Shown here: piece by piece, positions 1-64,000 of the stretch | How positions within the stretch are numbered: position 1 is the first letter of the stretch | Layout of the letters: every line of letters begins with the position of its first letter | Origin: Squalus acanthias | Lineage: Eukaryota | DNA length: 64,000 nt | Direction: 5' to 3' | Assembly (NCBI GenBank): GCA_030390025.1 | Contig: CM059425.1 | Span: forward strand, 239,444,001-239,508,000 | Program-made: the position numbers and the translations under genes | The notes under the pieces: model-generated | What the model saw: the letters and a program-made list of their open reading frames with translations, nothing else | Databases searched by the model: none | What the model was told of the DNA's origin: nothing

Positions 1-554
1 TCCACTGTAATGTGACTTCTTTCTTTAACCTACACTACTGGTCTGTCCTAATATTACATCTTAATAGTTCACATTTCTGAAATTAGGTAATGTCGATTAA
101 CACTCAAAATTTTGCTTAAGTTCAAAGCTACTCTGTTTCTAGCATTTACTAAGCAATTTATTTAAAATGATAGCTTATCCACAGTTATAAAAGGAAAGCG
201 AAAATATTTCTGACTATAATAGTTTGTTTTTTATGTGTTTCTGATCGATTAAATTCCATACTAAAATATAACTAACATGGCTGTGTTTTTATCCAGAAAG
301 TGCCTTTCCATCTATTTGCAAACCTTTCTATCTGCATGTATATGTGTGTGTATAAAATTCTAATTATAATGAATATATTTGGTGTTTGTTTCCATTTATG
401 AAATTAGCTTTTTGCTGCTGTCTTTTGAAGTCTCTGCTCCATGCAGCATTCTATAAGAGGTGTGAGTAGGCGACTCCAGTGCTGCATTTTTACTGTTTTG
501 TCAGGAGATGCATAATGTGGATTTCCTGAAAGAACAGCTGAAATCAAGGTGTAC

Positions 555-870
555 TCTATGCCCCTATTTATAAAAACACTTTATGGCTTTATCTACCTGC
601 ACTCACACTTTCAGGAACATATGTATTTGAACCCCTAGGTTTCTCTGTTCATCCACCCCCATCAGTATCTTTCCATTAGGTGTATACTTCCATTCCTTGT
701 TTTTCCTCCTAAAATGTATTGGCTCACACTTATCCGCATTAAATTGCACCTGTCTGCCCATTCCAACTTGCTGGTCTATGTCGTCCTGAAGTCTTTTGCA
801 GTCCTCCTCACTGTTTGCCAAACTACCTATTTTTGTGTTGTCAGCACATTTTGACATCATGTTCCTGATA
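555..870 (-). mobile_element. Degenerate CR1 LINE RT fragment
   Basis: ORF 603..860 (ADNTKIG...RLQDDID...FNADKC) is CR1 RT-like. Confidence 0.75.
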
Positions 871-879
871 CTCCAGTCC

Positions 880-1488
880 GGGCTAGAAATTCAGTGCCTT
901 AGCGCCTCCGGGGGGCGATAGCGGGGCACTAAGGACTTACCGCCCGCGAAATTCACCTGGTGGTTTGCGGTGGCGGTAAACCCCCCCCCCCCCCCCAGTG
1001 CCACAATCTCCTGCGCCCGGAAATCGTGATGTCATCAGGCTGCGTAGCGCCCCAGATCTGAAATTCATTTCTGCAGCCTGCAGCATCGCTGGGCGATGGC
1101 AACGACAGCTGCAGGAGGCGTTGATCGGGAGGTCCGGCGCTTCGGGGGGCGATACTTAAAGGCGAGGTGGCCGAGGTAGGGTCAAAAAAAATTCTGAAAT
1201 TCTCTGCGCTTTTTTTTCCGTTGCCAGCCATCGATCAGCCCGGCACTCTGCTGCAGTTGATCGGGCTGATCGGGTCAGTTCACGGCTGCTGTCGGGGAGC
1301 AGTTAAGTTTTTTCCTTGCAGAGCCTGCAGTGATGGCCCTTCCCTGCCTGCTGCCTGTTGCGCTCAAGGAATAAAGTGGAGCGCTTGATTTAGCGTTCCA
1401 CTTCCCTCTTGGGGCGCTAAAACTCAATTTCGTGGTTGCCCGGCACTAAGGTTAGCGCCCCAAAATGGTCGATACCGAATTTTCCCCC
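880..1488. mobile_element. GC-rich non-autonomous DNA transposon (Harbinger-like MITE)
   Basis: Imperfect TIRs gggctagaaattc / gaattttccccc; same style of termini as the elements at 38021 and 48565. Confidence 0.55.
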
Positions 1489-1539
1489 TATACTATCCTT
1501 GCTGCTACATTTCTTATACTATGTCTAAAATTTTCTAAA

Positions 1540-1900
1540 ATCTTTTTTGAGACACCTTATCAAATGCTTTCTGAAATTCCATATGCAATAAATTTCCTTT
1601 ATCCAATCAGTCAATTCTTCAATAAACTTCATCATTAAATTTATCAAATACTATTTGCCTTTAACAAATCGAGACTGACTGTCCTTGGTTAACCTATGAA
1701 TTTATAATCCACTTATCTTGTATTCTAGATTCGAAGAGTTTGCTCGCAATGGAGTTAGACTAATTGATCAAAAGTTACCCAGTTTATCCTTTTCTCCCTT
1801 CCAGAACAAAGGTGTTACATTGGCTACTCTCCTGTTCCATGACAATTTGCATATTTAAAGGAGGATTGGCGATGTACTTTAATCATGATTGGTTTAGTGG
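1540..1900 (-). mobile_element. Old CR1 fragment
   Basis: Decayed match to the CR1 NVTPLF...DFQKAFDKV region. Confidence 0.55.
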
Positions 1901-2640
1901 GCATTGAAATAAAAGGGATGTTTAACAAAGCTGCTGGATTACAAGTACTGGTATTTGAAATCCTGCATGTATTAACAATGTTAAGTATTTTACAATGAGG
2001 TGACCAGAAACAATCATGAACATAGTTTAGAGGCAAACCACATAATGTGTTCAAATTCTTCATTTAGCTTTGGTAATTTTTGTCATGTTTTACCTGATTA
2101 TTCTGTTGATAATCTGACTATGTCATAGCCATTTAAATAATTTTCCCACACAATTATTGTAAAATTTGGAAATCCCTTTTAAAATTGTTTTTCAAGGAGA
2201 ACCTCAGGCTCTTAAACAATTAATTTAGTACAGAACCTAGCACTAATGTTTAATTACTTTTGTTTTACAATAAAACAAAATTAAAAGTGAATGATTTCCA
2301 TTTACCTGGTAGCAGCTATAAACCAATTTGGCAAAATTCCAGGCAACCATTGGTCCCCAGTGCTTATTGCTGGCTGAAGTAGCAAATGCGAGGTAATCAA
2401 CGACACACAGTTCCAGCCTGCTCTCCTAAAGGTGCTGACTTATGCTTGGGTACAGTTTCACAGATGCCAGCTTCCCTCCACTCTTACCAAGTGGTGGTTC
2501 TTCACATATGAGCTCAGTTATAGACCTTGGCTGCATTTGTTTCCTCCTTTTTCTTCTGTAGCACAGAGATTGAGGTCAGTTCAGCCTGGAGCCTGCGTTT
2601 CGTGGGACCTTCTTAGCCAAACTGGGCAGTGCCTTTACAT

Positions 2641-4660
2641 AAGAACATAAGACGTAGGAGCAGGAGTAGGTCATTTGGCCCCTCGAGCCTGCTCCGCCAT
2701 TCAATAAGATCATGGCTGATCTGATCTTGGCCTCAACTCCACTTCCCTGCCCGCTCCCCATAACCCTTGACTCCCTTATCGTTCAAAAATCTGTCTATCT
2801 CCACCTTAAATATATTCAATGACCCAGCCTCCACAGCTCTCTGGGGAAGAGAATTCCAAAGATTCACGACCCTCTGAGAGAAGAAATTCCTCCTCATTTC
2901 CGATTTAAAAGGTGCCCCCTTATTCTGAAATTATGCCCCCTAGTTCTAGATTCCCCCACAAGGGGAAACATCCTCTCTGCATCTACCCTGTCAAGCCCCT
3001 TCAGAATCTTAAATGTTTCAGTAAGATCCCCTCTCATTCTTCTAAACTCCAATGAGTATAGGCCCAACCTGCTCAACCTTTCCTCATAAGATAACCCCTT
3101 CATCTCCGGAATCAACCTCGTGAACCCTCTCTGAACTGCCTCCAATGCAAGTATATCCTTCCTTAAATAAAGAGACCAAAACTGTACGCAGTACTTGAGG
3201 TGTGGTCTCACCAACGCCCTGTACAGTTGTAACAGGACTTCCCTACTTTTATACTCCAAAAATGTGCGGGTTAGGTTGATTTGGCTATGATAAATTGACC
3301 CTTAGTGTTAGGGGGGGATTAAATATGTGGGGTTATGGGGATAGGATAGGATATGTTAGGGGGAATTAAATACGTGGGGTTACGGAGGTAGGGTGGGATA
3401 TGTGTACTGTGGGGATTAAAGCAGGGACAGGGTACTGGACTTGGATGATCAGCCATGATCGTATTGAATGGTGGAGCAGGCTCGACGGGCCGAATGGCCT
3501 ACTCCTGCTCCTAGATTCTATGTTTCTATACTCCATTCCCTTTGCAATAGAAGCCAACACTCCATTTGCCTTCCTAATTACTTGCATGCTAACTTTTTGT
3601 GATTCATGTACAAGGACCCCCAGATCCCTCTGTACCTCAGCATTTTGTAATCTCTCCCTATTTAAATAATAATTTGCTTTTTATTTTTCCTAGCAAAGTG
3701 GATAACCTCACATTTTACCACATTAAACTCCATCTGCCAGATTTTTGCCCACTCACTTAGCCTATCTATATCCCTTTGGAGATTCTTTGCATCCTCCACA
3801 CAATTTACTTTCCCACCTATCTTTGTATCATCAGCAAATTTGGCTACATTACACTCGGTCACTTCATCCAAGTCATTAATATAGATTGTAAATAGTTGAG
3901 GCCCAAGCACTGATCCCTGCGGCACCCCACTAGTTACAGTTTGCCAACCTGAAAATGACCCATTTATCCCGACTCTCTGTTTTCTGTTAGTTAGCCAATC
4001 CTCTATCCATGCTAATATATTACCCCCCAACCCCGTGAGCTCTTATCTTGTGTAGTAACCTTTTAAGTGGCACCTTATCTAATCCAAATACACGACATCT
4101 ACTGGTTCCCCTTTATCCACCCTGCTCATTACATCCTCGAAGAACTCCAGCAAATTTGTCAAACGTGATTTCCCTTTCATAAAACCATGCTGACTCTGCT
4201 TGACTATATTATTATTTTCTAAATGTCCTGCTATCACTTCCTTAATGATGGGCTCCAGCATTTTCCCAACGACAGATGTTACGCTGACTGGTCAATAGAT
4301 GCCTGCTTTCTATCTCCCTCCTTTCTTAAATAGGGGCATTACATTTGCGGTTTTCCAGTCCGCTGGGACCTCTCCAGAATCCAGGGAATTTTGGTAGATT
4401 ACAACCAATGCATCCACTATCTCTGCAGCCACCTCTTTTAAGACTCTAGGATGCACGCCATCGGGTCCAGGGGACTTGTCCACCTTTAGTCCCATTAGTT
4501 TGCCTAGTACTTTCTCTCTAGTGATAGTGATTGTTTTAAGCTTCCCCCCCCCCCCACCCCACCCCACCCCACCCCACCCCAATAGCCCCTTGATTATCCA
4601 GTATTGGGATGCTTTTAGTGTCTTCTACCGTGAAGACCAATACAAAATATTTGTTTAAAT
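2641..4660 (-). mobile_element. 5'-truncated CR1 LINE (RT and 3' UTR), interrupted by a SINE
   Basis: ORFs 4310..4582, 4079..4261, 3662..4030, 2894..3259 carry [20 protein letters not shown] and LVRPHLxYC motifs; CR1 3' tail at 2641. Confidence 0.92.
3259..3526 (+). mobile_element. 5'-truncated V-domain/HE1-like SINE with CR1-type tail, nested in CR1
   Basis: gttaggttgatttggctatgataaattgaccc resembles the V-SINE core; CR1-type 3' end; 9-bp TSD tatactcca at 3250-3258 and 3527-3535. Confidence 0.7.
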
Positions 4661-5479
4661 TCATTGAACAATCGGGGGAATTATGAGGATGTTTTATCAA
4701 TAATGCCTTTTGCTAATTTAAATAGTGGAACTGTTTTGTGAGTAAATAGTCATCCTGCATTGTGCTTATAGAACAGGAAGTAAGCATGAATTTAAGACAA
4801 ACCGCAAACTTACATTTCCAAATATTTCCGGCAGGAGCAAGTGTGCGAAAACCGTCGGTTGGTTAAACTAGTGCAGACAATCTCTCCAAAGCAGTTAATG
4901 GTGACTTGTCCCTTAACTTGTGTAATGTAAACTTGATTTTATTATGATTAAATAATAAAGATATATTCCTCAGAATTCAAAAATGGAAGTTTGTATTGAA
5001 TGTAAACTAGAGCTTCTTTTCATTTGACGATCATAGTCTTTTCATTTAACTAACTGCACCCACCACGCTGTCATTGAGAACAGTCCACACTGATGTACAC
5101 TAGTGTAGCAAATGTTTTGGCAAAGCTGTATGTTTGAATGACATTATGCATCAAGAAGGTTGAAGTGGACTGTTGACGGTGCCAAGTCGGGGGTGAAGGG
5201 GGTGCATTTGGGAAGATCATCTGTAGTTTTGGGGTACAATGCTGCTCTCTCTCTCACTGGTCTAGTTGTGCCAGCTTGTGTCTTGATGCCCTCAGTGGAG
5301 ATTTATTTTTCAAGCTGGTCCACAAAATGGAACTCCAGTGCAGCTGAGTTTTTCAACCATTTTAAATGAGTTTGCAGTTCAGTTTTACTTTTTGTATGTG
5401 TTTGTAAGTGAGACAGTTCAGTTGGAAAGCTTGTCCTTAAAATACTTAAAATAAAAAGAATTGGTGCTTTCCTGCTTGG

Positions 5480-5830
5480 CCCAATGAGTTTAGACAGTGA
5501 GCAGCTGAACCATATAGACCAGGAAAATCCCCAGAGTGCACGGTTAGCTGATTTGAGCTAGGAAATGGTAGGAACAATACTCCACTTCCCCATGGGTTAT
5601 GGAATGGCAAAATCAGCCAGAGTTCCTGCTCGATTGTGTTCCGCGACACCTGCCAGCAGTGTGCACACGCGAATGTTGGCCCCCACAGTTAAATAGCATT
5701 GACGGGGAGTGTCTGTAGGCTAACATATGATAGATGATTGGGCACTTGGGAGTATTCGAGTGTATGGTTGGTGCCTGTGATATTGTACCCCATCAAGGAG
5801 TCAACATCTTCAAGGCAGATTAGGAGAAAT
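5480..5830 (+). mobile_element. Old dispersed SINE-like repeat (related copies at about 23880-24260 and 35340-35620, minus strand)
   Basis: Shared cagtgagyagytgaaccatatrgaccwgga head and similar body among copies; family not identified. Confidence 0.5.
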
Positions 5831-5994
5831 TTTGACAGGAAAAGGAGAGCATTTTTTTTAAAATTGACTGGTTTAAGTTCAATTTTAACTTTCTTGCACA
5901 CTCTATCAAGGTGTGCGATCACTGAGATTAGCAGTTTTGATGCTTTACCTGGAAATGGATGATTTAGTGAAAAATCAAACTTTTTATGTGACAG

Positions 5995-6118
5995 GAAACT
6001 TCCCTACAAAATAATCTTGAATCCTATGGATGGAAAAGAAAGAAAACTTTGGTCAGCAGTACAAGTGGATCTAATGCCTCTCCTAATTCATCTGCATCGA
6101 GCCCTGCTGCTGCTGCAG
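5995..6118 (+). CDS. CENPU: CENPU internal exon (ETSLQNNLESYGWKRKKTLVSSTSGSNASPNSSASSPAAAA)
   Basis: acag acceptor and G|gtgagg donor; open frame; phase 1 fits the next exon; low-complexity region, so weak homology support. Confidence 0.7.
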
Positions 6119-9100
6119 GTGAGGATATGACTAATGCAGCACAAGTGTACTAAATGGAATGCCCAGTTAAAGGGAACAATGATTGTATAACATTCTTTCC
6201 TGTTCTAATGGAGGGGGGGAAAGAGTGAGAATAAATGCTCCTCTAAGAATAGACTTGTTGGTTCTGTTTACAGGCACAATTTGGAAGCATACTGTTCTGC
6301 CTATATCTTAGCATTCTGTTAAGTTTTTTTTCTTGCTTTGCCATCTTGTCTGGGAATTGAAAATTATATATCTACTACTATCCCTGTTCCCTTTCTCAGT
6401 CATTGTATGCTTATGATATTTTTTTCCAACTCTGTAAATTATAGGGAGAAAGTAATAATTTTTTGTTTGATTTTAACACAATTGAACAGCAATTTATAAT
6501 AGTGGATAGTTTGCTTTCTTTTGTCTTTCAGAGGCTGGTCCATCTGTGAAAATCTGGTGTCCTGAAGGTATGAAGAGGTTAACAAAAGATGTCACTGAAT
6601 TGGATGTAGTTCTCGATAATTTTGAGGAGATTGTTATAGAATACAAGTAAGTTCAAGAATGGTGTTGTAAAACGTGGTGAAGTAGTTAATATCCTTGGAA
6701 TATGCAGCATTGTAGAACAACTTGTGTATGGGAGCTTATTGCACCCTTTAATGCCCATCTGCCTATTCAGTTGGACATTAAAGATCCCATTGCACTATTC
6801 AAAGAATAGCAGGGACTTCTGGTGTCATCGTCAACGTTTCTCCCTCAATCAACAACATCAAAACCAGATTTTATGGTCATTCTTTTAGTTTGCTGTTTGT
6901 GGGATCTTGCTGTGTAGAATTGGCTGTTGCATTTGCCTACATAACAGCAGTGACTACACTTCAAAAGTAAAAAATTGGATAGTAAGTGCTTTGGGGCATT
7001 CTGAGGATATGATGAGATATATATAATACATACATACATGAAACAAAATAGTTAGGGTAGGACAAGGGGACTCGGGGTTAAAGCTAGTAAATTGCAAATT
7101 TAGGACTGACATCAGGAAGTTCTTCACGGGTGATCAATACATGGAATGGACTCCCTGAAAGTAGTGGAGGCGAAAACCCTGGAATCATTTATTAAAAAAA
7201 TTAATTAAAAAAAAATACAAGCACTCAATTGGATTTTGCATTTGGGGGTGGGGGGACTTTAGAATCTTTTTGGACAGATGAACTAGGATGGGCTGAATAG
7301 TCTTGCTCGTATGTAAATATCTTGTGACTCAAACTGCCACTTTTCACCCATTAAAAAGCCATTTTAGCCATACTCTGGCCAAGGGTACAATGTTCAGCCC
7401 CAAAATAGCACGGAAGCAGGCTCTCATACACTCTAAATATCTGATCACCCCATACCAGATGCAGCTATACCAGGCCACACCCCATACCAGATGCAGCTAT
7501 ACCAGGCCACACCCCATATTATGCAGACCTTCTGTTGGCCACTAACACCTGATCACTGAACATTAAATTTCATGAATTCAGTATTGCCACACAGCTCGAG
7601 ATGTCTCTCATGGCAGTCTCTTCATCTGTGCTCTCGACTGCCTCTCGGACCAGTAATTGCTTGCCTTGTATTCCAGCACATTGCACCCATTAAGATTTGA
7701 TGGTCTGAAATCGCTCCTCTGATCTACTGGGTTGTATGATCTCTGTCTCACAGGGTACCAGCTAGTCACCTGGTTTAGTGAATAGCCTGCTGCTGACTAG
7801 TGGAGGACCCCTGTTTTTCCACCTGGTGCTATCCCCATGACAACTGGAATACATGTCTTGTTTGTAAGGGGAAAGAGAATGATTCCTGTGTTGATCTAGA
7901 ATGCAAACAAAACAACCTCACATTGTAGATCATAAAGATCACTTCTGTTTGAAGGAGCAGTTTAAATAACCAACAAACTTGTTTCTGCCACTATTGTGAT
8001 TTAAAAAAATTAAGTTCTACAGTAGTTTGATAATTTACATATACTAGCTTTATTCTTAATAGCGCAGATTTTAAGACTTTATAATTCTTCAGTACAACTG
8101 CATGTTGTCTTGTTAGTAAAGTGTAGTTTTTGTTCAATTTGATAGGCAGTCTGTGGAAACTAATGTTTGCAGAAAAGTAATTGGCAGATTCTTCACTGAT
8201 TTAAAGGAGCAAGTTACTGAAACTGTAAGTACTGCAGGGATGACTGCTGCCATAGTACTCCTCGCTGCTTTTAGACAACTCTGGCGGCCACCTGAAATCA
8301 GTGTTGGATCAATTTAAATTGAAGGGTCCTGCGACTGTCCTGCAAAGGCCACTGGAGGTCGTGAAAGAATTGGTGGGGAAAGTTTTTATTACTTCCCCAT
8401 CTGTGGAGCATGGAGGGGGAGTGCTCCTCCCAACTCCCCAGCACTACTATAGGTGGCCCTACTCGGCCCTCCATGTATTAGAGTTTGTGACGCTCTCTGA
8501 GCGCAGTGAGAATCCTCAGTCTCTGTCCCCTTGTTCCCCATTTGCCCACCAGTGGAAACCTTTCACTCTTTACCCACAGCAAGGTCCCCAAGTTTCACTC
8601 ACCTCACTGGCTGCTCTCACTCATCCCATTGCTTTTGCTCCCAGCTCTGCAGGAGATATTGGGCCCCACATCCACCCCATTCCATTCCTCTTTTCCCCCC
8701 CAGGTTATTCTGTAGTCTGCCTTTCTCCCTGACTGCCGGTCCTGTCACACCCCCTCCCCTCCAGTCCTAATATCCGTCTCCCCAGCCCCCCATCCATGCT
8801 CCTCTCCCATTCACCTTCCCGTCACTCCTAAGCGAGTGGTAGCTCTCTGTGCCTGCGGAGAGGGTGTTACACTTTTTGGCAGATCATGCCGGTTGTTTGA
8901 AATTATCCAGCCAACACCTTAGTAAATATTTGAGCGATGCAGCTAAGTTCATGGTTCAGTGTAAATACGGCCATTTGTATGCATGCCAAGACTTTCACTT
9001 TTAATAAGACACTTGTCTTGTGGCCATACACTCTTGGTGATTCTCCACCTTCTGAGCATAGACTTTAATTCCTACTATGGGAAAACATGAGAGGAAGGTG

Positions 9101-12100
9101 TTTGACTGGGAGCATCAAGTAAGTAGGCTCCTATAGCCACATCTCTGCTCTACAGAAGGTTGTGAAGCAGAGATGAAACTTTTCCAGAGGAGTGTGCAAC
9201 AAAGCTGCATTTTAATTAGCGTTCAAATAACAATCAAGAGTTGTTTATATGGATGAGATTCGGTAACACAACAGAGTCCAGGAATTGAACCTGGGACTTT
9301 CCTAATCTCTACCTCGCTACTTGATGCATTTATGTTGATAAGGCAGTAAATAGTGCAAAGTATTGTGATTGATTTGAATAGAATACAAAACAGTGAGATA
9401 ATGCTAAAGTTATATGGTACCTTGCTTAGACCAGAGTACTGTGTACAGTTCTGATTGCCATACTACAAAAAGGATATTTTTTTATTGGGCAAAATGCAGA
9501 AATGTTTTGCACGGATTTTACCAGAATTGAAACGATGCAACAATCAGAAAAGATTGAGCAGGCTAGGGCTCTTTAATCTGGAAAAGACTAAAAGGAGATC
9601 TTATAGGGGCCTTTAAAATTATGAAGGGGTTCGATAGGGTGGACATGGAGAAACATGGAATAAATAAAGTGGGAGGAGGTTCATGTGGAGTATACATACT
9701 GGCATAGACCAGTTAAGCCAAATGGCCTGTTTTTGTGCTGTAGATTCCATGTAATTCTATGTACAGGAAACTCTCGTTTAAACGGCACCTAAATATCCGG
9801 AACTCTCTAATAACCGGCAGAATTCATACTCCGAAAACTACTTTATACAGTCGTTTATAAGTTTTGTTTTACTGTTAAGTAATTAGAGTTATGGATTACT
9901 CTCAACTGGCATTACTGTACTTAATCAAGCATCTTCCACCATCCATTTAACACAACATTCTGTAGGGGAGTACCCAATTATACTGCACATTTCTTGATTT
10001 TTAAATTTTTGTTTGTTAAAAATAGCCTCGGTAGATATACCTCTCCGTTATCCGGAATTTTTAATCAACCGGCACCATCCCGGTCCCGTCGGTGCCGGAT
10101 ACGAAAGAGTTTCCTGTATACACTTAGCCATCAGGGCAGTTCATCAGTATTTTTAATACCGTATCATACACACACTGCTTGTTTGGGAGGTGGGGTTTGG
10201 AAAATAATTCAAGTTGTGACGTTGAGGAGCAGGCAACCTACTTTATATTCAGTGTGTTATATTTTCCTGCACCATTTCCCATATCCCAACACTTCCAATC
10301 ACAATTCTAGATGGCCAAAAACAATTTCTCCAAATTGCTGTCTGAAAATTACCGCTCTAGATCTTGACCAGAGTCAGTTTTTCATATCAAACTATTGCCC
10401 ATCCAGATTGATAACTTTTCCTTTATAAAAGATCAGTCAAGTACAAGATCTGAAGAATGTGGAAAGAAAAAATGCGAGGGTAAGTATTTATTTTGTATCA
10501 AAAGTTTTCACTTCTAAAATTATTAAAAATTTATAATAAATTACAAGTTGAAATTAACTAATATTTAATGTTTACAGGTGTTGACGACCTTCAACAAGAC
10601 AAGAAAGCACTTTCTAGTAGCTCAGAAGGAATTAAACGAGTAATGCTATGTTTAATTTGGTCTTATCTTAAATCATTAGTATTGACACCGTTTGTGTGTG
10701 GTACTTAAGTAAATAGTAAAATATAGAAACATAGAAGACAGGAGCAGGAGTAGGCCATTCGGCCCCTCGAGCCTGCTCCGCCATTCGATGAGATCATGGC
10801 TGATCATCCAAACTCAGTACCCTGTCCCTGCCTTCTCCCCATATCCCTTGATACCTTTAGCTTTAAGAAATATATCTAACTCATTCTTGAATATATTTAA
10901 TGACTTGGCCTCAACTGCCTTCTGTGGTAGAGAACTCCACAGGTTCACCACTCTCTGGGTGAAGAAATTCTTCCTCATTTCTCATATTTTATGTTTCAAG
11001 TATGGTCCTTGTTATTTTTTCTTTGCAAGCAGTGTACCCTTTTTGATGATTTTAGGTCACTTAACTCAAGTACCACTGTGATGAAATATAACTATTTAAA
11101 TGCACAGTGGAAATGTTACTAATTTAAATTATAATCAATTTACCACAGACCAGTTGATTTTTTTTTTTCTTTCTACTCTAAATTGGAAAGTAAAGTTATG
11201 ATTATTTACAGACAGGAAGTACAACTCAAACACTTGCGGAAGGAATATTCTGAACTGAGTCAAAAGAAATCGGATTTGCAGCTTGCGACACAATTCGTGT
11301 CTGGTTTTAAACAACTGAAGACACAGTATATTGAACACAGGAACAAAAACCCTCGTGAGAAAGAAACAGTAAGACTTCTGTTTGTTGTATCCATTTGTGC
11401 TGGTATTCTGTAAAATGCTGTTTAGTGACTTGGGAGTCACAGACAAGTTCAGGTTCCCTATAACCTTGCCCACAAGCAGGATCCACAATAATGGCCTGGG
11501 AACACCCCACCTAGAACGGCAGTTTGCACTTTTATAGTGCTCGCACTTCAAAGTCCAAAGTTGCTCCATGAAGGAAGGGATGGTTGTCTTTATAGGAGTT
11601 AGCAGGAGGTGACCATAGACTTGGTTGAAGAAATGGATTTTGAGAAGGCTTTTAATGCTGTAGAGAGAGGCAGATGGTTTAAGAAAGGAAGTTGCTAAAT
11701 TGTAGGCTTGAAATAGTGGAGTTGAGGAAACCACAGGCGGCCAGAATCAGGATGGGAGGATGTGTGGTTGGGGTAAGGGTGTGGAGGGATATGAAGATGA
11801 GGATTTTAAGTTTGGTGTGTGTGGGAGGAGAGATGGAGAATAGTGCAGGTCAACGAGGATGGGGGTGATAGGTGAGCACGGCTTAATGAAGATATGGGGG
11901 TAGACTTTGAGAGAAGGCAGAGCACTTGCATTTATAAAGTGCCTTTCACATCGTTCGTGCATCCCAAACTACTTTACAGCCAATTAATTAATTTAAGTGA
12001 AGTCACTGGTTCTGTCGTTTAACATGGAAGTTTAACTCCCCCCTTTAAAGACCTATTCGTGATTCTCCCATGGCGATGCACATGGGAAAACACCAAATAG

Positions 12101-15100
12101 AGTATTCAGGTTGAGCAGCAAGTTTGGCTGCTTCTGATCAGAGGATAATTAAACAAGATTGGAAAAAGGCAAATGGATGAGGGTGGGAGAAACAAATGGA
12201 GGGGAGAACGGGGCATGGATTAACTGGGGAAGAGGGGAGGCAGTGCCAAAGAACACTTTCGGGGGAGAGGGTTGGCAGCATAGGCTGGTGACAACTCTCA
12301 TTGGCGAGAGGGAGGAGGAATAAGGGGTCCCAGGGAAGCTCCATGCTACTCTGCTGTTGAGGCTGCAAGGTCCAGTGAGTTGGCAAGAATTGCTGACTGA
12401 CCCACGAATTTTGGAAATACTCACTAAATTGCTGGGCCAAGACAATGTCAGCTGCGATGGGGCCTCCTTGAAAGGTCCACTGAATTTACAGAAGCCCAAG
12501 TAGAAACGAGACAATACATCCTATATAAATAAAGGGGCAATTTGAGGGAGACAGTGAAAGGGAAGGGAACAAGTGTTTTGGCTCCATCCTACAAGTCTTA
12601 TCAAGGACATTTTACAACTGGTGACCATTGAGGTGGGTCAGTAAAGGTCACCATTGAGCTGCCAACAATAAGTTTGGCAGCTACTGAATTTTTTTTCCAG
12701 TACTTAGTTTAACTTTAATATAACAGGAACAGCAATACTGGATTAGAACCAATGCTAGGAGCCTGTCACATTAACATTAGTACACAAGCAAAACAAATAA
12801 ATTCCATTGGTACTGCAGGTATATGCAGATACTTAATGTATTTTCCCATTGAAATAGTCTCCCAGGAGTTTAATATATTTTAAAATGCAATGTTGCAGAA
12901 ATTTTAATGTATGTATGTGAACCTCCAGCTTGTTCTTCCTCTACTCTAATTATTTTACAATTTGAGATCCATTTGCTTTCTTGTTCCCCAAAATATACCT
13001 CTTCACATTTCTCTGCATTGACCTGCATTTGCTCACTACTAACCTATTAGTGTCCTAATTTGAAATAATTAGTTAATGATGGTTTTGGATAATGAAGCCA
13101 TGGCTGCAAACTCATTTCATTTGGAGGGGAGAGAGAGAGAACTTAGTTTGGCCCCATTTAGAGTCAGAGTCTCTGATATGGACAGAAACTTACTTAGTAT
13201 TATAGAGTGCTCCCTAATATTTCTTGTTTACAACAAAAACACATACGTAAGAACATAAGAAATAGGAGCAGGAGTAGGCCATTTGGCCCTTCGAGCCTGC
13301 TCCACCATTCAATAAGATCATGGCTGATCTTCTACCTCATCTCCACTTTCCTGAACTATCCCATATCCCCTTAATATTCAAAAATCTATCAATCTCTGTC
13401 TTGAATATTCTCAACAACTGAGCCGCCACAGCCCTCTGGGGTAGAGAATTCCAAAGATTCACCACCCTCTGAGTGAAGAAATTTCTCCTCATCTCAGTCC
13501 TAAATGGCCAACCCCTTATTCTGAGACTGTGACCCCTGGTTCTAGACTCCCCAGCCAGGGGAAACATCCTCCCTGCATCTACCCTGTCAAGTCCTGTAAG
13601 AATTTTGTATGTTTTAATGAGATCACCTCTCATTAAGAACATAAGAAATAGGAGCAGGAATAGGCCACCTAGCCCCTCCAGCCTGCTCCGCCATTTCAAT
13701 AAGATCATGGCTGATCTTGGGCTCAAAGCCACTTCCCTGCCCGTTCCCCATAACCCTTCACTCCCTTATCTTGTAAAAATCTGTCTTATCTCCACCTCTA
13801 TGGCAAGTATATCCTTCCTTGGGTAAGGAGACCAAAACTGTACACACTACTCCAGGTGTGGTCTCACCAAAGCCCTATATAATTGCAGTAAGACGTCTTT
13901 ACTCTTGTACTCAAATCCTCTTGTAATAAAGGCCAACATACCATTTGCTTTCCAAATTGCTTGCTGTACCTGCATGTTAACTTTCAGTGATTCGTGTATT
14001 CTGATACCCAGGTCCCTCTGAACACCAACATTTCCCAATCTCTCTCCATTTTAAAAATACTCTGCTTTTCTATTTTTCCTACCAAAGTGGATAACTTTAC
14101 ATTTCTCCACATTATATTCCATTATACTCTGCCCTACAAACTACTGTTTGGGGGCCTATAAACAACTCCCACCAATATAGTGCCTTTAGCTTTGACTTAT
14201 TTCTCTTTTTCCCTGAAGTCACCGTAGTTACTGATGCCTTATTACCTTTGTTACTCACTCTCTCCCTTCCTGACCCACTCTACTTATTTTTACCCAAAAC
14301 TCTACTCTGCTCTAGAGCCTTGACATTTCTCTTGCTGCTTTTAAATTTACTCTTTCCTGAATCCTCCCATCCCACCTTCATTAGTTTAAAGCCCTGTCTA
14401 CTGCCCTAGTTATTCGGTCCGCCAGGACACTGGTCCCAGCCTGATTTAAGTGGCGCCCGTCCCAACGGAACAGCTCCCTCTTTCCCCAGTACTGGTGCCA
14501 GTGCCCCATGAACCAAAACCCCTTCCTCCCACATCATTCTGCGCCACGCATTTAAACCTCTAATCTGTTTGTCCCTCTGCCAATTTGCGCGTGGCTCAGG
14601 TAACAATCCAGAGATTATTACCTTTTGAGGTACTGCTTTTTAATTTGGATCCTAGCTCTTCAAACTCCCTCAGCAGAATCTCATTCCTAGTTCTACCTAT
14701 GTCGTTGGTTCCTACGTGGACCACGACAACTGGATCCTCCCCCTCCCCAATCCAAGTTCTTTTCCAGCCGCGAGGAGATGTCTTTAACCCTGGCACCGGG
14801 TAGGCAACACAACCTTTGGAACTCTATCCCTACCACAACTACATTCCCTTTCACTCTCTCTCTCTCTCTCTCCTCCCCCCCCCCCCCCCCCCCCATTTGA
14901 ATGGCCTCCTGCACCATGGTGCCATGGTCAGCTTACTCATCCAACCTACAGGCTTTTCCTCATCCACCCAGGCAGCAAGAACCTCATACCTGTTGGACAA
15001 GGGCAAAGGCTGAGGCTCCTCCAGCACTGCACCTGGGGTCCCCTTACCTGCCTGAGTTGCAGCCACACCCTCTTGTTCCTGACCACTAACCAGGCCTGTA

Positions 15101-15809
15101 CTACTACCTAACCTAAGGGGTGTGACTGCCTCCTGGATCAAAGTGTCCAGGTCACTCTCCCCATCCCTGATGCCCCGCAATGTCTGCACCTCAGATTCCA
15201 GCTCAAAAACTCTGAGCTGAAGTTCCTCACGATGCAGGCACTTACTGCAAACTTGGTTGTCCGGGATCACAGTGCTCTCCACAAACTCCCACATGCTGCA
15301 GTTGCGGCACACCACCTGCACTGCCATTCCTATATGACCTTGATTTATTTAATTAAATTTGTAATTAGGTAACTTAGTTTATAGTGTTTCCTGACTACTT
15401 ACTTGATCTAGATTAAGTTAAGGGTACTGCAATTAAATATCTACTTGTAACACAAAGCACTACAAGTAATGTAGGCAAAAAGCAACAACTCCTTCCCTCT
15501 CCTCCAAATTCCCAAACAAAGCACTCTGTTCAAGTTCACTGTTTAATCCTGCTCTGTGCAGACATGATAGACAGAATTTTCCCAGGTTTTCAATTTTTGT
15601 GCATTCTATAAGGCAAAAAGTAAGAATGAAGACAATGATTTGCATAACAGATTATTCTGGTGCTGGTTTTAATTTCTTTCTCTATTTACCTACAGTATGA
15701 TATTTCTAGCTTTCCTGCTCTGCTGATAGAAGCACGTGGAATTCTGGGAGCAGAAAAACAGCTGCAGATAATAAATACAAAATTACAGCAATCACTGGAC
15801 AAGAATTAA
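5995..15809 (+). CDS. CENPU: Centromere protein U (CENP-U/MLF1IP), 3' part; join(5995..6118,6532..6646,8146..8224,10432..10479,10578..10639,11212..11368,15696..15809); 5' exons lie outside the window
   Basis: Seven GT-AG exons with compatible phases splice to ...KIWCPEGMKRLTKDVTELDVVLDNFEEIVIEYKQSVETNVCRKVI...KETYDISSFPALLIEARGILGAEKQLQIINTKLQQSLDKN*. This matches the recalled human CENP-U C-terminal domain (IWCPEGMK...KETYDSSSLPALLFKARTLLGAE). It lies next to PRIMPOL as in human 4q35. Confidence 0.93.
6532..6646 (+). CDS. CENPU: CENPU exon (EAGPSVKIWCPEGMKRLTKDVTELDVVLDNFEEIVIEYK)
   Basis: Polypyrimidine tract + cag, gtaagt donor; IWCPEGMK motif of CENP-U. Confidence 0.93.
6745..7025 (+). 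mobile_element. Deu-domain SINE fragment
   Basis: taaagatcccattgcactattc core and L2-like tail shared with the 59041 copy. Confidence 0.7.
7030..7330 (+). mobile_element. Old CR1 3' fragment
   Basis: RTRG...FFT...WN-like end and gggctgaata tail. Confidence 0.6.
7446..7518 (+). repeat. 32-bp tandem repeat x2.3
   Basis: caccccataccagatgcagctataccaggcca at 7446 and 7478, partial at 7510. Confidence 0.9.
8146..8224 (+). CDS. CENPU: CENPU exon (QSVETNVCRKVIGRFFTDLKEQVTET)
   Basis: tag acceptor, gtaagt donor, phase 2 to 0; aligns to human QRIESKVCKAAIATFYVNVKEQF. Confidence 0.9.
9330..9761 (+). mobile_element. Old CR1 3' fragment
   Basis: EYCVQF-like segment and CR1 tail. Confidence 0.65.
9764..10116. 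mobile_element. Tc1/mariner (Tigger/pogo-like) MITE, 353 bp
   Basis: TA flanks on both sides; TIRs caggaaactct...cggcacc / ggtgccg...agagtttcctg. Confidence 0.8.
10432..10479 (+). CDS. CENPU: CENPU exon (ISQVQDLKNVERKNAR)
   Basis: aag acceptor, gtaagt donor, 48 nt phase 0-0; aligns to human LKESQMLTNLKRKNAK. Confidence 0.87.
10578..10639 (+). CDS. CENPU: CENPU exon (VLTTFNKTRKHFLVAQKELN)
   Basis: tttacag acceptor, gtaatg donor, 62 nt phase 0-2; coiled-coil segment. Confidence 0.87.
10722..10985 (-). mobile_element. CR1 3' end fragment
   Basis: Near-identical to the tails at 2641, 13250 and 47618. Confidence 0.85.
11212..11368 (+). CDS. CENPU: CENPU exon (QEVQLKHLRKEYSELSQKKSDLQLATQFVSGFKQLKTQYIEHRNKNPREKET)
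   Basis: tttacag acceptor, gtaaga donor; lies within ORF 11183..11413; aligns to human LEPQLKQLQTKYDELKERKS...EPNVKET. Confidence 0.92.
11620..12010 (-). mobile_element. L2 LINE 3' fragment followed by a Deu-SINE tail
   Basis: SPITPILVDLH-like L2 segment; SINE tail cttgcatttataaagtgcctttcac. Confidence 0.55.
13250..15330 (-). mobile_element. CR1 LINE with ORF1 (Zn-finger/coiled-coil plus SGNH esterase) and internally deleted ORF2
   Basis: ORF 14851..15327 has CxxCxMW...CxKC...LRVFELE; CCLPGARVKD and VVVHVGTNDIG esterase motifs; RT 3' pieces and tail at 13250. Confidence 0.9.
15696..15809 (+). CDS. CENPU: CENPU last coding exon (YDISSFPALLIEARGILGAEKQLQIINTKLQQSLDKN*)
   Basis: ctacag acceptor; TAA at 15807-15809; YDxSSxPALL motif of the CENP-U C-terminus. 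Confidence 0.93.
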   Translation, partial: YDISSFPALLIEARGILGAEKQLQIINTKLQQSLDKN

Positions 15810-16178
15810 AGCACAGTTTTACAAAGAGAGCAGCTAAGGGGTCTAGTAATTGCTTTATGGAAGATGACTGATGTAAACTGGCCATTCTAGGGCTGATGGT
15901 GACTTTTTTGGGGGGCTATTGGATTGACTGGGCACAATAGAGAGGAAAAACAGGCAGAGAGGAGCATGTGCCTGTAAGGAAACCCATCCAATTTGCCATC
16001 CATTTTAATTAATTTGAGTGGAAAATTGTATAGACTCCAGTAGGGGTATGTGCTCCTCCCTTCCAGATTCTATCTGCTATCTATCCAGAAACCGCAATAT
16101 CTACTACATGTCTTTTATAGGCATACATCATCTTTACTGATATGGCTTGTATTGATAAAACAAACTTTGTAGTTTATC

Positions 16179-16184
16179 TTTATT
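16179..16184 (-). terminator. Candidate PRIMPOL polyadenylation signal AATAAA (alternative ATTAAA at 16393-16398)
   Basis: tttatt on the + strand about 500 nt past the PRIMPOL stop. Confidence 0.45.
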
Positions 16185-16342
16185 GCATTTTCTAATGTTT
16201 TAATACAAATGGCAGTGGAAGAATATTTATATAGCTGAAAACTTTCCTGTACTGCTGTGTACTACAGAAAGTTACTTTGGTCTCATTACCTTAAAATGTA
16301 TTAAATGTGCCCTTTTTTATATAGCAGCAAATAGTGTATCAA

Positions 16343-16348
16343 AATAAA
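16343..16348 (+). terminator. Candidate CENPU polyadenylation signal AATAAA
   Basis: Canonical AATAAA in AT-rich sequence about 530 nt after the CENPU stop. Confidence 0.55.
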
Positions 16349-16686
16349 GGTTCTATATATTCAAATCTATTTTTAAGCAAAAGAATGTAGTATTTAATAT
16401 ATCTTGTTAAATGTAAAAATAACTTATGTACAGTTCATAAACAAAATGCCAAGCATTCATTTATCATATACAGCCTAGTAGAGAGAAAAAGAAAACCCTC
16501 AATGCTGTAAATAGGAGCAAAAGAGCTTTAACGTTCCACGAGAAATAGAAACAGGAAATCCTGGAAATAGATGCTGACTAAGATACTGTATGAAATGTTT
16601 CAGATGAGACCAGTTCAAATCAAGGGTCTTATTGAAAACAATCTCTTTCAGATTTTGTGTTGCCCCCTATGTATTTTCAGCAGCTT

Positions 16687-17016
16687 CTATTTCATACCTA
16701 TACTCGCAGATGTCTCCAGTTCCTTCACAGCTGCCAGTAAGTCATTGTCAGACAGTTCTTCAGGCTCCTCATTGTTCAATTCTGACTGTATATTAGGAGC
16801 AACATTAAATTCAGTGTCTTCAACAGCTTCTAATAACATTGCATCATCAATGTTGTCAATAAATGCTGTGTCCAGATTTTCCATAAGGGTAGAATTTTGT
16901 GTTCCAGGCTGCAGCCAAGTGTCACCAAGCTGCAAGTTAGTCTGTGTTGGACATGCATTATTTTGACTTGCCTCAATGTTCCCATCTTCATCCATGGTAA
17001 AAACAAACTCATTATC
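16687..17016 (-). CDS. PRIMPOL: PRIMPOL last coding exon ([10 protein letters not shown]...[14 protein letters not shown]...[24 protein letters not shown])
   Basis: ctttcag acceptor; two acidic RPA-binding-motif-like segments; stop at 16687-16689. Confidence 0.92.
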   Translation of the reverse strand, partial: DNEFVFTMDEDGNIEASQNNACPTQTNLQLGDTWLQPGTQNSTLMENLDTAFIDNIDDAMLLEAVEDTEFNVAPNIQSELNNEEPEELSDNDLLAAVKELETSASIGMK

Positions 17017-20000
17017 CTGAAAGAAAGAGTCAGTTTCATTTAGTTTCAAACAAATCTGCTGTTACATGGTCAGTGTAAGCTCATTTTCAGAGGATGTTAA
17101 TGGGGAATATTTACATGGTGATCAGTTGGTATCTCTTTATCTGCTAGTAAGTTTGCATTTTGTTTCAGCTATTTGAATGAATTTTAGTGTGGAACCAGCA
17201 ATGCAAATATTGTCAGTATGAGCTGATTGTTACATCTTTAAAAGACCCAACACATTTTGCTGTAAAATACCCGAGGACAATACCAACAGCTGCTGGTCAA
17301 TATATATATTCTATAGCCTAAAGTGAGAGAAGACCATTCGGTCCATTGACTCCACTACATTAACTCTCCCATCATGGACTTTAATTCTATTTTGAATAAC
17401 TCCATTGTTTTGCCTCTAGGTAAATTATTGTAAACATTTATCACTGAAGTTTTATCCAGTATCAATTTAAATATAGTTTTTACTTATTTCCATTTATGTC
17501 TTACCTTCTCGTTGCACTTCTAAAATAATCCGAGTTTCTCATTTATACTATTTAATATCTTGTATATTTCTTAATTGCCTTTTTAAAGTGTTACATTGGA
17601 ACAGGAGTAGGCAATTCAGCTCCTCGAGCCTGTTCAGCCATTCAGTTAAATCACGGCTGATCCAAACCTCAACTCCATTTACCTGCTATTATCCTATTTC
17701 CCTTAATACCTGCCCCAACAAAAAAAAATCAATCTCAGTCTTGAAAATTTCAGTTGAGTCAGTATCCACGGCCTTTTGGGCAAGGGTTCCAGATTTCTAT
17801 TACACTTTATGTGAAATAATGCTTCCTGATTTCACTCCTAAATGGTCTAGCTCTAATGTGAAGAGTATGCCCTTTTGTTCTGGATTCCCTCACCAGAGGA
17901 AATAGTTACTCTGCGTCTATCCTAATAAATCCAAAGTGGATAACCTTACACTTCCCCCGCACTGAACTACATCTGCCATAGTTTTGTCCACTCACTTAGT
18001 CTTTCTACATCCCTTTGCAACTTCCTGTTCCCATCCATACAATGTACTGTGCTTCCTAACGTCGTGTCATCTGCAAATACAACTCTATTCCTTCATCCAA
18101 CTCATTAATATATATGGTGAAAAGCTGAGGAACACCACATACACATTCCGTCAATCAAAAAAAAACTTGCATTTCAAGACCTCAAGATGTCCCAAAGCGC
18201 TTTACAGCCAATGAAGTACTTCTGAAATGTAGTCATTGTTGTAATGTGGCAGCCAATTTGCACATGCCAAGCTGCCACAAACAGCAGTGATGATGACCAG
18301 ATAATCTGTTTTTAGTAATGTTGATTGAGGGATAAATATTGGCTAAGACAGCGGGGATAATTCCCCAGCTCTTCTTCGAAATAGTGCCATGGGATCTTTT
18401 ATGTCCACCCCAGAGGACAGACGGGACCTGAGTTTAACGTCTCATCCGAAAGATGGCACCTCCAACAGTGCAGTACTCCCTTTGCTGCTCTGAAGTGTCA
18501 GCCTAGATTTTTGTGCTCAAGTCTCTGGAATGGGACTTGTACTCATAACCTTATGACTCAGGAGGTGAGAGTGTTTGCTTTATTCCTACTCTGTATCCTA
18601 TGTAGGTCCTTTACAGTCAGACGGGAAAATTTATAATGGGGAATGAGGAAATGGCAGAGAAATTAAATAAATACTTTGTTTCTGTCTTCACGGAGGAAGA
18701 CACACAAAACCTCCCAGAAATACAAGAAAACCAAGGGTGTGGTGAGAATGAGGAACTTAAAGAAATTATTAGTAAAAAAACAGTACTAGCAAAGTTAAAT
18801 TAATGGGACTAAAAGTCGATAAATCCCAAGGACCGGATGACCTACATCCTAGGGTTTTGAAAGAGGTGGCCATTGGGATAGTGGACGCATTGGTTGTCAT
18901 CTTCCAAAATTCTATAGGTTCCTGCAGATTGGAGAATAGCAAATTAAGAAAGGAGGGAGAGAGAAAACGGGGAACTACAGACCTGTTAGCCTCACATCAG
19001 TAGTTGGGAAAATGCTGGAATCTATTATAAAGGATGCAATAACTGGGCACTTAGAAACTAATAGTAAGATTGGGCAGAGTCAACATGGATTTATGAAAGG
19101 GAAATCCTGTTTGACAAACCTATGGAGTTATTTGTGATGTAACTAGTGGAGTAGACAAAGGGAAACCGGTAGATGTGGTGTATTTGGATTTTCAGAAGGC
19201 CTTCGATAAGGTCCCACACGAGGTTGGTGAACAAAATTAGGGCACATGGAATTGGGGGTAATATACTGGCATAGATTGAGAATTGGTTAACAGACAGAAA
19301 ACAAAGAGTAGGGATAAACGGGTCTTTTTCAGGATGGCAGGCTGTGACTAGTGGGGTACCACAAGGATCAGTGTTGGGCCCCAGCTATTCACAATCTATA
19401 TCAATGATTTGGATGAGGGGACTAAATGTAACATTTCCAAATTTGTTGATACAAAGCTAGGTGGCAGTGTCAGTTGTGAAGAGGCTTCAGGGGGATCTCG
19501 ACAGGCTCAGTGAGTGGGTGAGAACATGGCAGATGGAATATAATGTGGATAAATGTGAAGTTATCCACTTTGGTAGAAAAAACAGAAAGGCAGAGTATTT
19601 CCTAAATGGTGAAAGATTGGGGAATGCAGATGCTCAAAGGGACCTGGGTGTCCTTGTACATGAGTCACTGAAAGTGAATGTGCAGGTGCAGCAAGCCATT
19701 AGGAAGGCAAATGGTATGCTGGCCTTCATTACAAGAGGATTTGAGTACAGGAGTAAAGAAGTCTTACTCCAATTATATAGGGCCTTGGTGAGACCACACC
19801 TGGAGTACTGTGTACAATTTTGGTCTCCTTACCTAAGGAAGGATATACTTGCCATAGAGGGAGTGCAACGAAGGTTCACGAGATTGATTCCTGGGATGGC
19901 GGGACTGTTGTATGAGAAGAGATTGAGTAAACTAGGCCTGTATTCTCTTGAATTCAGAAGAATGAGAGGGAATCTCATTGAAGCATACAAAATTATTACA

Positions 20001-23000
20001 GGGCTTGATAGGGTGGATGCTGGGAGAATGTCTCCCTTGGCTGGGGAGTTTAGCACCAGGGGCCACAGCCTCAGGATAAAGGGTAGGCCATTCAGGACTG
20101 AGATGAGAAGAAATTTCTTCACACAGGGTGGTGAATCTTTGGAATTCTCTACCCCAGAGGGCTGTGGAGGTTCAGTCATTGGGTATATGCAAAACAGAAG
20201 TCGATAGATTTCTGACTAGTAAGGGCATCAAGGGATATGCCGATAGGGCCGGTGAATGGAGTTGAGGCAGAAGATCAGCCATGATCTCATTGAATGGCGG
20301 AGCAGGCTCGAAGGGCTGAATGGCCTACTCCTGCTCCTATTTCTTAATGAGAAGTCGCACAACACCAGGTTATAGTCCAACAGATTTATTTAATTTTACA
20401 AGCTTTCGGAGCTTTCGCTCCTTCCTCAGGTAAGTTAGCAGTGAGAGAATCTCCCAGAATTCACAATTTAAACACAGACAAAATCTATTCAAATCTTTCC
20501 CTACATCAAAGACACACTAAGAGCACAGCCAAGACAATGAGATGTGTCCCAGGGGGTCCAACGTGTCAAACCACCTGCTGGCTGCATATCCTGTCAATTT
20601 GTGTTGGTTCTTGTGTTAGTCTTTTTGAAAAAAAAACCACCTGGGAAGACCTGGGTTTGACACGTTGGACCCCCTGGGACACATCTCATTGTCTTGGCTG
20701 TGCTCTTAGTGTGTCTTTGATGTAGGGAAAGATTTGAATAGATTTTGTCTGTGTTTAAATTGTGAATTCTGGGAGATTCTCTCACTGCTAACTTACCTGA
20801 GGAAGGAGCGAAAGCTCCGAAAGCTTGTAAAATTAAATAAATCTGTTGGACTATAACCTGGTGTTGTGCGACTTCTCATTTTTGTCCACCCCAGTCCAAC
20901 GCCGGCATCTCCACATCATGACTCCTATTTCTTATGTTATGTTACCTGCCAACCAATTACTGACCCATGTCACAAGATTGCCCCCAATTCTTTGCGCTTT
21001 CATTTTTGCTAATCTCTTGTGCGGAACCTCATCAAATACCTTCCATAGACACTTCCCTATTCACCCTGCTAGTGATCTCAAAAAATTCATCTACATTAGT
21101 CAGACATGACCTACCCATCACAAATCCAAGCTGACTCTTTAATAGCTGATACTTGTCCAAGTGGTCAATCACTCTGTCTCTGATAAGATTCTAGTAACTT
21201 CCCCACAATTGATGTTAAATTGACAGGTCTCTAGTTACCTTGGTTCTCCCTCCTTTCTTAAATAATGGAGTGACATTTGCAATTTTCCACTCCAAAAGGC
21301 ACAAATTCTAAATCTAGAGAGCCTTGGAAAATTATGACTTGCGCATCTGCAGTTTCTCCACCTATTTTAAAATCCTGAGATGGAAACCATCAAGTCCTGG
21401 AGATTTGTCTATCTTTCTCTAGTACCTGGAGAAACTTCACTGTCTTCATTACTGTATCCTTTCTAAGCCAAGTACTGCGCTCAGTATTCCAAATGTGGTC
21501 TGACAGGAATGTCACAAAACCTTTTAGTGCTTTACAGTGTAGAGGTCTTTTAAATGGAAATTAACCTTTACATTCTTACTCCCTTCCATGTCACTCTACT
21601 GGCACAAAATTCCCAAGATTGCTGGTAGATGTGACTATAGGGCAGGACTGTTTAAACTGTACAAGCAATAAGGAAGGCAAATGGCATGTTGGCCTTTATT
21701 GCAAGGGGGTTGGAGTAGAAGAGTAAGGAAGTCTTGCTACAATTGTACAGGGCCTTGGTGAAACCACACCTGGAGTACGGTGCACAGTTTTGGTCGTCTT
21801 ATCTAAGGAAGGATATACTTGCCTTGGAGGCAGTGCAACGAGGGTTCACTAGACTGATTCCTGGGATGAGAGGGCTGTCCTGGGATGAGAGATAGTGTAG
21901 AATGGGTCTATACTCTCTGGAGTTTAGAAGAATGAGAGGTGATCTCATTGAAACATACAAGATTCTGAAGGGGATTGACAGGGTAGATGCTGAGAAGTTG
22001 TTTCCCCTGGCTGGAGTGTCTAGAACTAGGGGGCATAGTCTCAGGATAAGGGGTAGGCCATTTAAGACTGAGATGAGGAGGAATTTCTTCACTCAGAGGG
22101 TTGTGAATCTTTGGAATTCTCTGCCCCAGAGGGCTGTGGATGCGGAGTCTTTGAGTATATTCAAGGCTGAGATAGATAGATATTTGGACTCCTGGGGAAT
22201 CAATGGATATGGAGATCGGGCAGGAAAGTGGAGTTGAGGTCGATGATCAGTTGATGTCGATGATCAGTTGATGTCGATGATCAGCCATGATGTTATTGAA
22301 TGGCGGAGCAGGCTCGAGGGACCGTATGGCCTACTCCTGCTCCTATTTCTTATGTTCTTAAGAGAAGGGGGCATTGTAGATTCTTTGGTGAATTTTTCTG
22401 ACAACATTTTAAATAGGGAATGTCCACTAATCCAGCAACTCTATCATAAGATGCCTGGAAAAATGGGTCAGCTTGCAGATAAGTAGACACACATCTGCAA
22501 CGTGTTCTAAAAATAGCAGCAGGAAAACTGGTCCATTTTATATAATTAAATTTTATAAGTAGCATGTTAGTGGTAGTAGAATTAATTATAACTTCAACAA
22601 TACAAATGAAATAGTGCACTTCATTTCTGTTAAATTGCAGCTTGATAGGAAATACATGCCTATTGCACCGGGCACCATGATTATTAGCAAGTCAAATGAT
22701 TTATTTTCACTTTATACAAAGCTACAATACTGATCTATGCATTGGTTTCATTACATACCATATCAATGAGGAAATCCAAACAGCATTCATGGGGTAATGG
22801 GTGACCTTGAATACAAAAGGAATTGAGTAAGTTAGTGTGTAGTAGGACTATTGCATTATGTAATGAAATGTTAAAAATTCAATGGAATAAGATACGTTCT
22901 TACTTTCAGACCTGAACTTCTGAGCTCGGCACACAGGATCATAGCATTTCTGGTACCAGATTTCTCTCTTCAAGTCAACCACAACCCTACAAAATAAGAG

Positions 23001-26000
23001 AATGCAATAGAATATGCAATTCCCGACATGGCATCCCATGAGTACTGTTACTGAGATTTTGCTGTCAGCCATTAAGGCAATAGCAGTACTCACCCACAAA
23101 CTGTATTTCCTCTTCCCCCCCCCAGAAATAAGTGAAAACTACTTTTTATAAAAATGTGAAATTTTGTGATAAATACAAGTGCTAGGAATGAATGTTAAAA
23201 CCTGTATGTTGGGGAAAACTAACTGGAACATAGGGCATGAAGTTAGGCCTTTCATACTGTGCAGGAGGACATCTCTACTGTTATGACATTAAAATGTATT
23301 AAAAGGTTGTCTCTGCTGCAGGCTCATTAAAGTGGTAGAGGTTGCGTCTTGTAGGAGAATACAGTCTCTTCCTACTGAACGTATGCTGCAACTTTTCCAT
23401 TGCTCCATATCCTCATTTATAATAATTCAAAAGGTAATACAATTATGTATACATCTGTAAATGGGGATTTTAGTGCACGTGAAATCAACGCATTCACTTA
23501 CTTTAGGGGCTGCTGAGATTCCAGTTTTTGTCTGGAAACAGCAGTGATCTCCAAAATCCAGTAGCATCCTTCGTCAGCATTCTGCTGAGCCCTGGTTGAT
23601 CGAGTAGCTAATGAGGGGATGGTGTTGGGGGCAAGCAAGCAAGGAGTTTTTTGCGTGGACCAAACAGGACAGCTTCTGTCTTAGCAATATTAAGTTTAGG
23701 AAGGCTCTGGCTCATCCACATAATGTCAGCCATGTAATCTAACAGTATAACGCCGAGTGTGGAGGTGAGGGTGGTAGCAGTAAATGTGATATTATAGCAA
23801 ATGTAGTTTTACAGTAACTGGCATAATATTCTAAATAAAGCTCATTTTATTTTATGATGTTAGCCCCAGGTTAACTAGTTGCAAATTTTTTTTGTCTGGT
23901 CAATTTTTCTCTCCTTCCCCCCTCCTGAAAGTGTGAACTCCTTGCTGGGGTATACTTCTACAAGGAGTGACCATCCTCCTATACCTCATCCATGTGCTAT
24001 TATTCACGTGAGCCTTGGCACTGAAACCTGCCTTCAGTGGCTATCTACACGTGTGAACCTTTCAGCAGGGGTCACTAGACAGTGATCTGGAGTGAGAAGC
24101 CCAGCTATTTACCCTCCTCTAATCCAGGGTAGCTGAGGCCACTTTTAACATCCATCCTGCTACCCTGCCCGAGATCAGCTGACTCAGCAGGACTGTGAAT
24201 CTAATCTGGAAGCCTCCAGGTCCATATGGTTCAACTACTCACTGCGTACTCTGACCTGTTGCACATTGAATGAAGGTACGTCCAGTGATTGCAGAGACTG
24301 CTGCTTAGATCAGTTAACATTTGTGTGAATTGTACTTACATAATATTGTTGCTTTTATGAGCTCGACCAATGTTCTCACACCAGTGATTTTTGCTGATGT
24401 CATAAACAATCAGTTCTTCAGAGGAGAAATAATTCCAACGACGCAACTCTGAGGAAATTAAATTATTTTAAAGCTATTTTTAAAGCACAGTATAAGATGA
24501 AACTAACAAGATTCCTGCTTTGCGGTAAGGTTCAATAACGCAGTGGTATTGATGGCCGACGTGACAAAAACTTACCACCTGGTATTCCTCCCTTGTTTAC
24601 TTGACCAGCGATAAAACTGTCAATCTCTGGGTACGGTGAACAATGGTAACCCACCATTGTATCTGTAAAACAGAAATCCGCCACGGCTACAGTTCTCTGT
24701 GAAATACACACAAGCTACAGCAGGACAAAGTGAACATTTATTACGTTAATTTCTAAATAACTCCGTGAAATTTGTTAAGCAAAAATTCTTGTTCAGTCCC
24801 GTGGAATGCACATCCTGTGCCATGTGGGGACTCCAGGACACTTCCCATGTCCTGGACAACCACATGTGCAGGAAGTGTCGTCAGCTGGAGGAGCTCGAGC
24901 TCCGGGTTTTGGAGCTTGAGCAGCAGCTGGCGTCACTGCGGTGTATCCGTGAGGCTGAGAGCTTCGTGGATAGCACGTTTCATGAAGTGGTCACCCCGCC
25001 GATAAAGAGTATGCAGGCAGAAAGGGAATGGGTGATCACCAGACAGAAGAGGAGGACCAGGCAGGTAGTGCAGGAATCCCGAGTGCATCTTGCTCTCCAA
25101 CCAGTATTCAGTTCTGAGTACTGATGAGGGCGATGGTTCCTCTGGGGAGTATAGCCAGAGCCAAGCCTGCGGCACCACGGGTGGCTCAGCTGTACAGGGG
25201 GGAGAGGAAGAAGAGTGGGAAAGCAATAGTGGTAGGGGATTCGATAGTTAAGGGAGTAGATAGGCGTTTCTGCGGCAGCAGACATGACTCCTGGATGGTA
25301 TGTTGCCTCCCTGGTGCCATGGTCAAGGATGTCACCGAGCAGCTGCAGAACATTCTAAGGCAGGAGGGTGAACAGCCAGAGGTCGTGGTCCATATCGGTG
25401 CCAACGACATAGGTAGAAAGAGGGATGAGGTCCTGCAGGCAGATTTCAGGGAGCTAGGAAAGAGGTAGTAATCTCTGGATTACTCCCGGTGCCACGCGCT
25501 AGTGAGTATAGAAATAGGAGGATAGCGCAGATGATTGCGTGGCTGGAGAGATGGTGCAGGAGGGAGGGCTTTAGATTCCTGGGGCATTGGGACCGGTTCT
25601 GGGGAGGTGGGACCTGTACAGGCCGGACAGGTTGCACCTCAACAGGGCCGGAACCAATATCCTCGCGGGGAGGTTTGCTAGTGCTGTTGGAGAGGGTTTA
25701 AACTAATTTGGCAGGGGGATGGGCACCAGGATGTAACATTAGAAAGGGGAAATAAAGTGCTCAAAGGATTGGGAGAGGCAGAGAGCACTAGAGTAAGAAA
25801 TAGTAAGGTATTAGGTGGGGTGAAACAAAGAGAATACAGGATGGTCTAAGATGGGTTTACAGTGTATGTATGTGAACGCACGAAGCGTAGTAAATAAGGT
25901 AAGTGAACTGCAGGCACAGATTTAAGGTGATTGGCAAAAGAGCCAAAGGCGACGTTAAAAAAAAACTTTTTCACACAGACAGTGGTTAAGATCTGGAATG

Positions 26001-29000
26001 CACTGCCTGAAAAGGTGGTGGAGGCAGATTCAATCACGGCTCTCAAAAGGGAGTTGGATAAGTATCTGAAGAAAATAAATTTGCAGGGCTACGGGGAAAG
26101 GGCGGGTGAGTGGGACTAGCTGAAGTGCTTTTGCAGAGAGCCGGCATGGGCTCGACGGGCCAAATGGCCGCCTTCCGTGCTGTAACCATTCTATGATTAC
26201 TCAGAGATAATGTTAATGAAGTTGTCTTGATCAATGAGTGGCACCTAAAGTCAGACGCGCCAGGAACATTTTTAATAGTCACATCTCCGGGTGAAGTATA
26301 TGTAACTATCTTAATCATCGGGCTATTGCTAGAATATGTGTTTCTGCAAGTTTTCAGCTCACCCATCATGTTGACAGAAATGAACCCTAATAACAAAGCC
26401 CCTCCAATATTATTATAATTCTAAACAACTAAAACAAACACTTGAAGCACAATCCATCTATCCTATTAAGTTTTGTGTCTAAGAATATAGATATACTGTA
26501 TAGGATTGCAGGGTACTTGCATTGTTGCCAATTGTTTTGGGCTAACCATGTAGTACCTTGGTCAGGTGCATAGCATGCATCAACCACAGCCAGAGAATCA
26601 ATTCCAGGTAGATGCACAATGCAGCTATATTGTTCTCTGCCCTCCAGTGTTCTACTTTCTTCCTACTATTCCTGTACCCCATCCGCTGCTCTCCCCCACC
26701 CCCTCTCTTAGCTTACCCCTCTCTGATGGGCTTTGGACATTCCCGGTTGCTTGCTCCCCACCTTATCTCTAATCCACCCTCCTGCTTACTCTCAGGCCTC
26801 CACTCCTTAGAATGCAAGCAATACTGCAGGAGATATTTTACTTTTAATTAAAAATATATTTTTTTAGTCAATTGAATTCTGCATTTTCTTTCTAATTGCA
26901 TCTGTCCTATTTAATTCATTCCTGACTTCTTACTAATTTAACCTATCCTATCTTTTAACATGTTTTCACTGAATTAGCAGAGACAGGAATTTCAAATCCT
27001 TTATTTCTTCCTCCAGACTTCACTTTGGGGGTGGGACCAAGACTAATTTTTAGCCCAAGGCTCAGACTGCAACGATTAACATGAAAACATCTCTGGTGCT
27101 AATTTACACATCAAAACTTGAAAGAGACTCTGGCGGTGAACGTACTGGTCAGTGGCCCCAGAGCCCAACAGCAGCTAGATGAGTACGAGGATATAACTCC
27201 GCTACTGAACACTTCCCACTTAATTCTGAGAAATCAAGACTGAAACAGATAGAGAAAATCCCTACTTGGATCTTTTGCATAGTAAGAAGCAAAATATGTA
27301 CACTATCAGTCATGGGCAGAAATAACACTAACATTTTTGTCCTTATAATATAAACAACCAACAGAGATAGCTTTAAAACTATGTCATGCCAGATTAAAGG
27401 TCTACTTTGGTGATCCATCGAAGTAATATGCAAACAGATTATTAGCAAACTGAATACCTGATACAGAGAGATACGCGTTATCTTGAACGTGCCATCCTTT
27501 GGATTTCTTTGTATCTGAGCTATCACAAGTCAGAACTGTCAAGCCGTCAGAAAATCTGTAATTTTAATAGTATTTTGATCAGACAAATTTGCAAACTGTG
27601 TACCTAAATTTAGTTATATCAGTATCTGACATTCTTTCTGATAACTACCATCTAGCACTCATCACTGCACTGAACTTTGAATTTCTATAAGCCAATTCAA
27701 AATCTTCAACCACTTCATTGGCTAGTCTGGATCACATAAAACCGTCCAGTTACTGTGCTCTTTGAATATTGTTTTTCCCTCTATTTATTACTGCATAAAA
27801 TACTACAATTATTTGAAAAAATTAAGGTGTAGTGAGAACAGTAAATTTGTCAGTGGGAAAATAGTTTGTTCAAACATAAAAATAGGCGTGGTGTAAGTGA
27901 AACGATCAATATAATTCTATTTTAATTTTTTGATTGATCTAACAATTATTTTTTTAAAAGTTAATCCAAAAATAGGATTAGTGTATGTGCAACGATACAA
28001 ATTTAAAGAAAGCAATGAAAACTAGGAGACTCACGAAACTAGAAATGAAGTCTAAAGCTAGAATCTTATCAGTCTACATTACTTTTATTAAAATTCCACA
28101 TACTGATAAAGTTATTCCATAGTGTTCGTTAGAAATAGAGAACTTGCATTTATATAGTACACCAGATCTCTCTGGAACCCTAAAGCACTTTACATACAAC
28201 GATTAATTTAAAGTGCTATATAGACGAACACAGCAACCATTTTGCACACATCCAAGACCCACAACATCAGTAAGATGAATGACCAGTTAATCTTTTTCTG
28301 GTAGTGGTTGAGAGAGAAAGATTGGCCAGGACACTGGGAGAACTCCCTGCTCTTCAATTCTTGCCACGATCTTAATATCTAACTAAACAGGAAGACAACA
28401 ACTCAGTACCAGACTGAAGTATCAAACTCATTTATGTGCTCCAGTTCTGGAGTAACTTAAGACAGTGAGATACCATTGTATATTGTAAGCAATGTTTTTC
28501 CCCCACTTCTCAAAACAGTGTTGAACTTTATAGATACTGTACCTAACGTTGCTGACCAGAGAGCTCAGAAAAAATAGCTCCTCTCTAGAAACATTCTTTT
28601 GAAGCTTGGGAACAAACTGATTGTCTTCAGCAACTTCAAAAGAAGTGTTCTTTCCCAGCTTGGATGATCTATACAGTCGGAAGTTTCTGTTCTTTGTATA
28701 CACACCTTTAAAAAAAATCAAAGCAAAGCACAAGTCCCATCATATATTACACTTTACAGCAAAAAAATGAAATAATTGAGGTAGAATTTTAATTTGGGTA
28801 ATGTGACACCAGCAAATGGTTACCTCAAGCATATAAAGTGCAACTGTGGTTACCAATATAACCCGCATCGGAGGAAAATAGTCAAATACGTTAGTAGTCT
28901 TTCTCCTAAATTTCTTTTAACAGATGTTATGTTCAGCATTTTCTGTTTATATTTCAGATTTCCAACATCTGCAGTATTTTGCCTTCTGTATTTATGTTTC

Positions 29001-32000
29001 TGAATGTCTACTGTGTTGTGGATTTCACCAATGGGTTAAGATGAGTTTATGAATCCTGAAGCATTGTGTATGAAGTCCTATAGACCCACCAAGTATTCAC
29101 ATAATTACTGCCAGACTATTTGTACCTGCTGCTTTATCACCTTTCTTTTTCCTTATTTGTAATTTTAATGATGCGTATTTTTTTAAGCTAACTATTAAAG
29201 TTGGAGGAACTCAAAAATCACATCTTTTTTGTAACAGCTTACAGTGTAATTAAAATGTATTCTCCCAAGGTTTCTCTGTGCCACACAACCTGCCCCCAAC
29301 TTCCACATCACCAATATGTACCATATTGGCAAACTAAGTGAGCAACTTGTCCTTTTAGTTGCTATCTACAATTCTCAGGCACATACAGGCAGAGTTGGTT
29401 ATTACTCTATTATTAACTGCACATATAGGTTGAAATGAAAAAAAAATAAGCATTTACGTACCTAGATCCACAAAGAGTTGGTCACTTCCATATTTATCTT
29501 TAACAATCAGAAATGACAAATCTGGATCCAAATTGCTTTGCTTCGATTTTTCCCACACTGCACACTTAATCCTTTTTGAGGGGGAGTTCTCAGAACCATC
29601 TACATTAAAATGCTTCCTCTTGTCTGGAGTGATTGGAATAAATGTTGCACTGGTTGACAGCAAGGCACTGTCACTAGGATCTTGGTCAACTCTCCCACAT
29701 CTTTTTTCCAATACTCTAATCATAGGCTGCAAAATTGTTCTTATAAAATTTCCTTAAACAAAAAACAAATTTCATAGTCAATCAGTATGGTTATGGAGTC
29801 ACTTGTACAATAATTTGTTAGATGCAATTATTTCAGTGTCTTTCTTAATAACACATTTGGAACTTTTTGTTTTGAACAGCCAGGTCGCTTCCACATGTGG
29901 AAACTTATCACCATTCTTAAAGTCTCTGAACCAAACTACTGAAAAATTACATAGGTAATGACCTGGATTTTGCGTTAAGAATAACGGTGAGGCTAACAGC
30001 ACTCTCCCTTATTATGGAGTAAATTGGATAGCAAATTCCGGAGTCCGCACATGCGCAGTTAAACGCGGAAATCCGGAAGGTGCTGTCCGATTTACCCCGC
30101 TCCTCCACACCGGTACCTCGCTGATAGAATCAGCATTGAAATCAATGTAAGGGCGTAAAGTTGCTGTACTTAACCACTAATTACCCACTAAACACACCAA
30201 AAAAAGTTAGGGCTGGTGCATTCAGGCGTAAGTGAATTTGTAACGGTGTGATAAGTCTTAAATACTGCCAAACAACCTCTCTGGCACTGAAAATTTAATT
30301 TTGCAAGTGCGGAGTCTCATTCTTTCAGAATTTAATTATTCTTGGAGATTTAAAAAAAATGTTTTTACTTTTTCTTTCTGTTTCTTTTATCTCTCTTAAT
30401 CTCGTCTTTCTTTCCCTCTCTTTATTTAACTTTCTGTACATGATTTTACAATGAATTAAATATTCTAATTTATACATCCTGGTTTAGATTCTGTGTGGCT
30501 CGGTGAGAATTCTTCAATCATAAGATCATCATATCATAAGATTTAGATTAGCAATGGAGAGGAGCAAGGAACATTCTAGAGTGGAACGTCTAAACTGGAA
30601 TAGGGCTAACTTCAATGGGATGCGAAAGGATCTAGCCAGGGTAAAATTGAACCAAAGACTGACAGGAATAACTGTAACGGAACAATGGGTGATCTTTAAG
30701 GAGGAGATGTTCCAAGTACAGGCTAGGTACATTGCAACAAGAGGGAAGGGTAAGGGAACCAAAGCAAGGGCTCCTTGGATGACGAGGGAGATAGAGAAGA
30801 TAAGAAACAAAAAAAAGAGGGTGTATGATGCATGTCAGGTGAATTCTTCAAGGGAGAACCAGAGCAAATACAATACGTTGAGAGGGGAAGAGAAGATGAA
30901 AATAAGATTGACAAAGAGAGAATATGAGAGTAGAATGGCAGTTAACATAAAAGGGAACCCAAAAATCTTCTACCGGCATGTAAACAGTAAGCAGGTAGTA
31001 AGAGGCGGGGTGGGGCCTATTAACGACAAAGAAGGTGTTATATGCTTAGAGGCGCAGGGCAAGGCTAGAATACTCAATGAGTAGTTTGTATCGGTGTTTA
31101 CTAAGGAGGTGGATGCTGAAAAAATATCAGTAGCAGTGGAAAAGGTAGAAGCAATGGAAGGGGTGAAAATTGATAGACAGGATGTACTAGAAAGGCTGGG
31201 TATGCTTAGAGTGGATAAGTCGCCTGGTCCAGATGGCTTGCATCCCAGGTTGCTAAGGGAATTGGGGGAGGAGATAGCGGAAGGGCTTGCCATAATTTTC
31301 CAAACTTCCCTACATGCGGGGGAGGTGCCTGAGGATTGGAAAGTGGCAAATGTGACACCATTGTTCAAGAAAGGGTGTAAGGACAATCCAAGTAACTACA
31401 GGCAGTTTAACATCAGTGGTGGGTAATGTTTTAGAAACAATAATCAAGGAAAAAATTGACAGGCATTTGGAGAGGTTTAAGCTAATTAAGGAGAGCCAAC
31501 ACGGATTGGTAAAAGGCAGATCATTGTTGACTAATCTAATTGAATTTTTTGATGAAGTAACGGGGAGTATCGATGAAGGGAATGCAATGGATGTTGTCTA
31601 CATGGATTTTAGGAAGGCGTTTGACGAAGTACCACATCGAAGGCTGGTTAACAAAATTGAGGCTCATGGAATAGGTGGGTCAGTGGCAGCTTGGATAAGG
31701 AATTGGCTTAAGGACAGAAAACAGCGAGTTGTGGTAAATGGCTGTTTTTCAGACTGGAGGATGGTAGACAGTGCTGTTCCCCAAGGGTCAGTGCTGGGGC
31801 CACTGCTTTTTTATATATATTATATATATATATATATATAAATGACCTGGATATTGGAATACAAAGTAGAATTTCTAAATTTGCCAACGACACCAAACTT
31901 GGGGGTGTGGCAAACAGTGAGGATGATACCAATCGACTGCAACAGGACGTAGAAAGGCTAGCAGAATGGGCAGACAAGTGGCAGATGGAATTTAATACAG

Positions 32001-35000
32001 AGAAGTGTGAGGAGATGCATTTTGGCAGAAGGAACAGGGAGAGGCAATATACACTTAATGGCACAGTTTTAAAGAGTGTGCAGGGACAGAGGGACCTGGG
32101 AGTTAATGTGCATAGGTCCCTGAAGATGGCAGGACATACTGAGAGTGGTTAGCAAACCATATGGGATCTTGGGTTTCATAAATAGAGGTATTGAGTACAA
32201 AAGTAGAGAAGTTATGCTGAATCTTTATAAAGCGCAGGTTATGCCACAACTGGAGTATTGCATCCAATTCTGGTCACCACACTTTAGGAAGGATGTGAAG
32301 GCACTTGAGAGGGTGCAGAGGAGATTTACCAGAATGGTTCCAGGGATGGGGGAATCTTAGGTCCAAGGACAAGTTGGAGAAGCTGGATTTGTTTTCATTA
32401 GTGCAAAGGAGGTTGAGGGGAGATTTGATAGAGGTGTACAAGTTTATGACGGGTTTGGATAGGCTAGACGGGGAAAGGCTGTTCCCACTAGTTGATGGTA
32501 CAAGGACTAGGGGAAACAGATTTAAGGTTTTGAGCAAGAGATACAGGGGGGACATGAGGAAAAACTTTTTTACGCAGCGAGTGGTGAGGACCTGAAACTC
32601 GCTGCCAACGGAAGTGGTGGAAGCGGACACACACAATGTTTTCAAGGGGAGACTGGATAGGCACTTGAGGGAAATAAACTTGCAGGGCTACGGGGATAGA
32701 GCGGGGGAATGGGACTGACTCGATTGCTCTGCAGAGAGCCGACACGGACTCGATGGGCCGAATGGCCTCCTTCTGTGCCGTTATGACTATGACTGGTTGA
32801 AGAGACATGCTGTTACTTGTCCTGCTCACACACTCCATAGATCCCCTGTAGAGGGCGCTGCGCTGGAAATGATTTCTAGGAACCGTAGCTGCCACTCAAA
32901 AGCCTGCGAAAAGTCTGTGGGCAGCTGTAAGCATGATGAAAAGCTTGCCGTTTGTCCAGTTAGGACCACACTGCTCAACAGGACACGGGTCAGCAGGGTT
33001 ATCTGGAGCCGAGTCGGAAGAAGGTCAGGCCCCGGTGACAGAACTACCCTTTCAGGTTCCATCAATGAGCCAGGAGACAAAGAAATCAGCTGTTGGAACT
33101 AATCAGAATACCAATGCACGCATACCTAAGCGGGAAATGATCTGTACTGACCAAGTAATGCCTGTGCAGCCACATTATTTGAAAAATTTGAAAAACAGAA
33201 TAAACATGCACATTTGCATTAAAATATGAAGCTCATAATCAGCTGTGTGTATTTATATGTTTGTGGAAATGTGCTTTGCAATTTTTGGTGGCATAACATC
33301 AGGGTGTAGCTGGAGACAATTATAATAAGCACAGATCTCTCATGAAATTGTGCCTTGTGAGAGTGTCCCAACAGCTCAGTGAGTAAATGCACTTTGTGGT
33401 GTGGCACCATGATACAGAGCTGGAATGTCCTCGGTTTAAGTCCTTGTCTGTGTTGAATGAGCCTATCTCAATCAGTGGTCTTGGTGTCCCAGGGACAATC
33501 AGTAACCAACAAACGTGATCAGCTTCATGCCACAAAGTAATACAGGGGTAAAATTCCTCTTTTGACAAAAGATGGGTAATGCCTGATTTTCTGTGTAATT
33601 AATGACAAACAAAAATCACATGTTTCAAAGCCATACATTCCTACGATTGAATTAGCATGTCATTAATTACTCAAAAAACAGGGATCCCCCTCCCCCTCCC
33701 CAGTTTTTGTTAAAAGGGTCATTTTGAGCCCATATTGTGCAGCCAGTTCCCCTCAGTCACTGTATCAATATGGTTAGTGGCATAATGGCTGTTTAATTCT
33801 GTTGACTGCTGATCTCCCTTATGCACTTTCTTCCATAATGTACCAGTTCAACCATGAAATATTGTATTAGGGCAGTTCGCTAAATTTAACTTGATTTGCC
33901 GACTGCCGCAGGACTCTATAACTTGAACTCAGATGCTTTGTTGCTTCCGTTGCCCCCCTGAAAGTTTGTATCATTTTTAAAAATAAATAAAAGTACCCTT
34001 TTTTCAGCTTGTCCTTCCCTGCTGAAGTCTTGTAAATGCTTCATTTACAGTCTGCTTTCCAATAAATTAGCAGACAATATTTGGCTACATCAGGATTACT
34101 GTTTATGACAAAAAAAATACGAAGATTTTTTTTTTAAATGTAACTTTTCATAAAAATTAAAATATTGACAAAACTAGTACTAAAAACAAACGGTGAAACT
34201 GAAAATTGAAAATAAATGGCTAAAAAACCTCTGGCCCTTTAAGAGCTCTATGGAGCTTTCCTTCGGCTCACCGCAGATAGATGAAAGGAAAGTCCTGTGG
34301 GATTCAGTCCTAAACAGATAGAAAATTGTGCTTTGCTTAATTTAATGAGATGATATATTATTCAAATAAAACTTTTACCCCTTTTGGCCAATACCACTTT
34401 AAGGCTGACAAAAAGTTTTCACTAAGTGCAAAGGTGGTGTAGATTTGGCTAATTGGATCTCTACAGGATTTTCCAATCTCACTAATGCTCATTCTAGCCC
34501 TTCCCCATCAGCTACAGTAGCTAGAAAATACACTCTATAATCTTTTACATTCCAATTTGCTGGAGATAGAGTAACTATATCAGGAGTCTAGATGTAGCAC
34601 TGATATCGCTGTCTGCTCCTGTAGACAGTGGGCCAGTTTGCCTTTGTTGTGACGTGATGACATCGAACCTTGTAAGAGAAACAGGGTCAGAGAAGACTTA
34701 CCAACATGTATGTTATTCTTAAAGGCTGCATTAGGAAGATGAAATACTAGATGGCGGCTAAATTTTTGATGAGTACTGGAGTCCAAGTCCAAAATATCTT
34801 TCTCTGAGCAGTTTATGTTGTACAGTTCTTCCAATTTTTGACAAACATACTGAATTAAAAAAAAAGGTAAAACTTTACAGGAAAGAATACTGTTAATGCT
34901 TGATCACAGGCTATTATACAAGATTACACAAGTCCTACTAAAAAGACTCAAATTCTATGTTTAAAAGTGATTGTAGCTCTCACTGTACTGCGTAATTTTA

Positions 35001-38000
35001 ACTGTACCAATCTACTTTTCATGTAACCTTAAATCTTAGTTTATAATGTTCTAGCAAAATCAATACAATTGTATTTACTAAAGAATGCCTGGAATATTGG
35101 AATGTACGTGTCTGTAGATCTCATTAATTAAGACCTGTTTTATCAGGAAGCTGCCCTTATCACAAATATTTACAACTTGGCTTTTACCCAATGCAGCTGC
35201 CGTCAGACATTACACAATTGGGAATCCATCAACTACAATACAAATTCTACATAGAGCAATACTTTATTTCGAATTTAAATCTAAATGTGATTCAGGAATC
35301 TGAGAAATATAATGCCTTAGTTTGGGTTACAGTTCCATCGTAACCAGCAGTCCTCTATTACCTTAAACAGTTGCTCATTTTTCACACGCCAGCAAGTCAC
35401 TAAACTATGAGGGCATCACTGTTCCTCACCCAATCCACACGTGCCCATTTTCCAGCAGTGATCAGTGACCATTAATCTGAAGCAAGAAACCTGGCTAACT
35501 ACTCTCACTATCCCAGGGACTCCGAGGCTGATTGCAGTTCCACTTCCCCTGCTGAGGTCTGCTAATTCAGGGATTTAACCTGGAACTGTCTGTATGGCTA
35601 GTAACACACAAAACCCACAAAGCTATTGCGGAAGCAAATATAGCTGTTTCAAGTAGATTTCTATACTTTAAAATGTTTATAAGAAGTTAAATTATCTGGT
35701 AGGCGTGTCCACATAGTGCAGAAGCCAATTTTGGCAGAGGAACAAAAGTGTGGGGGGTGGGGGGGGTTGAAAATTAACCAACAACGTGGAATGGACTGCC
35801 AAACAAGTGGAGGCAAAAACCCCTGGAATCATTCAAGAAACAATAAGATGCTGCAATGGGGGAAATGTAGGATTGTTCTGGACAGATGAACTAAGATGAG
35901 CTGAATGGCCATACTAATTTATAATTACATTGTGATCTTGTGAATAAGTCAGTCCAGAGGAGGCACTTTTGTGTAGTGCAGAAAGGGAGAAACAGACATC
36001 AAAAACTTCTTAAAGCGATGGCTGTCCAGGGAACTTTCCCCATTGACAACCTCCGATGTGGAGGATACTGGTGGATGTGAAGATAAATTTGATTTAAAAA
36101 ACTCTTTACACTGACGTTCAAAGTCTCTTATCTCTCTGTTGATCTTGTAGTCTCTGCTCTGTCCCACATAACCTTATATGCAAGAGAATGGAAGAACCAC
36201 AAAGGACCATTTAAAACTTAAATTTAAAAAAAATGGTATTTATATTTCTGTTTACAAAAAACTCATTGGATTACTTAACTTTGAAAATTTAAAAATCGAT
36301 CAAAATTAAATATCAATTCCAATTGGATTTATAATCAAAGCTCACAAATGACATCCTCTGTGACTGTGACCATGGTGCACTATCCCTCCTCATCAATCCC
36401 AACTTCTCTGCACCATCTGACACAGTCGGCCACCCCACCTTGCTCCAGAGTCTGCGCTTGCTTGGTTCTACTCTTACCTATCCAATTGTACCAGAGCATC
36501 TCCAGTAATGGCTTCTCTTCCCACTTCCGCACTGTTACTTCCGGAGTCCCTCAAGGATCTATCCTTGGACCATTCCTCTTCCTCAACTACATGCTGCCCC
36601 TTGGCGACATCATCCGAAGACATGGCATCAGCTTCCACATGAACACCCAACTCTACCTCCCCCCAGCCTATGTGCTGCCAGATTGCTTGTCTGACATCCA
36701 GTCCTGGATGAGTTAAACATTGGGGATACCCTTGCCATCAATTACATCCCTGTCTCTGGCGCTATCTCAGGTTAAACCAGACTGTTTACAACCTCGGCAT
36801 CCTATTTAACCCCGAGCTAAGCTATCGACCCCATATGCTCTCCATCACAAAGACCGCCTACTTCCACTTCTGTAATATTGTCCGCCTTTCCCCTGCCTCA
36901 GACCATCTGTTCCCGGAACCCTTATCAATTTGTTAGACTTTGTCAGCTCCAGACTCGACTATTGCAATGCTCTCCTGGTCAGTCTCCCATCTTCCAGCCT
37001 TCACAAACTCCAGCTCATCCAAAACTTTGCTGCCTGTATCCTAACCTGCACCAAGTCCCGCTTACCCATTCCCCCTGTGCTCGGTGACCTACATTGGCTC
37101 CCAAATTCACCAACGCCTCAAATTTAAAATTTTCACCCAGATGTTCAAATCCCTTCATGGCCTCGCACATCCCTAGCTCTGTAACCGTCTCCAGCTCTAC
37201 AACCCTTTGAAAACTCTGTATTTAATAAACCTCTCTGCCTCTCCATCTCCCTCGCCTTCTTTAAGACCCTCTCGAAAACCCACTTCTTTGAGCAAGCTTT
37301 CAGTTACTCTTCTTAATATCTCCTTCTTTGGCTCGGTGTCGATTTTCGTCTGATTACACCTCGGTGAAGTCTCTTGGGACGTTTTTCTACATTAAAGTCA
37401 CTATATAAATGCAAGTTTTTTTTTTAAGATCTAGTGAAATTGATCTAAAATAAATGAAGCATTTCACAAAGAAAACCAGGCTCAAACAGAAAAATAAATT
37501 AATAGATCAGCACCTGAATTAACTTTGCCACCATCTGTTTCCCATCACATTCTGGATTTGTTTGTTTCATGAATTCCAAGTCAAAATACAAATGGCAGAC
37601 AGACCCTTCTGGAATCACTTCATAGCAATGCATTAATGACTTTCTGTAGTTCCTGAAAAACCATGAAATAATAGAAACTAGGAGTATTCTAGATGTACAC
37701 TGAATTCATAACCAGCGTGGAATATCTACAGTAGGTTCACTTGCATCTACGAATCTTAGAGCAAGTAGGACTTGATAGACCTTCTGAATTTGAGGGCTAC
37801 AACCCTTTTTAAAATTTAGTACAAGATTTAGGTTTCAGATTCCACCACCAAAAGCCTTTTTGTAAAGCTTTATTCAAGAGACATAAACGGATCATACATA
37901 ACCGATCTGAGTCATACCAGTAATTTGGCTAGCCGCGGCCAATTCCATCTTGCATGCTCATGGGGGGTGTAACTCAAGGAGCAGCTTAAATGTAGAAATT

Positions 38001-41000
38001 AATAATCAAACGTATACCGTGGGGTAGAGTTTCCGCTTTGGGCGCAATCGGCGATTCCATTGCAAATTGCGCCCAAAAATGCGCCCGTTTTTAAAAGTCT
38101 TTCCCCCCCCCACCACTGAGTTTCCGCTCAAACTCATTTGCACATTGCCAAACACAAAATCTGCCATGAACCAGCGCAATTGGGCAGCGCTTTAAAATGT
38201 AATTTTGAAAAAAAATTATGCTTTAAAAAAATGTCTTGATAGAGTGGTAACTTGGTACAACTACAGCTGAAAATGGGTTTATCACAAAAAATAAGCATTT
38301 TTAATCATAGTGTCAATCTACCACCTGTCAGTAACCCTATTTTAAATGACTGAAACTGACTTTTAAAAAATATACAAAACTATTTTCTGGTTAGATTAGG
38401 GTACAGTAGTCAGTTCCTTAGTAAATTTTAAAAAGAATTATATTCAAAACCCTTTTAAAAAGGTATCTATTAGTGTCCTTGCGCCCAAAAGATCCAGCTT
38501 AATTGTTAGAGCCTCTTCAAAGGCCTGCAAACGAGCGCAATTAGCGGAAACTTCCAATGGTGATTAATTCACCCTGGGGGCGTGGCCGGTTTTGTGGGCG
38601 GGGCCTGTATCTAGCACGATATTTTTAAAACTAGCGCAAAAGATCGCGGCAACTCGAGTTCCGCTGAATGCAATTTGTGCTTAAAATGACGCGATCTTTT
38701 ATGCCGGTTACGCCGATTTCAGGTGTATTGCGCCAAAAAAAAGTGCAATCGAGCGGAAACTCCAGGCCCTTATCTATAACTCGGTTATTAAGCTAAATTC
38801 CTAACAAGTAAACAAATACTTCAACAGCTCAGCTAACAAGATCAGTACAATTCCTTATTTCTATTATCTTATCACACAAAACCTTCTTCCTGCAGTTAAT
38901 TGCTATTCAACCATGTGAATCTGCTGACCATAAGTCTGTTTTTAATTCTGTATTTTTGTGCATTAGTCCTAATCTAAACTAGGCAACAATTTACACAGAC
39001 ACAAACCAATTAAAAACCCTGGTATCTACACCACTAGAGCACATGCTCAATTAGGTGGTTAGCTCGCACAAGCATGACCCGATTAAAGTGGCCAATGCTA
39101 CTGGGATCAGTTTCCATAATACTTTAATTAAAAATTAATTGACCGCCATCTTAGGCAGGTGTAAAGCAGTACAACATTATACTTGTCCAGTTACTAAAAA
39201 TCACATCCGCTTACATACTGATATTAAGCAAAGTTTAATTAACATTTTTATAAAATTTTCTAAATTCAAGACATTACTGAGGATTGCGAAGCAGCCAACA
39301 TAATTACATTATTTAAAAAGAGCGAAACCACAGACCAATAGGTTTCGCATCTGTTGTAGGGAATGACTTTGAAACTACTTTGAGAGAACTAGTGGGTGAG
39401 CACTTAGAGAAACATATTGTGTTAAAAGGTCAGTCAGTATGGAATTAGGAAATGGTGGTCATGCTAAAGTGAACCTGCTGGGGGTTTTTTTTGCAGACGT
39501 TACGAAAATGGTGAACAGGGAAATATAGTTGAAATTGTACACTTGGATTTTCACAAAGCTTTTGACAAAGTCTAGAACAGTGACTAATGGTTGCAGTAAG
39601 GAGTCATGGAATAGAAGATAAAGTATGATGCTAGATAGAAAATTGGCTTAATGACAGAAAATGAGAGTAGCCATAAATGGAAACTTTTCATGCTGGAAGT
39701 AGGTTATGAGCAGGTTACTACAGGGATCAGTCTTGAAACATTTGCTATTTATAATATAGTATATTATTGTCTTAGAATGAAATATTATAAGCAAAATCTC
39801 AAAATTTGCAGTAAATATCAAAATAGGAGACAGGACAAATAAGATGCAATGCAATTAGGCTAAAAAAAGGTGAGTTTTTTTCCTTTCCTTGGAGGGGTCG
39901 AGAGGAGCAGGAGTGCTCTTTCACGCCCTACGAGGAAAGCTTAGGCTTCTCCTACCCTGGAAATTCATTCAAAACAACCTCTATTAGATCTTATTAGCAT
40001 GATATAGTCGCTTACTGGTAGTAAAACCACAGCTCAGTGTAGGTTGTGACAAGGTAAATTCGCTGTCCAAGCATAGTGTCCTTCTTCTCAATTTCATTCT
40101 CCAAAGCAAATACGTGAACATCCTGTAATGAAATGTTAAAAATAAAAAGAATATAATTCAGGCACATATTCCTTCTTTAGCCCATGGTGTTTACTGAAGG
40201 CTTTCAACTTTATTATGGTTTGGCTGCTGGGAAGTTCTGCTTGATATCTGGACTATTTTTATGGAGATATACACTCTTTTTAGCATTCCTCATTTTTCTC
40301 CCCTTTCTCATTTCCTCCCTTTCCCAGGTACATAGGCCGCGATTTCCCCTACCTTGGTGGGTCCGGTGCGGCCGGGGTCAGTGGCGGGTCCTGACCCCGC
40401 TGCTGGCTCCAGCCCACTGTCCAAAGTGATTTTATGTTGATTGGGCTTGTTAAGCCCGTCCAGCGCATTTGCCGGCCAATTGAAGGAAGCAGGTCTGATG
40501 ACGTCACTTGATGACGCGTCATAAGCCGGTTTCCTTAAAGGGACCATGCGCAAATTGATTTTGACAGTTGTGCTGTCAATGTTCTACAGCATTGAGGTGC
40601 TGCAAACACTGACAAGCACTGCACAGAGGTGCATGCCTGCACCCAGGCTCTCCCATGACTCCCTCCATATGCTTATGGAGCGAGTCAAAGCACGCAGGGA
40701 GGTCTTCTTCCCTTCCCATGGGCAGAAGAGACCTCCCCAGGAGATCAACGCAGCCTAGTTGCACATTGCACAGGAAGACACAAGCAGGGATGTCGTCAGG
40801 TAGACCAGGCTACAGTGGCGGAAACCTTTCAATTATCTCAGTAGGTCACAAAACGTTACTGCAAAGCCACACTCAACCTCATCCTACAGTAAATAAAACC
40901 AGAAAATGCTGGAAATACTCAGCAGGTCAGGCAGCATCTGTGGAGAGAGAAACAGAGTTAACGTTTCAGGTCGATGACCCCTCGTCAGAGCTGGAAAAAG

Positions 41001-44000
41001 CTGGAGATCGAACAGGTTTTTAAGCAAGTGTAGGGGCAGGGAAAGGGGGGAGGGGAGGAAAGAACAAAAGGGAAGGTCTGTGATGGGATGGAAGGCAGGA
41101 GAGATTAAGAGACAAACGGGATGATGGCGCAAGGCAAGGAGATGGTAATGGGACAAGTTAAGAAACAAAATATGACGCTAGATGAAGTGTAAATGGCAAT
41201 GGCAGAATGATCAACAGTTGCCATGTGAGAGAGAGAAAAAAAAAATTGAAAAAAAAGATTGGGGCAGAGGTTATGGTCTGAAATTGTTGAACTCAATGTT
41301 GAGTCCAGAAGGCTGTAAAGTGCCTAATCGAAAGATGAGGTGCTGTTCCTCGAGCTTACATTGAGCTTCATTGGAACAGTGCAAGAGGCCGAGGACAGAG
41401 AAGTCAGAGTGGGAGTGGAGCATTAAAGTGAGAGGCAACCGGAAGCTCGGGGTCACCCTTACGGACTGAACGGAGGTGTTCCGCAAAGCGGTCACCCAAT
41501 CTGCGTTTGGTCTCCCCAATGTAGAGGAGACCGCATCGTGAGCAGCGAATACAGTATACTAAATTGCAAGAAGTACAAGTAAATCGCTGTTTCACCTGGA
41601 AGGAGTGTTTGGGGCTCTGGACAGTGGGAAGGGAGGAGGTAAAAGGGCATGTGTTGCATCTCCTGCGCTTGCACGTGAAGGTGCCGGGCGAAGGGGAAGG
41701 GGTGTTGGGGGTGATAGAGGAGTGGACCAGGGTGTCACGGAGGGAGCGGTCCCTTCGGAATGCTGAAAGGGGAGGTGAGGGGAAGATGTGTTTGGTGGTG
41801 GGATCGCGCTGGAGGTGGTGGAAATGGCGGAGGATGATCCGTTGAATGTGGAGGCTGGTGGGGTGAAAGGTGAGGACAAGGGGAACCCTATTGTGGTTCC
41901 GGGAGAGAGGGGCAGGGGTGAGGGCAGAAGTGCGGGAAATAGAACAGATGCGGTCAAGGGCCGTGTCAACCACAGTAGAGGGGAATCCTCGGTTGAGGAA
42001 AAAGGAAGACATGCCGGAAGCACTAGTATGGAAGGTGGCATCGTCAGAGCAGATGCGGCGGAGATGGAGAAACTGGGAGAATGGAATAGAGTCCTTACAG
42101 GAAGCGGGGTGGGAGGAAGTGTAGTCCAGGTAGCTGTGAGAGTCAGTGGGCTTGTAGTGAATGTTTGTCAATAGCCTATCCCCAGAGATGGCAACAGAGA
42201 AGTCGAGGAAGGGAAGGGAAGAGTCGGAGATGGACCATGTGAAGGTGAGGGAAGGGTGGAAATTGGAAGCAAAGTGAATGAAATTTTCTAGTTCAGGGCG
42301 AAAGCAGGAAACGGCACCGATACAGTCATCAATGTACCGGAAAAAGAGGTGAGGGAGGGGACCCGAGTAGGACTGGAACAAAGAATGTTCCACATATCCC
42401 ACGAAAAGGCAGGCATAGCTAGGACCCATGCGGGTTCCCATAGCAACACCTTTAATTTGGAGGAAGTGAGTGGAGTCAAAGGAGTAGTTGTTCAATGTGA
42501 GAACAAGTTCAGTCAGGCGAAGGAGGGTGGTGGTGGAATGGGACTGGTTGGGCCTCTGTTCAAGGAAGAAGCGGAGCGCCCTGAGGCCATTCTGGTGGGG
42601 GAGTGTCACTCATCACATCCCCATCACTCTGCCTTCCCTACCCTACTCCTGCACTTCCTTACTCACACCAACTTACCTTACACCTCCACCCATCCCTCTC
42701 CATCTACATTATCACTTCCTGATCTCACTAGCCAACCCTCACACTCACCCTCATCCTAGTCCAATCATAGTCCACCAGGATAGGCACTTGTGTGTTTTAG
42801 CCAATGTTCATGTGAAGTTTCTGTTAATGTGCTGTCAAATATTGAAATCTTTATTTTCAATACTGCATTCTTGGACAGATTTGTGTGCACCTTTGGAAGT
42901 GGCTTAGTGAGTTGCAGCGAATGGTGAGACATAACGGTACCCCCCGCAATGGTGATGAGTGTGAAAGGAATGGCTTGGGCATTGTAGGGATGCTTTATGG
43001 TGTTGGTGTGGGGTGGTGCCAACCTGGCGCATCATGTGTTGTCAATGGTGAGAGAGGTTGTTCCAATGAAGGGACACTGGATACAGAGTTTACTCCAAAC
43101 ACTTGCAACCTGCATAAAGCTCAATCTGTCTTCCAAATGCAGTAAGCAACAGCTTCTGAGCTTGGAAAGTGAACAGCTATGAGATGGAACTTCTTTAGCA
43201 CATTTGCAGCTGTCAAGTAAAGAGATGATTTCATGGTGGCACAACTCCCGACCTGCTTACCTGACGTGATCCCTGAGCAGCGTGGAACCCGTGGGTGACC
43301 TCATAAAATGTTAAGGTGAGCTCAAAATTCTCTTTAACAGGCTGTTAACAAGGTCTTAATCACCTAAATTGCCTCCCCCGCCACTTGGTGTCGTGTCTGT
43401 TCAGCGCTGACAGACCCGACATCTGTGAAACTAGCGTGGCAGCGGGTTCCCTATAGTTTCCATGTCTAAGAATATGGGATACACAACATGCTTTCAATTC
43501 ACCATCATTGCCATTCTTGACTGGCCACTAGGAGGCACACCAGAGCAGAAGAATGCCCAACTGATTTTATATCCCCATCTTCAGACAGGAGTTCAGCTTC
43601 CTCTGTCTGCTCTGCCTGCTATTGCACTGCACTTAAGGCTGAATATGTGACGTTGGAAGGATGAGTCAGAGAAAGAGGGCATTTGAACCTGTGCTCTCCT
43701 ACTGTGTGGTGTCATCCATTGACAATTTAAATGCATAGTGTCACTGCACCTCCCCATTTACAATTTTTTTTTTAAAAGAAAGATTTATTTTCAAATAATT
43801 TTTGTTGACCTTTTTTTTCCAGATAGCACTTTACTCCAACTTTGGCTATCTAAAAAGAAAAATGATTATTCTCTGACAAAGGTTCTTTGATACAAACAAT
43901 TTTGGTTTTAATCTGTCCTTGAACATCTGACTGGAATTTGTTCCATTTTCTGAACAGCAAACACATTTATGAGGGGTCTCCCGAAGTAGCAAACGCCTTC

Positions 44001-45844
44001 CAATATAAAGTAAAGCCATCGACAGTCAAATACCCAAGTGTTAGAGAATCAGAAAAGATGTGGGTCACCGGGTGTAGAAGACTGCTTTGAAAGGAACACA
44101 ACTATGGCAATTAAGATTTCCAGTTCCACCGAATCGTGTCTTCCATATATAGGTACATTGGATAAATGTCCAAAGATGTACCTTTTAGGAGTGCTTACTA
44201 CTGAAGATAAAATTAAGCCACCAAAGTAGAGGAAGCCATCAATAATCAGAAAGTTAAGCTCCTGGTGCTATTTCCACAGCTAATCTGAGAATAGAAAACC
44301 AAACAAAACTACCCTGGAAGGGCCACTTCACCAAACAAGAGCTAGAAATACATAAAAGCACACGAAAAAAAGAAATAAAAACTTGCATTTATATAGCGCC
44401 TCAGGGCGTCCCAAAACACTTTACAGCCAGTGAAGTACTTTTGAAGTGTAGTCACTATTGGAATGTAGGGTGAATTGTACAACTGCTAATGTTGTACCAT
44501 TGTTTAAAAAGGGAGAAAGGGATACACCAAATAATTACAGGCCAGTCAGTCTAACCTCGGTGATGGGCAAATTATTGGAAAAAATTCTGAGGGACAGTAT
44601 TAATCGTCATTTAGAAAGGCACGAATTAATCAAGGGCAGTCAGCCTGGATTTGTTAAGGGAAGATCGTGTCTGACTAACTTGATTGAATTTTTTGAGGAG
44701 GTAACAAGGAGGGTCGATGAGGGTACCATGTTTGATGTAGTCTACATGGATGATAGCCTGGATTATGTGCTCAAGTCTTTGGAATGGGGCTTGAACACAC
44801 AACCTTCTGACTCAGAGGCGAGAGTGCCACCAGTGAGCCAAGGTAGACATGTTAAGAAGGGGAAAAGACCATCAGGCTCGCTCTATCCAGACATGGTGCA
44901 ACTACACACACCACTCACCCCATCTCTAACCTGCAACTTCCTAGTAGTGAGTGAGATATTAGGATGGAATGCAACCATCTAAGGCGTGAATTCACCAAAG
45001 CCTAGAACAATGAAGTGGACCTCGAAAGAATTTGTTTAGCAGTTGAACAAAGGGTCCAAATATAATTAACTCGCTAAGAGATCAGAAAGAGACTTTACAA
45101 ACTGGGTGTTACCCATAATCTGAGGGAAATAGTGAAAGGCAAGTTATATCATTATCTGGCTTTTATCACTGGACTTTACAATGTGACAAACTGAAATATA
45201 TAGCATAAGGTTTAGTAGCCAGGTTCATGAATTGGTAGAATTTTCAGTATCATGCAAACACTATTTTACTTCCAAAGCTATTATTGTAATAAATGGAGGA
45301 GTGCATTACTTAAAGGGACAAGATTGGCGATCAGTTGGTGAGTGGTGGAGTCTAACTTTTGTATAATTCTATACACCTGAAGAAAAATATTAAAGGGTTC
45401 AGGGATAGAACATGGAAATGGGATAAGTGTAGATAGCTTCAATGTATAAATTTCTATGCTTTTAATTAAAGAGAAAAACACTCACTTAGTCTCACTTCTT
45501 TTAGTTTTCTAAATACAGATCTAACATAAACGCTTGATAGGGCATCTATAAACCTCAGCAGTTCACTGAATATCTATTTTCTTCCTGAAAGTCCATTATG
45601 TTATTCACTGTGCAACACAACCTCTATTCACATTTCTAAAATATAATGATATATTTTACTTTACCGCCTTACAGCTCTTGGAAAAATTAAAGGCTTGATG
45701 CTGGCGATAAAACAACTTCCAAATCGATGCTGGTTGCCAGGGTTTTGAAAGTTTAGGTTTGTAAGTCAGGCTGATGGGGTGTTTTTGATAGCTGCCTGCT
45801 AAAGTTTCAAGGTCCTTTACTCTTTGCTGCCAGTTCTTCTTCAT
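16687..45844 (-). CDS. PRIMPOL: DNA-directed primase/polymerase PrimPol, complete CDS, 12 coding exons, 593 aa; complement(join(16687..17016,22759..22805,22904..22986,24340..24448,24576..24662,27458..27555,28543..28705,29462..29752,34702..34849,37514..37652,40016..40122,45665..45844))
   Basis: All introns GT-AG with consistent phases, total 1782 nt. AEP motifs LYFDLE (DxE), FSRHL (SxH), [14 protein letters not shown]; WFYY motif; UL52-type Zn finger WCENIGRAH...KCYDPVC; acidic RPA-binding motifs at the C-terminus. Confidence 0.97.
17590..18130 (-). mobile_element. CR1 3' fragments
   Basis: CR1 tail and RT-derived sequence. Confidence 0.7.
18165..18574 (-). mobile_element. Deu-domain tRNA-derived SINE (SacSINE1/AmnSINE1-related)
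   Basis: Near-full copy of the 59041-59497 element. Confidence 0.8.
18600..20346 (+). mobile_element. 5'-truncated CR1 LINE
   Basis: ORFs 18803..19003 and 19461..20207 are CR1 RT; 3' tail interrupted by the Penelope insertion. Confidence 0.92.
20347..20921 (+). mobile_element. Non-coding Penelope-like element: inverted pLTR pair (227-bp perfect arms) with 3' tail and hammerhead motif
   Basis: Arms 20346-20572 and 20654-20880, 81-bp spacer, about 40-nt unpaired tail; 13-bp TSD ctcctatttctta at 20334-20346 and 20922-20934. Confidence 0.85.
20793..20830 (+). ncRNA. Minimal type I hammerhead ribozyme motif (mirror copy at 20396-20433, minus strand)
   Basis: TTAC-CTGAGGA-A-GGAGC-GAAA-GCTCC-GAAA-GCTT-GTAA: core boxes, stem II, stem I TTAC/GTAA, palindromic AGCT in place of stem III. 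Confidence 0.7.
20945..21500 (-). mobile_element. Old CR1 fragments
   Basis: Decayed IDKSPGLDG...ANVTPLF...YRPV region. Confidence 0.65.
21660..22360 (+). mobile_element. CR1 3' fragment with a 17-bp x3 internal tandem duplication (22232-22284)
   Basis: ORF 21902..22237 is the CR1 C-terminus; agttgakgtcgatgatc repeated three times. Confidence 0.9.
22759..22805 (-). CDS. PRIMPOL: PRIMPOL coding exon 11 ([16 protein letters not shown])
   Basis: ttcaag acceptor, gtatgt donor, 47 nt; aligns to human CFPLPAEVCLLFLFKE. Confidence 0.88.
22904..22986 (-). CDS. PRIMPOL: PRIMPOL coding exon 10 ([28 protein letters not shown])
   Basis: ttgtag acceptor, gtaaga donor; Zn-finger CxDPxC. Confidence 0.95.
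23880..24260 (-). mobile_element. Old SINE-like repeat (same family as 5480-5830)
   Basis: Reverse-complement similarity to the 5480 copy. Confidence 0.5.
24340..24448 (-). CDS. PRIMPOL: PRIMPOL coding exon 9 ([36 protein letters not shown])
   Basis: cctcag acceptor, gtaagt donor; Zn-finger Cys and His. Confidence 0.95.
24576..24662 (-). CDS. PRIMPOL: PRIMPOL coding exon 8 ([29 protein letters not shown])
   Basis: ttttacag acceptor, gtaagt donor; SPYPEID motif. Confidence 0.93.
24790..26200 (+). mobile_element. CR1 with ORF1 joined almost directly to the ORF2 3' end and tail (ORF2 deleted)
   Basis: ORFs 24765..25124 and 25124..25468 (CxxCx[23 protein letters not shown]); ORF2 start [10 protein letters not shown] jumps to FKVIGKR at about 25920. 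Confidence 0.88.
27458..27555 (-). CDS. PRIMPOL: PRIMPOL coding exon 7 ([33 protein letters not shown])
   Basis: ttacag acceptor, gtattc donor; aligns to human RFSDTLRILTCE. Confidence 0.9.
28140..28455 (-). mobile_element. Degraded Deu-domain SINE
   Basis: aacttgcatttatatag tail and attggccaggacactgggagaactccctgctctt core. Confidence 0.65.
28543..28705 (-). CDS. PRIMPOL: PRIMPOL coding exon 6 ([19 protein letters not shown]...FLSSLVSNV)
   Basis: tttaaag acceptor, gtacag donor; NRNFR motif. Confidence 0.95.
28920..28990 (+). mobile_element. Remnant of the Penelope family-B pLTR 3' end and tail
   Basis: cagcattttctgtttatatttcagatttccaacatctgcagtatttt matches 53318-53366. Confidence 0.6.
29462..29752 (-). 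CDS. PRIMPOL: PRIMPOL coding exon 5 ([10 protein letters not shown]...[21 protein letters not shown])
   Basis: tttaag acceptor, gtacgt donor; motif III FVD. Confidence 0.95.
29960..33010. mobile_element. GC-rich non-autonomous DNA-transposon-like repeat (about 29960-30518 and 32790-33010) split by a CR1
   Basis: CpG-rich ends and AT-rich middle like the other MITEs; ttcttcaatc / tgactggttgaaga halves rejoin across the CR1; TIRs not clearly resolved. Confidence 0.4.
30520..32790 (+). mobile_element. 5'-truncated CR1 LINE ORF2 with a (TA)n expansion at about 31812-31840
   Basis: ORFs 30554..32595 are successive CR1 ORF2 pieces ([22 protein letters not shown]); CR1 tail. Confidence 0.92.
34702..34849 (-). 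CDS. PRIMPOL: PRIMPOL coding exon 4 ([10 protein letters not shown]...[10 protein letters not shown]...NIHV)
   Basis: attcag acceptor, gtaagt donor; SxH motif II. Confidence 0.95.
36345..37420 (+). mobile_element. L2-clade LINE 3' fragment
   Basis: [39 protein letters not shown] and LHWLP motifs; tail tatataaatgcaagtt shared with the Deu-SINEs. Confidence 0.85.
37514..37652 (-). CDS. PRIMPOL: PRIMPOL coding exon 3 ([27 protein letters not shown]...VAKLIQ)
   Basis: ttttcag acceptor, CAG|gtgctg donor; catalytic DxE motif I. Confidence 0.95.
38021..38769. mobile_element. Harbinger-like MITE, about 750 bp
   Basis: TIRs ggggtagagtttccgct / agcggaaactccaggccc; GC-rich ends, AT-rich centre. Confidence 0.7.
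39350..39860 (+). mobile_element. Old CR1 RT fragment
   Basis: Decayed [10 protein letters not shown]...IENWLNDRK...QGSVL segment. Confidence 0.65.
40016..40122 (-). CDS. PRIMPOL: PRIMPOL coding exon 2 (DVHVFALE...[17 protein letters not shown])
   Basis: ttacag acceptor, gtaagc donor; DVHVFALE and WFYY motifs. Confidence 0.95.
40890..42600 (-). mobile_element. 5'-truncated Penelope-like retroelement (RT C-terminal half + GIY-YIG endonuclease + pLTR)
   Basis: ORF 41404..42609 has [23 protein letters not shown], CxxxRCxTC and [17 protein letters not shown]; a frameshift near 41420 continues into [10 protein letters not shown]. Confidence 0.92.
40956..40992 (-). ncRNA. Minimal hammerhead ribozyme motif in the Penelope pLTR (family B)
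   Basis: AGCT-CTGACGA-G-GGGTC-ATC-GACCT-GAAA-CGTT-AACT. Confidence 0.65.
44378..44850 (-). mobile_element. Deu-SINE tail and head with the centre replaced by a plus-strand CR1 RT fragment (about 44480-44750)
   Basis: SINE tail 44378-44470, CR1 [10 protein letters not shown]...DVVYMD, SINE tRNA head 44753-44848. Confidence 0.75.
45665..45844 (-). CDS. PRIMPOL: PRIMPOL coding exon 1 ([13 protein letters not shown]...[10 protein letters not shown])
   Basis: ctcag|AGTATG acceptor (exon starts 45847), 60 codons, gtaaag donor; matches human MNRKWEAKLKQIE...AFNFVKSCKE. Confidence 0.95.
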
Positions 45845-46624
45845 ACTCTGAGAAAAGTAAAGACATATTAGTTGAGGTTCCCTTAAAATTACAAGAAATT
45901 TTAGGAACAGGAAAACCCAACAAACACGTCTTTTTGATCTCACTTCCCATCGACCTACTTTCACAACATATCCCTCAACAAACATATCTAATTACCTCTT
46001 AAACCCATTTCCCATTATAAAGTATTCCACAAGTGTATAACACTTAGGTTACAAAATTTGCCTTACTTCCCTTCTTATTCCTAAATTCCTCATTTCTAAT
46101 CTGTAATCCCTAATATTTAAAACATTCACCATAGAGAACAATTTGTGCAGATTGCTCTTTAGTGAGAGAAACAGAAGAAACTACAAATCCCAGAGAGACA
46201 TGCTGGAATGAGAGAAAAATGAAAAAAACAGATACAGAAGAAAAATAAGAGAAAGAGTAAAAGGAGAAAAACAAAACAAGATTACAGTGAAAATAGAAAT
46301 AGAGAAAAAAATAGTTCAATACACCAAAAGATCACGTTAGATGTGAGGAAAGCCATTCATCTTATCTTATTCAATTCATCCAGAAAGAACCTACAGTCCT
46401 TCTCATTACTGCATCCAATTGCTTCTTAAATGATTCTAAGATTTTCACCTCCACTATCCTATCCAGAAGTCTTTCCCATGTGTTGAGCACTCCACAAAAG
46501 CAAAACTTTGAGATGTCTTTCACTAATTTGAACCTGTGCCCCATCCTAATTTTTAATGTTTAATTTGCAGTATTGTTCTGAATTTACCTTTTCTATACAG
46601 TATATTATCTTATATACTTCATTA

Positions 46625-47617
46625 AGGAAGATGGTTGTCGTTGGTTGGAGGTCAGCCCTCAGCCCCAGGACATCGCTGCAGGAGTTCCTCAGGGCAGTGT
46701 CCTAGGCCCAACCATCTTCAGCTGCTTCATCAATGACCTTCCCTCCAACATAAGGTCAGAAATGGGGATATTCGCTGATGACTGCACAGTGTTCAGCGCC
46801 ATTCACAACTCCTCAGATAATGAAGCAGTCCATGCCCGCACGCAACAAGACCTGGACGACGTTCAGGCTTGGGCTGATAAGTGGCAGGTAACGTTCGCGC
46901 CACAGAAGTGCCAGGCAATGACTATCTCCAACAAGCGAGAGTCTAACCACCTCCCCTTGATATTCAACGGCATTACCATCGCCAAATCCCCCACCATCAA
47001 CATCCTGGGGGGGGGGTCACCATTGACCAGAAACTTAACTGGACCAGCCACGTAAATACTGTGGCAACAAGAGCAAGTCAGAGGCTGGGTATTCTGCGGT
47101 GAGTGTCTCACCTCCTGACTCCCCAAAGCCTTTCCACCATCTACAAGACACAAGTCAGGAGTGCGATGGAATACTCTCCACTTGCCTGGATGAGTGCAGC
47201 TCCAACAACACTCAAGAAGCTTGACACCAGCCAAGACAAAGCAGCCTGCTTGATTGGCACCCCATCCACCACATTAAATATTCACTCCCTCCACCACCGG
47301 CGCACAGTGGCTGCAGTGTGTACCAGCTACAAGATGCACTGCAGCAACTCGCCAAGGCTTCTTTGGCAGCACCTCCCAAACCCACTTCCTCTACCACCTA
47401 TAAGGACAAGGGCAGCAGGTGCATGGGAACACCATTACCTCCAAGTTCCCCTCCAAGTCACACACCATCCTGACTTGGAAGTATATCGCCGTTCCTTCAT
47501 AGTCGCGGTGTCAAAATCCTGGAACTCCCTCCCTAACAGCACTGTGGGAGTACCTTCACCACACGGACTGCAGCGGTTCAAGAAGGCGGCTCACCGCCAC
47601 CTTCTCAAGGGCAACTA
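46625..47617 (+). mobile_element. CR1-group LINE of a second family (3' part); its tail resumes at 50253-50310
   Basis: [31 protein letters not shown] motifs; the intact junction is seen in the 58110 copy. Confidence 0.85.
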
Positions 47618-50250
47618 GAAACATAGACATAGAAAAATAGGAGCAGGAGTAGGCCATTCAGCCCTTCAAGCCTGCTCCGCCATTCAATATGATCATGGCT
47701 GATCCTCTATCTCAATACCATATTCCCGCTCTCTCCCCATACCCCTTGACGCCTTTTGCATCTAGAAATCTATCTATCTCCTTCTTAAATATATTCAGTG
47801 ACTTGGCCTCCACAGCCTTCTGTGGTAGAGAATTCCACAGGTTCACCACCCTCTGAGTAAAGAAATTTCTCTTCGTCTCAGTCCTAAATGTCCTACCCAG
47901 TATCCTGAGACTGTGACCCCTCGTTCTAGACCCTCCCAGCCAGGGGAAACATCCTCCCTGCATCCAGTCTGTCTAGCCCTGTCAGAATTTTACACGTTTC
48001 AATGAGATGCCCTCTCATTCTTCTAAACTCGAGTGAATACAGGCCTAGTCGACCCAATCTCTCCTCATACGACAGTCCTGCCATCCCAGGAATCAGTCTG
48101 GTGAACCTTCGCTGCACTCCCTCTATGGCAAGTATATCCTTTCTAATGTAAGGAGACCAAAACTGCACACAGTCCTCCAGGTGTGGTCTCACCAAGGCCC
48201 TGTATAACTGTAGCAAGACATCCTTGCTCCTGTACTCAAATCCTCTTGCAATGAAGGCCAACATACCATTTGCCTTCTTAACTGCTTGCTGCACCTGCAT
48301 GTTTGCTTTTAGTGACTGGTGTACAAGGACACCCAGGTCCCTTTGTACATCAACATTTCCCAATCTATCATCATTTAAATAATACTCTGCCTTTCTGTTT
48401 TTCCTACCGAAGTGGATAACTTCACATTTATTCACGTTATACTGCATCTGCCATGTATTTGTCCACTCACTCAACTTGTCTAAATTGCCTTGAAGCCTCT
48501 TTGCATCCTCCTCACAACGCACAATCCCACCTAGTTTCACGTCGTCAGCAAATTTGGAAATATTGGGGCAGAAATTCGGGTCTCCACGGGTGAGTATGCG
48601 CTGTGTACACACCCGTAGGGCCACCGGAAGTGCCGGTTTCGCGAATGCACTGCGCATGCACGGGAAACCGGAACTTCCGGTCTCGTGAAAGAAGGGGTTC
48701 GAGGATCAACCACGTGCGCCGGAGAGGCAGCGCGCACGCAGCGAACTTCCGGTTTTTTTAGTTTTTTTTTACAGGTTTCTGTGTGAGGGTAAGTCCCTGG
48801 CAGCTGCGCGGGGAAAAAGCAGGCGCAAGGCCTGCTTTTAACAAGGTAAGTAGTGAATTAACTAAAATTAAAACATTTTTTCCACAGGTTTATTATTTTT
48901 AAATACTTACAGAAAGGTAAGTTTATTTTTAGCCCCGTTAAAAACTGTAATTAATTTTTTCAAAAATTTAAATTATTGTTTAAAATAGTTATTTTATGTA
49001 ATTTATAGATATTTTAAAAATGTGATTTAAAAAAAATGTATTTGAAGTTTTAGTTAGGTTTTGGGGCCGATCTCTATTCATAGATTTGACAGGTCTTCCT
49101 GTCAAATCTATGAATGGAGATTCCCTGCTCCGATTGGCTCTCCATGGCCCACGTGATCCCAGGGGATGCTTCGAACTAACTGCGCCCTGGGATACGCAAG
49201 CACTGCGCGCCGGCAGCTGGAGGAGGCCCAGGATCAGAATTCCACGCGGGCCCACAACACAACGGCAGGCGCGCTAGGTAAGTGCAGGTTGGGGGCTTGC
49301 ACCCGCGGGAAGCCTCCGACCCGAATTTCTGGCCCATTACATTTGGTTCCCTCATCCAAATCATTGATATATATTGTGAATAACTGGGGCCCAAGCACTG
49401 ATCCCTGCGGTACCCCACTAGTCACCGCCTGCCACCCCGAAAAAGACCCATTTATTCCTACTCTCTGTTTCCTGTCTGTTAACCAATTTTCAATCCATGC
49501 CAGTATATTACCCCCAATCCCATGTGCTTTAATTTTGCACACTAACCTCTTATGTGGGACTTTATCAAAGGCCTTCTGAAAATCCAAATACACCACATCC
49601 ACTGGTTCTCCCTTATCTATTCTACCAGTTACATCCTCAAAAAACTCCAGTAGGTTTGTTAAACACGATTTCCCTTTCATAAATCCATGTTGACTTTGTC
49701 TAATCCCGTTGATATTTTCTAAGTGTCCTGTTATCACATCCTTTATAATAGGCTCTAGCATTTTCCCTACTACTGATGTTAGGCTGTTAGGATGTAGTTA
49801 GGATGATGTTCGGATGTAGTTCCCTGTTTTCTCTCTCCCTCCTTTTTTAAATAGTGGGGTTACATTTGCCACCCTCCAATCTGCAGGAACTGTTCCATAA
49901 TCTATAGAATTTTGGAAGATGACAACCAATGTATCCACTATTTCCATGGCTATCTCTTTCAGTACTCTGGGATGCAGATTGTCAGGCCCTGGGGATTTAT
50001 CAGCTTTCAGTCCCATTAATTTCTCCAGCACTATTTTTTTACTAATACTCATTTCCTTTAATTCCTCCTTCTCACTAGATCCTTGGTTCCTTAGCATTTC
50101 TGGGAAGTTATTTGTGTCCTCTACCGTGAAGACAGAACCAAAGTATTTGTTTAATTGTTCTGCCATTTCCTTGTTCCCCATTATAAATTCTCCCGTTTCT
50201 AATTGTAAGGGACCTACATTTGTCTTCGCTAATCTTTTTCTTTTTACGTA
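47618..50250 (-). mobile_element. 5'-truncated CR1 LINE interrupted by a MITE
   Basis: ORFs 49798..50301, 49234..49761, 47926..48657 and 47712..47963 are CR1 ORF2 pieces. Confidence 0.92.
48565..49335. mobile_element. PIF/Harbinger-type MITE, 771 bp
   Basis: 18-bp TIRs ggggcagaaattcgggtc / gacccgaatttctggccc (1 mismatch); 3-bp ATT TSD; removing it restores the CR1 RT. Confidence 0.88.
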
Positions 50251-50319
50251 ACAGGGGATGGGCAATAAATGCTGGCCTTGCCAGCGACACCTACATCCCA
50301 TGAACGAAAAGGTGCCCTA

Positions 50320-50630
50320 TCAGTTGTCTCCTTCAAGTTTTTCCAGTCTTTCTTGATAAATGAGTCCTTTGATGCTAGGGATCAAACTTATGAATGTTCT
50401 GGGCACTGCTTCCAGGTGCTGAATGTCTCCTTTGTATCTCAGTGACCAGAACTGGATACAGTACTCAAGATGTAGACTGACTAGAGCACTGTACAGTTTA
50501 AGCATGATTTTCCCCAGTTTGTATACTACTGATTTAGCAAGATAGTTCAGCATTTTATTTGCTTTATTGATTGCTCTTATGAGCGATTGGACATGTTGCA
50601 CTTTGAGTCTACAAAGATCCCAGATCTCTT
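50320..50630 (-). mobile_element. Old CR1 fragment
   Basis: ORF 50320..50634 [18 protein letters not shown]. Confidence 0.75.
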
Positions 50631-50643
50631 TCAACTTTACACT

Positions 50644-50680
50644 TCACCTGACGAAGGAGCAGCGCTCCGAAAGCTTGTGA
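50644..50680 (+). ncRNA. Minimal type I hammerhead ribozyme motif (family A)
   Basis: TCAC-CTGACGA-A-GGAGC-AGC-GCTCC-GAAA-GCTT-GTGA. Confidence 0.7.
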
Positions 50681-50768
50681 TTTCAAATAAAGCTGTTGGA
50701 CTATAACCTGGTGTTGTGCGACTTCTCACTTTTGTCCACCCCAGTCCAACACCGGCATCTCCGCATCA
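50645..50768 (+). mobile_element. 124-bp solo Penelope pLTR (family A) beginning at a hammerhead motif
   Basis: Homologous to 20794-20918; 13-bp TSD caactttacactt at 50632-50644 and 50769-50781. Confidence 0.85.
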
Positions 50769-50954
50769 CAACTTTACACTTGGCCAAGTTCCACCCACTT
50801 ACATATTTTGTGGTGGAGAGGAAAGGGTGGAAGGGAGGAACTATATGCTGTATTCTCAGGTCTCTCAGAAACATCCCAAAGCATTGCACAAATAATGAAT
50901 TCCTAGTTTGGGTGTCATCTACAGATTTGCATTCAGCTTCTGAAACCAAGAAGG

Positions 50955-51165
50955 AATTTGCATTTATATAGCACCTTTCATATCTTCAGGAAGTCCCAGA
51001 CCATTTTACAGCCAATGCATTACTTTTGAAGTGTAGTCACTATTGTTGTTATGCAGGCAAACAGCAGGCAATTTACACACAGCAAGATCCCACAAACAGC
51101 AATGAGATAAATGGCCAGTTACTCTGTTCTGGTTGAGGGATAAATGTTAGGCAGCATACCAGGTC
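50955..51165 (-). mobile_element. Deu-SINE 3' half
   Basis: Matches the tail of the 59041 copy. Confidence 0.7.
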
Positions 51166-51638
51166 ATGAATGTGATTTAGAAACAGTGGGGGGTCCCAGC
51201 ACTAATCGCTGGGGTCCCTATAATAGCATTCCCTTGCTCTGGCATAACCCCCTTCAACAAGTTGCTTCTTACCCTTCAGACAATTTCTCATCCATTTCTA
51301 GGTTTTACTTTTAATTAAAAACAGTGGAGTTAAGCCATAAAAACAAGGAAGGTTCGCAGTTCTTCAGGTATTATAAAACCGTACACTTCTGAATGAATGG
51401 AAGATCCACTAATATTTTTTAAATAATACAGGATATGTACAAAGATGGTGAAAATATTAGGAGTGAATTTTATGATCCAAGAGACTGGTTTTAAATTAAT
51501 GTAAACATATAACGAGTGAGGTAGGTTAAAACAAATATCTTAGCAAATTAAGTGAAATTTGACAATGGGGGAAAAAAATCACAAGACTTTTGATTCTGCG
51601 TTAACGTTTGCTAAATCAAAAGCGGCAAATAAACTCAC

Positions 51639-51750
51639 TTGTATCTTTCAGTTAAAATTGATGAAAACAAACTCAATTACGTTTCCAGTCCACTCTTCCA
51701 CACAAAAAATGTCAACCAAGCGCGAAGGCCGGCCGTCAGCGAGGTGTACG
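51639..51750 (-). other. PRIMPOL: Probable non-coding exon 1 of PRIMPOL (5' end approximate)
   Basis: CAA|gtgagt donor at 51639/51638 at the edge of the CpG island; the start-codon exon has an acceptor 3 nt before ATG, so an upstream exon is required. Confidence 0.5.
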
Positions 51751-51751
51751 A

Positions 51752-51764
51752 TGGGAGTTGTAGT
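51752..51764 (-). promoter_or_regulatory. ZNF143(STAF)/THAP11(Ronin)-type motif ACTACAACTCCCA
   Basis: Exact match to ACTACAnnTCCCA, a motif enriched at vertebrate bidirectional promoters. Confidence 0.75.
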
Positions 51765-51847
51765 TCCGCTAAGAAGCCTTTATTTCCAGGGTGAGAGGAG
51801 GCAGCCAGAACCACAGCACCGACTGACAACCGCCGCCTCGTGCATTT

Positions 51848-52021
51848 GCGCACCGGGCGAAGTTTCCGCACAGTGGCACGCGCCTGCGCAGTTGCGCACC
51901 GGGCGAAGTTTCCTAGCTCTGGCACGCGCCTGCGCAGTTGCGCACCGGGCGAAGTTTCCTAGCTCTGGCAGGCGCCTGCGCAGTTGCGCACCGGGCGAAG
52001 TTTCCTAGCTCTGGCACGCGC
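51848..52021 (+). repeat. 46-bp minisatellite x ~3.8, complete units containing an NRF1-like GCGCCTGCGCA site
   Basis: Units start at 51848, 51894, 51940, 51986 (gcgcaccgggcgaagtttcctagctctggcacgcgcctgcgcagtt). Confidence 0.92.
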
Positions 52022-52029
52022 GCGCGCTC

Positions 52030-52125
52030 GGAGGAGGCGACGGTTGGTTTTGTCACAAAGGAACGACGTCATTATAGGTTGAGAGTGAGGAAAAGAGGAA
52101 AAAGTTGTCGAGCGGAGCGAGTGAG
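52030..52125 (+). other. CASP3: Probable non-coding exon 1 of CASP3 (5' end approximate)
   Basis: Strong GAG|gtgagt donor at 52125/52126 inside the CpG island. Confidence 0.55.
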
Positions 52126-53151
52126 GTGAGTTGGTGCTGCTAGACGGCGATATAGCTGGTGTTACAGGTGGTTGGATCTTTAGAAGGTGGGTTGGATGGT
52201 TGATTTGCTCCAGCAATAAAATTTGCGAGCTGGCGCGCAGTGTGAACCTTTACCTCGGTCACTGGCGTCTCTCCCCCGCGCCCCCCGCTCTTTAACGCCG
52301 CCGGTGTGTGCGGCGTTTTTTGTCCTTTTAATTTTTTATCCCCCCCCCTAGAAATTGGTGCCGAAACCCCGGGATGGCTGATTCCCCCCCACAAACTCTA
52401 CTCGCTCGGCAGCCTCCTGTTCCCCAGTCTGTTGTTGCCCTTTTTAGCCGAAGGGGCACTTTCGCTGATTTGGTTAAAAACAAAACACGGGCTGGTTTCC
52501 GTCGTGAGGTTTGCAGTGCATAAAAGTTTCAAGTTGTTAGAATGGTTCCTAATAGGGTTTGTGAAAGGGGCAGATCATCAGGTGGGAGTTAGCAAATTCA
52601 GTATTCATCTACCTGTTTTACATTCATGTGTGTGGGGTTTTTTTCTTTAAAAGTTTCCCCAAATTCGAGGAAGTTAAAAGCTGTCCGCAGGAAGGTTTGT
52701 GTTGATTAAAATTTGCACCAAGTGTCGATCCGGGAAAAGGTTCTCGGTTCGAGTTCCTGTAAAGTGCTTTTTTTTACCTGTCTGTCGGTGTCTGCGCTTG
52801 TTCAAGACGAAACTAAAACCGCGACGTGTGCTTACAAAAAAAAAATCAAGGAAATCCGGCTTATTGGGACTTTAAAATGTGTGATTTAAAAAATGAAATT
52901 ATACTTTCAAGACTTTTATGGAGTTGTTTTGATTGCACGGTGCACTTGTTTTAATCGTAGACATGACCAATCATTTTGTATTGAGAAGTTGCTGGAATTA
53001 GCATACGTTTTGTGCTTGCCCTGTCTTGGTACTATTTTGTCTGGATTAATAAAAGTGGCATCACCACTGGCACAAGTGACCTTTTTTTTTCCCCTCCCAG
53101 GAAGAAGGCACCACTAATGTGAACTGAGCAGCCCCGACAAACTAGAAGTGC

Positions 53152-53370
53152 AATAAAAACAGAAAATGCTGGAAATACTCAGCAGGTCAGACAGCATCTG
53201 TTGGGAGAGAAAGAGAGTTAACATTTCAGGTCGATGACGGTTCTGACGAAAGGGCATCGACCTGAAACGTTAACTCTTTCTCTCTCCAAAGATGCTGCTT
53301 GACCTGCTGAGTATTTCCAGCATTTTCTGTGTTTATTTCAAATTTCCAGCATCTGAAGTATTTTGCTTTT
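53152..53370 (+). mobile_element. Miniature inverted-pLTR Penelope derivative (family B) with hammerhead motif at 53239-53275
   Basis: Imperfect arms about 53152-53237 and 53254-53337 plus an unpaired tail of about 33 nt; GGTT-CTGACGA-A-AGGGC-ATC-GACCT-GAAA-CGTT-AACT. Confidence 0.8.
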
Positions 53371-53959
53371 TTTCCATGTACGTAGTGTAAAATTACGATT
53401 TGGTTTTCATTGGGTGGGTAGTGCCCTGTGGTGCCCACCAGTCATGCAGAGTTCTAAAAATGGATTTCTGGTACTTAAAGTACATATTTCCTACTGCAGG
53501 ATAAGGACATTGTGGAAGTGCCAGTTGATTCAAATATTTGCAAGGCAGCACAAAATGAAAAACACTGATGTGAAAGACTTCTCATCAGAAAAGAGCATAT
53601 TGAGAGTATAAGAGCTCATGATGCATTAGACAAGTATGATACAGCTAGTGCAATTCTGTCAAACTGATTCATATGCATTCATGAACATGAACACTGATGA
53701 AGTAATTCCCCATGTGGCCCTGAGAAAGTGAGGTTACCTCATCCTTATTGATGGATGAGGTAAAGCTGAACTGGATGATTAGAACTAAACGCTCCCTAGA
53801 CTCTAGATTTGATACATTCTTTTATTGTTGCAGTTAATAAATTGAATATTTATTCTGGTTAATGAGTTCAGTTTATTTTATTTAAAATAATCGTTAAATT
53901 CTGTTATAATAAAATAATTTTAGGTGCAGTGAATTACTGTTTCAGTTCAGATTAGTGTG

Positions 53960-55500
53960 TGTTAAGGAGGGTCTTAAAGGAGGACAGGGAGGTGGAAGGG
54001 TTTATGGAGGGAATTTCAGAGCATAGGTCCTATGTGATTGAAGGCATGAGTAATAGTCATAACGGCACAGAAGGAGGCCATTCAGCCCATCGGGTCCGTG
54101 CCCGCTCTCTGTAGAGCAATCCAGTCAGTCCCATTCCCCCTGCTCTATCCCTGTAGCCCTGCAAGTTTATTTCCCTCCAGTGCCTATCCAGCCCCCCCCC
54201 CTTGAAAACATTGAGTGTCTCCGCTTCCACCACTTCCATCGGCAGCGAGTTCCAGGTCCTCACCACTCGCTGTGTAAAAAGGTTTTTCCTCACATCCCAC
54301 CCCCCCCCCTTATCTCTTGCCCAAAACCTTAAATCTGTGTCCCCTAGTCCTTGTACCGTCAACTAGTGGGAACAGCTTTTCCCCGTCTAGCCTATCCAAA
54401 CCCATCATAATCTTGTACATCTCTATCAAATCACCCCTCAATCACCTTTGCTCTAATGAAAACAAATCCAGCTTCTCCAACCTGTCCTTGTAACTAAAAT
54501 CCCCCATCCCCGGAACCATTCTGGTAAATCTCCTCTGCACCCGCTCAAAAGCCTTCACATCCTTCCTAAAATGTGGTGACCAGAACCATGACTTCTAATG
54601 CTGGGACAAAAGGAGGGGGGGGTTGCACAAGAGGCCAGAATTGGAGCAACGGAGCGTTTGGCGAGGGTTTTAATGCTGGAGAAGGTTAGAGAAAGGGTGG
54701 GGAGAGGCCATGGTGGGATTAATATGCAAGTGTGAGAATTTTAAATTTGAGGCCTTGAAGGGTCAGCGAAGACAAGATTGATGGGTGAGCGGGACTTGGT
54801 ATAGGATAGATACGAGTAACAGAGTTTTGGATGCGTTGAAGTTGACTGAGCATGGGAGATGTCAGAGGCCAGCAAGAAGAGCATTGGAATAGCCCAAGTC
54901 TGGAGATAACAACATGGATGAGGGTTTCAGCAGCAGGTGGGTGGAGGCAGGTGATATTGTGGAGGTGGAGTAGGTGGATTTTGTGGTGGAGAGGGTATGG
55001 GGAAGGATAGGATATGGGGTAGGATAGGGTGCCATGGTTGCCAGCAGTCTGGTTCAGCTTGAGACAATGGCTGGAAAAGGGAGGTGGAGTTGGTGGCTCA
55101 GGTGAAGACAATGGCTTTGACCTTCCTAGTGTTTAGCTGAAGGAAATTGCGGCTCATCTAAGACTGGTGTTGGACAAGTAGTCTGACAGCGCAGAGGTAG
55201 TCGAAGGGTCGATGGAGGTGGGGGAGAGATAGATCTGGGTGAAATCAGTGTACATGTGGAATCTGACTCCATGTTTATGGATGATAAGATGCATGTAGAA
55301 GAGGAAGGTGCCAAGGATGGATCCATGGCAGACTCCTCAGGTGACGGTGTGGCGATGGGAAGAGAATCCACTGGTGGAGTTGCTCTGACTATGATTGGAA
55401 AGGTAAGAGTGGAATCAAGTGAGAGCAATCCCATTGAGCTGAACAACTGAGGAGAAGCATTGGAGGAGAATTGTGTGCTTGATTCAGTCAAAGGCTGCAA
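53960..55500 (-). mobile_element. L2 LINE fragment interrupted by a CR1 3' fragment (about 54055-54588, minus)
   Basis: AETLIHVVISRL and LQRIQNSV L2 segments; the nested CR1 matches 32270-32790 in reverse. Confidence 0.75.
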
Positions 55501-56672
55501 TGAGGATGGCAAAGGTTTCAAACTTAAGTGAGTCCTGTACCAATGAATCTGAAAGCAGATATGGTCAGAGAAGTCTGTGAAGAGCAAGCATTCCCATGTT
55601 TTTGAGTCTTTTTCGTATGTTACCTCAACTAAGTTCCCTACCACAGGGCACATTGTATCCAACTTCAGCGCATAAACCTGGATAATTCTGTTATCTGTGG
55701 CTATGGGGAAACGGCTAATGCCGCCACCTTCCCATTTGTGCCACTAGGGAGCATGTGTGTGTTGCAAAGGGATTGATTGAAAAATCTGCAGTTCAAAAAA
55801 AATTAAAAACTCTGGAAATCAAAGTACTGTACTATGATTCATTAATTCATTCAAATTACAATTTTTTCACACAAGATTGAAATTTGAATTTTCAAGAAGT
55901 ATTTTACAAAAATTAAGTTCGAGTCATGAAGTAAAAATTGCTTTTAATTTTAAGATGCAACTTGGGTTCCACTTTTGATTTCCAAATTATTTCCATTATC
56001 TTGAGTAAATGAGCTGGGATTTCCATTTTTTTTTTTCTGTTAGACTTGGTTCAAAAGACAGAATTGCATTGATCACATTATTGAATCCCAGTCGGCCAAA
56101 AGTGCACCGTATTGTTTCTTTGAAAATGCAGCAATGAAAACCACTTCCACGTACTACATTGATCAATGAATATTGGTGCAAAGTAAGCTGTCATTTGCCA
56201 TCTAATCCATTACAGTGCCACCTAACTTATTTTTTGTTCATTTGTGGCCACTTTTACTGATAGCTTTATTTATTTTTTATTTCCAGATTTCTTTTTAAAC
56301 TGAACTCATTCTCAAACTGCCACGGTGAGATTGCTAGTCCAATAACATAACCGCACTACCGTACCCTTCTGCAACTTCCTTCAGCCTTGTGCATCAGGCT
56401 GCACCCTCTGCTCTTCCAATTCTGGCATACTGATCAAGTGTGTCAATGTCTATATGTCCCGATAGCACCAATCTTCAAACCCTTCAAGCTGTTTTTGATC
56501 ATGCCTTTAGTCACCTCCCCAAACTTCTCCCTAATGCTGTTCAGGGTTACTTTTTTCAAGCCGTGCGATATTTTCTACATACAAGTACATGTTGAGGATT
56601 TCTCTTTGAGGGCAGATTACTAATTTATGAATATGGAATAACGTAGCGTATTTTTATTTGCTTGCAGTAGCA

Positions 56673-56740
56673 ATGGCCGATAAGGGAGCAATGTCTGGAG
56701 GTGATGCTGTTGATGCAAAGTCCAGCACAATCTATGAAGG
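56673..56740 (+). CDS. CASP3: Caspase-3 first coding exon (MADKGAMSGGDAVDAKSSTIYEG); rest of gene beyond the window
   Basis: Pyrimidine tract + cagtag acceptor, gcaATGG Kozak, phase-2 gtgaga donor; AVDAKS aligns with human caspase-3 SVDSKS; head-to-head with PRIMPOL as in human. Confidence 0.75.
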
Positions 56741-57001
56741 GTGAGATGAATTTATTGTCTCTTTTTTAAACATATGCCATACTATTTTAGATGCTTAAGA
56801 GTTCTTATGCAATTTGTAGTTTTCACACTATCACGACTATTTTATCGTAGATTTATTTAAAAATATTTAGCATAGAACTGACAATAGATTATATAGTAGT
56901 CTGCTTTCATTTTAACTCTGTCTAACTGTAATTATAGATTTGCATTCAATATCCATAATGCTCATTACAACTTTCATTAGTAATATGAATGTGCTTTTGT
57001 T

Positions 57002-57041
57002 ATCACGTAATGTATTTGAATCACGTAATGTATTTGAATCA
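57002..57041 (+). repeat. 18-bp tandem duplication x2.2
   Basis: atcacgtaatgtatttga repeated. Confidence 0.85.
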
Positions 57042-57401
57042 TTTTCACATCAAGGTAGGAATTAAGATCTTGAGAAAGGCTGAATGTGTTCATAATTTAC
57101 ATTGAGCCCTGATCTGAGCCTTGGTCTTTGAATAGTAGTCAGCAGACACGTGCAAACTTTTTTCCCTTCATGGCAATTCACTTACCACCAACTATACGTA
57201 AACAAATGCAATACAAAACACTGAATTTACGAAATGCATTATTGAAGACAATGCTTTAGCCACTCATTTAAATTAACTAAAAGAATCTGTTTTTTGGGGA
57301 TTCCATAATCAACAGAATAGATGAATACTTTTCCAGCTGCAGCAAAGGAGTCCCAAATGGTGTTTTGACTCTCCGTGCCAGGGTACGGCATATAATGGCG
57401 T

Positions 57402-57542
57402 CAGTATTCCCTGTAACTTTTTGTTTTGGGCTGCGCGGCCCATTCAAAATTCTGTGCACACGCATTTTTTTTTTAACCTAAAAGCCATCTCACCGGCTGC
57501 GAGGGACCCCTGGAGTGCCGCGCAGCTGAAAAGGGAACACTG
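57402..57542. mobile_element. hAT-type MITE, 141 bp
   Basis: TIRs cagtattccct / agggaacactg; 8-bp TSD aatggcgt / aatgccgt (7 of 8 match). Confidence 0.75.
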
Positions 57543-57749
57543 AATGCCGTAGGTAGAAAAGATTTTGGAGAAAGAAGGGGATCCGTCAGAAGTCGCAGTT
57601 CATGTTGGAATCAACGACATTGGAAGGATTAGAATTGAGCTTCAAAAGGAGATGCAAGGAAGGAGGCAGCGCTGGATCTAGTTTAAGGAAAGTAAGTGGG
57701 GCAAGTAGGTAATGTAAGGGAACATCTAGGTGATAATGACCATAATATA

Positions 57750-57855
57750 AAATAAAAACAGAAAATGCTGGAAATACTCAGCAGGTCAGGCAGCATCTGT
57801 GGAGAAGGGAAAAACCAGAGTTAATGTTTCAGGTTGATGACCTTTCGTCAGAATT
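57750..57855 (-). mobile_element. Penelope family-B pLTR with a mutated hammerhead motif
   Basis: Matches 40890-40990; CTGACGA-A-AGGTCATCAACCT-GAAA-CATT. Confidence 0.75.
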
Positions 57856-58109
57856 TTGAATGGGCCGCGCAGCCCAAAAAAAAAAATTATAGGGAACATT
57901 GATGCTATTATATGCCTTACCCTGGCACTGACCGTCAAAACACCATTTGGGACTCCTCTGCTGCAGTTCTGACGAAATGTCGGGGCACATAAGAAAAGGA
58001 TTTTGTAAACTTAATAATTTTTTTTTTAAGTGAAAAGTTTAGGGCCAATTGAAGATGAAAAGGAAAACCTCATGGAAGATGAAGGAATGTTGGAGAACCA
58101 AATGAGTAC

Positions 58110-58700
58110 TTTTTTATTCGTTTATGGGATGTGGACATCGCTGGCAAGGCCAGCATTTATTGCCCATCCCTAATTGCCCTCGAGAAGGTGGTGGTGAGCC
58201 GCCTTCTTGAACAGCTGCAGTCTGTGTGGTGAAGGTACTCTCACAGTGCTGTTAGGTAGAGAGTTTCAGGATTTTGAGCCAGCGACGATGAAGGATCGGC
58301 GATATACTTCTAAGTCAGGATGGTGTGTGACTTGGAGGGGAACTTTGAGGTGGTGGTGTTCCCATGCACCTGCTGCCCTTGTCCTTCTAGGTGGTAGAAG
58401 TCACCGGGTTTGGGAGGTGCTGCCGAAGAAGCCTTGGTGAGTTGCTGCAGTGCATCTTGTAGATGGTACACACTGCAGCCACGGTACGCCGGTGGTGGAG
58501 GGAGTGAATGTTTAAGGTGGTGGATGGGGTGCCAATCACGCGGGCTGCTTTGTCCTGGATGGTGTTGAGGTTCTTGATTGTTGGAGCTGCACTCATCCAG
58601 GCAAGTGGAGAGTATTCCATCACACTCCTTAGTTGTACCTTGTTGATGGTGGAATGGCTTTGGGGAGTTAGGAGGTGAGACACTATCCAACATCTGGGGT
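58110..58700 (-). mobile_element. CR1-group LINE 3' fragment, same family as 46625
   Basis: ORF 58387..58740 RSVMEYSPLAWMSAAP; tail gggcaataaatgctggcc. Confidence 0.85.
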
Positions 58701-59040
58701 ATTCCCTTGGTTTTCTCAATTGTTGAATGAAAGGGTACAAGATTAGAGGTGGGACAATTAGATAGGATGACTATAGATAACAAAGTAGCACTGAAAAATG
58801 TAATAGAACTCAAAGTGGAAAAGACATCAGGCATGTAGCCTAGAATGCTAAGGAAGTTAGGAAATAGCAGAGGCTTTGAACACAATCTTTCAAACCTCCT
58901 TGTTGTGCCAGAGGAGAAAGGGATGAATTGGGTAAATATAGACCAGTCATCTTAACATCAGTAGTCTGGAAGCTTCTAGAGTCTATAACATAGGATAAAG
59001 TTAATACACACTTAAAAAGCCATGGGCCAATTAAAAATAA

Positions 59041-59497
59041 AGAAAGACTAGTATTTATATAGCGCCTTTCACGACCACCGGATGTCTCCAAGCGCTTTAC
59101 AGCCAATGAAGTTCTTTTTGAAGTGCAGTCACTGTTGTAATGTGGGAAACGCAGCAGCCAATTTACGCACAGCAAGCTCCCACAAACAGCAATGTGATGA
59201 TGACCAGATAATCCGGTTTTGTTACGTTGATTGAGGGATAAATATTGGCCAGAACATCGAGGATAACTCCCCTGCTCCTCTTCGAAATAGTGCCATGGGA
59301 TCTTTTACGTCCACTTGAGAGAGCAGACGGGGCCAGGGCCTCAGTTTAACGTCTCGTCTGAAAGATGGCACCTCAAACAGTGCAGTACTGCACTGGAGTG
59401 TCAGGCTAGATTTATGTGCTCAAGTCCCTGGATTGGGACTTGAACCCATAACCTTCTGACTCCGAGGCGAGTGTGCTACCCATTGCGCCACAGCTGA
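59041..59497 (-). mobile_element. Near full-length tRNA-derived Deu-domain SINE (SacSINE1/AmnSINE1-related)
   Basis: Pol III A box (tggcgcaatgggtag) and B box (ggttcaagtcc), Deu core gacgtaaaagatcccatggcactatttcgaag, L2-like tail. Confidence 0.85.
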
Positions 59498-59929
59498 TAA
59501 TGCCAGCACATTTTGTAAAAGGAAAGTTTGAGAGATTCTCTGTAGGGACTCCCACGCTATTTTGGGAAACGGTTGCCATCGTCCACACCAACCCAAATCA
59601 GGTGTAGGCCATTCAAACCCTCGAGCCTGTTTCACCATTCTGTTAGATCATGGCTTATCTATATCTCAACTCCGTTTACCTGCCTTTGATCCATATCCTT
59701 TGATATCTTTACCTAACAAAATCTATCGATCTCGGTCTTGAAAATTTCAAATGATCCAGCAGCCACACCCTTTTGTGTAAAAGTGCTTCTTGATTTCACT
59801 CTCAAATCGCTTAGCTCCTAAACTTGTAGGGCTACGGGGATAGAGCGGGGGAATGGGACTGACTGGATTGCTCTGCAGAGAGCCGGCACGGACTCAATGG
59901 GCTGAATGGCCTCCTTCTGTGCCCTTATT

Positions 59930-60815
59930 TAAGTTTAAAATGCTAGTCTTGGACCCACTCTTTTCTCTCTCTCAAACTGAATGTAAAATTCAATCATATG
60001 ATCGCTGCTACCTAGGGGTGCCTTCACAATGAGGGCATTAATTAATCCTATCTTGTGGCACAATACCAGGTCTAGTATAGCCTGCTCTCTGGTTGGCTCC
60101 AGAATGTGCTGTTGTAAGAAACTATCCTGAAAACATTCCATGAACTCCTCATCTATGCTACCTTTGCCCATCTGATTTTTCCAGTCTATATGCAGATTAA
60201 AATCCCCCATGATTATTGCCGTACCCTTCTGACATGCTCCCATTATTTCTTCCTTTATACTCCATCCCACCATGTGGTTACTGTTAGGGGGCCTGTACAC
60301 CACTCCCACAAGTGACTTCTTGCCTTTATTAGTTCTCATCTCTACCCAAACCGCTTCTACATCCTGGTTTCCTGAACTTAGGTCATCCCTCTCTATTGTG
60401 CTAATAACATCATTAATTAACAGAGCCACCCATCCACCTTTTCCCACCTTCCTGTCCTTCCTAAATGTCATGTACCCTTCAATATTCAGGTCCCAATCTA
60501 TGTCGTCCTGCAGCCATGTTTCTGTAATGGCTATCAGATCATATTTATTTATTTCTATTTGTGCTATCAGTTCATCTGTTTTGTTTCGAATGCTATGTGC
60601 ATTCAGATGCAGAGCCTTTAGTTTTGTCCTTTTATTATTTTTGTAACCTGTAGCCTTATCTGTTGATTTACTCTTAGATTTGTACACTCTATCTCTTCCT
60701 GTCACGGTCTGTTTATCATTTCCCATATTAATACCTTTCTCTATTGCCTTGTCTCTAATCTTTGAATTACCACATCTTCCCAAATTTGATCCCATGCCCC
60801 CAATATTTAGTTTAA
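59930..60815 (-). mobile_element. CR1 ORF2 apurinic endonuclease fragment
   Basis: ORF 59935..60795 has NAHSI, IAITETWL, GVVYRPPN, MGDFN, ILDLV and SSDH motifs. Confidence 0.9.
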
Positions 60816-60849
60816 GAGTCTAATTAGACTTGATCCACAACATAATATA

Positions 60850-61730
60850 TATTAATGACCTGGACTAGGGTATACCGGGCATAATTTCAAAGTTTGCAGA
60901 TGACACGAAACTCGGAAATGTAGTAAACAGTGAGGAGGATAGTAACAGAGTTCAGGAGGACCTAGACAGACTGGTGAAATGGGCAGACACATGGAAGATG
61001 AAATTTGCATTTTGGAAGGAAAAATGAAGATAGGCAATATAAACTAAATGGTACAATTTTAATGGGAGTGTAGGATCTGAGGGTTCACGTACAGAAATCT
61101 TTGAAGATGGCAGGAAAAGTTGATACAGCTGTTAAAAAAGCATATGGGATCCTGCTTTTATAAATAGAGGCACAGGGTACAAAAGGAAGGAAGTTATGCT
61201 ACACCTTTATAAATCACTGGTTAGACCTCAGCTGGAGTATTGTGTCCAATTCTGGGCACCACACTTTCGGAAGGATGTCAAGGCCTTTGAGAGGATGCAG
61301 AGGTGATTTACTAGCATGATACCAGGGATGAGGGATGTCAGTTATGTGGCGAGACTAGAGAAGCTGGAACTCCTTTAAAGCAGAGAAGGTTAAGGGGGGA
61401 TTTAATGGAGGTGTTCAAAATTCTGAGGGGTTTTGATAGAGTAACTAGGGAGAAACTGTTCCCACTGGCAGGAGGGTCAGTAACCAGAGAACACAGATTT
61501 AAGGGGAGATGAGAATTTTTTTTAACGCAGCGAGTTATGATCTGGAATGCACTGCCTGAAAGGCTGGGGAAGCAGATTCAGTAGTATCTTCAAAAGGGAA
61601 TTGGATAAATATGTAAAGGAAAAATTTACAGGACTATGGGGAAAGAGCAGGGGCGTGGGACTAATTGGAGAGCTGTTTCAAAGAGCCGGCACGTGCACGA
61701 TGGTCCAAAAGGCCCCCTGTGCTGTATGAT
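60850..61730 (+). mobile_element. CR1 3' fragment
   Basis: KFADDTKL...LEYCVQFW... and CR1 tail. Confidence 0.85.
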
Positions 61731-61759
61731 TCAACAGAGTGTAGGAAAAATATATTCCG

Positions 61760-63760
61760 CTCCAAAGAAAAAAACAAACTAAACACTAATGAGACTCCAT
61801 GGCTGAATAAAGACATAAGGGAACAATTAAGGGTAAGGAAAGAGGCATACATTAAGTACATAGACAGCAGAGGAGTGCATGATAAGAGACAATACAAAGG
61901 GATTAGGAGAAAAGGCAAAAAAACAATTGGGAAGGCAAAGAGGAACTATGAAATTAAATTATCAAGGAACATAAAACAAAATAGTAAAATATTTTACAGG
62001 CACATCAATTTTAAAAAAAAAGGAAGGTTGGCATGGGAATAGGGCCAGTAAGAGATAGACAGGACGATACCACAGGTAACGATAGGGAGATGGCAGAACT
62101 ATTAAATCATTATTTTGCTTTGGTATTTACCAGGGAAATAGAACAGGTGGACATGACATTGGATGATGAGATAAGTGCATTAAAAATAAAAAAGGGGATA
62201 TAAAATAAATTAATCAAACTCAGAGGATAAAACCCCTGGTCCGGATGGATTGCATCCACGCATTTTAAAAGAATCTAGGGAAGAGATAGCAGAGGCATTA
62301 CTACACACATTTAATAATTCATTAGAAAAAGGTGTAGTGCCAGAGGACTGGCGGTTAGCTAATGTAATACCGATATTTAAGAAGGGGGATAGAACATGTC
62401 CAGGGAATGACCAGTCAGCTTAACATCGGTGGTAGGAAAAATAATGGAATCCCTACTAAAGGAGAGAATAGAAGAACATCTAGAAACAAAAAGTATAATA
62501 ATCAGCATGGATTTCAAAAGGGAAAATGTTGCTTGACCAACCTTATTGAATTTTTTGAAGAGGTAACAGAGAGTAGACAATGGTAATGCAGTAGATGTAA
62601 TTTATCTGGATTTTCAAAAGGCCTTCGATAAGGTACCCCATAATAGACTAATGAATAAGATCAGAGACTGCGGAGTCGGGACAAGTAGCAGAATGGATTG
62701 CTGGCTGGCTTCAAGACAGAAAGCAGAGAGTGGGAGTAAAGTGTAGCTATTCACAGTGGCAAAAGGTGGGTAGTGGTGTTCCACAAGGTCAGTGCTGGGA
62801 CCACTGCTGTTCACAATTTACATTAACGATTTAGACTTTGGTATCAAACATAATTTCTAAATTTGCAGATGATACCAAATTGGGGGGGGATAGTCAATAC
62901 AGAGGAGGACTGCAACAAATTACAGGAGGACATTAATAAACTTGCAGAATGGGCAAATAATTGGCAAATGAAGTTCAAAAGAGATAAACATGAGGTATTA
63001 CATTTTGGTAGGAAGAATAGGGATGTCACTTATCACTTGGAGGGTGCGAGTCTAGGTGGGGTAGAGGAACAAAGGCATCTCTGAGTACAAATCACTAAAA
63101 GTTGCGCCACAGGTTAGCAAGGCCATAAAAAAGCAAACCAAGCACTAGGGTTCATTCCTAGAGGGATAGAATTGAAAAGTAGGGAAGTTATGCTAAACCT
63201 GTTTTGAACCTTGGTTAGACCACACTTGGAGTACTGCTTGCAGTTCTGGTCGCCATATTATAAAAAGGATATAGAGACACTGGAGAGGATGCAGAGAAGA
63301 TTTACAAGGATGATACCAGAAATGCGAATGTATACATATCAGGAAAGGATGAACAGGTTGGGTCTCTTCTCTTGAAAGAAGAAGGCTGAGGGGTGACCTA
63401 ATAGAGGTCTTTAAAATTATGAGAGGTTTTGATAGAGTGGATAGAGAGAGAATGTTTCCACTTGTGTGGAAGAGCATAACTAGAGGCCATCAATATAAGA
63501 TAGTCACCAAGAAATCCAACCGGGAATTCAGAAGAAACTTCTGAGAATGCAGAGCTCGCTACCACAGGGAGTGGTTGAAGCGAATAGTATAGATGCATTG
63601 AAGGGGAGGCTGGACAAGCATATGAGGGAGAAGGGAATAGAGGGTTACGCTGATAGATTTAGATGAGGAATGACGGGAGGAGGCTTGAGTGGAGCATAAA
63701 CGCCGCATGGACTGGTTGGGCCGAATGGCCTGTTTCTGTGCCGTATATCCTAAGTTAATG
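61760..63760 (+). mobile_element. 5'-truncated CR1 LINE
   Basis: [22 protein letters not shown] and FADD segments with frameshifts; tail at about 63750. Confidence 0.88.
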
Positions 63761-64000
63761 ATACTATGTCCAACCAATGCAGAGCTGCAATGAGCAAAGC
63801 TAATAGAATGTTAAACAACATAGCCAAAACCGAATACAAGTCTGAGGAAGTCATGATCAAACTGTCTATGCTCTAGTCAGACAGCATCTTGAATACTGCA
63901 AGGTTGATGATGACTGAAATGGGGGACTTTCGTGCCTTTCTGAGTGGGTGAACTAATATGGAATTCCTGTTCTCATCTGTAACAATCTTGTGAAGTGAAA

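What the first reader, a model, noticed from the sequence alone, without database searches (positions are those of the whole stretch)
20793..50680. Family A hammerhead motif shows apparent structural covariation between two copies
Seen: 20793-20830 reads TTAC-CTGAGGA-A-GGAGC[GAAA]GCTCC-GAAA-GCTT-GTAA and 50644-50680 reads TCAC-CTGACGA-A-GGAGC[AGC]GCTCC-GAAA-GCTT-GTGA. Differences fall only at the free N of CUGANGA, in loop II, and as a paired change in stem I (T-A versus C-G). Known: minimal type I hammerheads of PLEs lack helix III and have a short palindrome proposed to let them act as dimers. Inference: the ribozyme fold was under selection in the source elements, with predicted cleavage after CUU. 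Two copies are too few to prove covariation.
Basis: partly seen in the sequence, partly recalled or inferred. Interest (0 to 1): 0.72.

Follow-up and report, generated by a model that had tools for sequence, protein, structure and literature searches.

The report
Penelope-element hammerhead relics in shark gene
Both motifs are real minimal hammerhead-ribozyme sequences inside short, truncated insertions of an abundant shark repeat that is very likely a Penelope-like jumping gene; this kind of motif was described in 2014, and these particular copies are predicted to be inert.

Summary
Both motifs are present as written, and a third, identical copy lies on the minus strand (20433-20396). Three strict-descriptor hits stand against 0 in each of 100 shuffles. 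Each motif sits near the 3' end of a 5'-truncated insertion with its own 13-bp target-site duplication. Insertion 1 is a head-to-head inverted pair with a 41-nt tail on one arm only, the layout published for Penelope-like elements (PLEs). The host is a shark PRIMPOL locus, and the repeat is abundant in 4 of 4 runs laid. The motif fits the published PLE minimal-hammerhead consensus.

The two-copy 'covariation' is one event, probably between two sister families (chance 0.02-0.06). Wider support: 8 of 11 pairs change on both sides across 7 related motifs, including the helix III palindrome. No ORF was linked to family A, and cleavage was not tested. The two named copies are antisense to PRIMPOL, and the sense copy is predicted to be locked in a 227-bp hairpin. 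This scan found the same kind of motif on other shark DNA. New member of a known kind; low interest.

The parts
20334..20346 (.). Left copy of the 13-bp target-site duplication of insertion 1 (target is the 3' tail of another dispersed repeat)
   Evidence: flanking repeat family D20
20347..20653 (-). Inverted, 5'-truncated family A copy, lacking the 41-nt tail; continuous with the element in other genomes
   Evidence: joint 20573/20654 on opposite strands in 4 of 4 runs
20396..20433 (-). Third minimal hammerhead, identical to copy 1; sense to PRIMPOL, predicted to be fully paired in the 227-bp hairpin
20654..20921 (+). Direct, 5'-truncated family A copy with tail; no open frame (2-7 stops per frame)
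20793..20830 (+). Minimal type I hammerhead, copy 1: stem I 4 bp, core, extra A after A9, stem II 5 bp, AGCU palindrome in place of helix III; predicted cut 20826/20827
20881..20921 (+). 41-nt C-rich 'tail', present on one arm only; loose ends pile at 20878 and 20919-20920
20922..20934 (.). Right copy of the 13-bp target-site duplication of insertion 1
50632..50644 (.). Left copy of the 13-bp target-site duplication of insertion 2; its last base is the outer stem I base of copy 2
50644..50680 (+). Minimal type I hammerhead, copy 2; predicted cut 50676/50677
50645..50768 (+). 124-nt insertion 2: hammerhead plus 3' end with tail, about 90% identical to 20794-20918
50769..50781 (.). Right copy of the 13-bp target-site duplication of insertion 2
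16690..45850 (-). Context: coding exons of the shark PRIMPOL gene; insertion 1 lies in the last coding intron, insertion 2 upstream of the first coding exon (likely a 5'-UTR intron)
41271..42609 (-). Context: 5'-truncated PLE ORF (RT plus GIY-YIG, frameshifted near 41420) of the other family (B), followed by its own decayed hammerhead at about 40992-40956
53239..53275 (+). Context: family B minimal hammerhead (ACGU palindrome) used in the covariation comparison

Best explanation
The two motifs are minimal type I hammerhead sequences near the 3' ends of two separate, 5'-truncated insertions of an abundant shark repeat, very likely a Penelope-like retroelement, and these copies are predicted to be inert. 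In the parent element's RNA, two hammerheads (one per flanking repeat) would pair through the AGCU palindrome to build helix III and cut slowly after CUU, probably helped by the element's protein (inferred from related elements). The element's endonuclease would nick AT-rich DNA. Reverse transcription would start at either of two sites, about 52-54 and 92-95 nt past the cut site, which gives copies with or without the tail and a 13-bp duplication (inferred). Both insertions keep the hammerhead whole, so uncut RNA was likely the template. The stem I U-A/C-G difference is likely one compensatory change between two sister families, inherited from selection on the parent elements and not maintained at this locus.
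For: Shown here: motif above chance; 13-bp duplications around both insertions; head-to-head inverted arms, 227 of 227 identical, with a 41-nt tail on one arm. 11163, 1126, 150 and 28 contigs were laid in 4 of 4 runs (four organisms), with loose ends in run X5 at 20878 (54) and 20919-20920 (60, 48). A PLE RT/GIY-YIG ORF with its own minimal hammerhead lies in the same window. Across 7 motifs, 93.5% of 77 cells pair, against 66.4 +/- 4.3% shuffled and at most 46.8% for slid controls; 8 of 11 pairs change on both sides, including the palindrome (GC in 4, CG in 2, unpaired in 1). From papers: consensus and dimer model (PMC4209133); inverted 5'-truncated copy and 30-40-bp tail (PMC8557442); 8-10-bp duplications and head-to-head layout in rotifer Penelopes (PMC3846280); two reverse-transcription start sites bounding the tail, protein-assisted cleavage, and uncut RNA as the main substrate (PMC11167929). 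Predicted inertness: + strand copies are antisense to PRIMPOL; the sense copy's stem probabilities are 0.00 in the folded insertion.
Against: No family A copy was linked to an RT/GIY-YIG ORF: a PLE profile found nothing significant near either insertion or in loci L001-L007. No cleavage or RNA-end data: all runs offered were contigs. No listed contig shows both halves of the C-G form together (230 loose ends and 12555 pieces were not shown). A subfamily carries T>C at 20793 (16-36% of depth in the 4 runs) with no listed change at 20830, so the outer stem I pair is not strictly kept. Only 2 of the 15 listed variant places fall in the 38-nt motif, about what its length predicts, so core conservation within the family is not by itself informative. 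The designed dimer (-16 to -19 kcal/mol) is not the lowest-energy two-strand fold (-23 to -29), and stem I probability in local context is only 0.09-0.21. The one search set is small, related, and partly pattern-selected.
Confidence: 0.88

Rival explanations
1. Family A is a non-autonomous, hammerhead-headed short element (a solo retrozyme-like or SINE-like PLE derivative) mobilised in trans, not the truncated end of an autonomous PLE.
For: Insertion 2 is only 124 nt and starts at stem I. No ORF is attached in the window, and the 137 nt upstream of copy 1 lie in an arm with stops in all three frames. A 2026 preprint reports non-LTR retrozymes derived from PLE flanking repeats, in one chondrichthyan genome among others (10.64898/2026.07.22.740005).
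Against: Insertion 1 extends at least 220 nt upstream of the motif and is continuous there in 4 of 4 runs. Neither copy is in a tandem array, which that preprint's definition of an active retrozyme requires. Variable 5' truncation with inversion is the ordinary PLE pattern.
Confidence: 0.15
2. The motif is real, but the paired stem I change is a coincidence of two neutral transitions or a junction effect, with no structural selection behind it.
For: One event only; chance 0.02-0.06. It sits beside a patch where 3 of 4 bases differ, and at the very first base of insertion 2. The outer pair is broken in one subfamily.
Against: The C is not from the target site: the right duplicate is followed by G. 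Loose ends in 3 of 4 runs (2, 3 and 1 contigs) show a different upstream sequence ending in the same C, and X5 and X7 show the G-form 3' strand. A marine-metagenome motif with unrelated flanks has the C-G form in a 5-bp stem I, and another has a different 4-bp stem I; the search pattern did not fix stem I.
Confidence: 0.2
3. One or more copies have been domesticated to cut or regulate PRIMPOL pre-mRNA.
For: The minus-strand copy is intact and sense to PRIMPOL in its last coding intron.
Against: Its antisense arm is transcribed first and is a perfect 227-nt complement (folded stem probabilities 0.00). No second sense-strand family A partner lies in the window. Identical arms and intact duplications point to a young insertion, not an old conserved one.
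Confidence: 0.03
4. The perfect inverted repeat (third copy) is an assembly or fold-back artefact.
For: Arms are 100% identical; no listed contig spans the 20653/20654 junction on one strand.
Against: The whole unit is bounded by a 13-bp duplication, one arm lacks exactly the tail, and the shorter end matches an end seen in many contigs. This layout is the published PLE one.
Confidence: 0.04

Closest known systems
Minimal hammerheads (min-HHR) of metazoan Penelope-like elements (Cervera and De la Pena 2014, PMC4209133)
   Same: Type I topology, core CUGANGA plus one extra base, G10.1-C11.1, short stem I, longer stem II, palindromic 15.2-16.2 with no loop III, AU-rich 3' flank, mostly single dispersed copies, sometimes a second copy nearby on the opposite strand. 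The painted turtle and Philodina rows of Fig. S3 have the same G-C/U-U arrangement.
   Different: No cartilaginous fish among the Fig. S3 rows or Table S1 as read; this family's sequence is not shown there; no ORF link shown here for family A.
Poseidon PLE of Anolis carolinensis (Frangieh et al. 2024, PMC11167929)
   Same: Hammerhead upstream of two element ends that bound an optional tail; AT-rich target; hammerhead retained uncut in insertions.
   Different: There the ORF starts at stem II and activity was measured with protein; here no start codon lies at stem II in either copy, the clade is not determined, and nothing was assayed.
Non-LTR retrozymes (bioRxiv 10.64898/2026.07.22.740005)
   Same: Non-coding, type I hammerhead, related to PLE flanking repeats, reported in a chondrichthyan.
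   Different: Retrozymes are tandem arrays with a hammerhead in each unit; these are solo or inverted 5'-truncated insertions with target-site duplications.
Canonical type I hammerheads (Rfam families; Schistosoma and newt type)
   Same: Same catalytic core and NUH site.
   Different: No helix III, and no closing loop for stem I was identified; no Rfam hammerhead hit at E up to 10.

Membership tests
PLE minimal hammerhead (min-HHR) | Intact core CUGANGA ... GAAA ... UH in type I order | tested here: met
   3 of 3 family A copies
PLE minimal hammerhead (min-HHR) | Extra nucleotide between 9 and 10.1, and G10.1-C11.1 pair | tested here: met
   A then G-C in both copies; listed as conserved in PMC4209133
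PLE minimal hammerhead (min-HHR) | Palindromic 15.2-16.2 with no or tiny loop III | tested here: met
   AGCU in family A, ACGU in family B
PLE minimal hammerhead (min-HHR) | Short stem I and stem II of 4 bp or more | tested here: met
   4 bp and 5 bp; outer stem I base of copy 2 lies in the duplication
PLE minimal hammerhead (min-HHR) | Covariation of stems across copies and families | tested here: inconclusive
   8 of 11 pairs change on both sides in 7 related, partly pattern-selected motifs; one event between the two named copies; outer pair broken in one subfamily
PLE minimal hammerhead (min-HHR) | Self-cleavage as dimer or with protein help | not testable with these tools
   Needs an assay; only contigs, no raw RNA reads, were offered
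Penelope-like element | RT plus GIY-YIG ORF on the same element | tested here: inconclusive
   Not present in the two truncated family A insertions; present for family B at 42609-41271; no genome held to look for full-length family A
Penelope-like element | 5' truncation with adjacent inverted copy | tested here: met
   20347-20653 (-) head-to-head with 20654-20921 (+)
Penelope-like element | Optional 30-40-bp tail at one end | tested here: met
   41 nt on one arm; two clusters of loose ends in run X5
Penelope-like element | Short target-site duplication | tested here: met
   13 bp at 2 of 2 insertions; 8-10 bp reported in rotifer Penelopes
Non-LTR retrozyme | Tandem array with a hammerhead in consecutive units | tested here: not met
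   Copies are solo or inverted, about 30 kb apart
Canonical type I hammerhead (Rfam) | Helix III and a match to an Rfam hammerhead model | tested here: not met
   0 hammerhead matches among 7 hits at E up to 10

The most novel reading that the evidence does not exclude
The hammerhead-plus-tail unit (about 125 nt, starting at stem I) is a self-contained, currently mobile non-autonomous element in sharks. Its abundant transcripts pair in trans through the AGCU palindrome, so that single intronic sense copies could be cut by a partner from elsewhere in the genome, a genome-wide, repeat-encoded RNA cleavage network.
Probability: 0.05. Interest if true: 0.6.

Novelty: new member of a known kind. 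Interest (0 to 1): 0.15.

Why it matters
The role of PLE hammerheads in vivo is still open: activity in vitro is low, cleavage was not needed for insertion in the one reconstituted element (PMC11167929), and some PLE clades lack the motif (PMC8557442). Shark genomes, with abundant young copies of several hammerhead families, would be good material for a proper covariation and cleavage-site test. This locus by itself does not advance the question. It is a tidy example of PLE insertion anatomy (13-bp duplication, inverted copy, optional tail) with a hammerhead passenger.

Tried and rejected
Rfam scan of the whole window: no hammerhead family at E up to 10. No whole genome is held, so no genome-wide alignment or R-scape-type test was possible. 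The family's conserved 3' motif gave 0 matches in metagenome, viral and prokaryotic collections. The hammerhead pattern gave 0 in viral and prokaryotic collections and 7 loci in metagenomes. Of these, L001, L004 and L006 (one sequence) and L005 have no stem I (0-1 bp) and were dropped as chance matches. L002 duplicates L003, so L003 and L007 were kept. Also left out of the 7-row alignment: the identical minus-strand copy and the truncated family B half-copy at about 53240-53150. The records behind L002, L003 and L007 are not held for wider search, and a PLE profile of 60 of the 120 listed homologues found nothing significant in their flanks. Folding z-scores of the motifs alone are weak (-1.96 and -1.14), and the 3' region shows no notable fold. 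The bacterial promoter/terminator scan is irrelevant to a vertebrate and was ignored. Runs guessed to be RNA hold 52-58% of the words but may be DNA, so expression is not claimed. Lunse et al. (PMC5785218) is not held; only its title and a review's summary were seen. I did not test whether a gene lies on the + strand beyond 52 kb (ORFs listed, not scanned). The sequence look-up of earlier findings returned nothing.
Full report
Observation. The two strings are in the window exactly as quoted, at 20793-20830 and 50644-50680. A descriptor for minimal type I hammerheads finds 4 sites on both strands, against a mean of 0.09 in 100 dinucleotide shuffles. The strict form with a palindromic helix III finds 3, against 0 in every shuffle. 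The third strict site is an identical copy on the minus strand at 20433-20396, in one arm of a perfect 227-nt inverted repeat. The fourth site (53243, +) belongs to a different family, B. Rfam returns no hammerhead in the window at E up to 10.

Anatomy. The two copies share about 128 nt at about 90% identity, from stem I to a common 3' end. Insertion 1 spans 20347-20921 and is bounded by a 13-bp duplication (20334-20346, 20922-20934). Insertion 2 spans 50645-50768 and is bounded by a different 13-bp duplication (50632-50644, 50769-50781). They are therefore two independent insertion events. Insertion 1 is a head-to-head pair: a minus-strand copy (20653 to 20347) and a plus-strand copy (20654 to 20921) that alone carries a 41-nt C-rich tail.

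Other genomes. Contigs of four public runs from four organisms were laid on 20573-20960: 11163, 1126, 150 and 28 records. A joint between 20573 and 20654 on opposite strands appears in 4 of 4 runs, showing that the minus-strand arm is the continuous element. In run X5, loose ends pile at 20878 (54) and 20919-20920 (60, 48), the two ends seen in the window. Depth there is no copy number, and contigs cannot show RNA ends.

Published layout. An adjacent inverted 5'-truncated copy and a 30-40-bp tail at one end are described for PLEs (PMC8557442, passages). Short duplications and the head-to-head layout are described for rotifer Penelopes (PMC3846280, passages). In the anole Poseidon element the tail lies between two reverse-transcription start sites (PMC11167929, parts 1-2 of 4).

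Host context. An ORF at 17061-16690 matches shark and ray PRIMPOL (24 hits among 288 candidates, best 85% identity), and tblastn maps its coding exons on the minus strand from 45850 to 16690. Insertion 1 is in the last coding intron. Insertion 2 lies between the first coding exon, which is preceded by an acceptor-like AG, and a CpG-rich stretch at 51501-53000. It is therefore likely in a 5'-UTR intron (inferred). Both named motifs are antisense to PRIMPOL. The only sense copy would be transcribed after its perfect antisense arm, and folding the whole insertion gives probability 0.00 for all nine hammerhead stem pairs on either strand. A separate PLE (family B) with RT and GIY-YIG similarity lies at 42609-41271, followed by its own decayed minimal hammerhead (the Pfam GIY-YIG match, 20.6 bits, is just under the 22.6 cut-off). 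No ORF is attached to family A in the window.

Covariation between the two copies. But 3 of the next 4 bases differ too, and 7 of 88 downstream bases in all. At that divergence, 31 unchanged motif positions have a chance of 0.08-0.22, and two stem changes falling on one pair and compensating have a chance of 0.02-0.06: one suggestive event. In copy 2 the outer stem I base is the last base of the duplication and the changed C is the first base of the insert. The C is not from the target, since the right duplicate is followed by G. Loose ends in X6, X7 and X19 (2, 3, 1 contigs) show a sister family with its own upstream sequence ending in that C, and X5 (39 contigs) and X7 show the matching G-form 3' strand. 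No listed contig holds both halves, and the tables are cut. One contig each in X6 and X7 implies a fifth stem II pair changed from C-G to U-A.

Evidence against strict stem conservation. T>C at 20793 has 16-36% of depth in the four runs, with no listed change at 20830, so the outer pair is broken in a subfamily. Only 2 of 15 listed variant places fall in the motif (20793 and N7), about what its length predicts.

Wider comparison. A pattern that fixed the core and part of stem II, but not stem I, found 7 metagenome loci (4 distinct sequences). Two of the four have a stem I of 5 and 4 bp; two have none and were dropped. Seven motifs were aligned: two of family A, L003, L007 and three of family B. 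93.5% of 77 cells pair, against 66.4 +/- 4.3% in shuffles and at most 46.8% in slid controls. 8 of 11 pairs change on both sides (83 of 500 shuffles reach that count, so this measure alone is not significant), and the helix III palindrome switches between AGCU and ACGU. The set is small, related, partly selected, and the structure was taken from copy 1, so this supports but does not prove selection.

Mechanism. Shown: the sequence, the insertion anatomy, the abundance and the strand relation to PRIMPOL. Inferred from relatives: in parent-element RNA two hammerheads pair through the palindrome to form helix III and cut slowly after CUU. PMC4209133 (parts 1-2 of 4) found monomers silent and dimers weakly active, and PMC11167929 found cleavage only with the element's protein and not needed for insertion. 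Both insertions here keep the motif whole across the predicted cut, which fits uncut RNA as template. The designed double-hammerhead scores -16 to -19 kcal/mol and is not the lowest-energy two-strand fold, in line with weak activity. At this locus the copies are most likely passengers.

Comparison with what is known. The 2014 consensus (core with one extra base, G10.1-C11.1, palindrome, NUH, AU-rich flank) is met point by point. The paper already reports families full of covariations. Its supplement (parts 1-2 of 3, text only, figures not seen) has turtle and rotifer rows with the same G-C/U-U arrangement and no cartilaginous fish. Searches for hammerhead + Penelope + shark (4 papers) and Penelope + elasmobranch + transposable elements + genome (4 papers) listed no paper on this family; I saw listings only, except passages of PMC6155905. 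Repeat libraries could not be searched. A 2026 preprint (part 1 of 5 and passages; supplements not seen) includes one chondrichthyan with tandem retrozymes and may cover related sequences. Lunse et al. was seen only as a title and a review's summary (PMC6765202, passages). Earlier notes of this scan report the same kind of motif in this genome and other sharks; they were seen after my reading was recorded and are not counted as support.

Verdict. It is a new member of a known kind; interest 0.15.

Noticed in passing
window 20346-20880: Perfect 227-bp inverted repeat inside the last coding intron of PRIMPOL; it would form a long double-stranded hairpin in the pre-mRNA, a possible editing or small-RNA substrate (inference).
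   Followed up: partly
window 42609-40890 (-): 5'-truncated family B PLE: RT plus GIY-YIG ORF, frameshifted near 41420, with a decayed minimal hammerhead about 280 nt after the ORF end; inside a PRIMPOL intron in sense orientation.
   Followed up: partly
window 53149-53340 and 57744-57853: Further family B ends; the 53 kb one is also a head-to-head inverted pair (gave a spurious miRNA match in Rfam). Family B closes stem II with A-U or G-U rather than the usual G10.1-C11.1.
   Followed up: partly
window 16690-45850 (-): Complete set of PRIMPOL coding exons by tblastn with shark homologues.
   Followed up: partly
window 51501-53000: CpG-rich stretch (observed/expected 0.93-1.16) with a 46-bp tandem repeat at 51842-52025; likely the PRIMPOL promoter region.
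   Followed up: no
L003 294-336 (same as L002): A marine-metagenome contig carries a hammerhead about 90% identical to copy 2 over 39 nt (5-bp stem I, CUA site) with unrelated flanks; a family A-like motif outside this repeat family, host unknown.
   Followed up: partly
L007 294-340 (-): Another minimal hammerhead with the same palindrome but a different stem I and longer stem II.
   Followed up: partly
window 20334-20346 and 50632-50644: Both target-site duplications are exactly 13 bp, hinting at a fixed nick stagger for this family (two cases only).
   Followed up: no
window, many places (e.g. 19461-20346, 47628-50316, 59935-60819): Numerous decayed LINE-type fragments with RVT_1 similarity (one confirmed); insertion 1 landed in the 3' tail of one of them.
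   Followed up: no

What the first reader, a model, noticed from the sequence alone, without database searches (positions are those of the whole stretch)
20346..20934. Perfect 227-bp-arm palindrome carrying a hammerhead motif on each strand, in the last PRIMPOL intron
Seen: arms 20346-20572 and 20654-20880 are reverse complements with no indel and no mismatch I could find, around an 81-bp spacer. Only the right arm continues into a tail of about 40 nt, and the unit sits between 13-bp direct repeats in a CR1 tail. Known: inverted pLTR plus a short 3' tail is the Penelope-like element insertion signature, and PLE pLTRs carry minimal hammerheads. Inference: this is a very young non-coding Penelope derivative. 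PRIMPOL pre-mRNA would contain both the ribozyme and its antisense and could fold a 227-bp dsRNA (ADAR/Dicer substrate) that silences self-cleavage. It could also extrude a cruciform in DNA.
Basis: partly seen in the sequence, partly recalled or inferred. Interest (0 to 1): 0.75.

Follow-up and report, generated by a model that had tools for sequence, protein, structure and literature searches.

The report
Mirror-image Penelope insertion in PRIMPOL intron
A real, perfect 227-letter mirror repeat in the last coding intron of the PRIMPOL gene is likely an ordinary leftover of a Penelope-like jumping gene that landed as two back-to-back partial copies, each with a small hammerhead-ribozyme motif predicted to be inactive here.

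Summary
In detail: 227-bp arms, 100% complementary, 81-bp gap, 41-nt tail on the right, 13-bp target duplication, a minimal hammerhead on each strand, inside PRIMPOL's last coding intron. It is a 575-bp insertion of an abundant repeat family with the published Penelope-like layout (inverted 5'-truncated copy, tail, minimal hammerhead). Its RT/GIY-YIG partner could not be found. One correction: the 'spacer' is not a loop. Contigs from three of four runs show it is the 5' continuation of the left, tail-less copy. Neither copy contains the other, which argues against a fold-back artefact and favours priming from both target nicks (inferred). The hairpin is predicted to form in pre-mRNA and is a plausible ADAR substrate. 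'Silencing' is probably moot: minimal hammerheads need a same-sense partner and none was found here. An 81-bp spacer makes a cruciform unlikely. Perfect identity bounds age only loosely at shark mutation rates. A second, older unit of this kind lies 32 kb away, and the scan found this before on other DNA (e1-7790103, e1-9860681, e1-7858806). Ordinary new member of a known kind.

The parts
20334..20346 (+). Left copy of the 13-bp target-site duplication, in the 3' tail of a LINE
   Evidence: identical to 20922-20934
20347..20651 (-). Left, inverted, tail-less copy of the element's 3' end (about 305 bp): arm 20347-20572 plus its 5' continuation, the 'spacer'
   Evidence: loose ends before 20654-20656 in runs X1, X5, X7 match the reverse complement of the spacer start; X5 contig 9 covers 20573-20651 on the minus strand
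20396..20433 (-). Minimal type I hammerhead motif, sense to PRIMPOL pre-mRNA (mirror of 20793-20830)
20652..20653 (.). Approximate head-to-head inversion junction (plus or minus 3 bases)
   Evidence: inferred (contig 9 stops matching at 20651; right arm starts 20654); no contig spanning it was among the rows printed
20654..20880 (+). Right, direct copy: arm
20793..20830 (+). Minimal type I hammerhead: 4-bp stem I, core with one extra A before stem II, 5-bp stem II closed by G10.1-C11.1, palindromic 15.1-16.1 instead of helix III, U at position 17
   Evidence: traits as in PMC4209133; compensatory stem I change in the copy at 50648
20881..20921 (+). 41-nt tail, on the right copy only
   Evidence: family contigs end at about 20878-20883 and about 20919-20922
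20922..20934 (+). Right copy of the 13-bp target-site duplication
   Evidence: X1 contig 6 spans 20899-20978 with 0 differences
17017..22758 (-). Last coding intron of PRIMPOL (5,742 bp), which holds the insertion
18797..20346 (+). Host LINE fragment (CR1-type by recall); its tail resumes at 20935 after the insertion
50645..50768 (+). Solo tailed copy of the same family (124 bp, 90% alike) with its own 13-bp duplication 50632-50644 / 50769-50781

Best explanation
This is a 575-bp insertion of two head-to-head partial copies of an abundant hammerhead-bearing repeat, likely a Penelope-like retrotransposon, likely made when both nicks of a 13-bp staggered target cut primed reverse transcription, and predicted to have no function for PRIMPOL. 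Shown: perfect arms, duplication, tail, motifs, intron position, two common 3' ends of the family about 40 nt apart, spacer continuous with the left copy. Inferred mechanism: the top-strand nick primed at the internal (tail-less) start site and ran about 305 nt; the bottom-strand nick primed at the tail end; the products were joined at 20652-20654. The right arm was either made from RNA on its own (268 nt) or partly copied from the first cDNA by fold-back and then annealed to a short tail-primed cDNA; this insertion cannot tell the two. Inferred consequence: the pre-mRNA folds a 227-bp duplex that buries the sense hammerhead and is probably A-to-I edited like other young inverted repeats, then is spliced out. 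The ribozyme would probably be inactive anyway for lack of a same-sense partner. Odds: PLE insertion 0.93; twin priming in either form 0.6; no selected host function 0.93.
For: Layout equals the published one: inverted 5'-truncated copy next to a direct copy with a 30-40 bp tail on one end (PMC8557442), with 8-10 bp duplications (PMC3846280); dual minimal hammerheads 100-700 bp apart on opposite strands were reported in 2014 (PMC4209133); here the cores are 368 bp apart. A purified PLE cleaves and extends both strands and starts RT at two sites that bound the tail (PMC11167929). (stretch 20573-21500, 4 of 22 listed runs): 14810, 11831, 1801 and 1159 contigs laid; loose ends after 20878 (50 contigs) and 20883 (42) in X5 and after 20919 (15) in X7; X1 summed depth 6.1M, 3.3M, 0.29M, 2.9k across 20852-20975; loose ends before 20654-20656 in X1 (5), X5 (9), X7 (6) resemble the reverse complement of the spacer start (X1: last 9 letters exact); spacer depth falls away from the left arm (479k, 268k, 214k). 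Solo copies use either end: tailed family copy at 50645-50768 with a 13-bp duplication; tail-less copy of a second family at 40887-42748 with a 10-bp duplication and an ORF whose relatives carry RVT_1 and GIY-YIG. That second family forms the same inverted unit at 53152 to about 53375 with arms about 90% alike. Fold: mean arm-pair probability 0.999, hammerhead stem II 8e-16. Young repeats are the main A-to-I targets in metazoans (PMC9989829).
Against: No RT/GIY-YIG ORF was linked to this family: no genome is held, and the motif gave 0 hits in metagenome and viral contigs and one chance bacterial hit. Families 1 and 2 share no sequence similarity above shuffles (score 16 versus 18.6 +/- 3.1), so family 2 is an analogy only. 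Rfam does not call the hammerhead. The tail is 41 nt and the duplication 13 bp, a little above the quoted ranges. No contig spanning the central junction was printed, the left junction was outside the stretch laid, X6 showed no spacer-type loose end among printed rows, and 828 loose ends, 44 joints and 30000 pieces were not shown. No RNA evidence of editing or cleavage was obtained.
Confidence: 0.85

Rival explanations
1. Same element, other mechanism: one tail-primed cDNA folded back on itself to give a perfect palindrome, the copy was resolved at the tail-less site, and a later one-sided deletion at the centre removed the spacer's mirror image.
For: Self-priming was proposed for head-to-head PLE repeats (PMC3846280); the tail was read as a product of endonuclease resolution (PMC8557442); e1-9860681 reports non-independent arms (unchecked); a 10-bp direct repeat and short repeats lie in the spacer.
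Against: Needs an extra deletion, since tail and spacer sit on different copies. The tail-less site is an RT start site in vitro and ends a solo copy in this window. The left copy's inner end shows no complementarity to the arm/spacer border.
Confidence: 0.22
2. Assembly fold-back artefact.
For: Perfect identity; central and left junctions not directly seen in other data; PLE inverted structures trouble assemblers.
Against: A fold-back copy is a subset of its template, but here each copy has sequence the other lacks; the left end falls on the family's natural tail-less end; a 13-bp duplication flanks the unit; X1 contig 6 bridges tail, duplication and unique flank with 0 differences at depth 13.5, like flank contigs at 13 (X1 may be the assembly's source); a diverged unit of the same layout lies at 53152.
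Confidence: 0.03
3. Co-opted regulator: the hairpin masks an active ribozyme, or feeds Dicer/ADAR, and so tunes PRIMPOL splicing or 3' end formation.
For: Predicted stable duplex; conserved intronic hammerheads exist in amniotes (PMC6155905); the antisense arm has a consensus 5' splice donor at 20799-20791 on the PRIMPOL strand.
Against: Monomeric minimal hammerheads were inactive in vitro and an Anolis PLE hammerhead needed its protein; no second sense copy passed the descriptor on the minus strand; U at position 17 is a poor cleavage base (recalled); the unit is about 2 kb from the upstream exon and 3.3 kb from the last one; no sign of conservation; the family is very abundant.
Confidence: 0.04
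4. A MITE or other DNA element with 227-bp terminal inverted repeats.
For: Inverted ends with a target duplication.
Against: The tail lies outside the right arm, so the ends are not symmetric; a solo one-armed copy has its own 13-bp duplication; 5' truncation gradient and two 3' ends; hammerhead.
Confidence: 0.02

Closest known systems
Inverted-pLTR insertions of endonuclease-bearing Penelope-like elements (Arkhipova et al. 2013, PMC3846280; Craig et al. 2021, PMC8557442; passages read)
   Same: Head-to-head direct and inverted 5'-truncated copies, tail on one end, short target duplication, insertion into another retroelement.
   Different: No ORF in this copy; tail 41 nt and duplication 13 bp versus 30-40 nt and 8-10 bp; no palindrome at the centre; partner ORF not identified.
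Minimal hammerheads (min-HHR) of metazoan PLEs (Cervera and De la Pena 2014, PMC4209133; parts 1-2 of 4 read)
   Same: Conserved core, extra base between 9 and 10.1, G10.1-C11.1, 4-bp helix I, palindromic 15.2-16.2 in place of helix III, pairs on opposite strands 100-700 bp apart.
   Different: Helix II is 5 bp rather than 7-8 bp; sharks are not named in the parts read; activity untested here.
Poseidon PLE of Anolis (PAc; Frangieh et al. 2024, PMC11167929; parts 1-2 of 4 read)
   Same: Two 3' ends that bound a tail; AT-rich target; hammerhead in the terminal repeat.
   Different: The parts read do not explain inverted insertions; in PAc the ORF starts at stem II, whereas here no start codon is there and all three sense frames have stops.
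Non-LTR retrozymes (Li, Clavereau, Pollet, bioRxiv 10.64898/2026.07.22.740005; part 1 of 5 and passages read)
   Same: Non-coding, type I hammerhead, PLE-related, present in a chondrichthyan.
   Different: Retrozymes are head-to-tail tandems with at least two same-sense hammerheads; this unit is head-to-head and not tandem.
L1 twin priming (Ostertag and Kazazian 2001; title seen in a reference list; mechanism recalled)
   Same: Both target nicks prime cDNA, giving an inversion inside a target duplication.
   Different: In L1 the inverted part is a different, upstream stretch of the RNA; here it repeats the same 3' end.

Membership tests
Penelope-like element (EN+) | ORF with telomerase-like RT and GIY-YIG endonuclease in the family | not testable with these tools
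   No genome held; no usable related locus; no protein relative of the antisense frame. A different hammerhead family in the window does have such an ORF.
Penelope-like element (EN+) | Inverted 5'-truncated copy at the 5' side of a direct copy | tested here: met
Penelope-like element (EN+) | Optional 30-40 bp tail; two alternative 3' ends | tested here: met
   41-nt tail; family contigs end at about 20878-20883 and 20919-20922
Penelope-like element (EN+) | Short target-site duplication, no poly(A) tail | tested here: met
   13 bp here and at 50632/50769; no poly(A) at either end
Penelope-like element (EN+) | Sequence similarity to a catalogued PLE pLTR | not testable with these tools
   No repeat library available; no similarity to family 2 above shuffles
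Minimal type I hammerhead | Core, stems I and II, extra base at 9/10.1, G10.1-C11.1, palindromic 15.2-16.2 | tested here: met
   (3 hits versus 0 in 100 simulations); compensatory stem I pair in the 50648 copy
Minimal type I hammerhead | Self-cleavage as a dimer | not testable with these tools
   Needs an assay; cofolding two copies did not give the dimer fold, which this energy model is not suited to judge
Rfam hammerhead families | Score at the gathering threshold | tested here: not met
   No hammerhead model among 8 matches at E<=10
Non-LTR retrozyme | Tandem head-to-tail units with two or more same-sense hammerheads | tested here: not met
MITE / TIR DNA transposon | Inverted repeats at both termini, fixed length | tested here: not met
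   Tail outside the right arm; one-armed copy with its own duplication

The most novel reading that the evidence does not exclude
Inverted Penelope insertions are the in vivo footprint of twin priming: each nick of the staggered cut starts reverse transcription at one of the element's two start sites. This copy records it, because the tail and the 5' extension sit on opposite copies, so neither could be copied whole from the other. The abundant, near-perfect shark copies would let a simple census settle how PLEs build their inverted ends.
Probability: 0.5. Interest if true: 0.4.

Novelty: new member of a known kind. Interest (0 to 1): 0.15.

Why it matters
As a locus it matters little: it is one of very many such insertions, and the layout and ribozyme were described in 2013-2014. 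Its modest value is as a clean data point on an open mechanistic question, how PLEs form tandem and inverted ends (called still undefined in PMC8557442). It also shows that this family can put long perfect dsRNA into pre-mRNAs of housekeeping genes, a probable ADAR load in cartilaginous fish.

Tried and rejected
Whole-genome copy count and partner search: no genome held. Rfam: 8 sub-threshold matches, none a hammerhead, all rejected. A 21-nt family motif: 0 loci in metagenome contigs, 0 in viral contigs, 1 in prokaryote genomes, a 24-bp chance match inside a bacterial ORF (L001). Protein search with the 124-aa antisense frame 20351-20722: nothing at E<=0.001; sense frames have stops. Family-2 ORF against PDB: nothing. 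Cofolding two hammerheads gave no dimer fold; uninformative. Presence/absence polymorphism: no empty-site end among printed rows, but most rows were hidden and X5 was read only about 55%; unresolved. Equal depth of junction and flank contigs in X1 hints at homozygosity in that sample only. Contigs cannot show editing; X7 is only guessed to be RNA. Earlier-findings look-ups by sequence, relatives and near place returned nothing. Cruciform extrusion judged unlikely (spacer DNA fold only -4.4 kcal/mol). Literature: 'twin priming' + Penelope gave 3 papers, none on PLE mechanism by title or abstract start; Penelope + inverted repeat + TSD + template switch gave 3, likewise; hammerhead + Penelope + shark gave 1, where 'shark' describes the ribozyme's shape; elasmobranch + Penelope gave 2 whale-shark genome papers, not opened. 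Subscription journals are largely outside the library, and supplements were not read (Fig. S2 of PMC11167929 bears on the tail ends).

Full report
Observation. The arms 20346-20572 and 20654-20880 are exact reverse complements of 227 nt with 81 nt between them. Nothing else comes near: the next of 25 inverted pairs in 18000-23500 is 23 nt. A 13-bp direct repeat flanks the unit (20334-20346, 20922-20934). Its last base doubles as the first arm base, so the insert is 20347-20921, 575 bp. A 41-nt tail follows the right arm only. The target is the 3' end of a LINE whose tail resumes after the right duplication; the frame at 19461-20204 has no RT hit itself, but a 73% alike copy hits RVT_1. 'CR1' is my recalled label.

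Host gene. A minus-strand exon frame matches human PrimPol 130-187 at E 4.5e-20 and another hits the UL52 domain. The last three coding exons (22986-22904, 22805-22759, 17016 to stop) splice in one open frame, so the insertion lies in the last coding intron, 17017-22758. The host is probably a cartilaginous fish: the closest named relatives of a retroelement ORF in the window are from sharks and rays at 57-70% identity, and earlier notes say shark-like.

Hammerhead. Both arms carry a core with a 4-bp stem I, one extra A before a 5-bp stem II closed by G-C, and a palindromic stub in place of helix III. These are the traits given for minimal hammerheads of Penelope-like elements (PMC4209133, parts 1-2 of 4). 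A strict descriptor found 3 sites in the window and none in 100 simulated windows. The third site, 50648, is a 90% alike family copy with a compensatory change in stem I and its own 13-bp duplication. Rfam called no hammerhead, which fits a motif without helix III but is a negative all the same.

Family structure from reads. No genome is held. Twenty of 22 listed runs hold part of the region; I laid contigs of 4 runs (three samples of organism A, one of organism B) on 20573-21500, a stretch with the spacer, the right arm, the tail and the right flank. Thousands of contigs lay on the element in every run. Summed depth is no copy number, but its shape is clear: in X1 it is 6.1M at 20852-20882, 3.3M in the tail, 0.29M at 20914-20944 and 2.9k just beyond. 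Long loose ends follow 20878 (50 contigs) and 20883 (42) in X5 and 20919 (15) in X7. So the family has two common 3' ends, and the two copies here use one each. Loose ends before 20654-20656 in X1 (5), X5 (9) and X7 (6) resemble the reverse complement of the spacer's start, exactly for 9 letters in X1; none was printed for X6. An X5 contig covers 20573-20651 on the minus strand, and spacer depth falls away from the left arm (479k, 268k, 214k). The spacer is therefore the 5' continuation of the left copy, and the true inversion junction is near 20652-20654. X1 contig 6 bridges tail, duplication and unique flank (20899-20978, 0 differences, depth 13.5 against 13 for flank contigs); X1 may be the assembly's own sample. 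Limits: 828 loose ends, 44 joints and 30000 pieces were not shown, no contig across the centre was printed, and the left junction was not in the stretch.

What it is. A tail-less inverted copy of about 305 bp and a tailed direct copy of 268 bp, head to head, in a target duplication. This is the layout described for Penelope-like elements (PMC8557442 passages; PMC3846280 passages), and hammerhead pairs on opposite strands 100-700 bp apart were reported in 2014. A second family repeats the layout at 53152 to about 53375 with arms about 90% alike. Its longest copy (40887-42748, 10-bp duplication) has an ORF with a weak GIY-YIG hit (E 5.6e-4, under the curated cut-off) whose relatives carry RVT_1 and GIY-YIG. 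The two families are not similar in sequence, so this is analogy. The partner ORF of family 1 was not found, so membership rests on structure. Whether the source is autonomous cannot be told; the depth gradient looks like ordinary 5' truncation.

How it likely arose. A purified Anolis PLE cleaves and extends both target strands and starts RT at two sites that bound the tail (PMC11167929, parts 1-2 of 4). Applied here (inference): a 13-bp staggered cut, one nick primed at the tail-less site and the other at the tail end, then a head-to-head join. Each copy has sequence the other lacks, so simple copying of one from the other, by a fold-back cDNA or by an assembler, does not give this unit. Two variants stay open. 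The right arm may be partly copied from the first cDNA and annealed to a short tail-primed cDNA; I added this after an unchecked note on another insertion said its arms were not independent (e1-9860681). Or one tail-primed cDNA folded back, as the self-priming idea in PMC3846280 would have it, and the centre later lost one side. I give twin priming in either form 0.6 and single fold-back plus deletion about 0.2. My searches found no paper applying twin priming to PLEs, within a library that lacks most subscription papers; L1 twin priming itself is recalled (title only).

What it likely does. The PRIMPOL-sense RNA is predicted to fold the full duplex (MFE -460 kcal/mol for 611 nt; mean arm-pair probability 0.999 and hammerhead stem II 8e-16). 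Young inverted repeats are the usual A-to-I targets in animals (PMC9989829 passages), so editing is likely and ordinary; it was not tested. Masking probably changes little: a single minimal hammerhead did not cleave in vitro, dimers did so weakly, the Anolis one needed its protein, and only one sense motif passed the descriptor on the minus strand. In yeast, breaks at inverted Alus fell 80% with a 9-bp spacer and fork pausing was lost at 9-12 bp (PMC8053094 passages), so an 81-bp spacer argues against a cruciform. Age: 0 of 226 mismatches bounds divergence at 1.3%, or about 9 million generations at 7e-10 per generation (4.7-47 million over the rate's interval; PMC10587355 passages). Near-identical pieces also occur in organism B, and template switching can homogenise arms (PMC8604942, listing only). 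Young is plausible; very young is not shown.

Novelty. The kind is known, and this scan has met it before in this genome (e1-7790103, e1-9860681) and in another (e1-7858806). It is not a retrozyme (no tandem; definition from bioRxiv 10.64898/2026.07.22.740005) and not a MITE. Interest 0.15.

Noticed in passing
window 53152-53375 (approx.): Second inverted unit, of a different hammerhead family: tail-less inverted copy plus tailed direct copy, arms about 90% alike, almost no spacer; here the tailed copy is the longer; no duplication of 6 bp or more found.
   Followed up: partly
window 40887-42748 (-): 5'-truncated Penelope-like element of family 2 with a 401-aa RT-end/GIY-YIG frame (41407-42609), degenerate hammerhead at 40988, tail-less 3' end and a 10-bp duplication, in a PRIMPOL intron or just upstream, sense strand.
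   Followed up: partly
window 57337-57966: 118-bp inverted termini, 90% alike, 394 bp apart (MITE-like); a family-2 tail piece lies inside at 57750-57852.
   Followed up: no
window 20799-20791 (-) and 20427-20435 (+): The antisense of the hammerhead's 5' strand is a consensus 5' splice donor; on the PRIMPOL strand it lies in the right arm, buried in the predicted duplex.
   Followed up: no
window 20879-20920 (+): The tail holds a pyrimidine run ending in AG followed 22 bases later by an ATG at the tail's end, like a 3' splice site before a start codon; family 2 has a similar run after its hammerhead. May relate to the pLTR intron of PLEs.
   Followed up: no
window 20835: Many contigs join the shared 3' 85 bases with a different upstream sequence like that of the 50645 copy, so at least two subfamilies share the 3' end.
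   Followed up: no
window 11135-11413 (+): Coiled-coil-like exon frame downstream of PRIMPOL on the opposite strand, possibly CENPU (recalled synteny); Pfam gave no real hit.
   Followed up: partly
window 22232-22284: 17-bp unit in 3.1 tandem copies inside a LINE 3' end.
   Followed up: no
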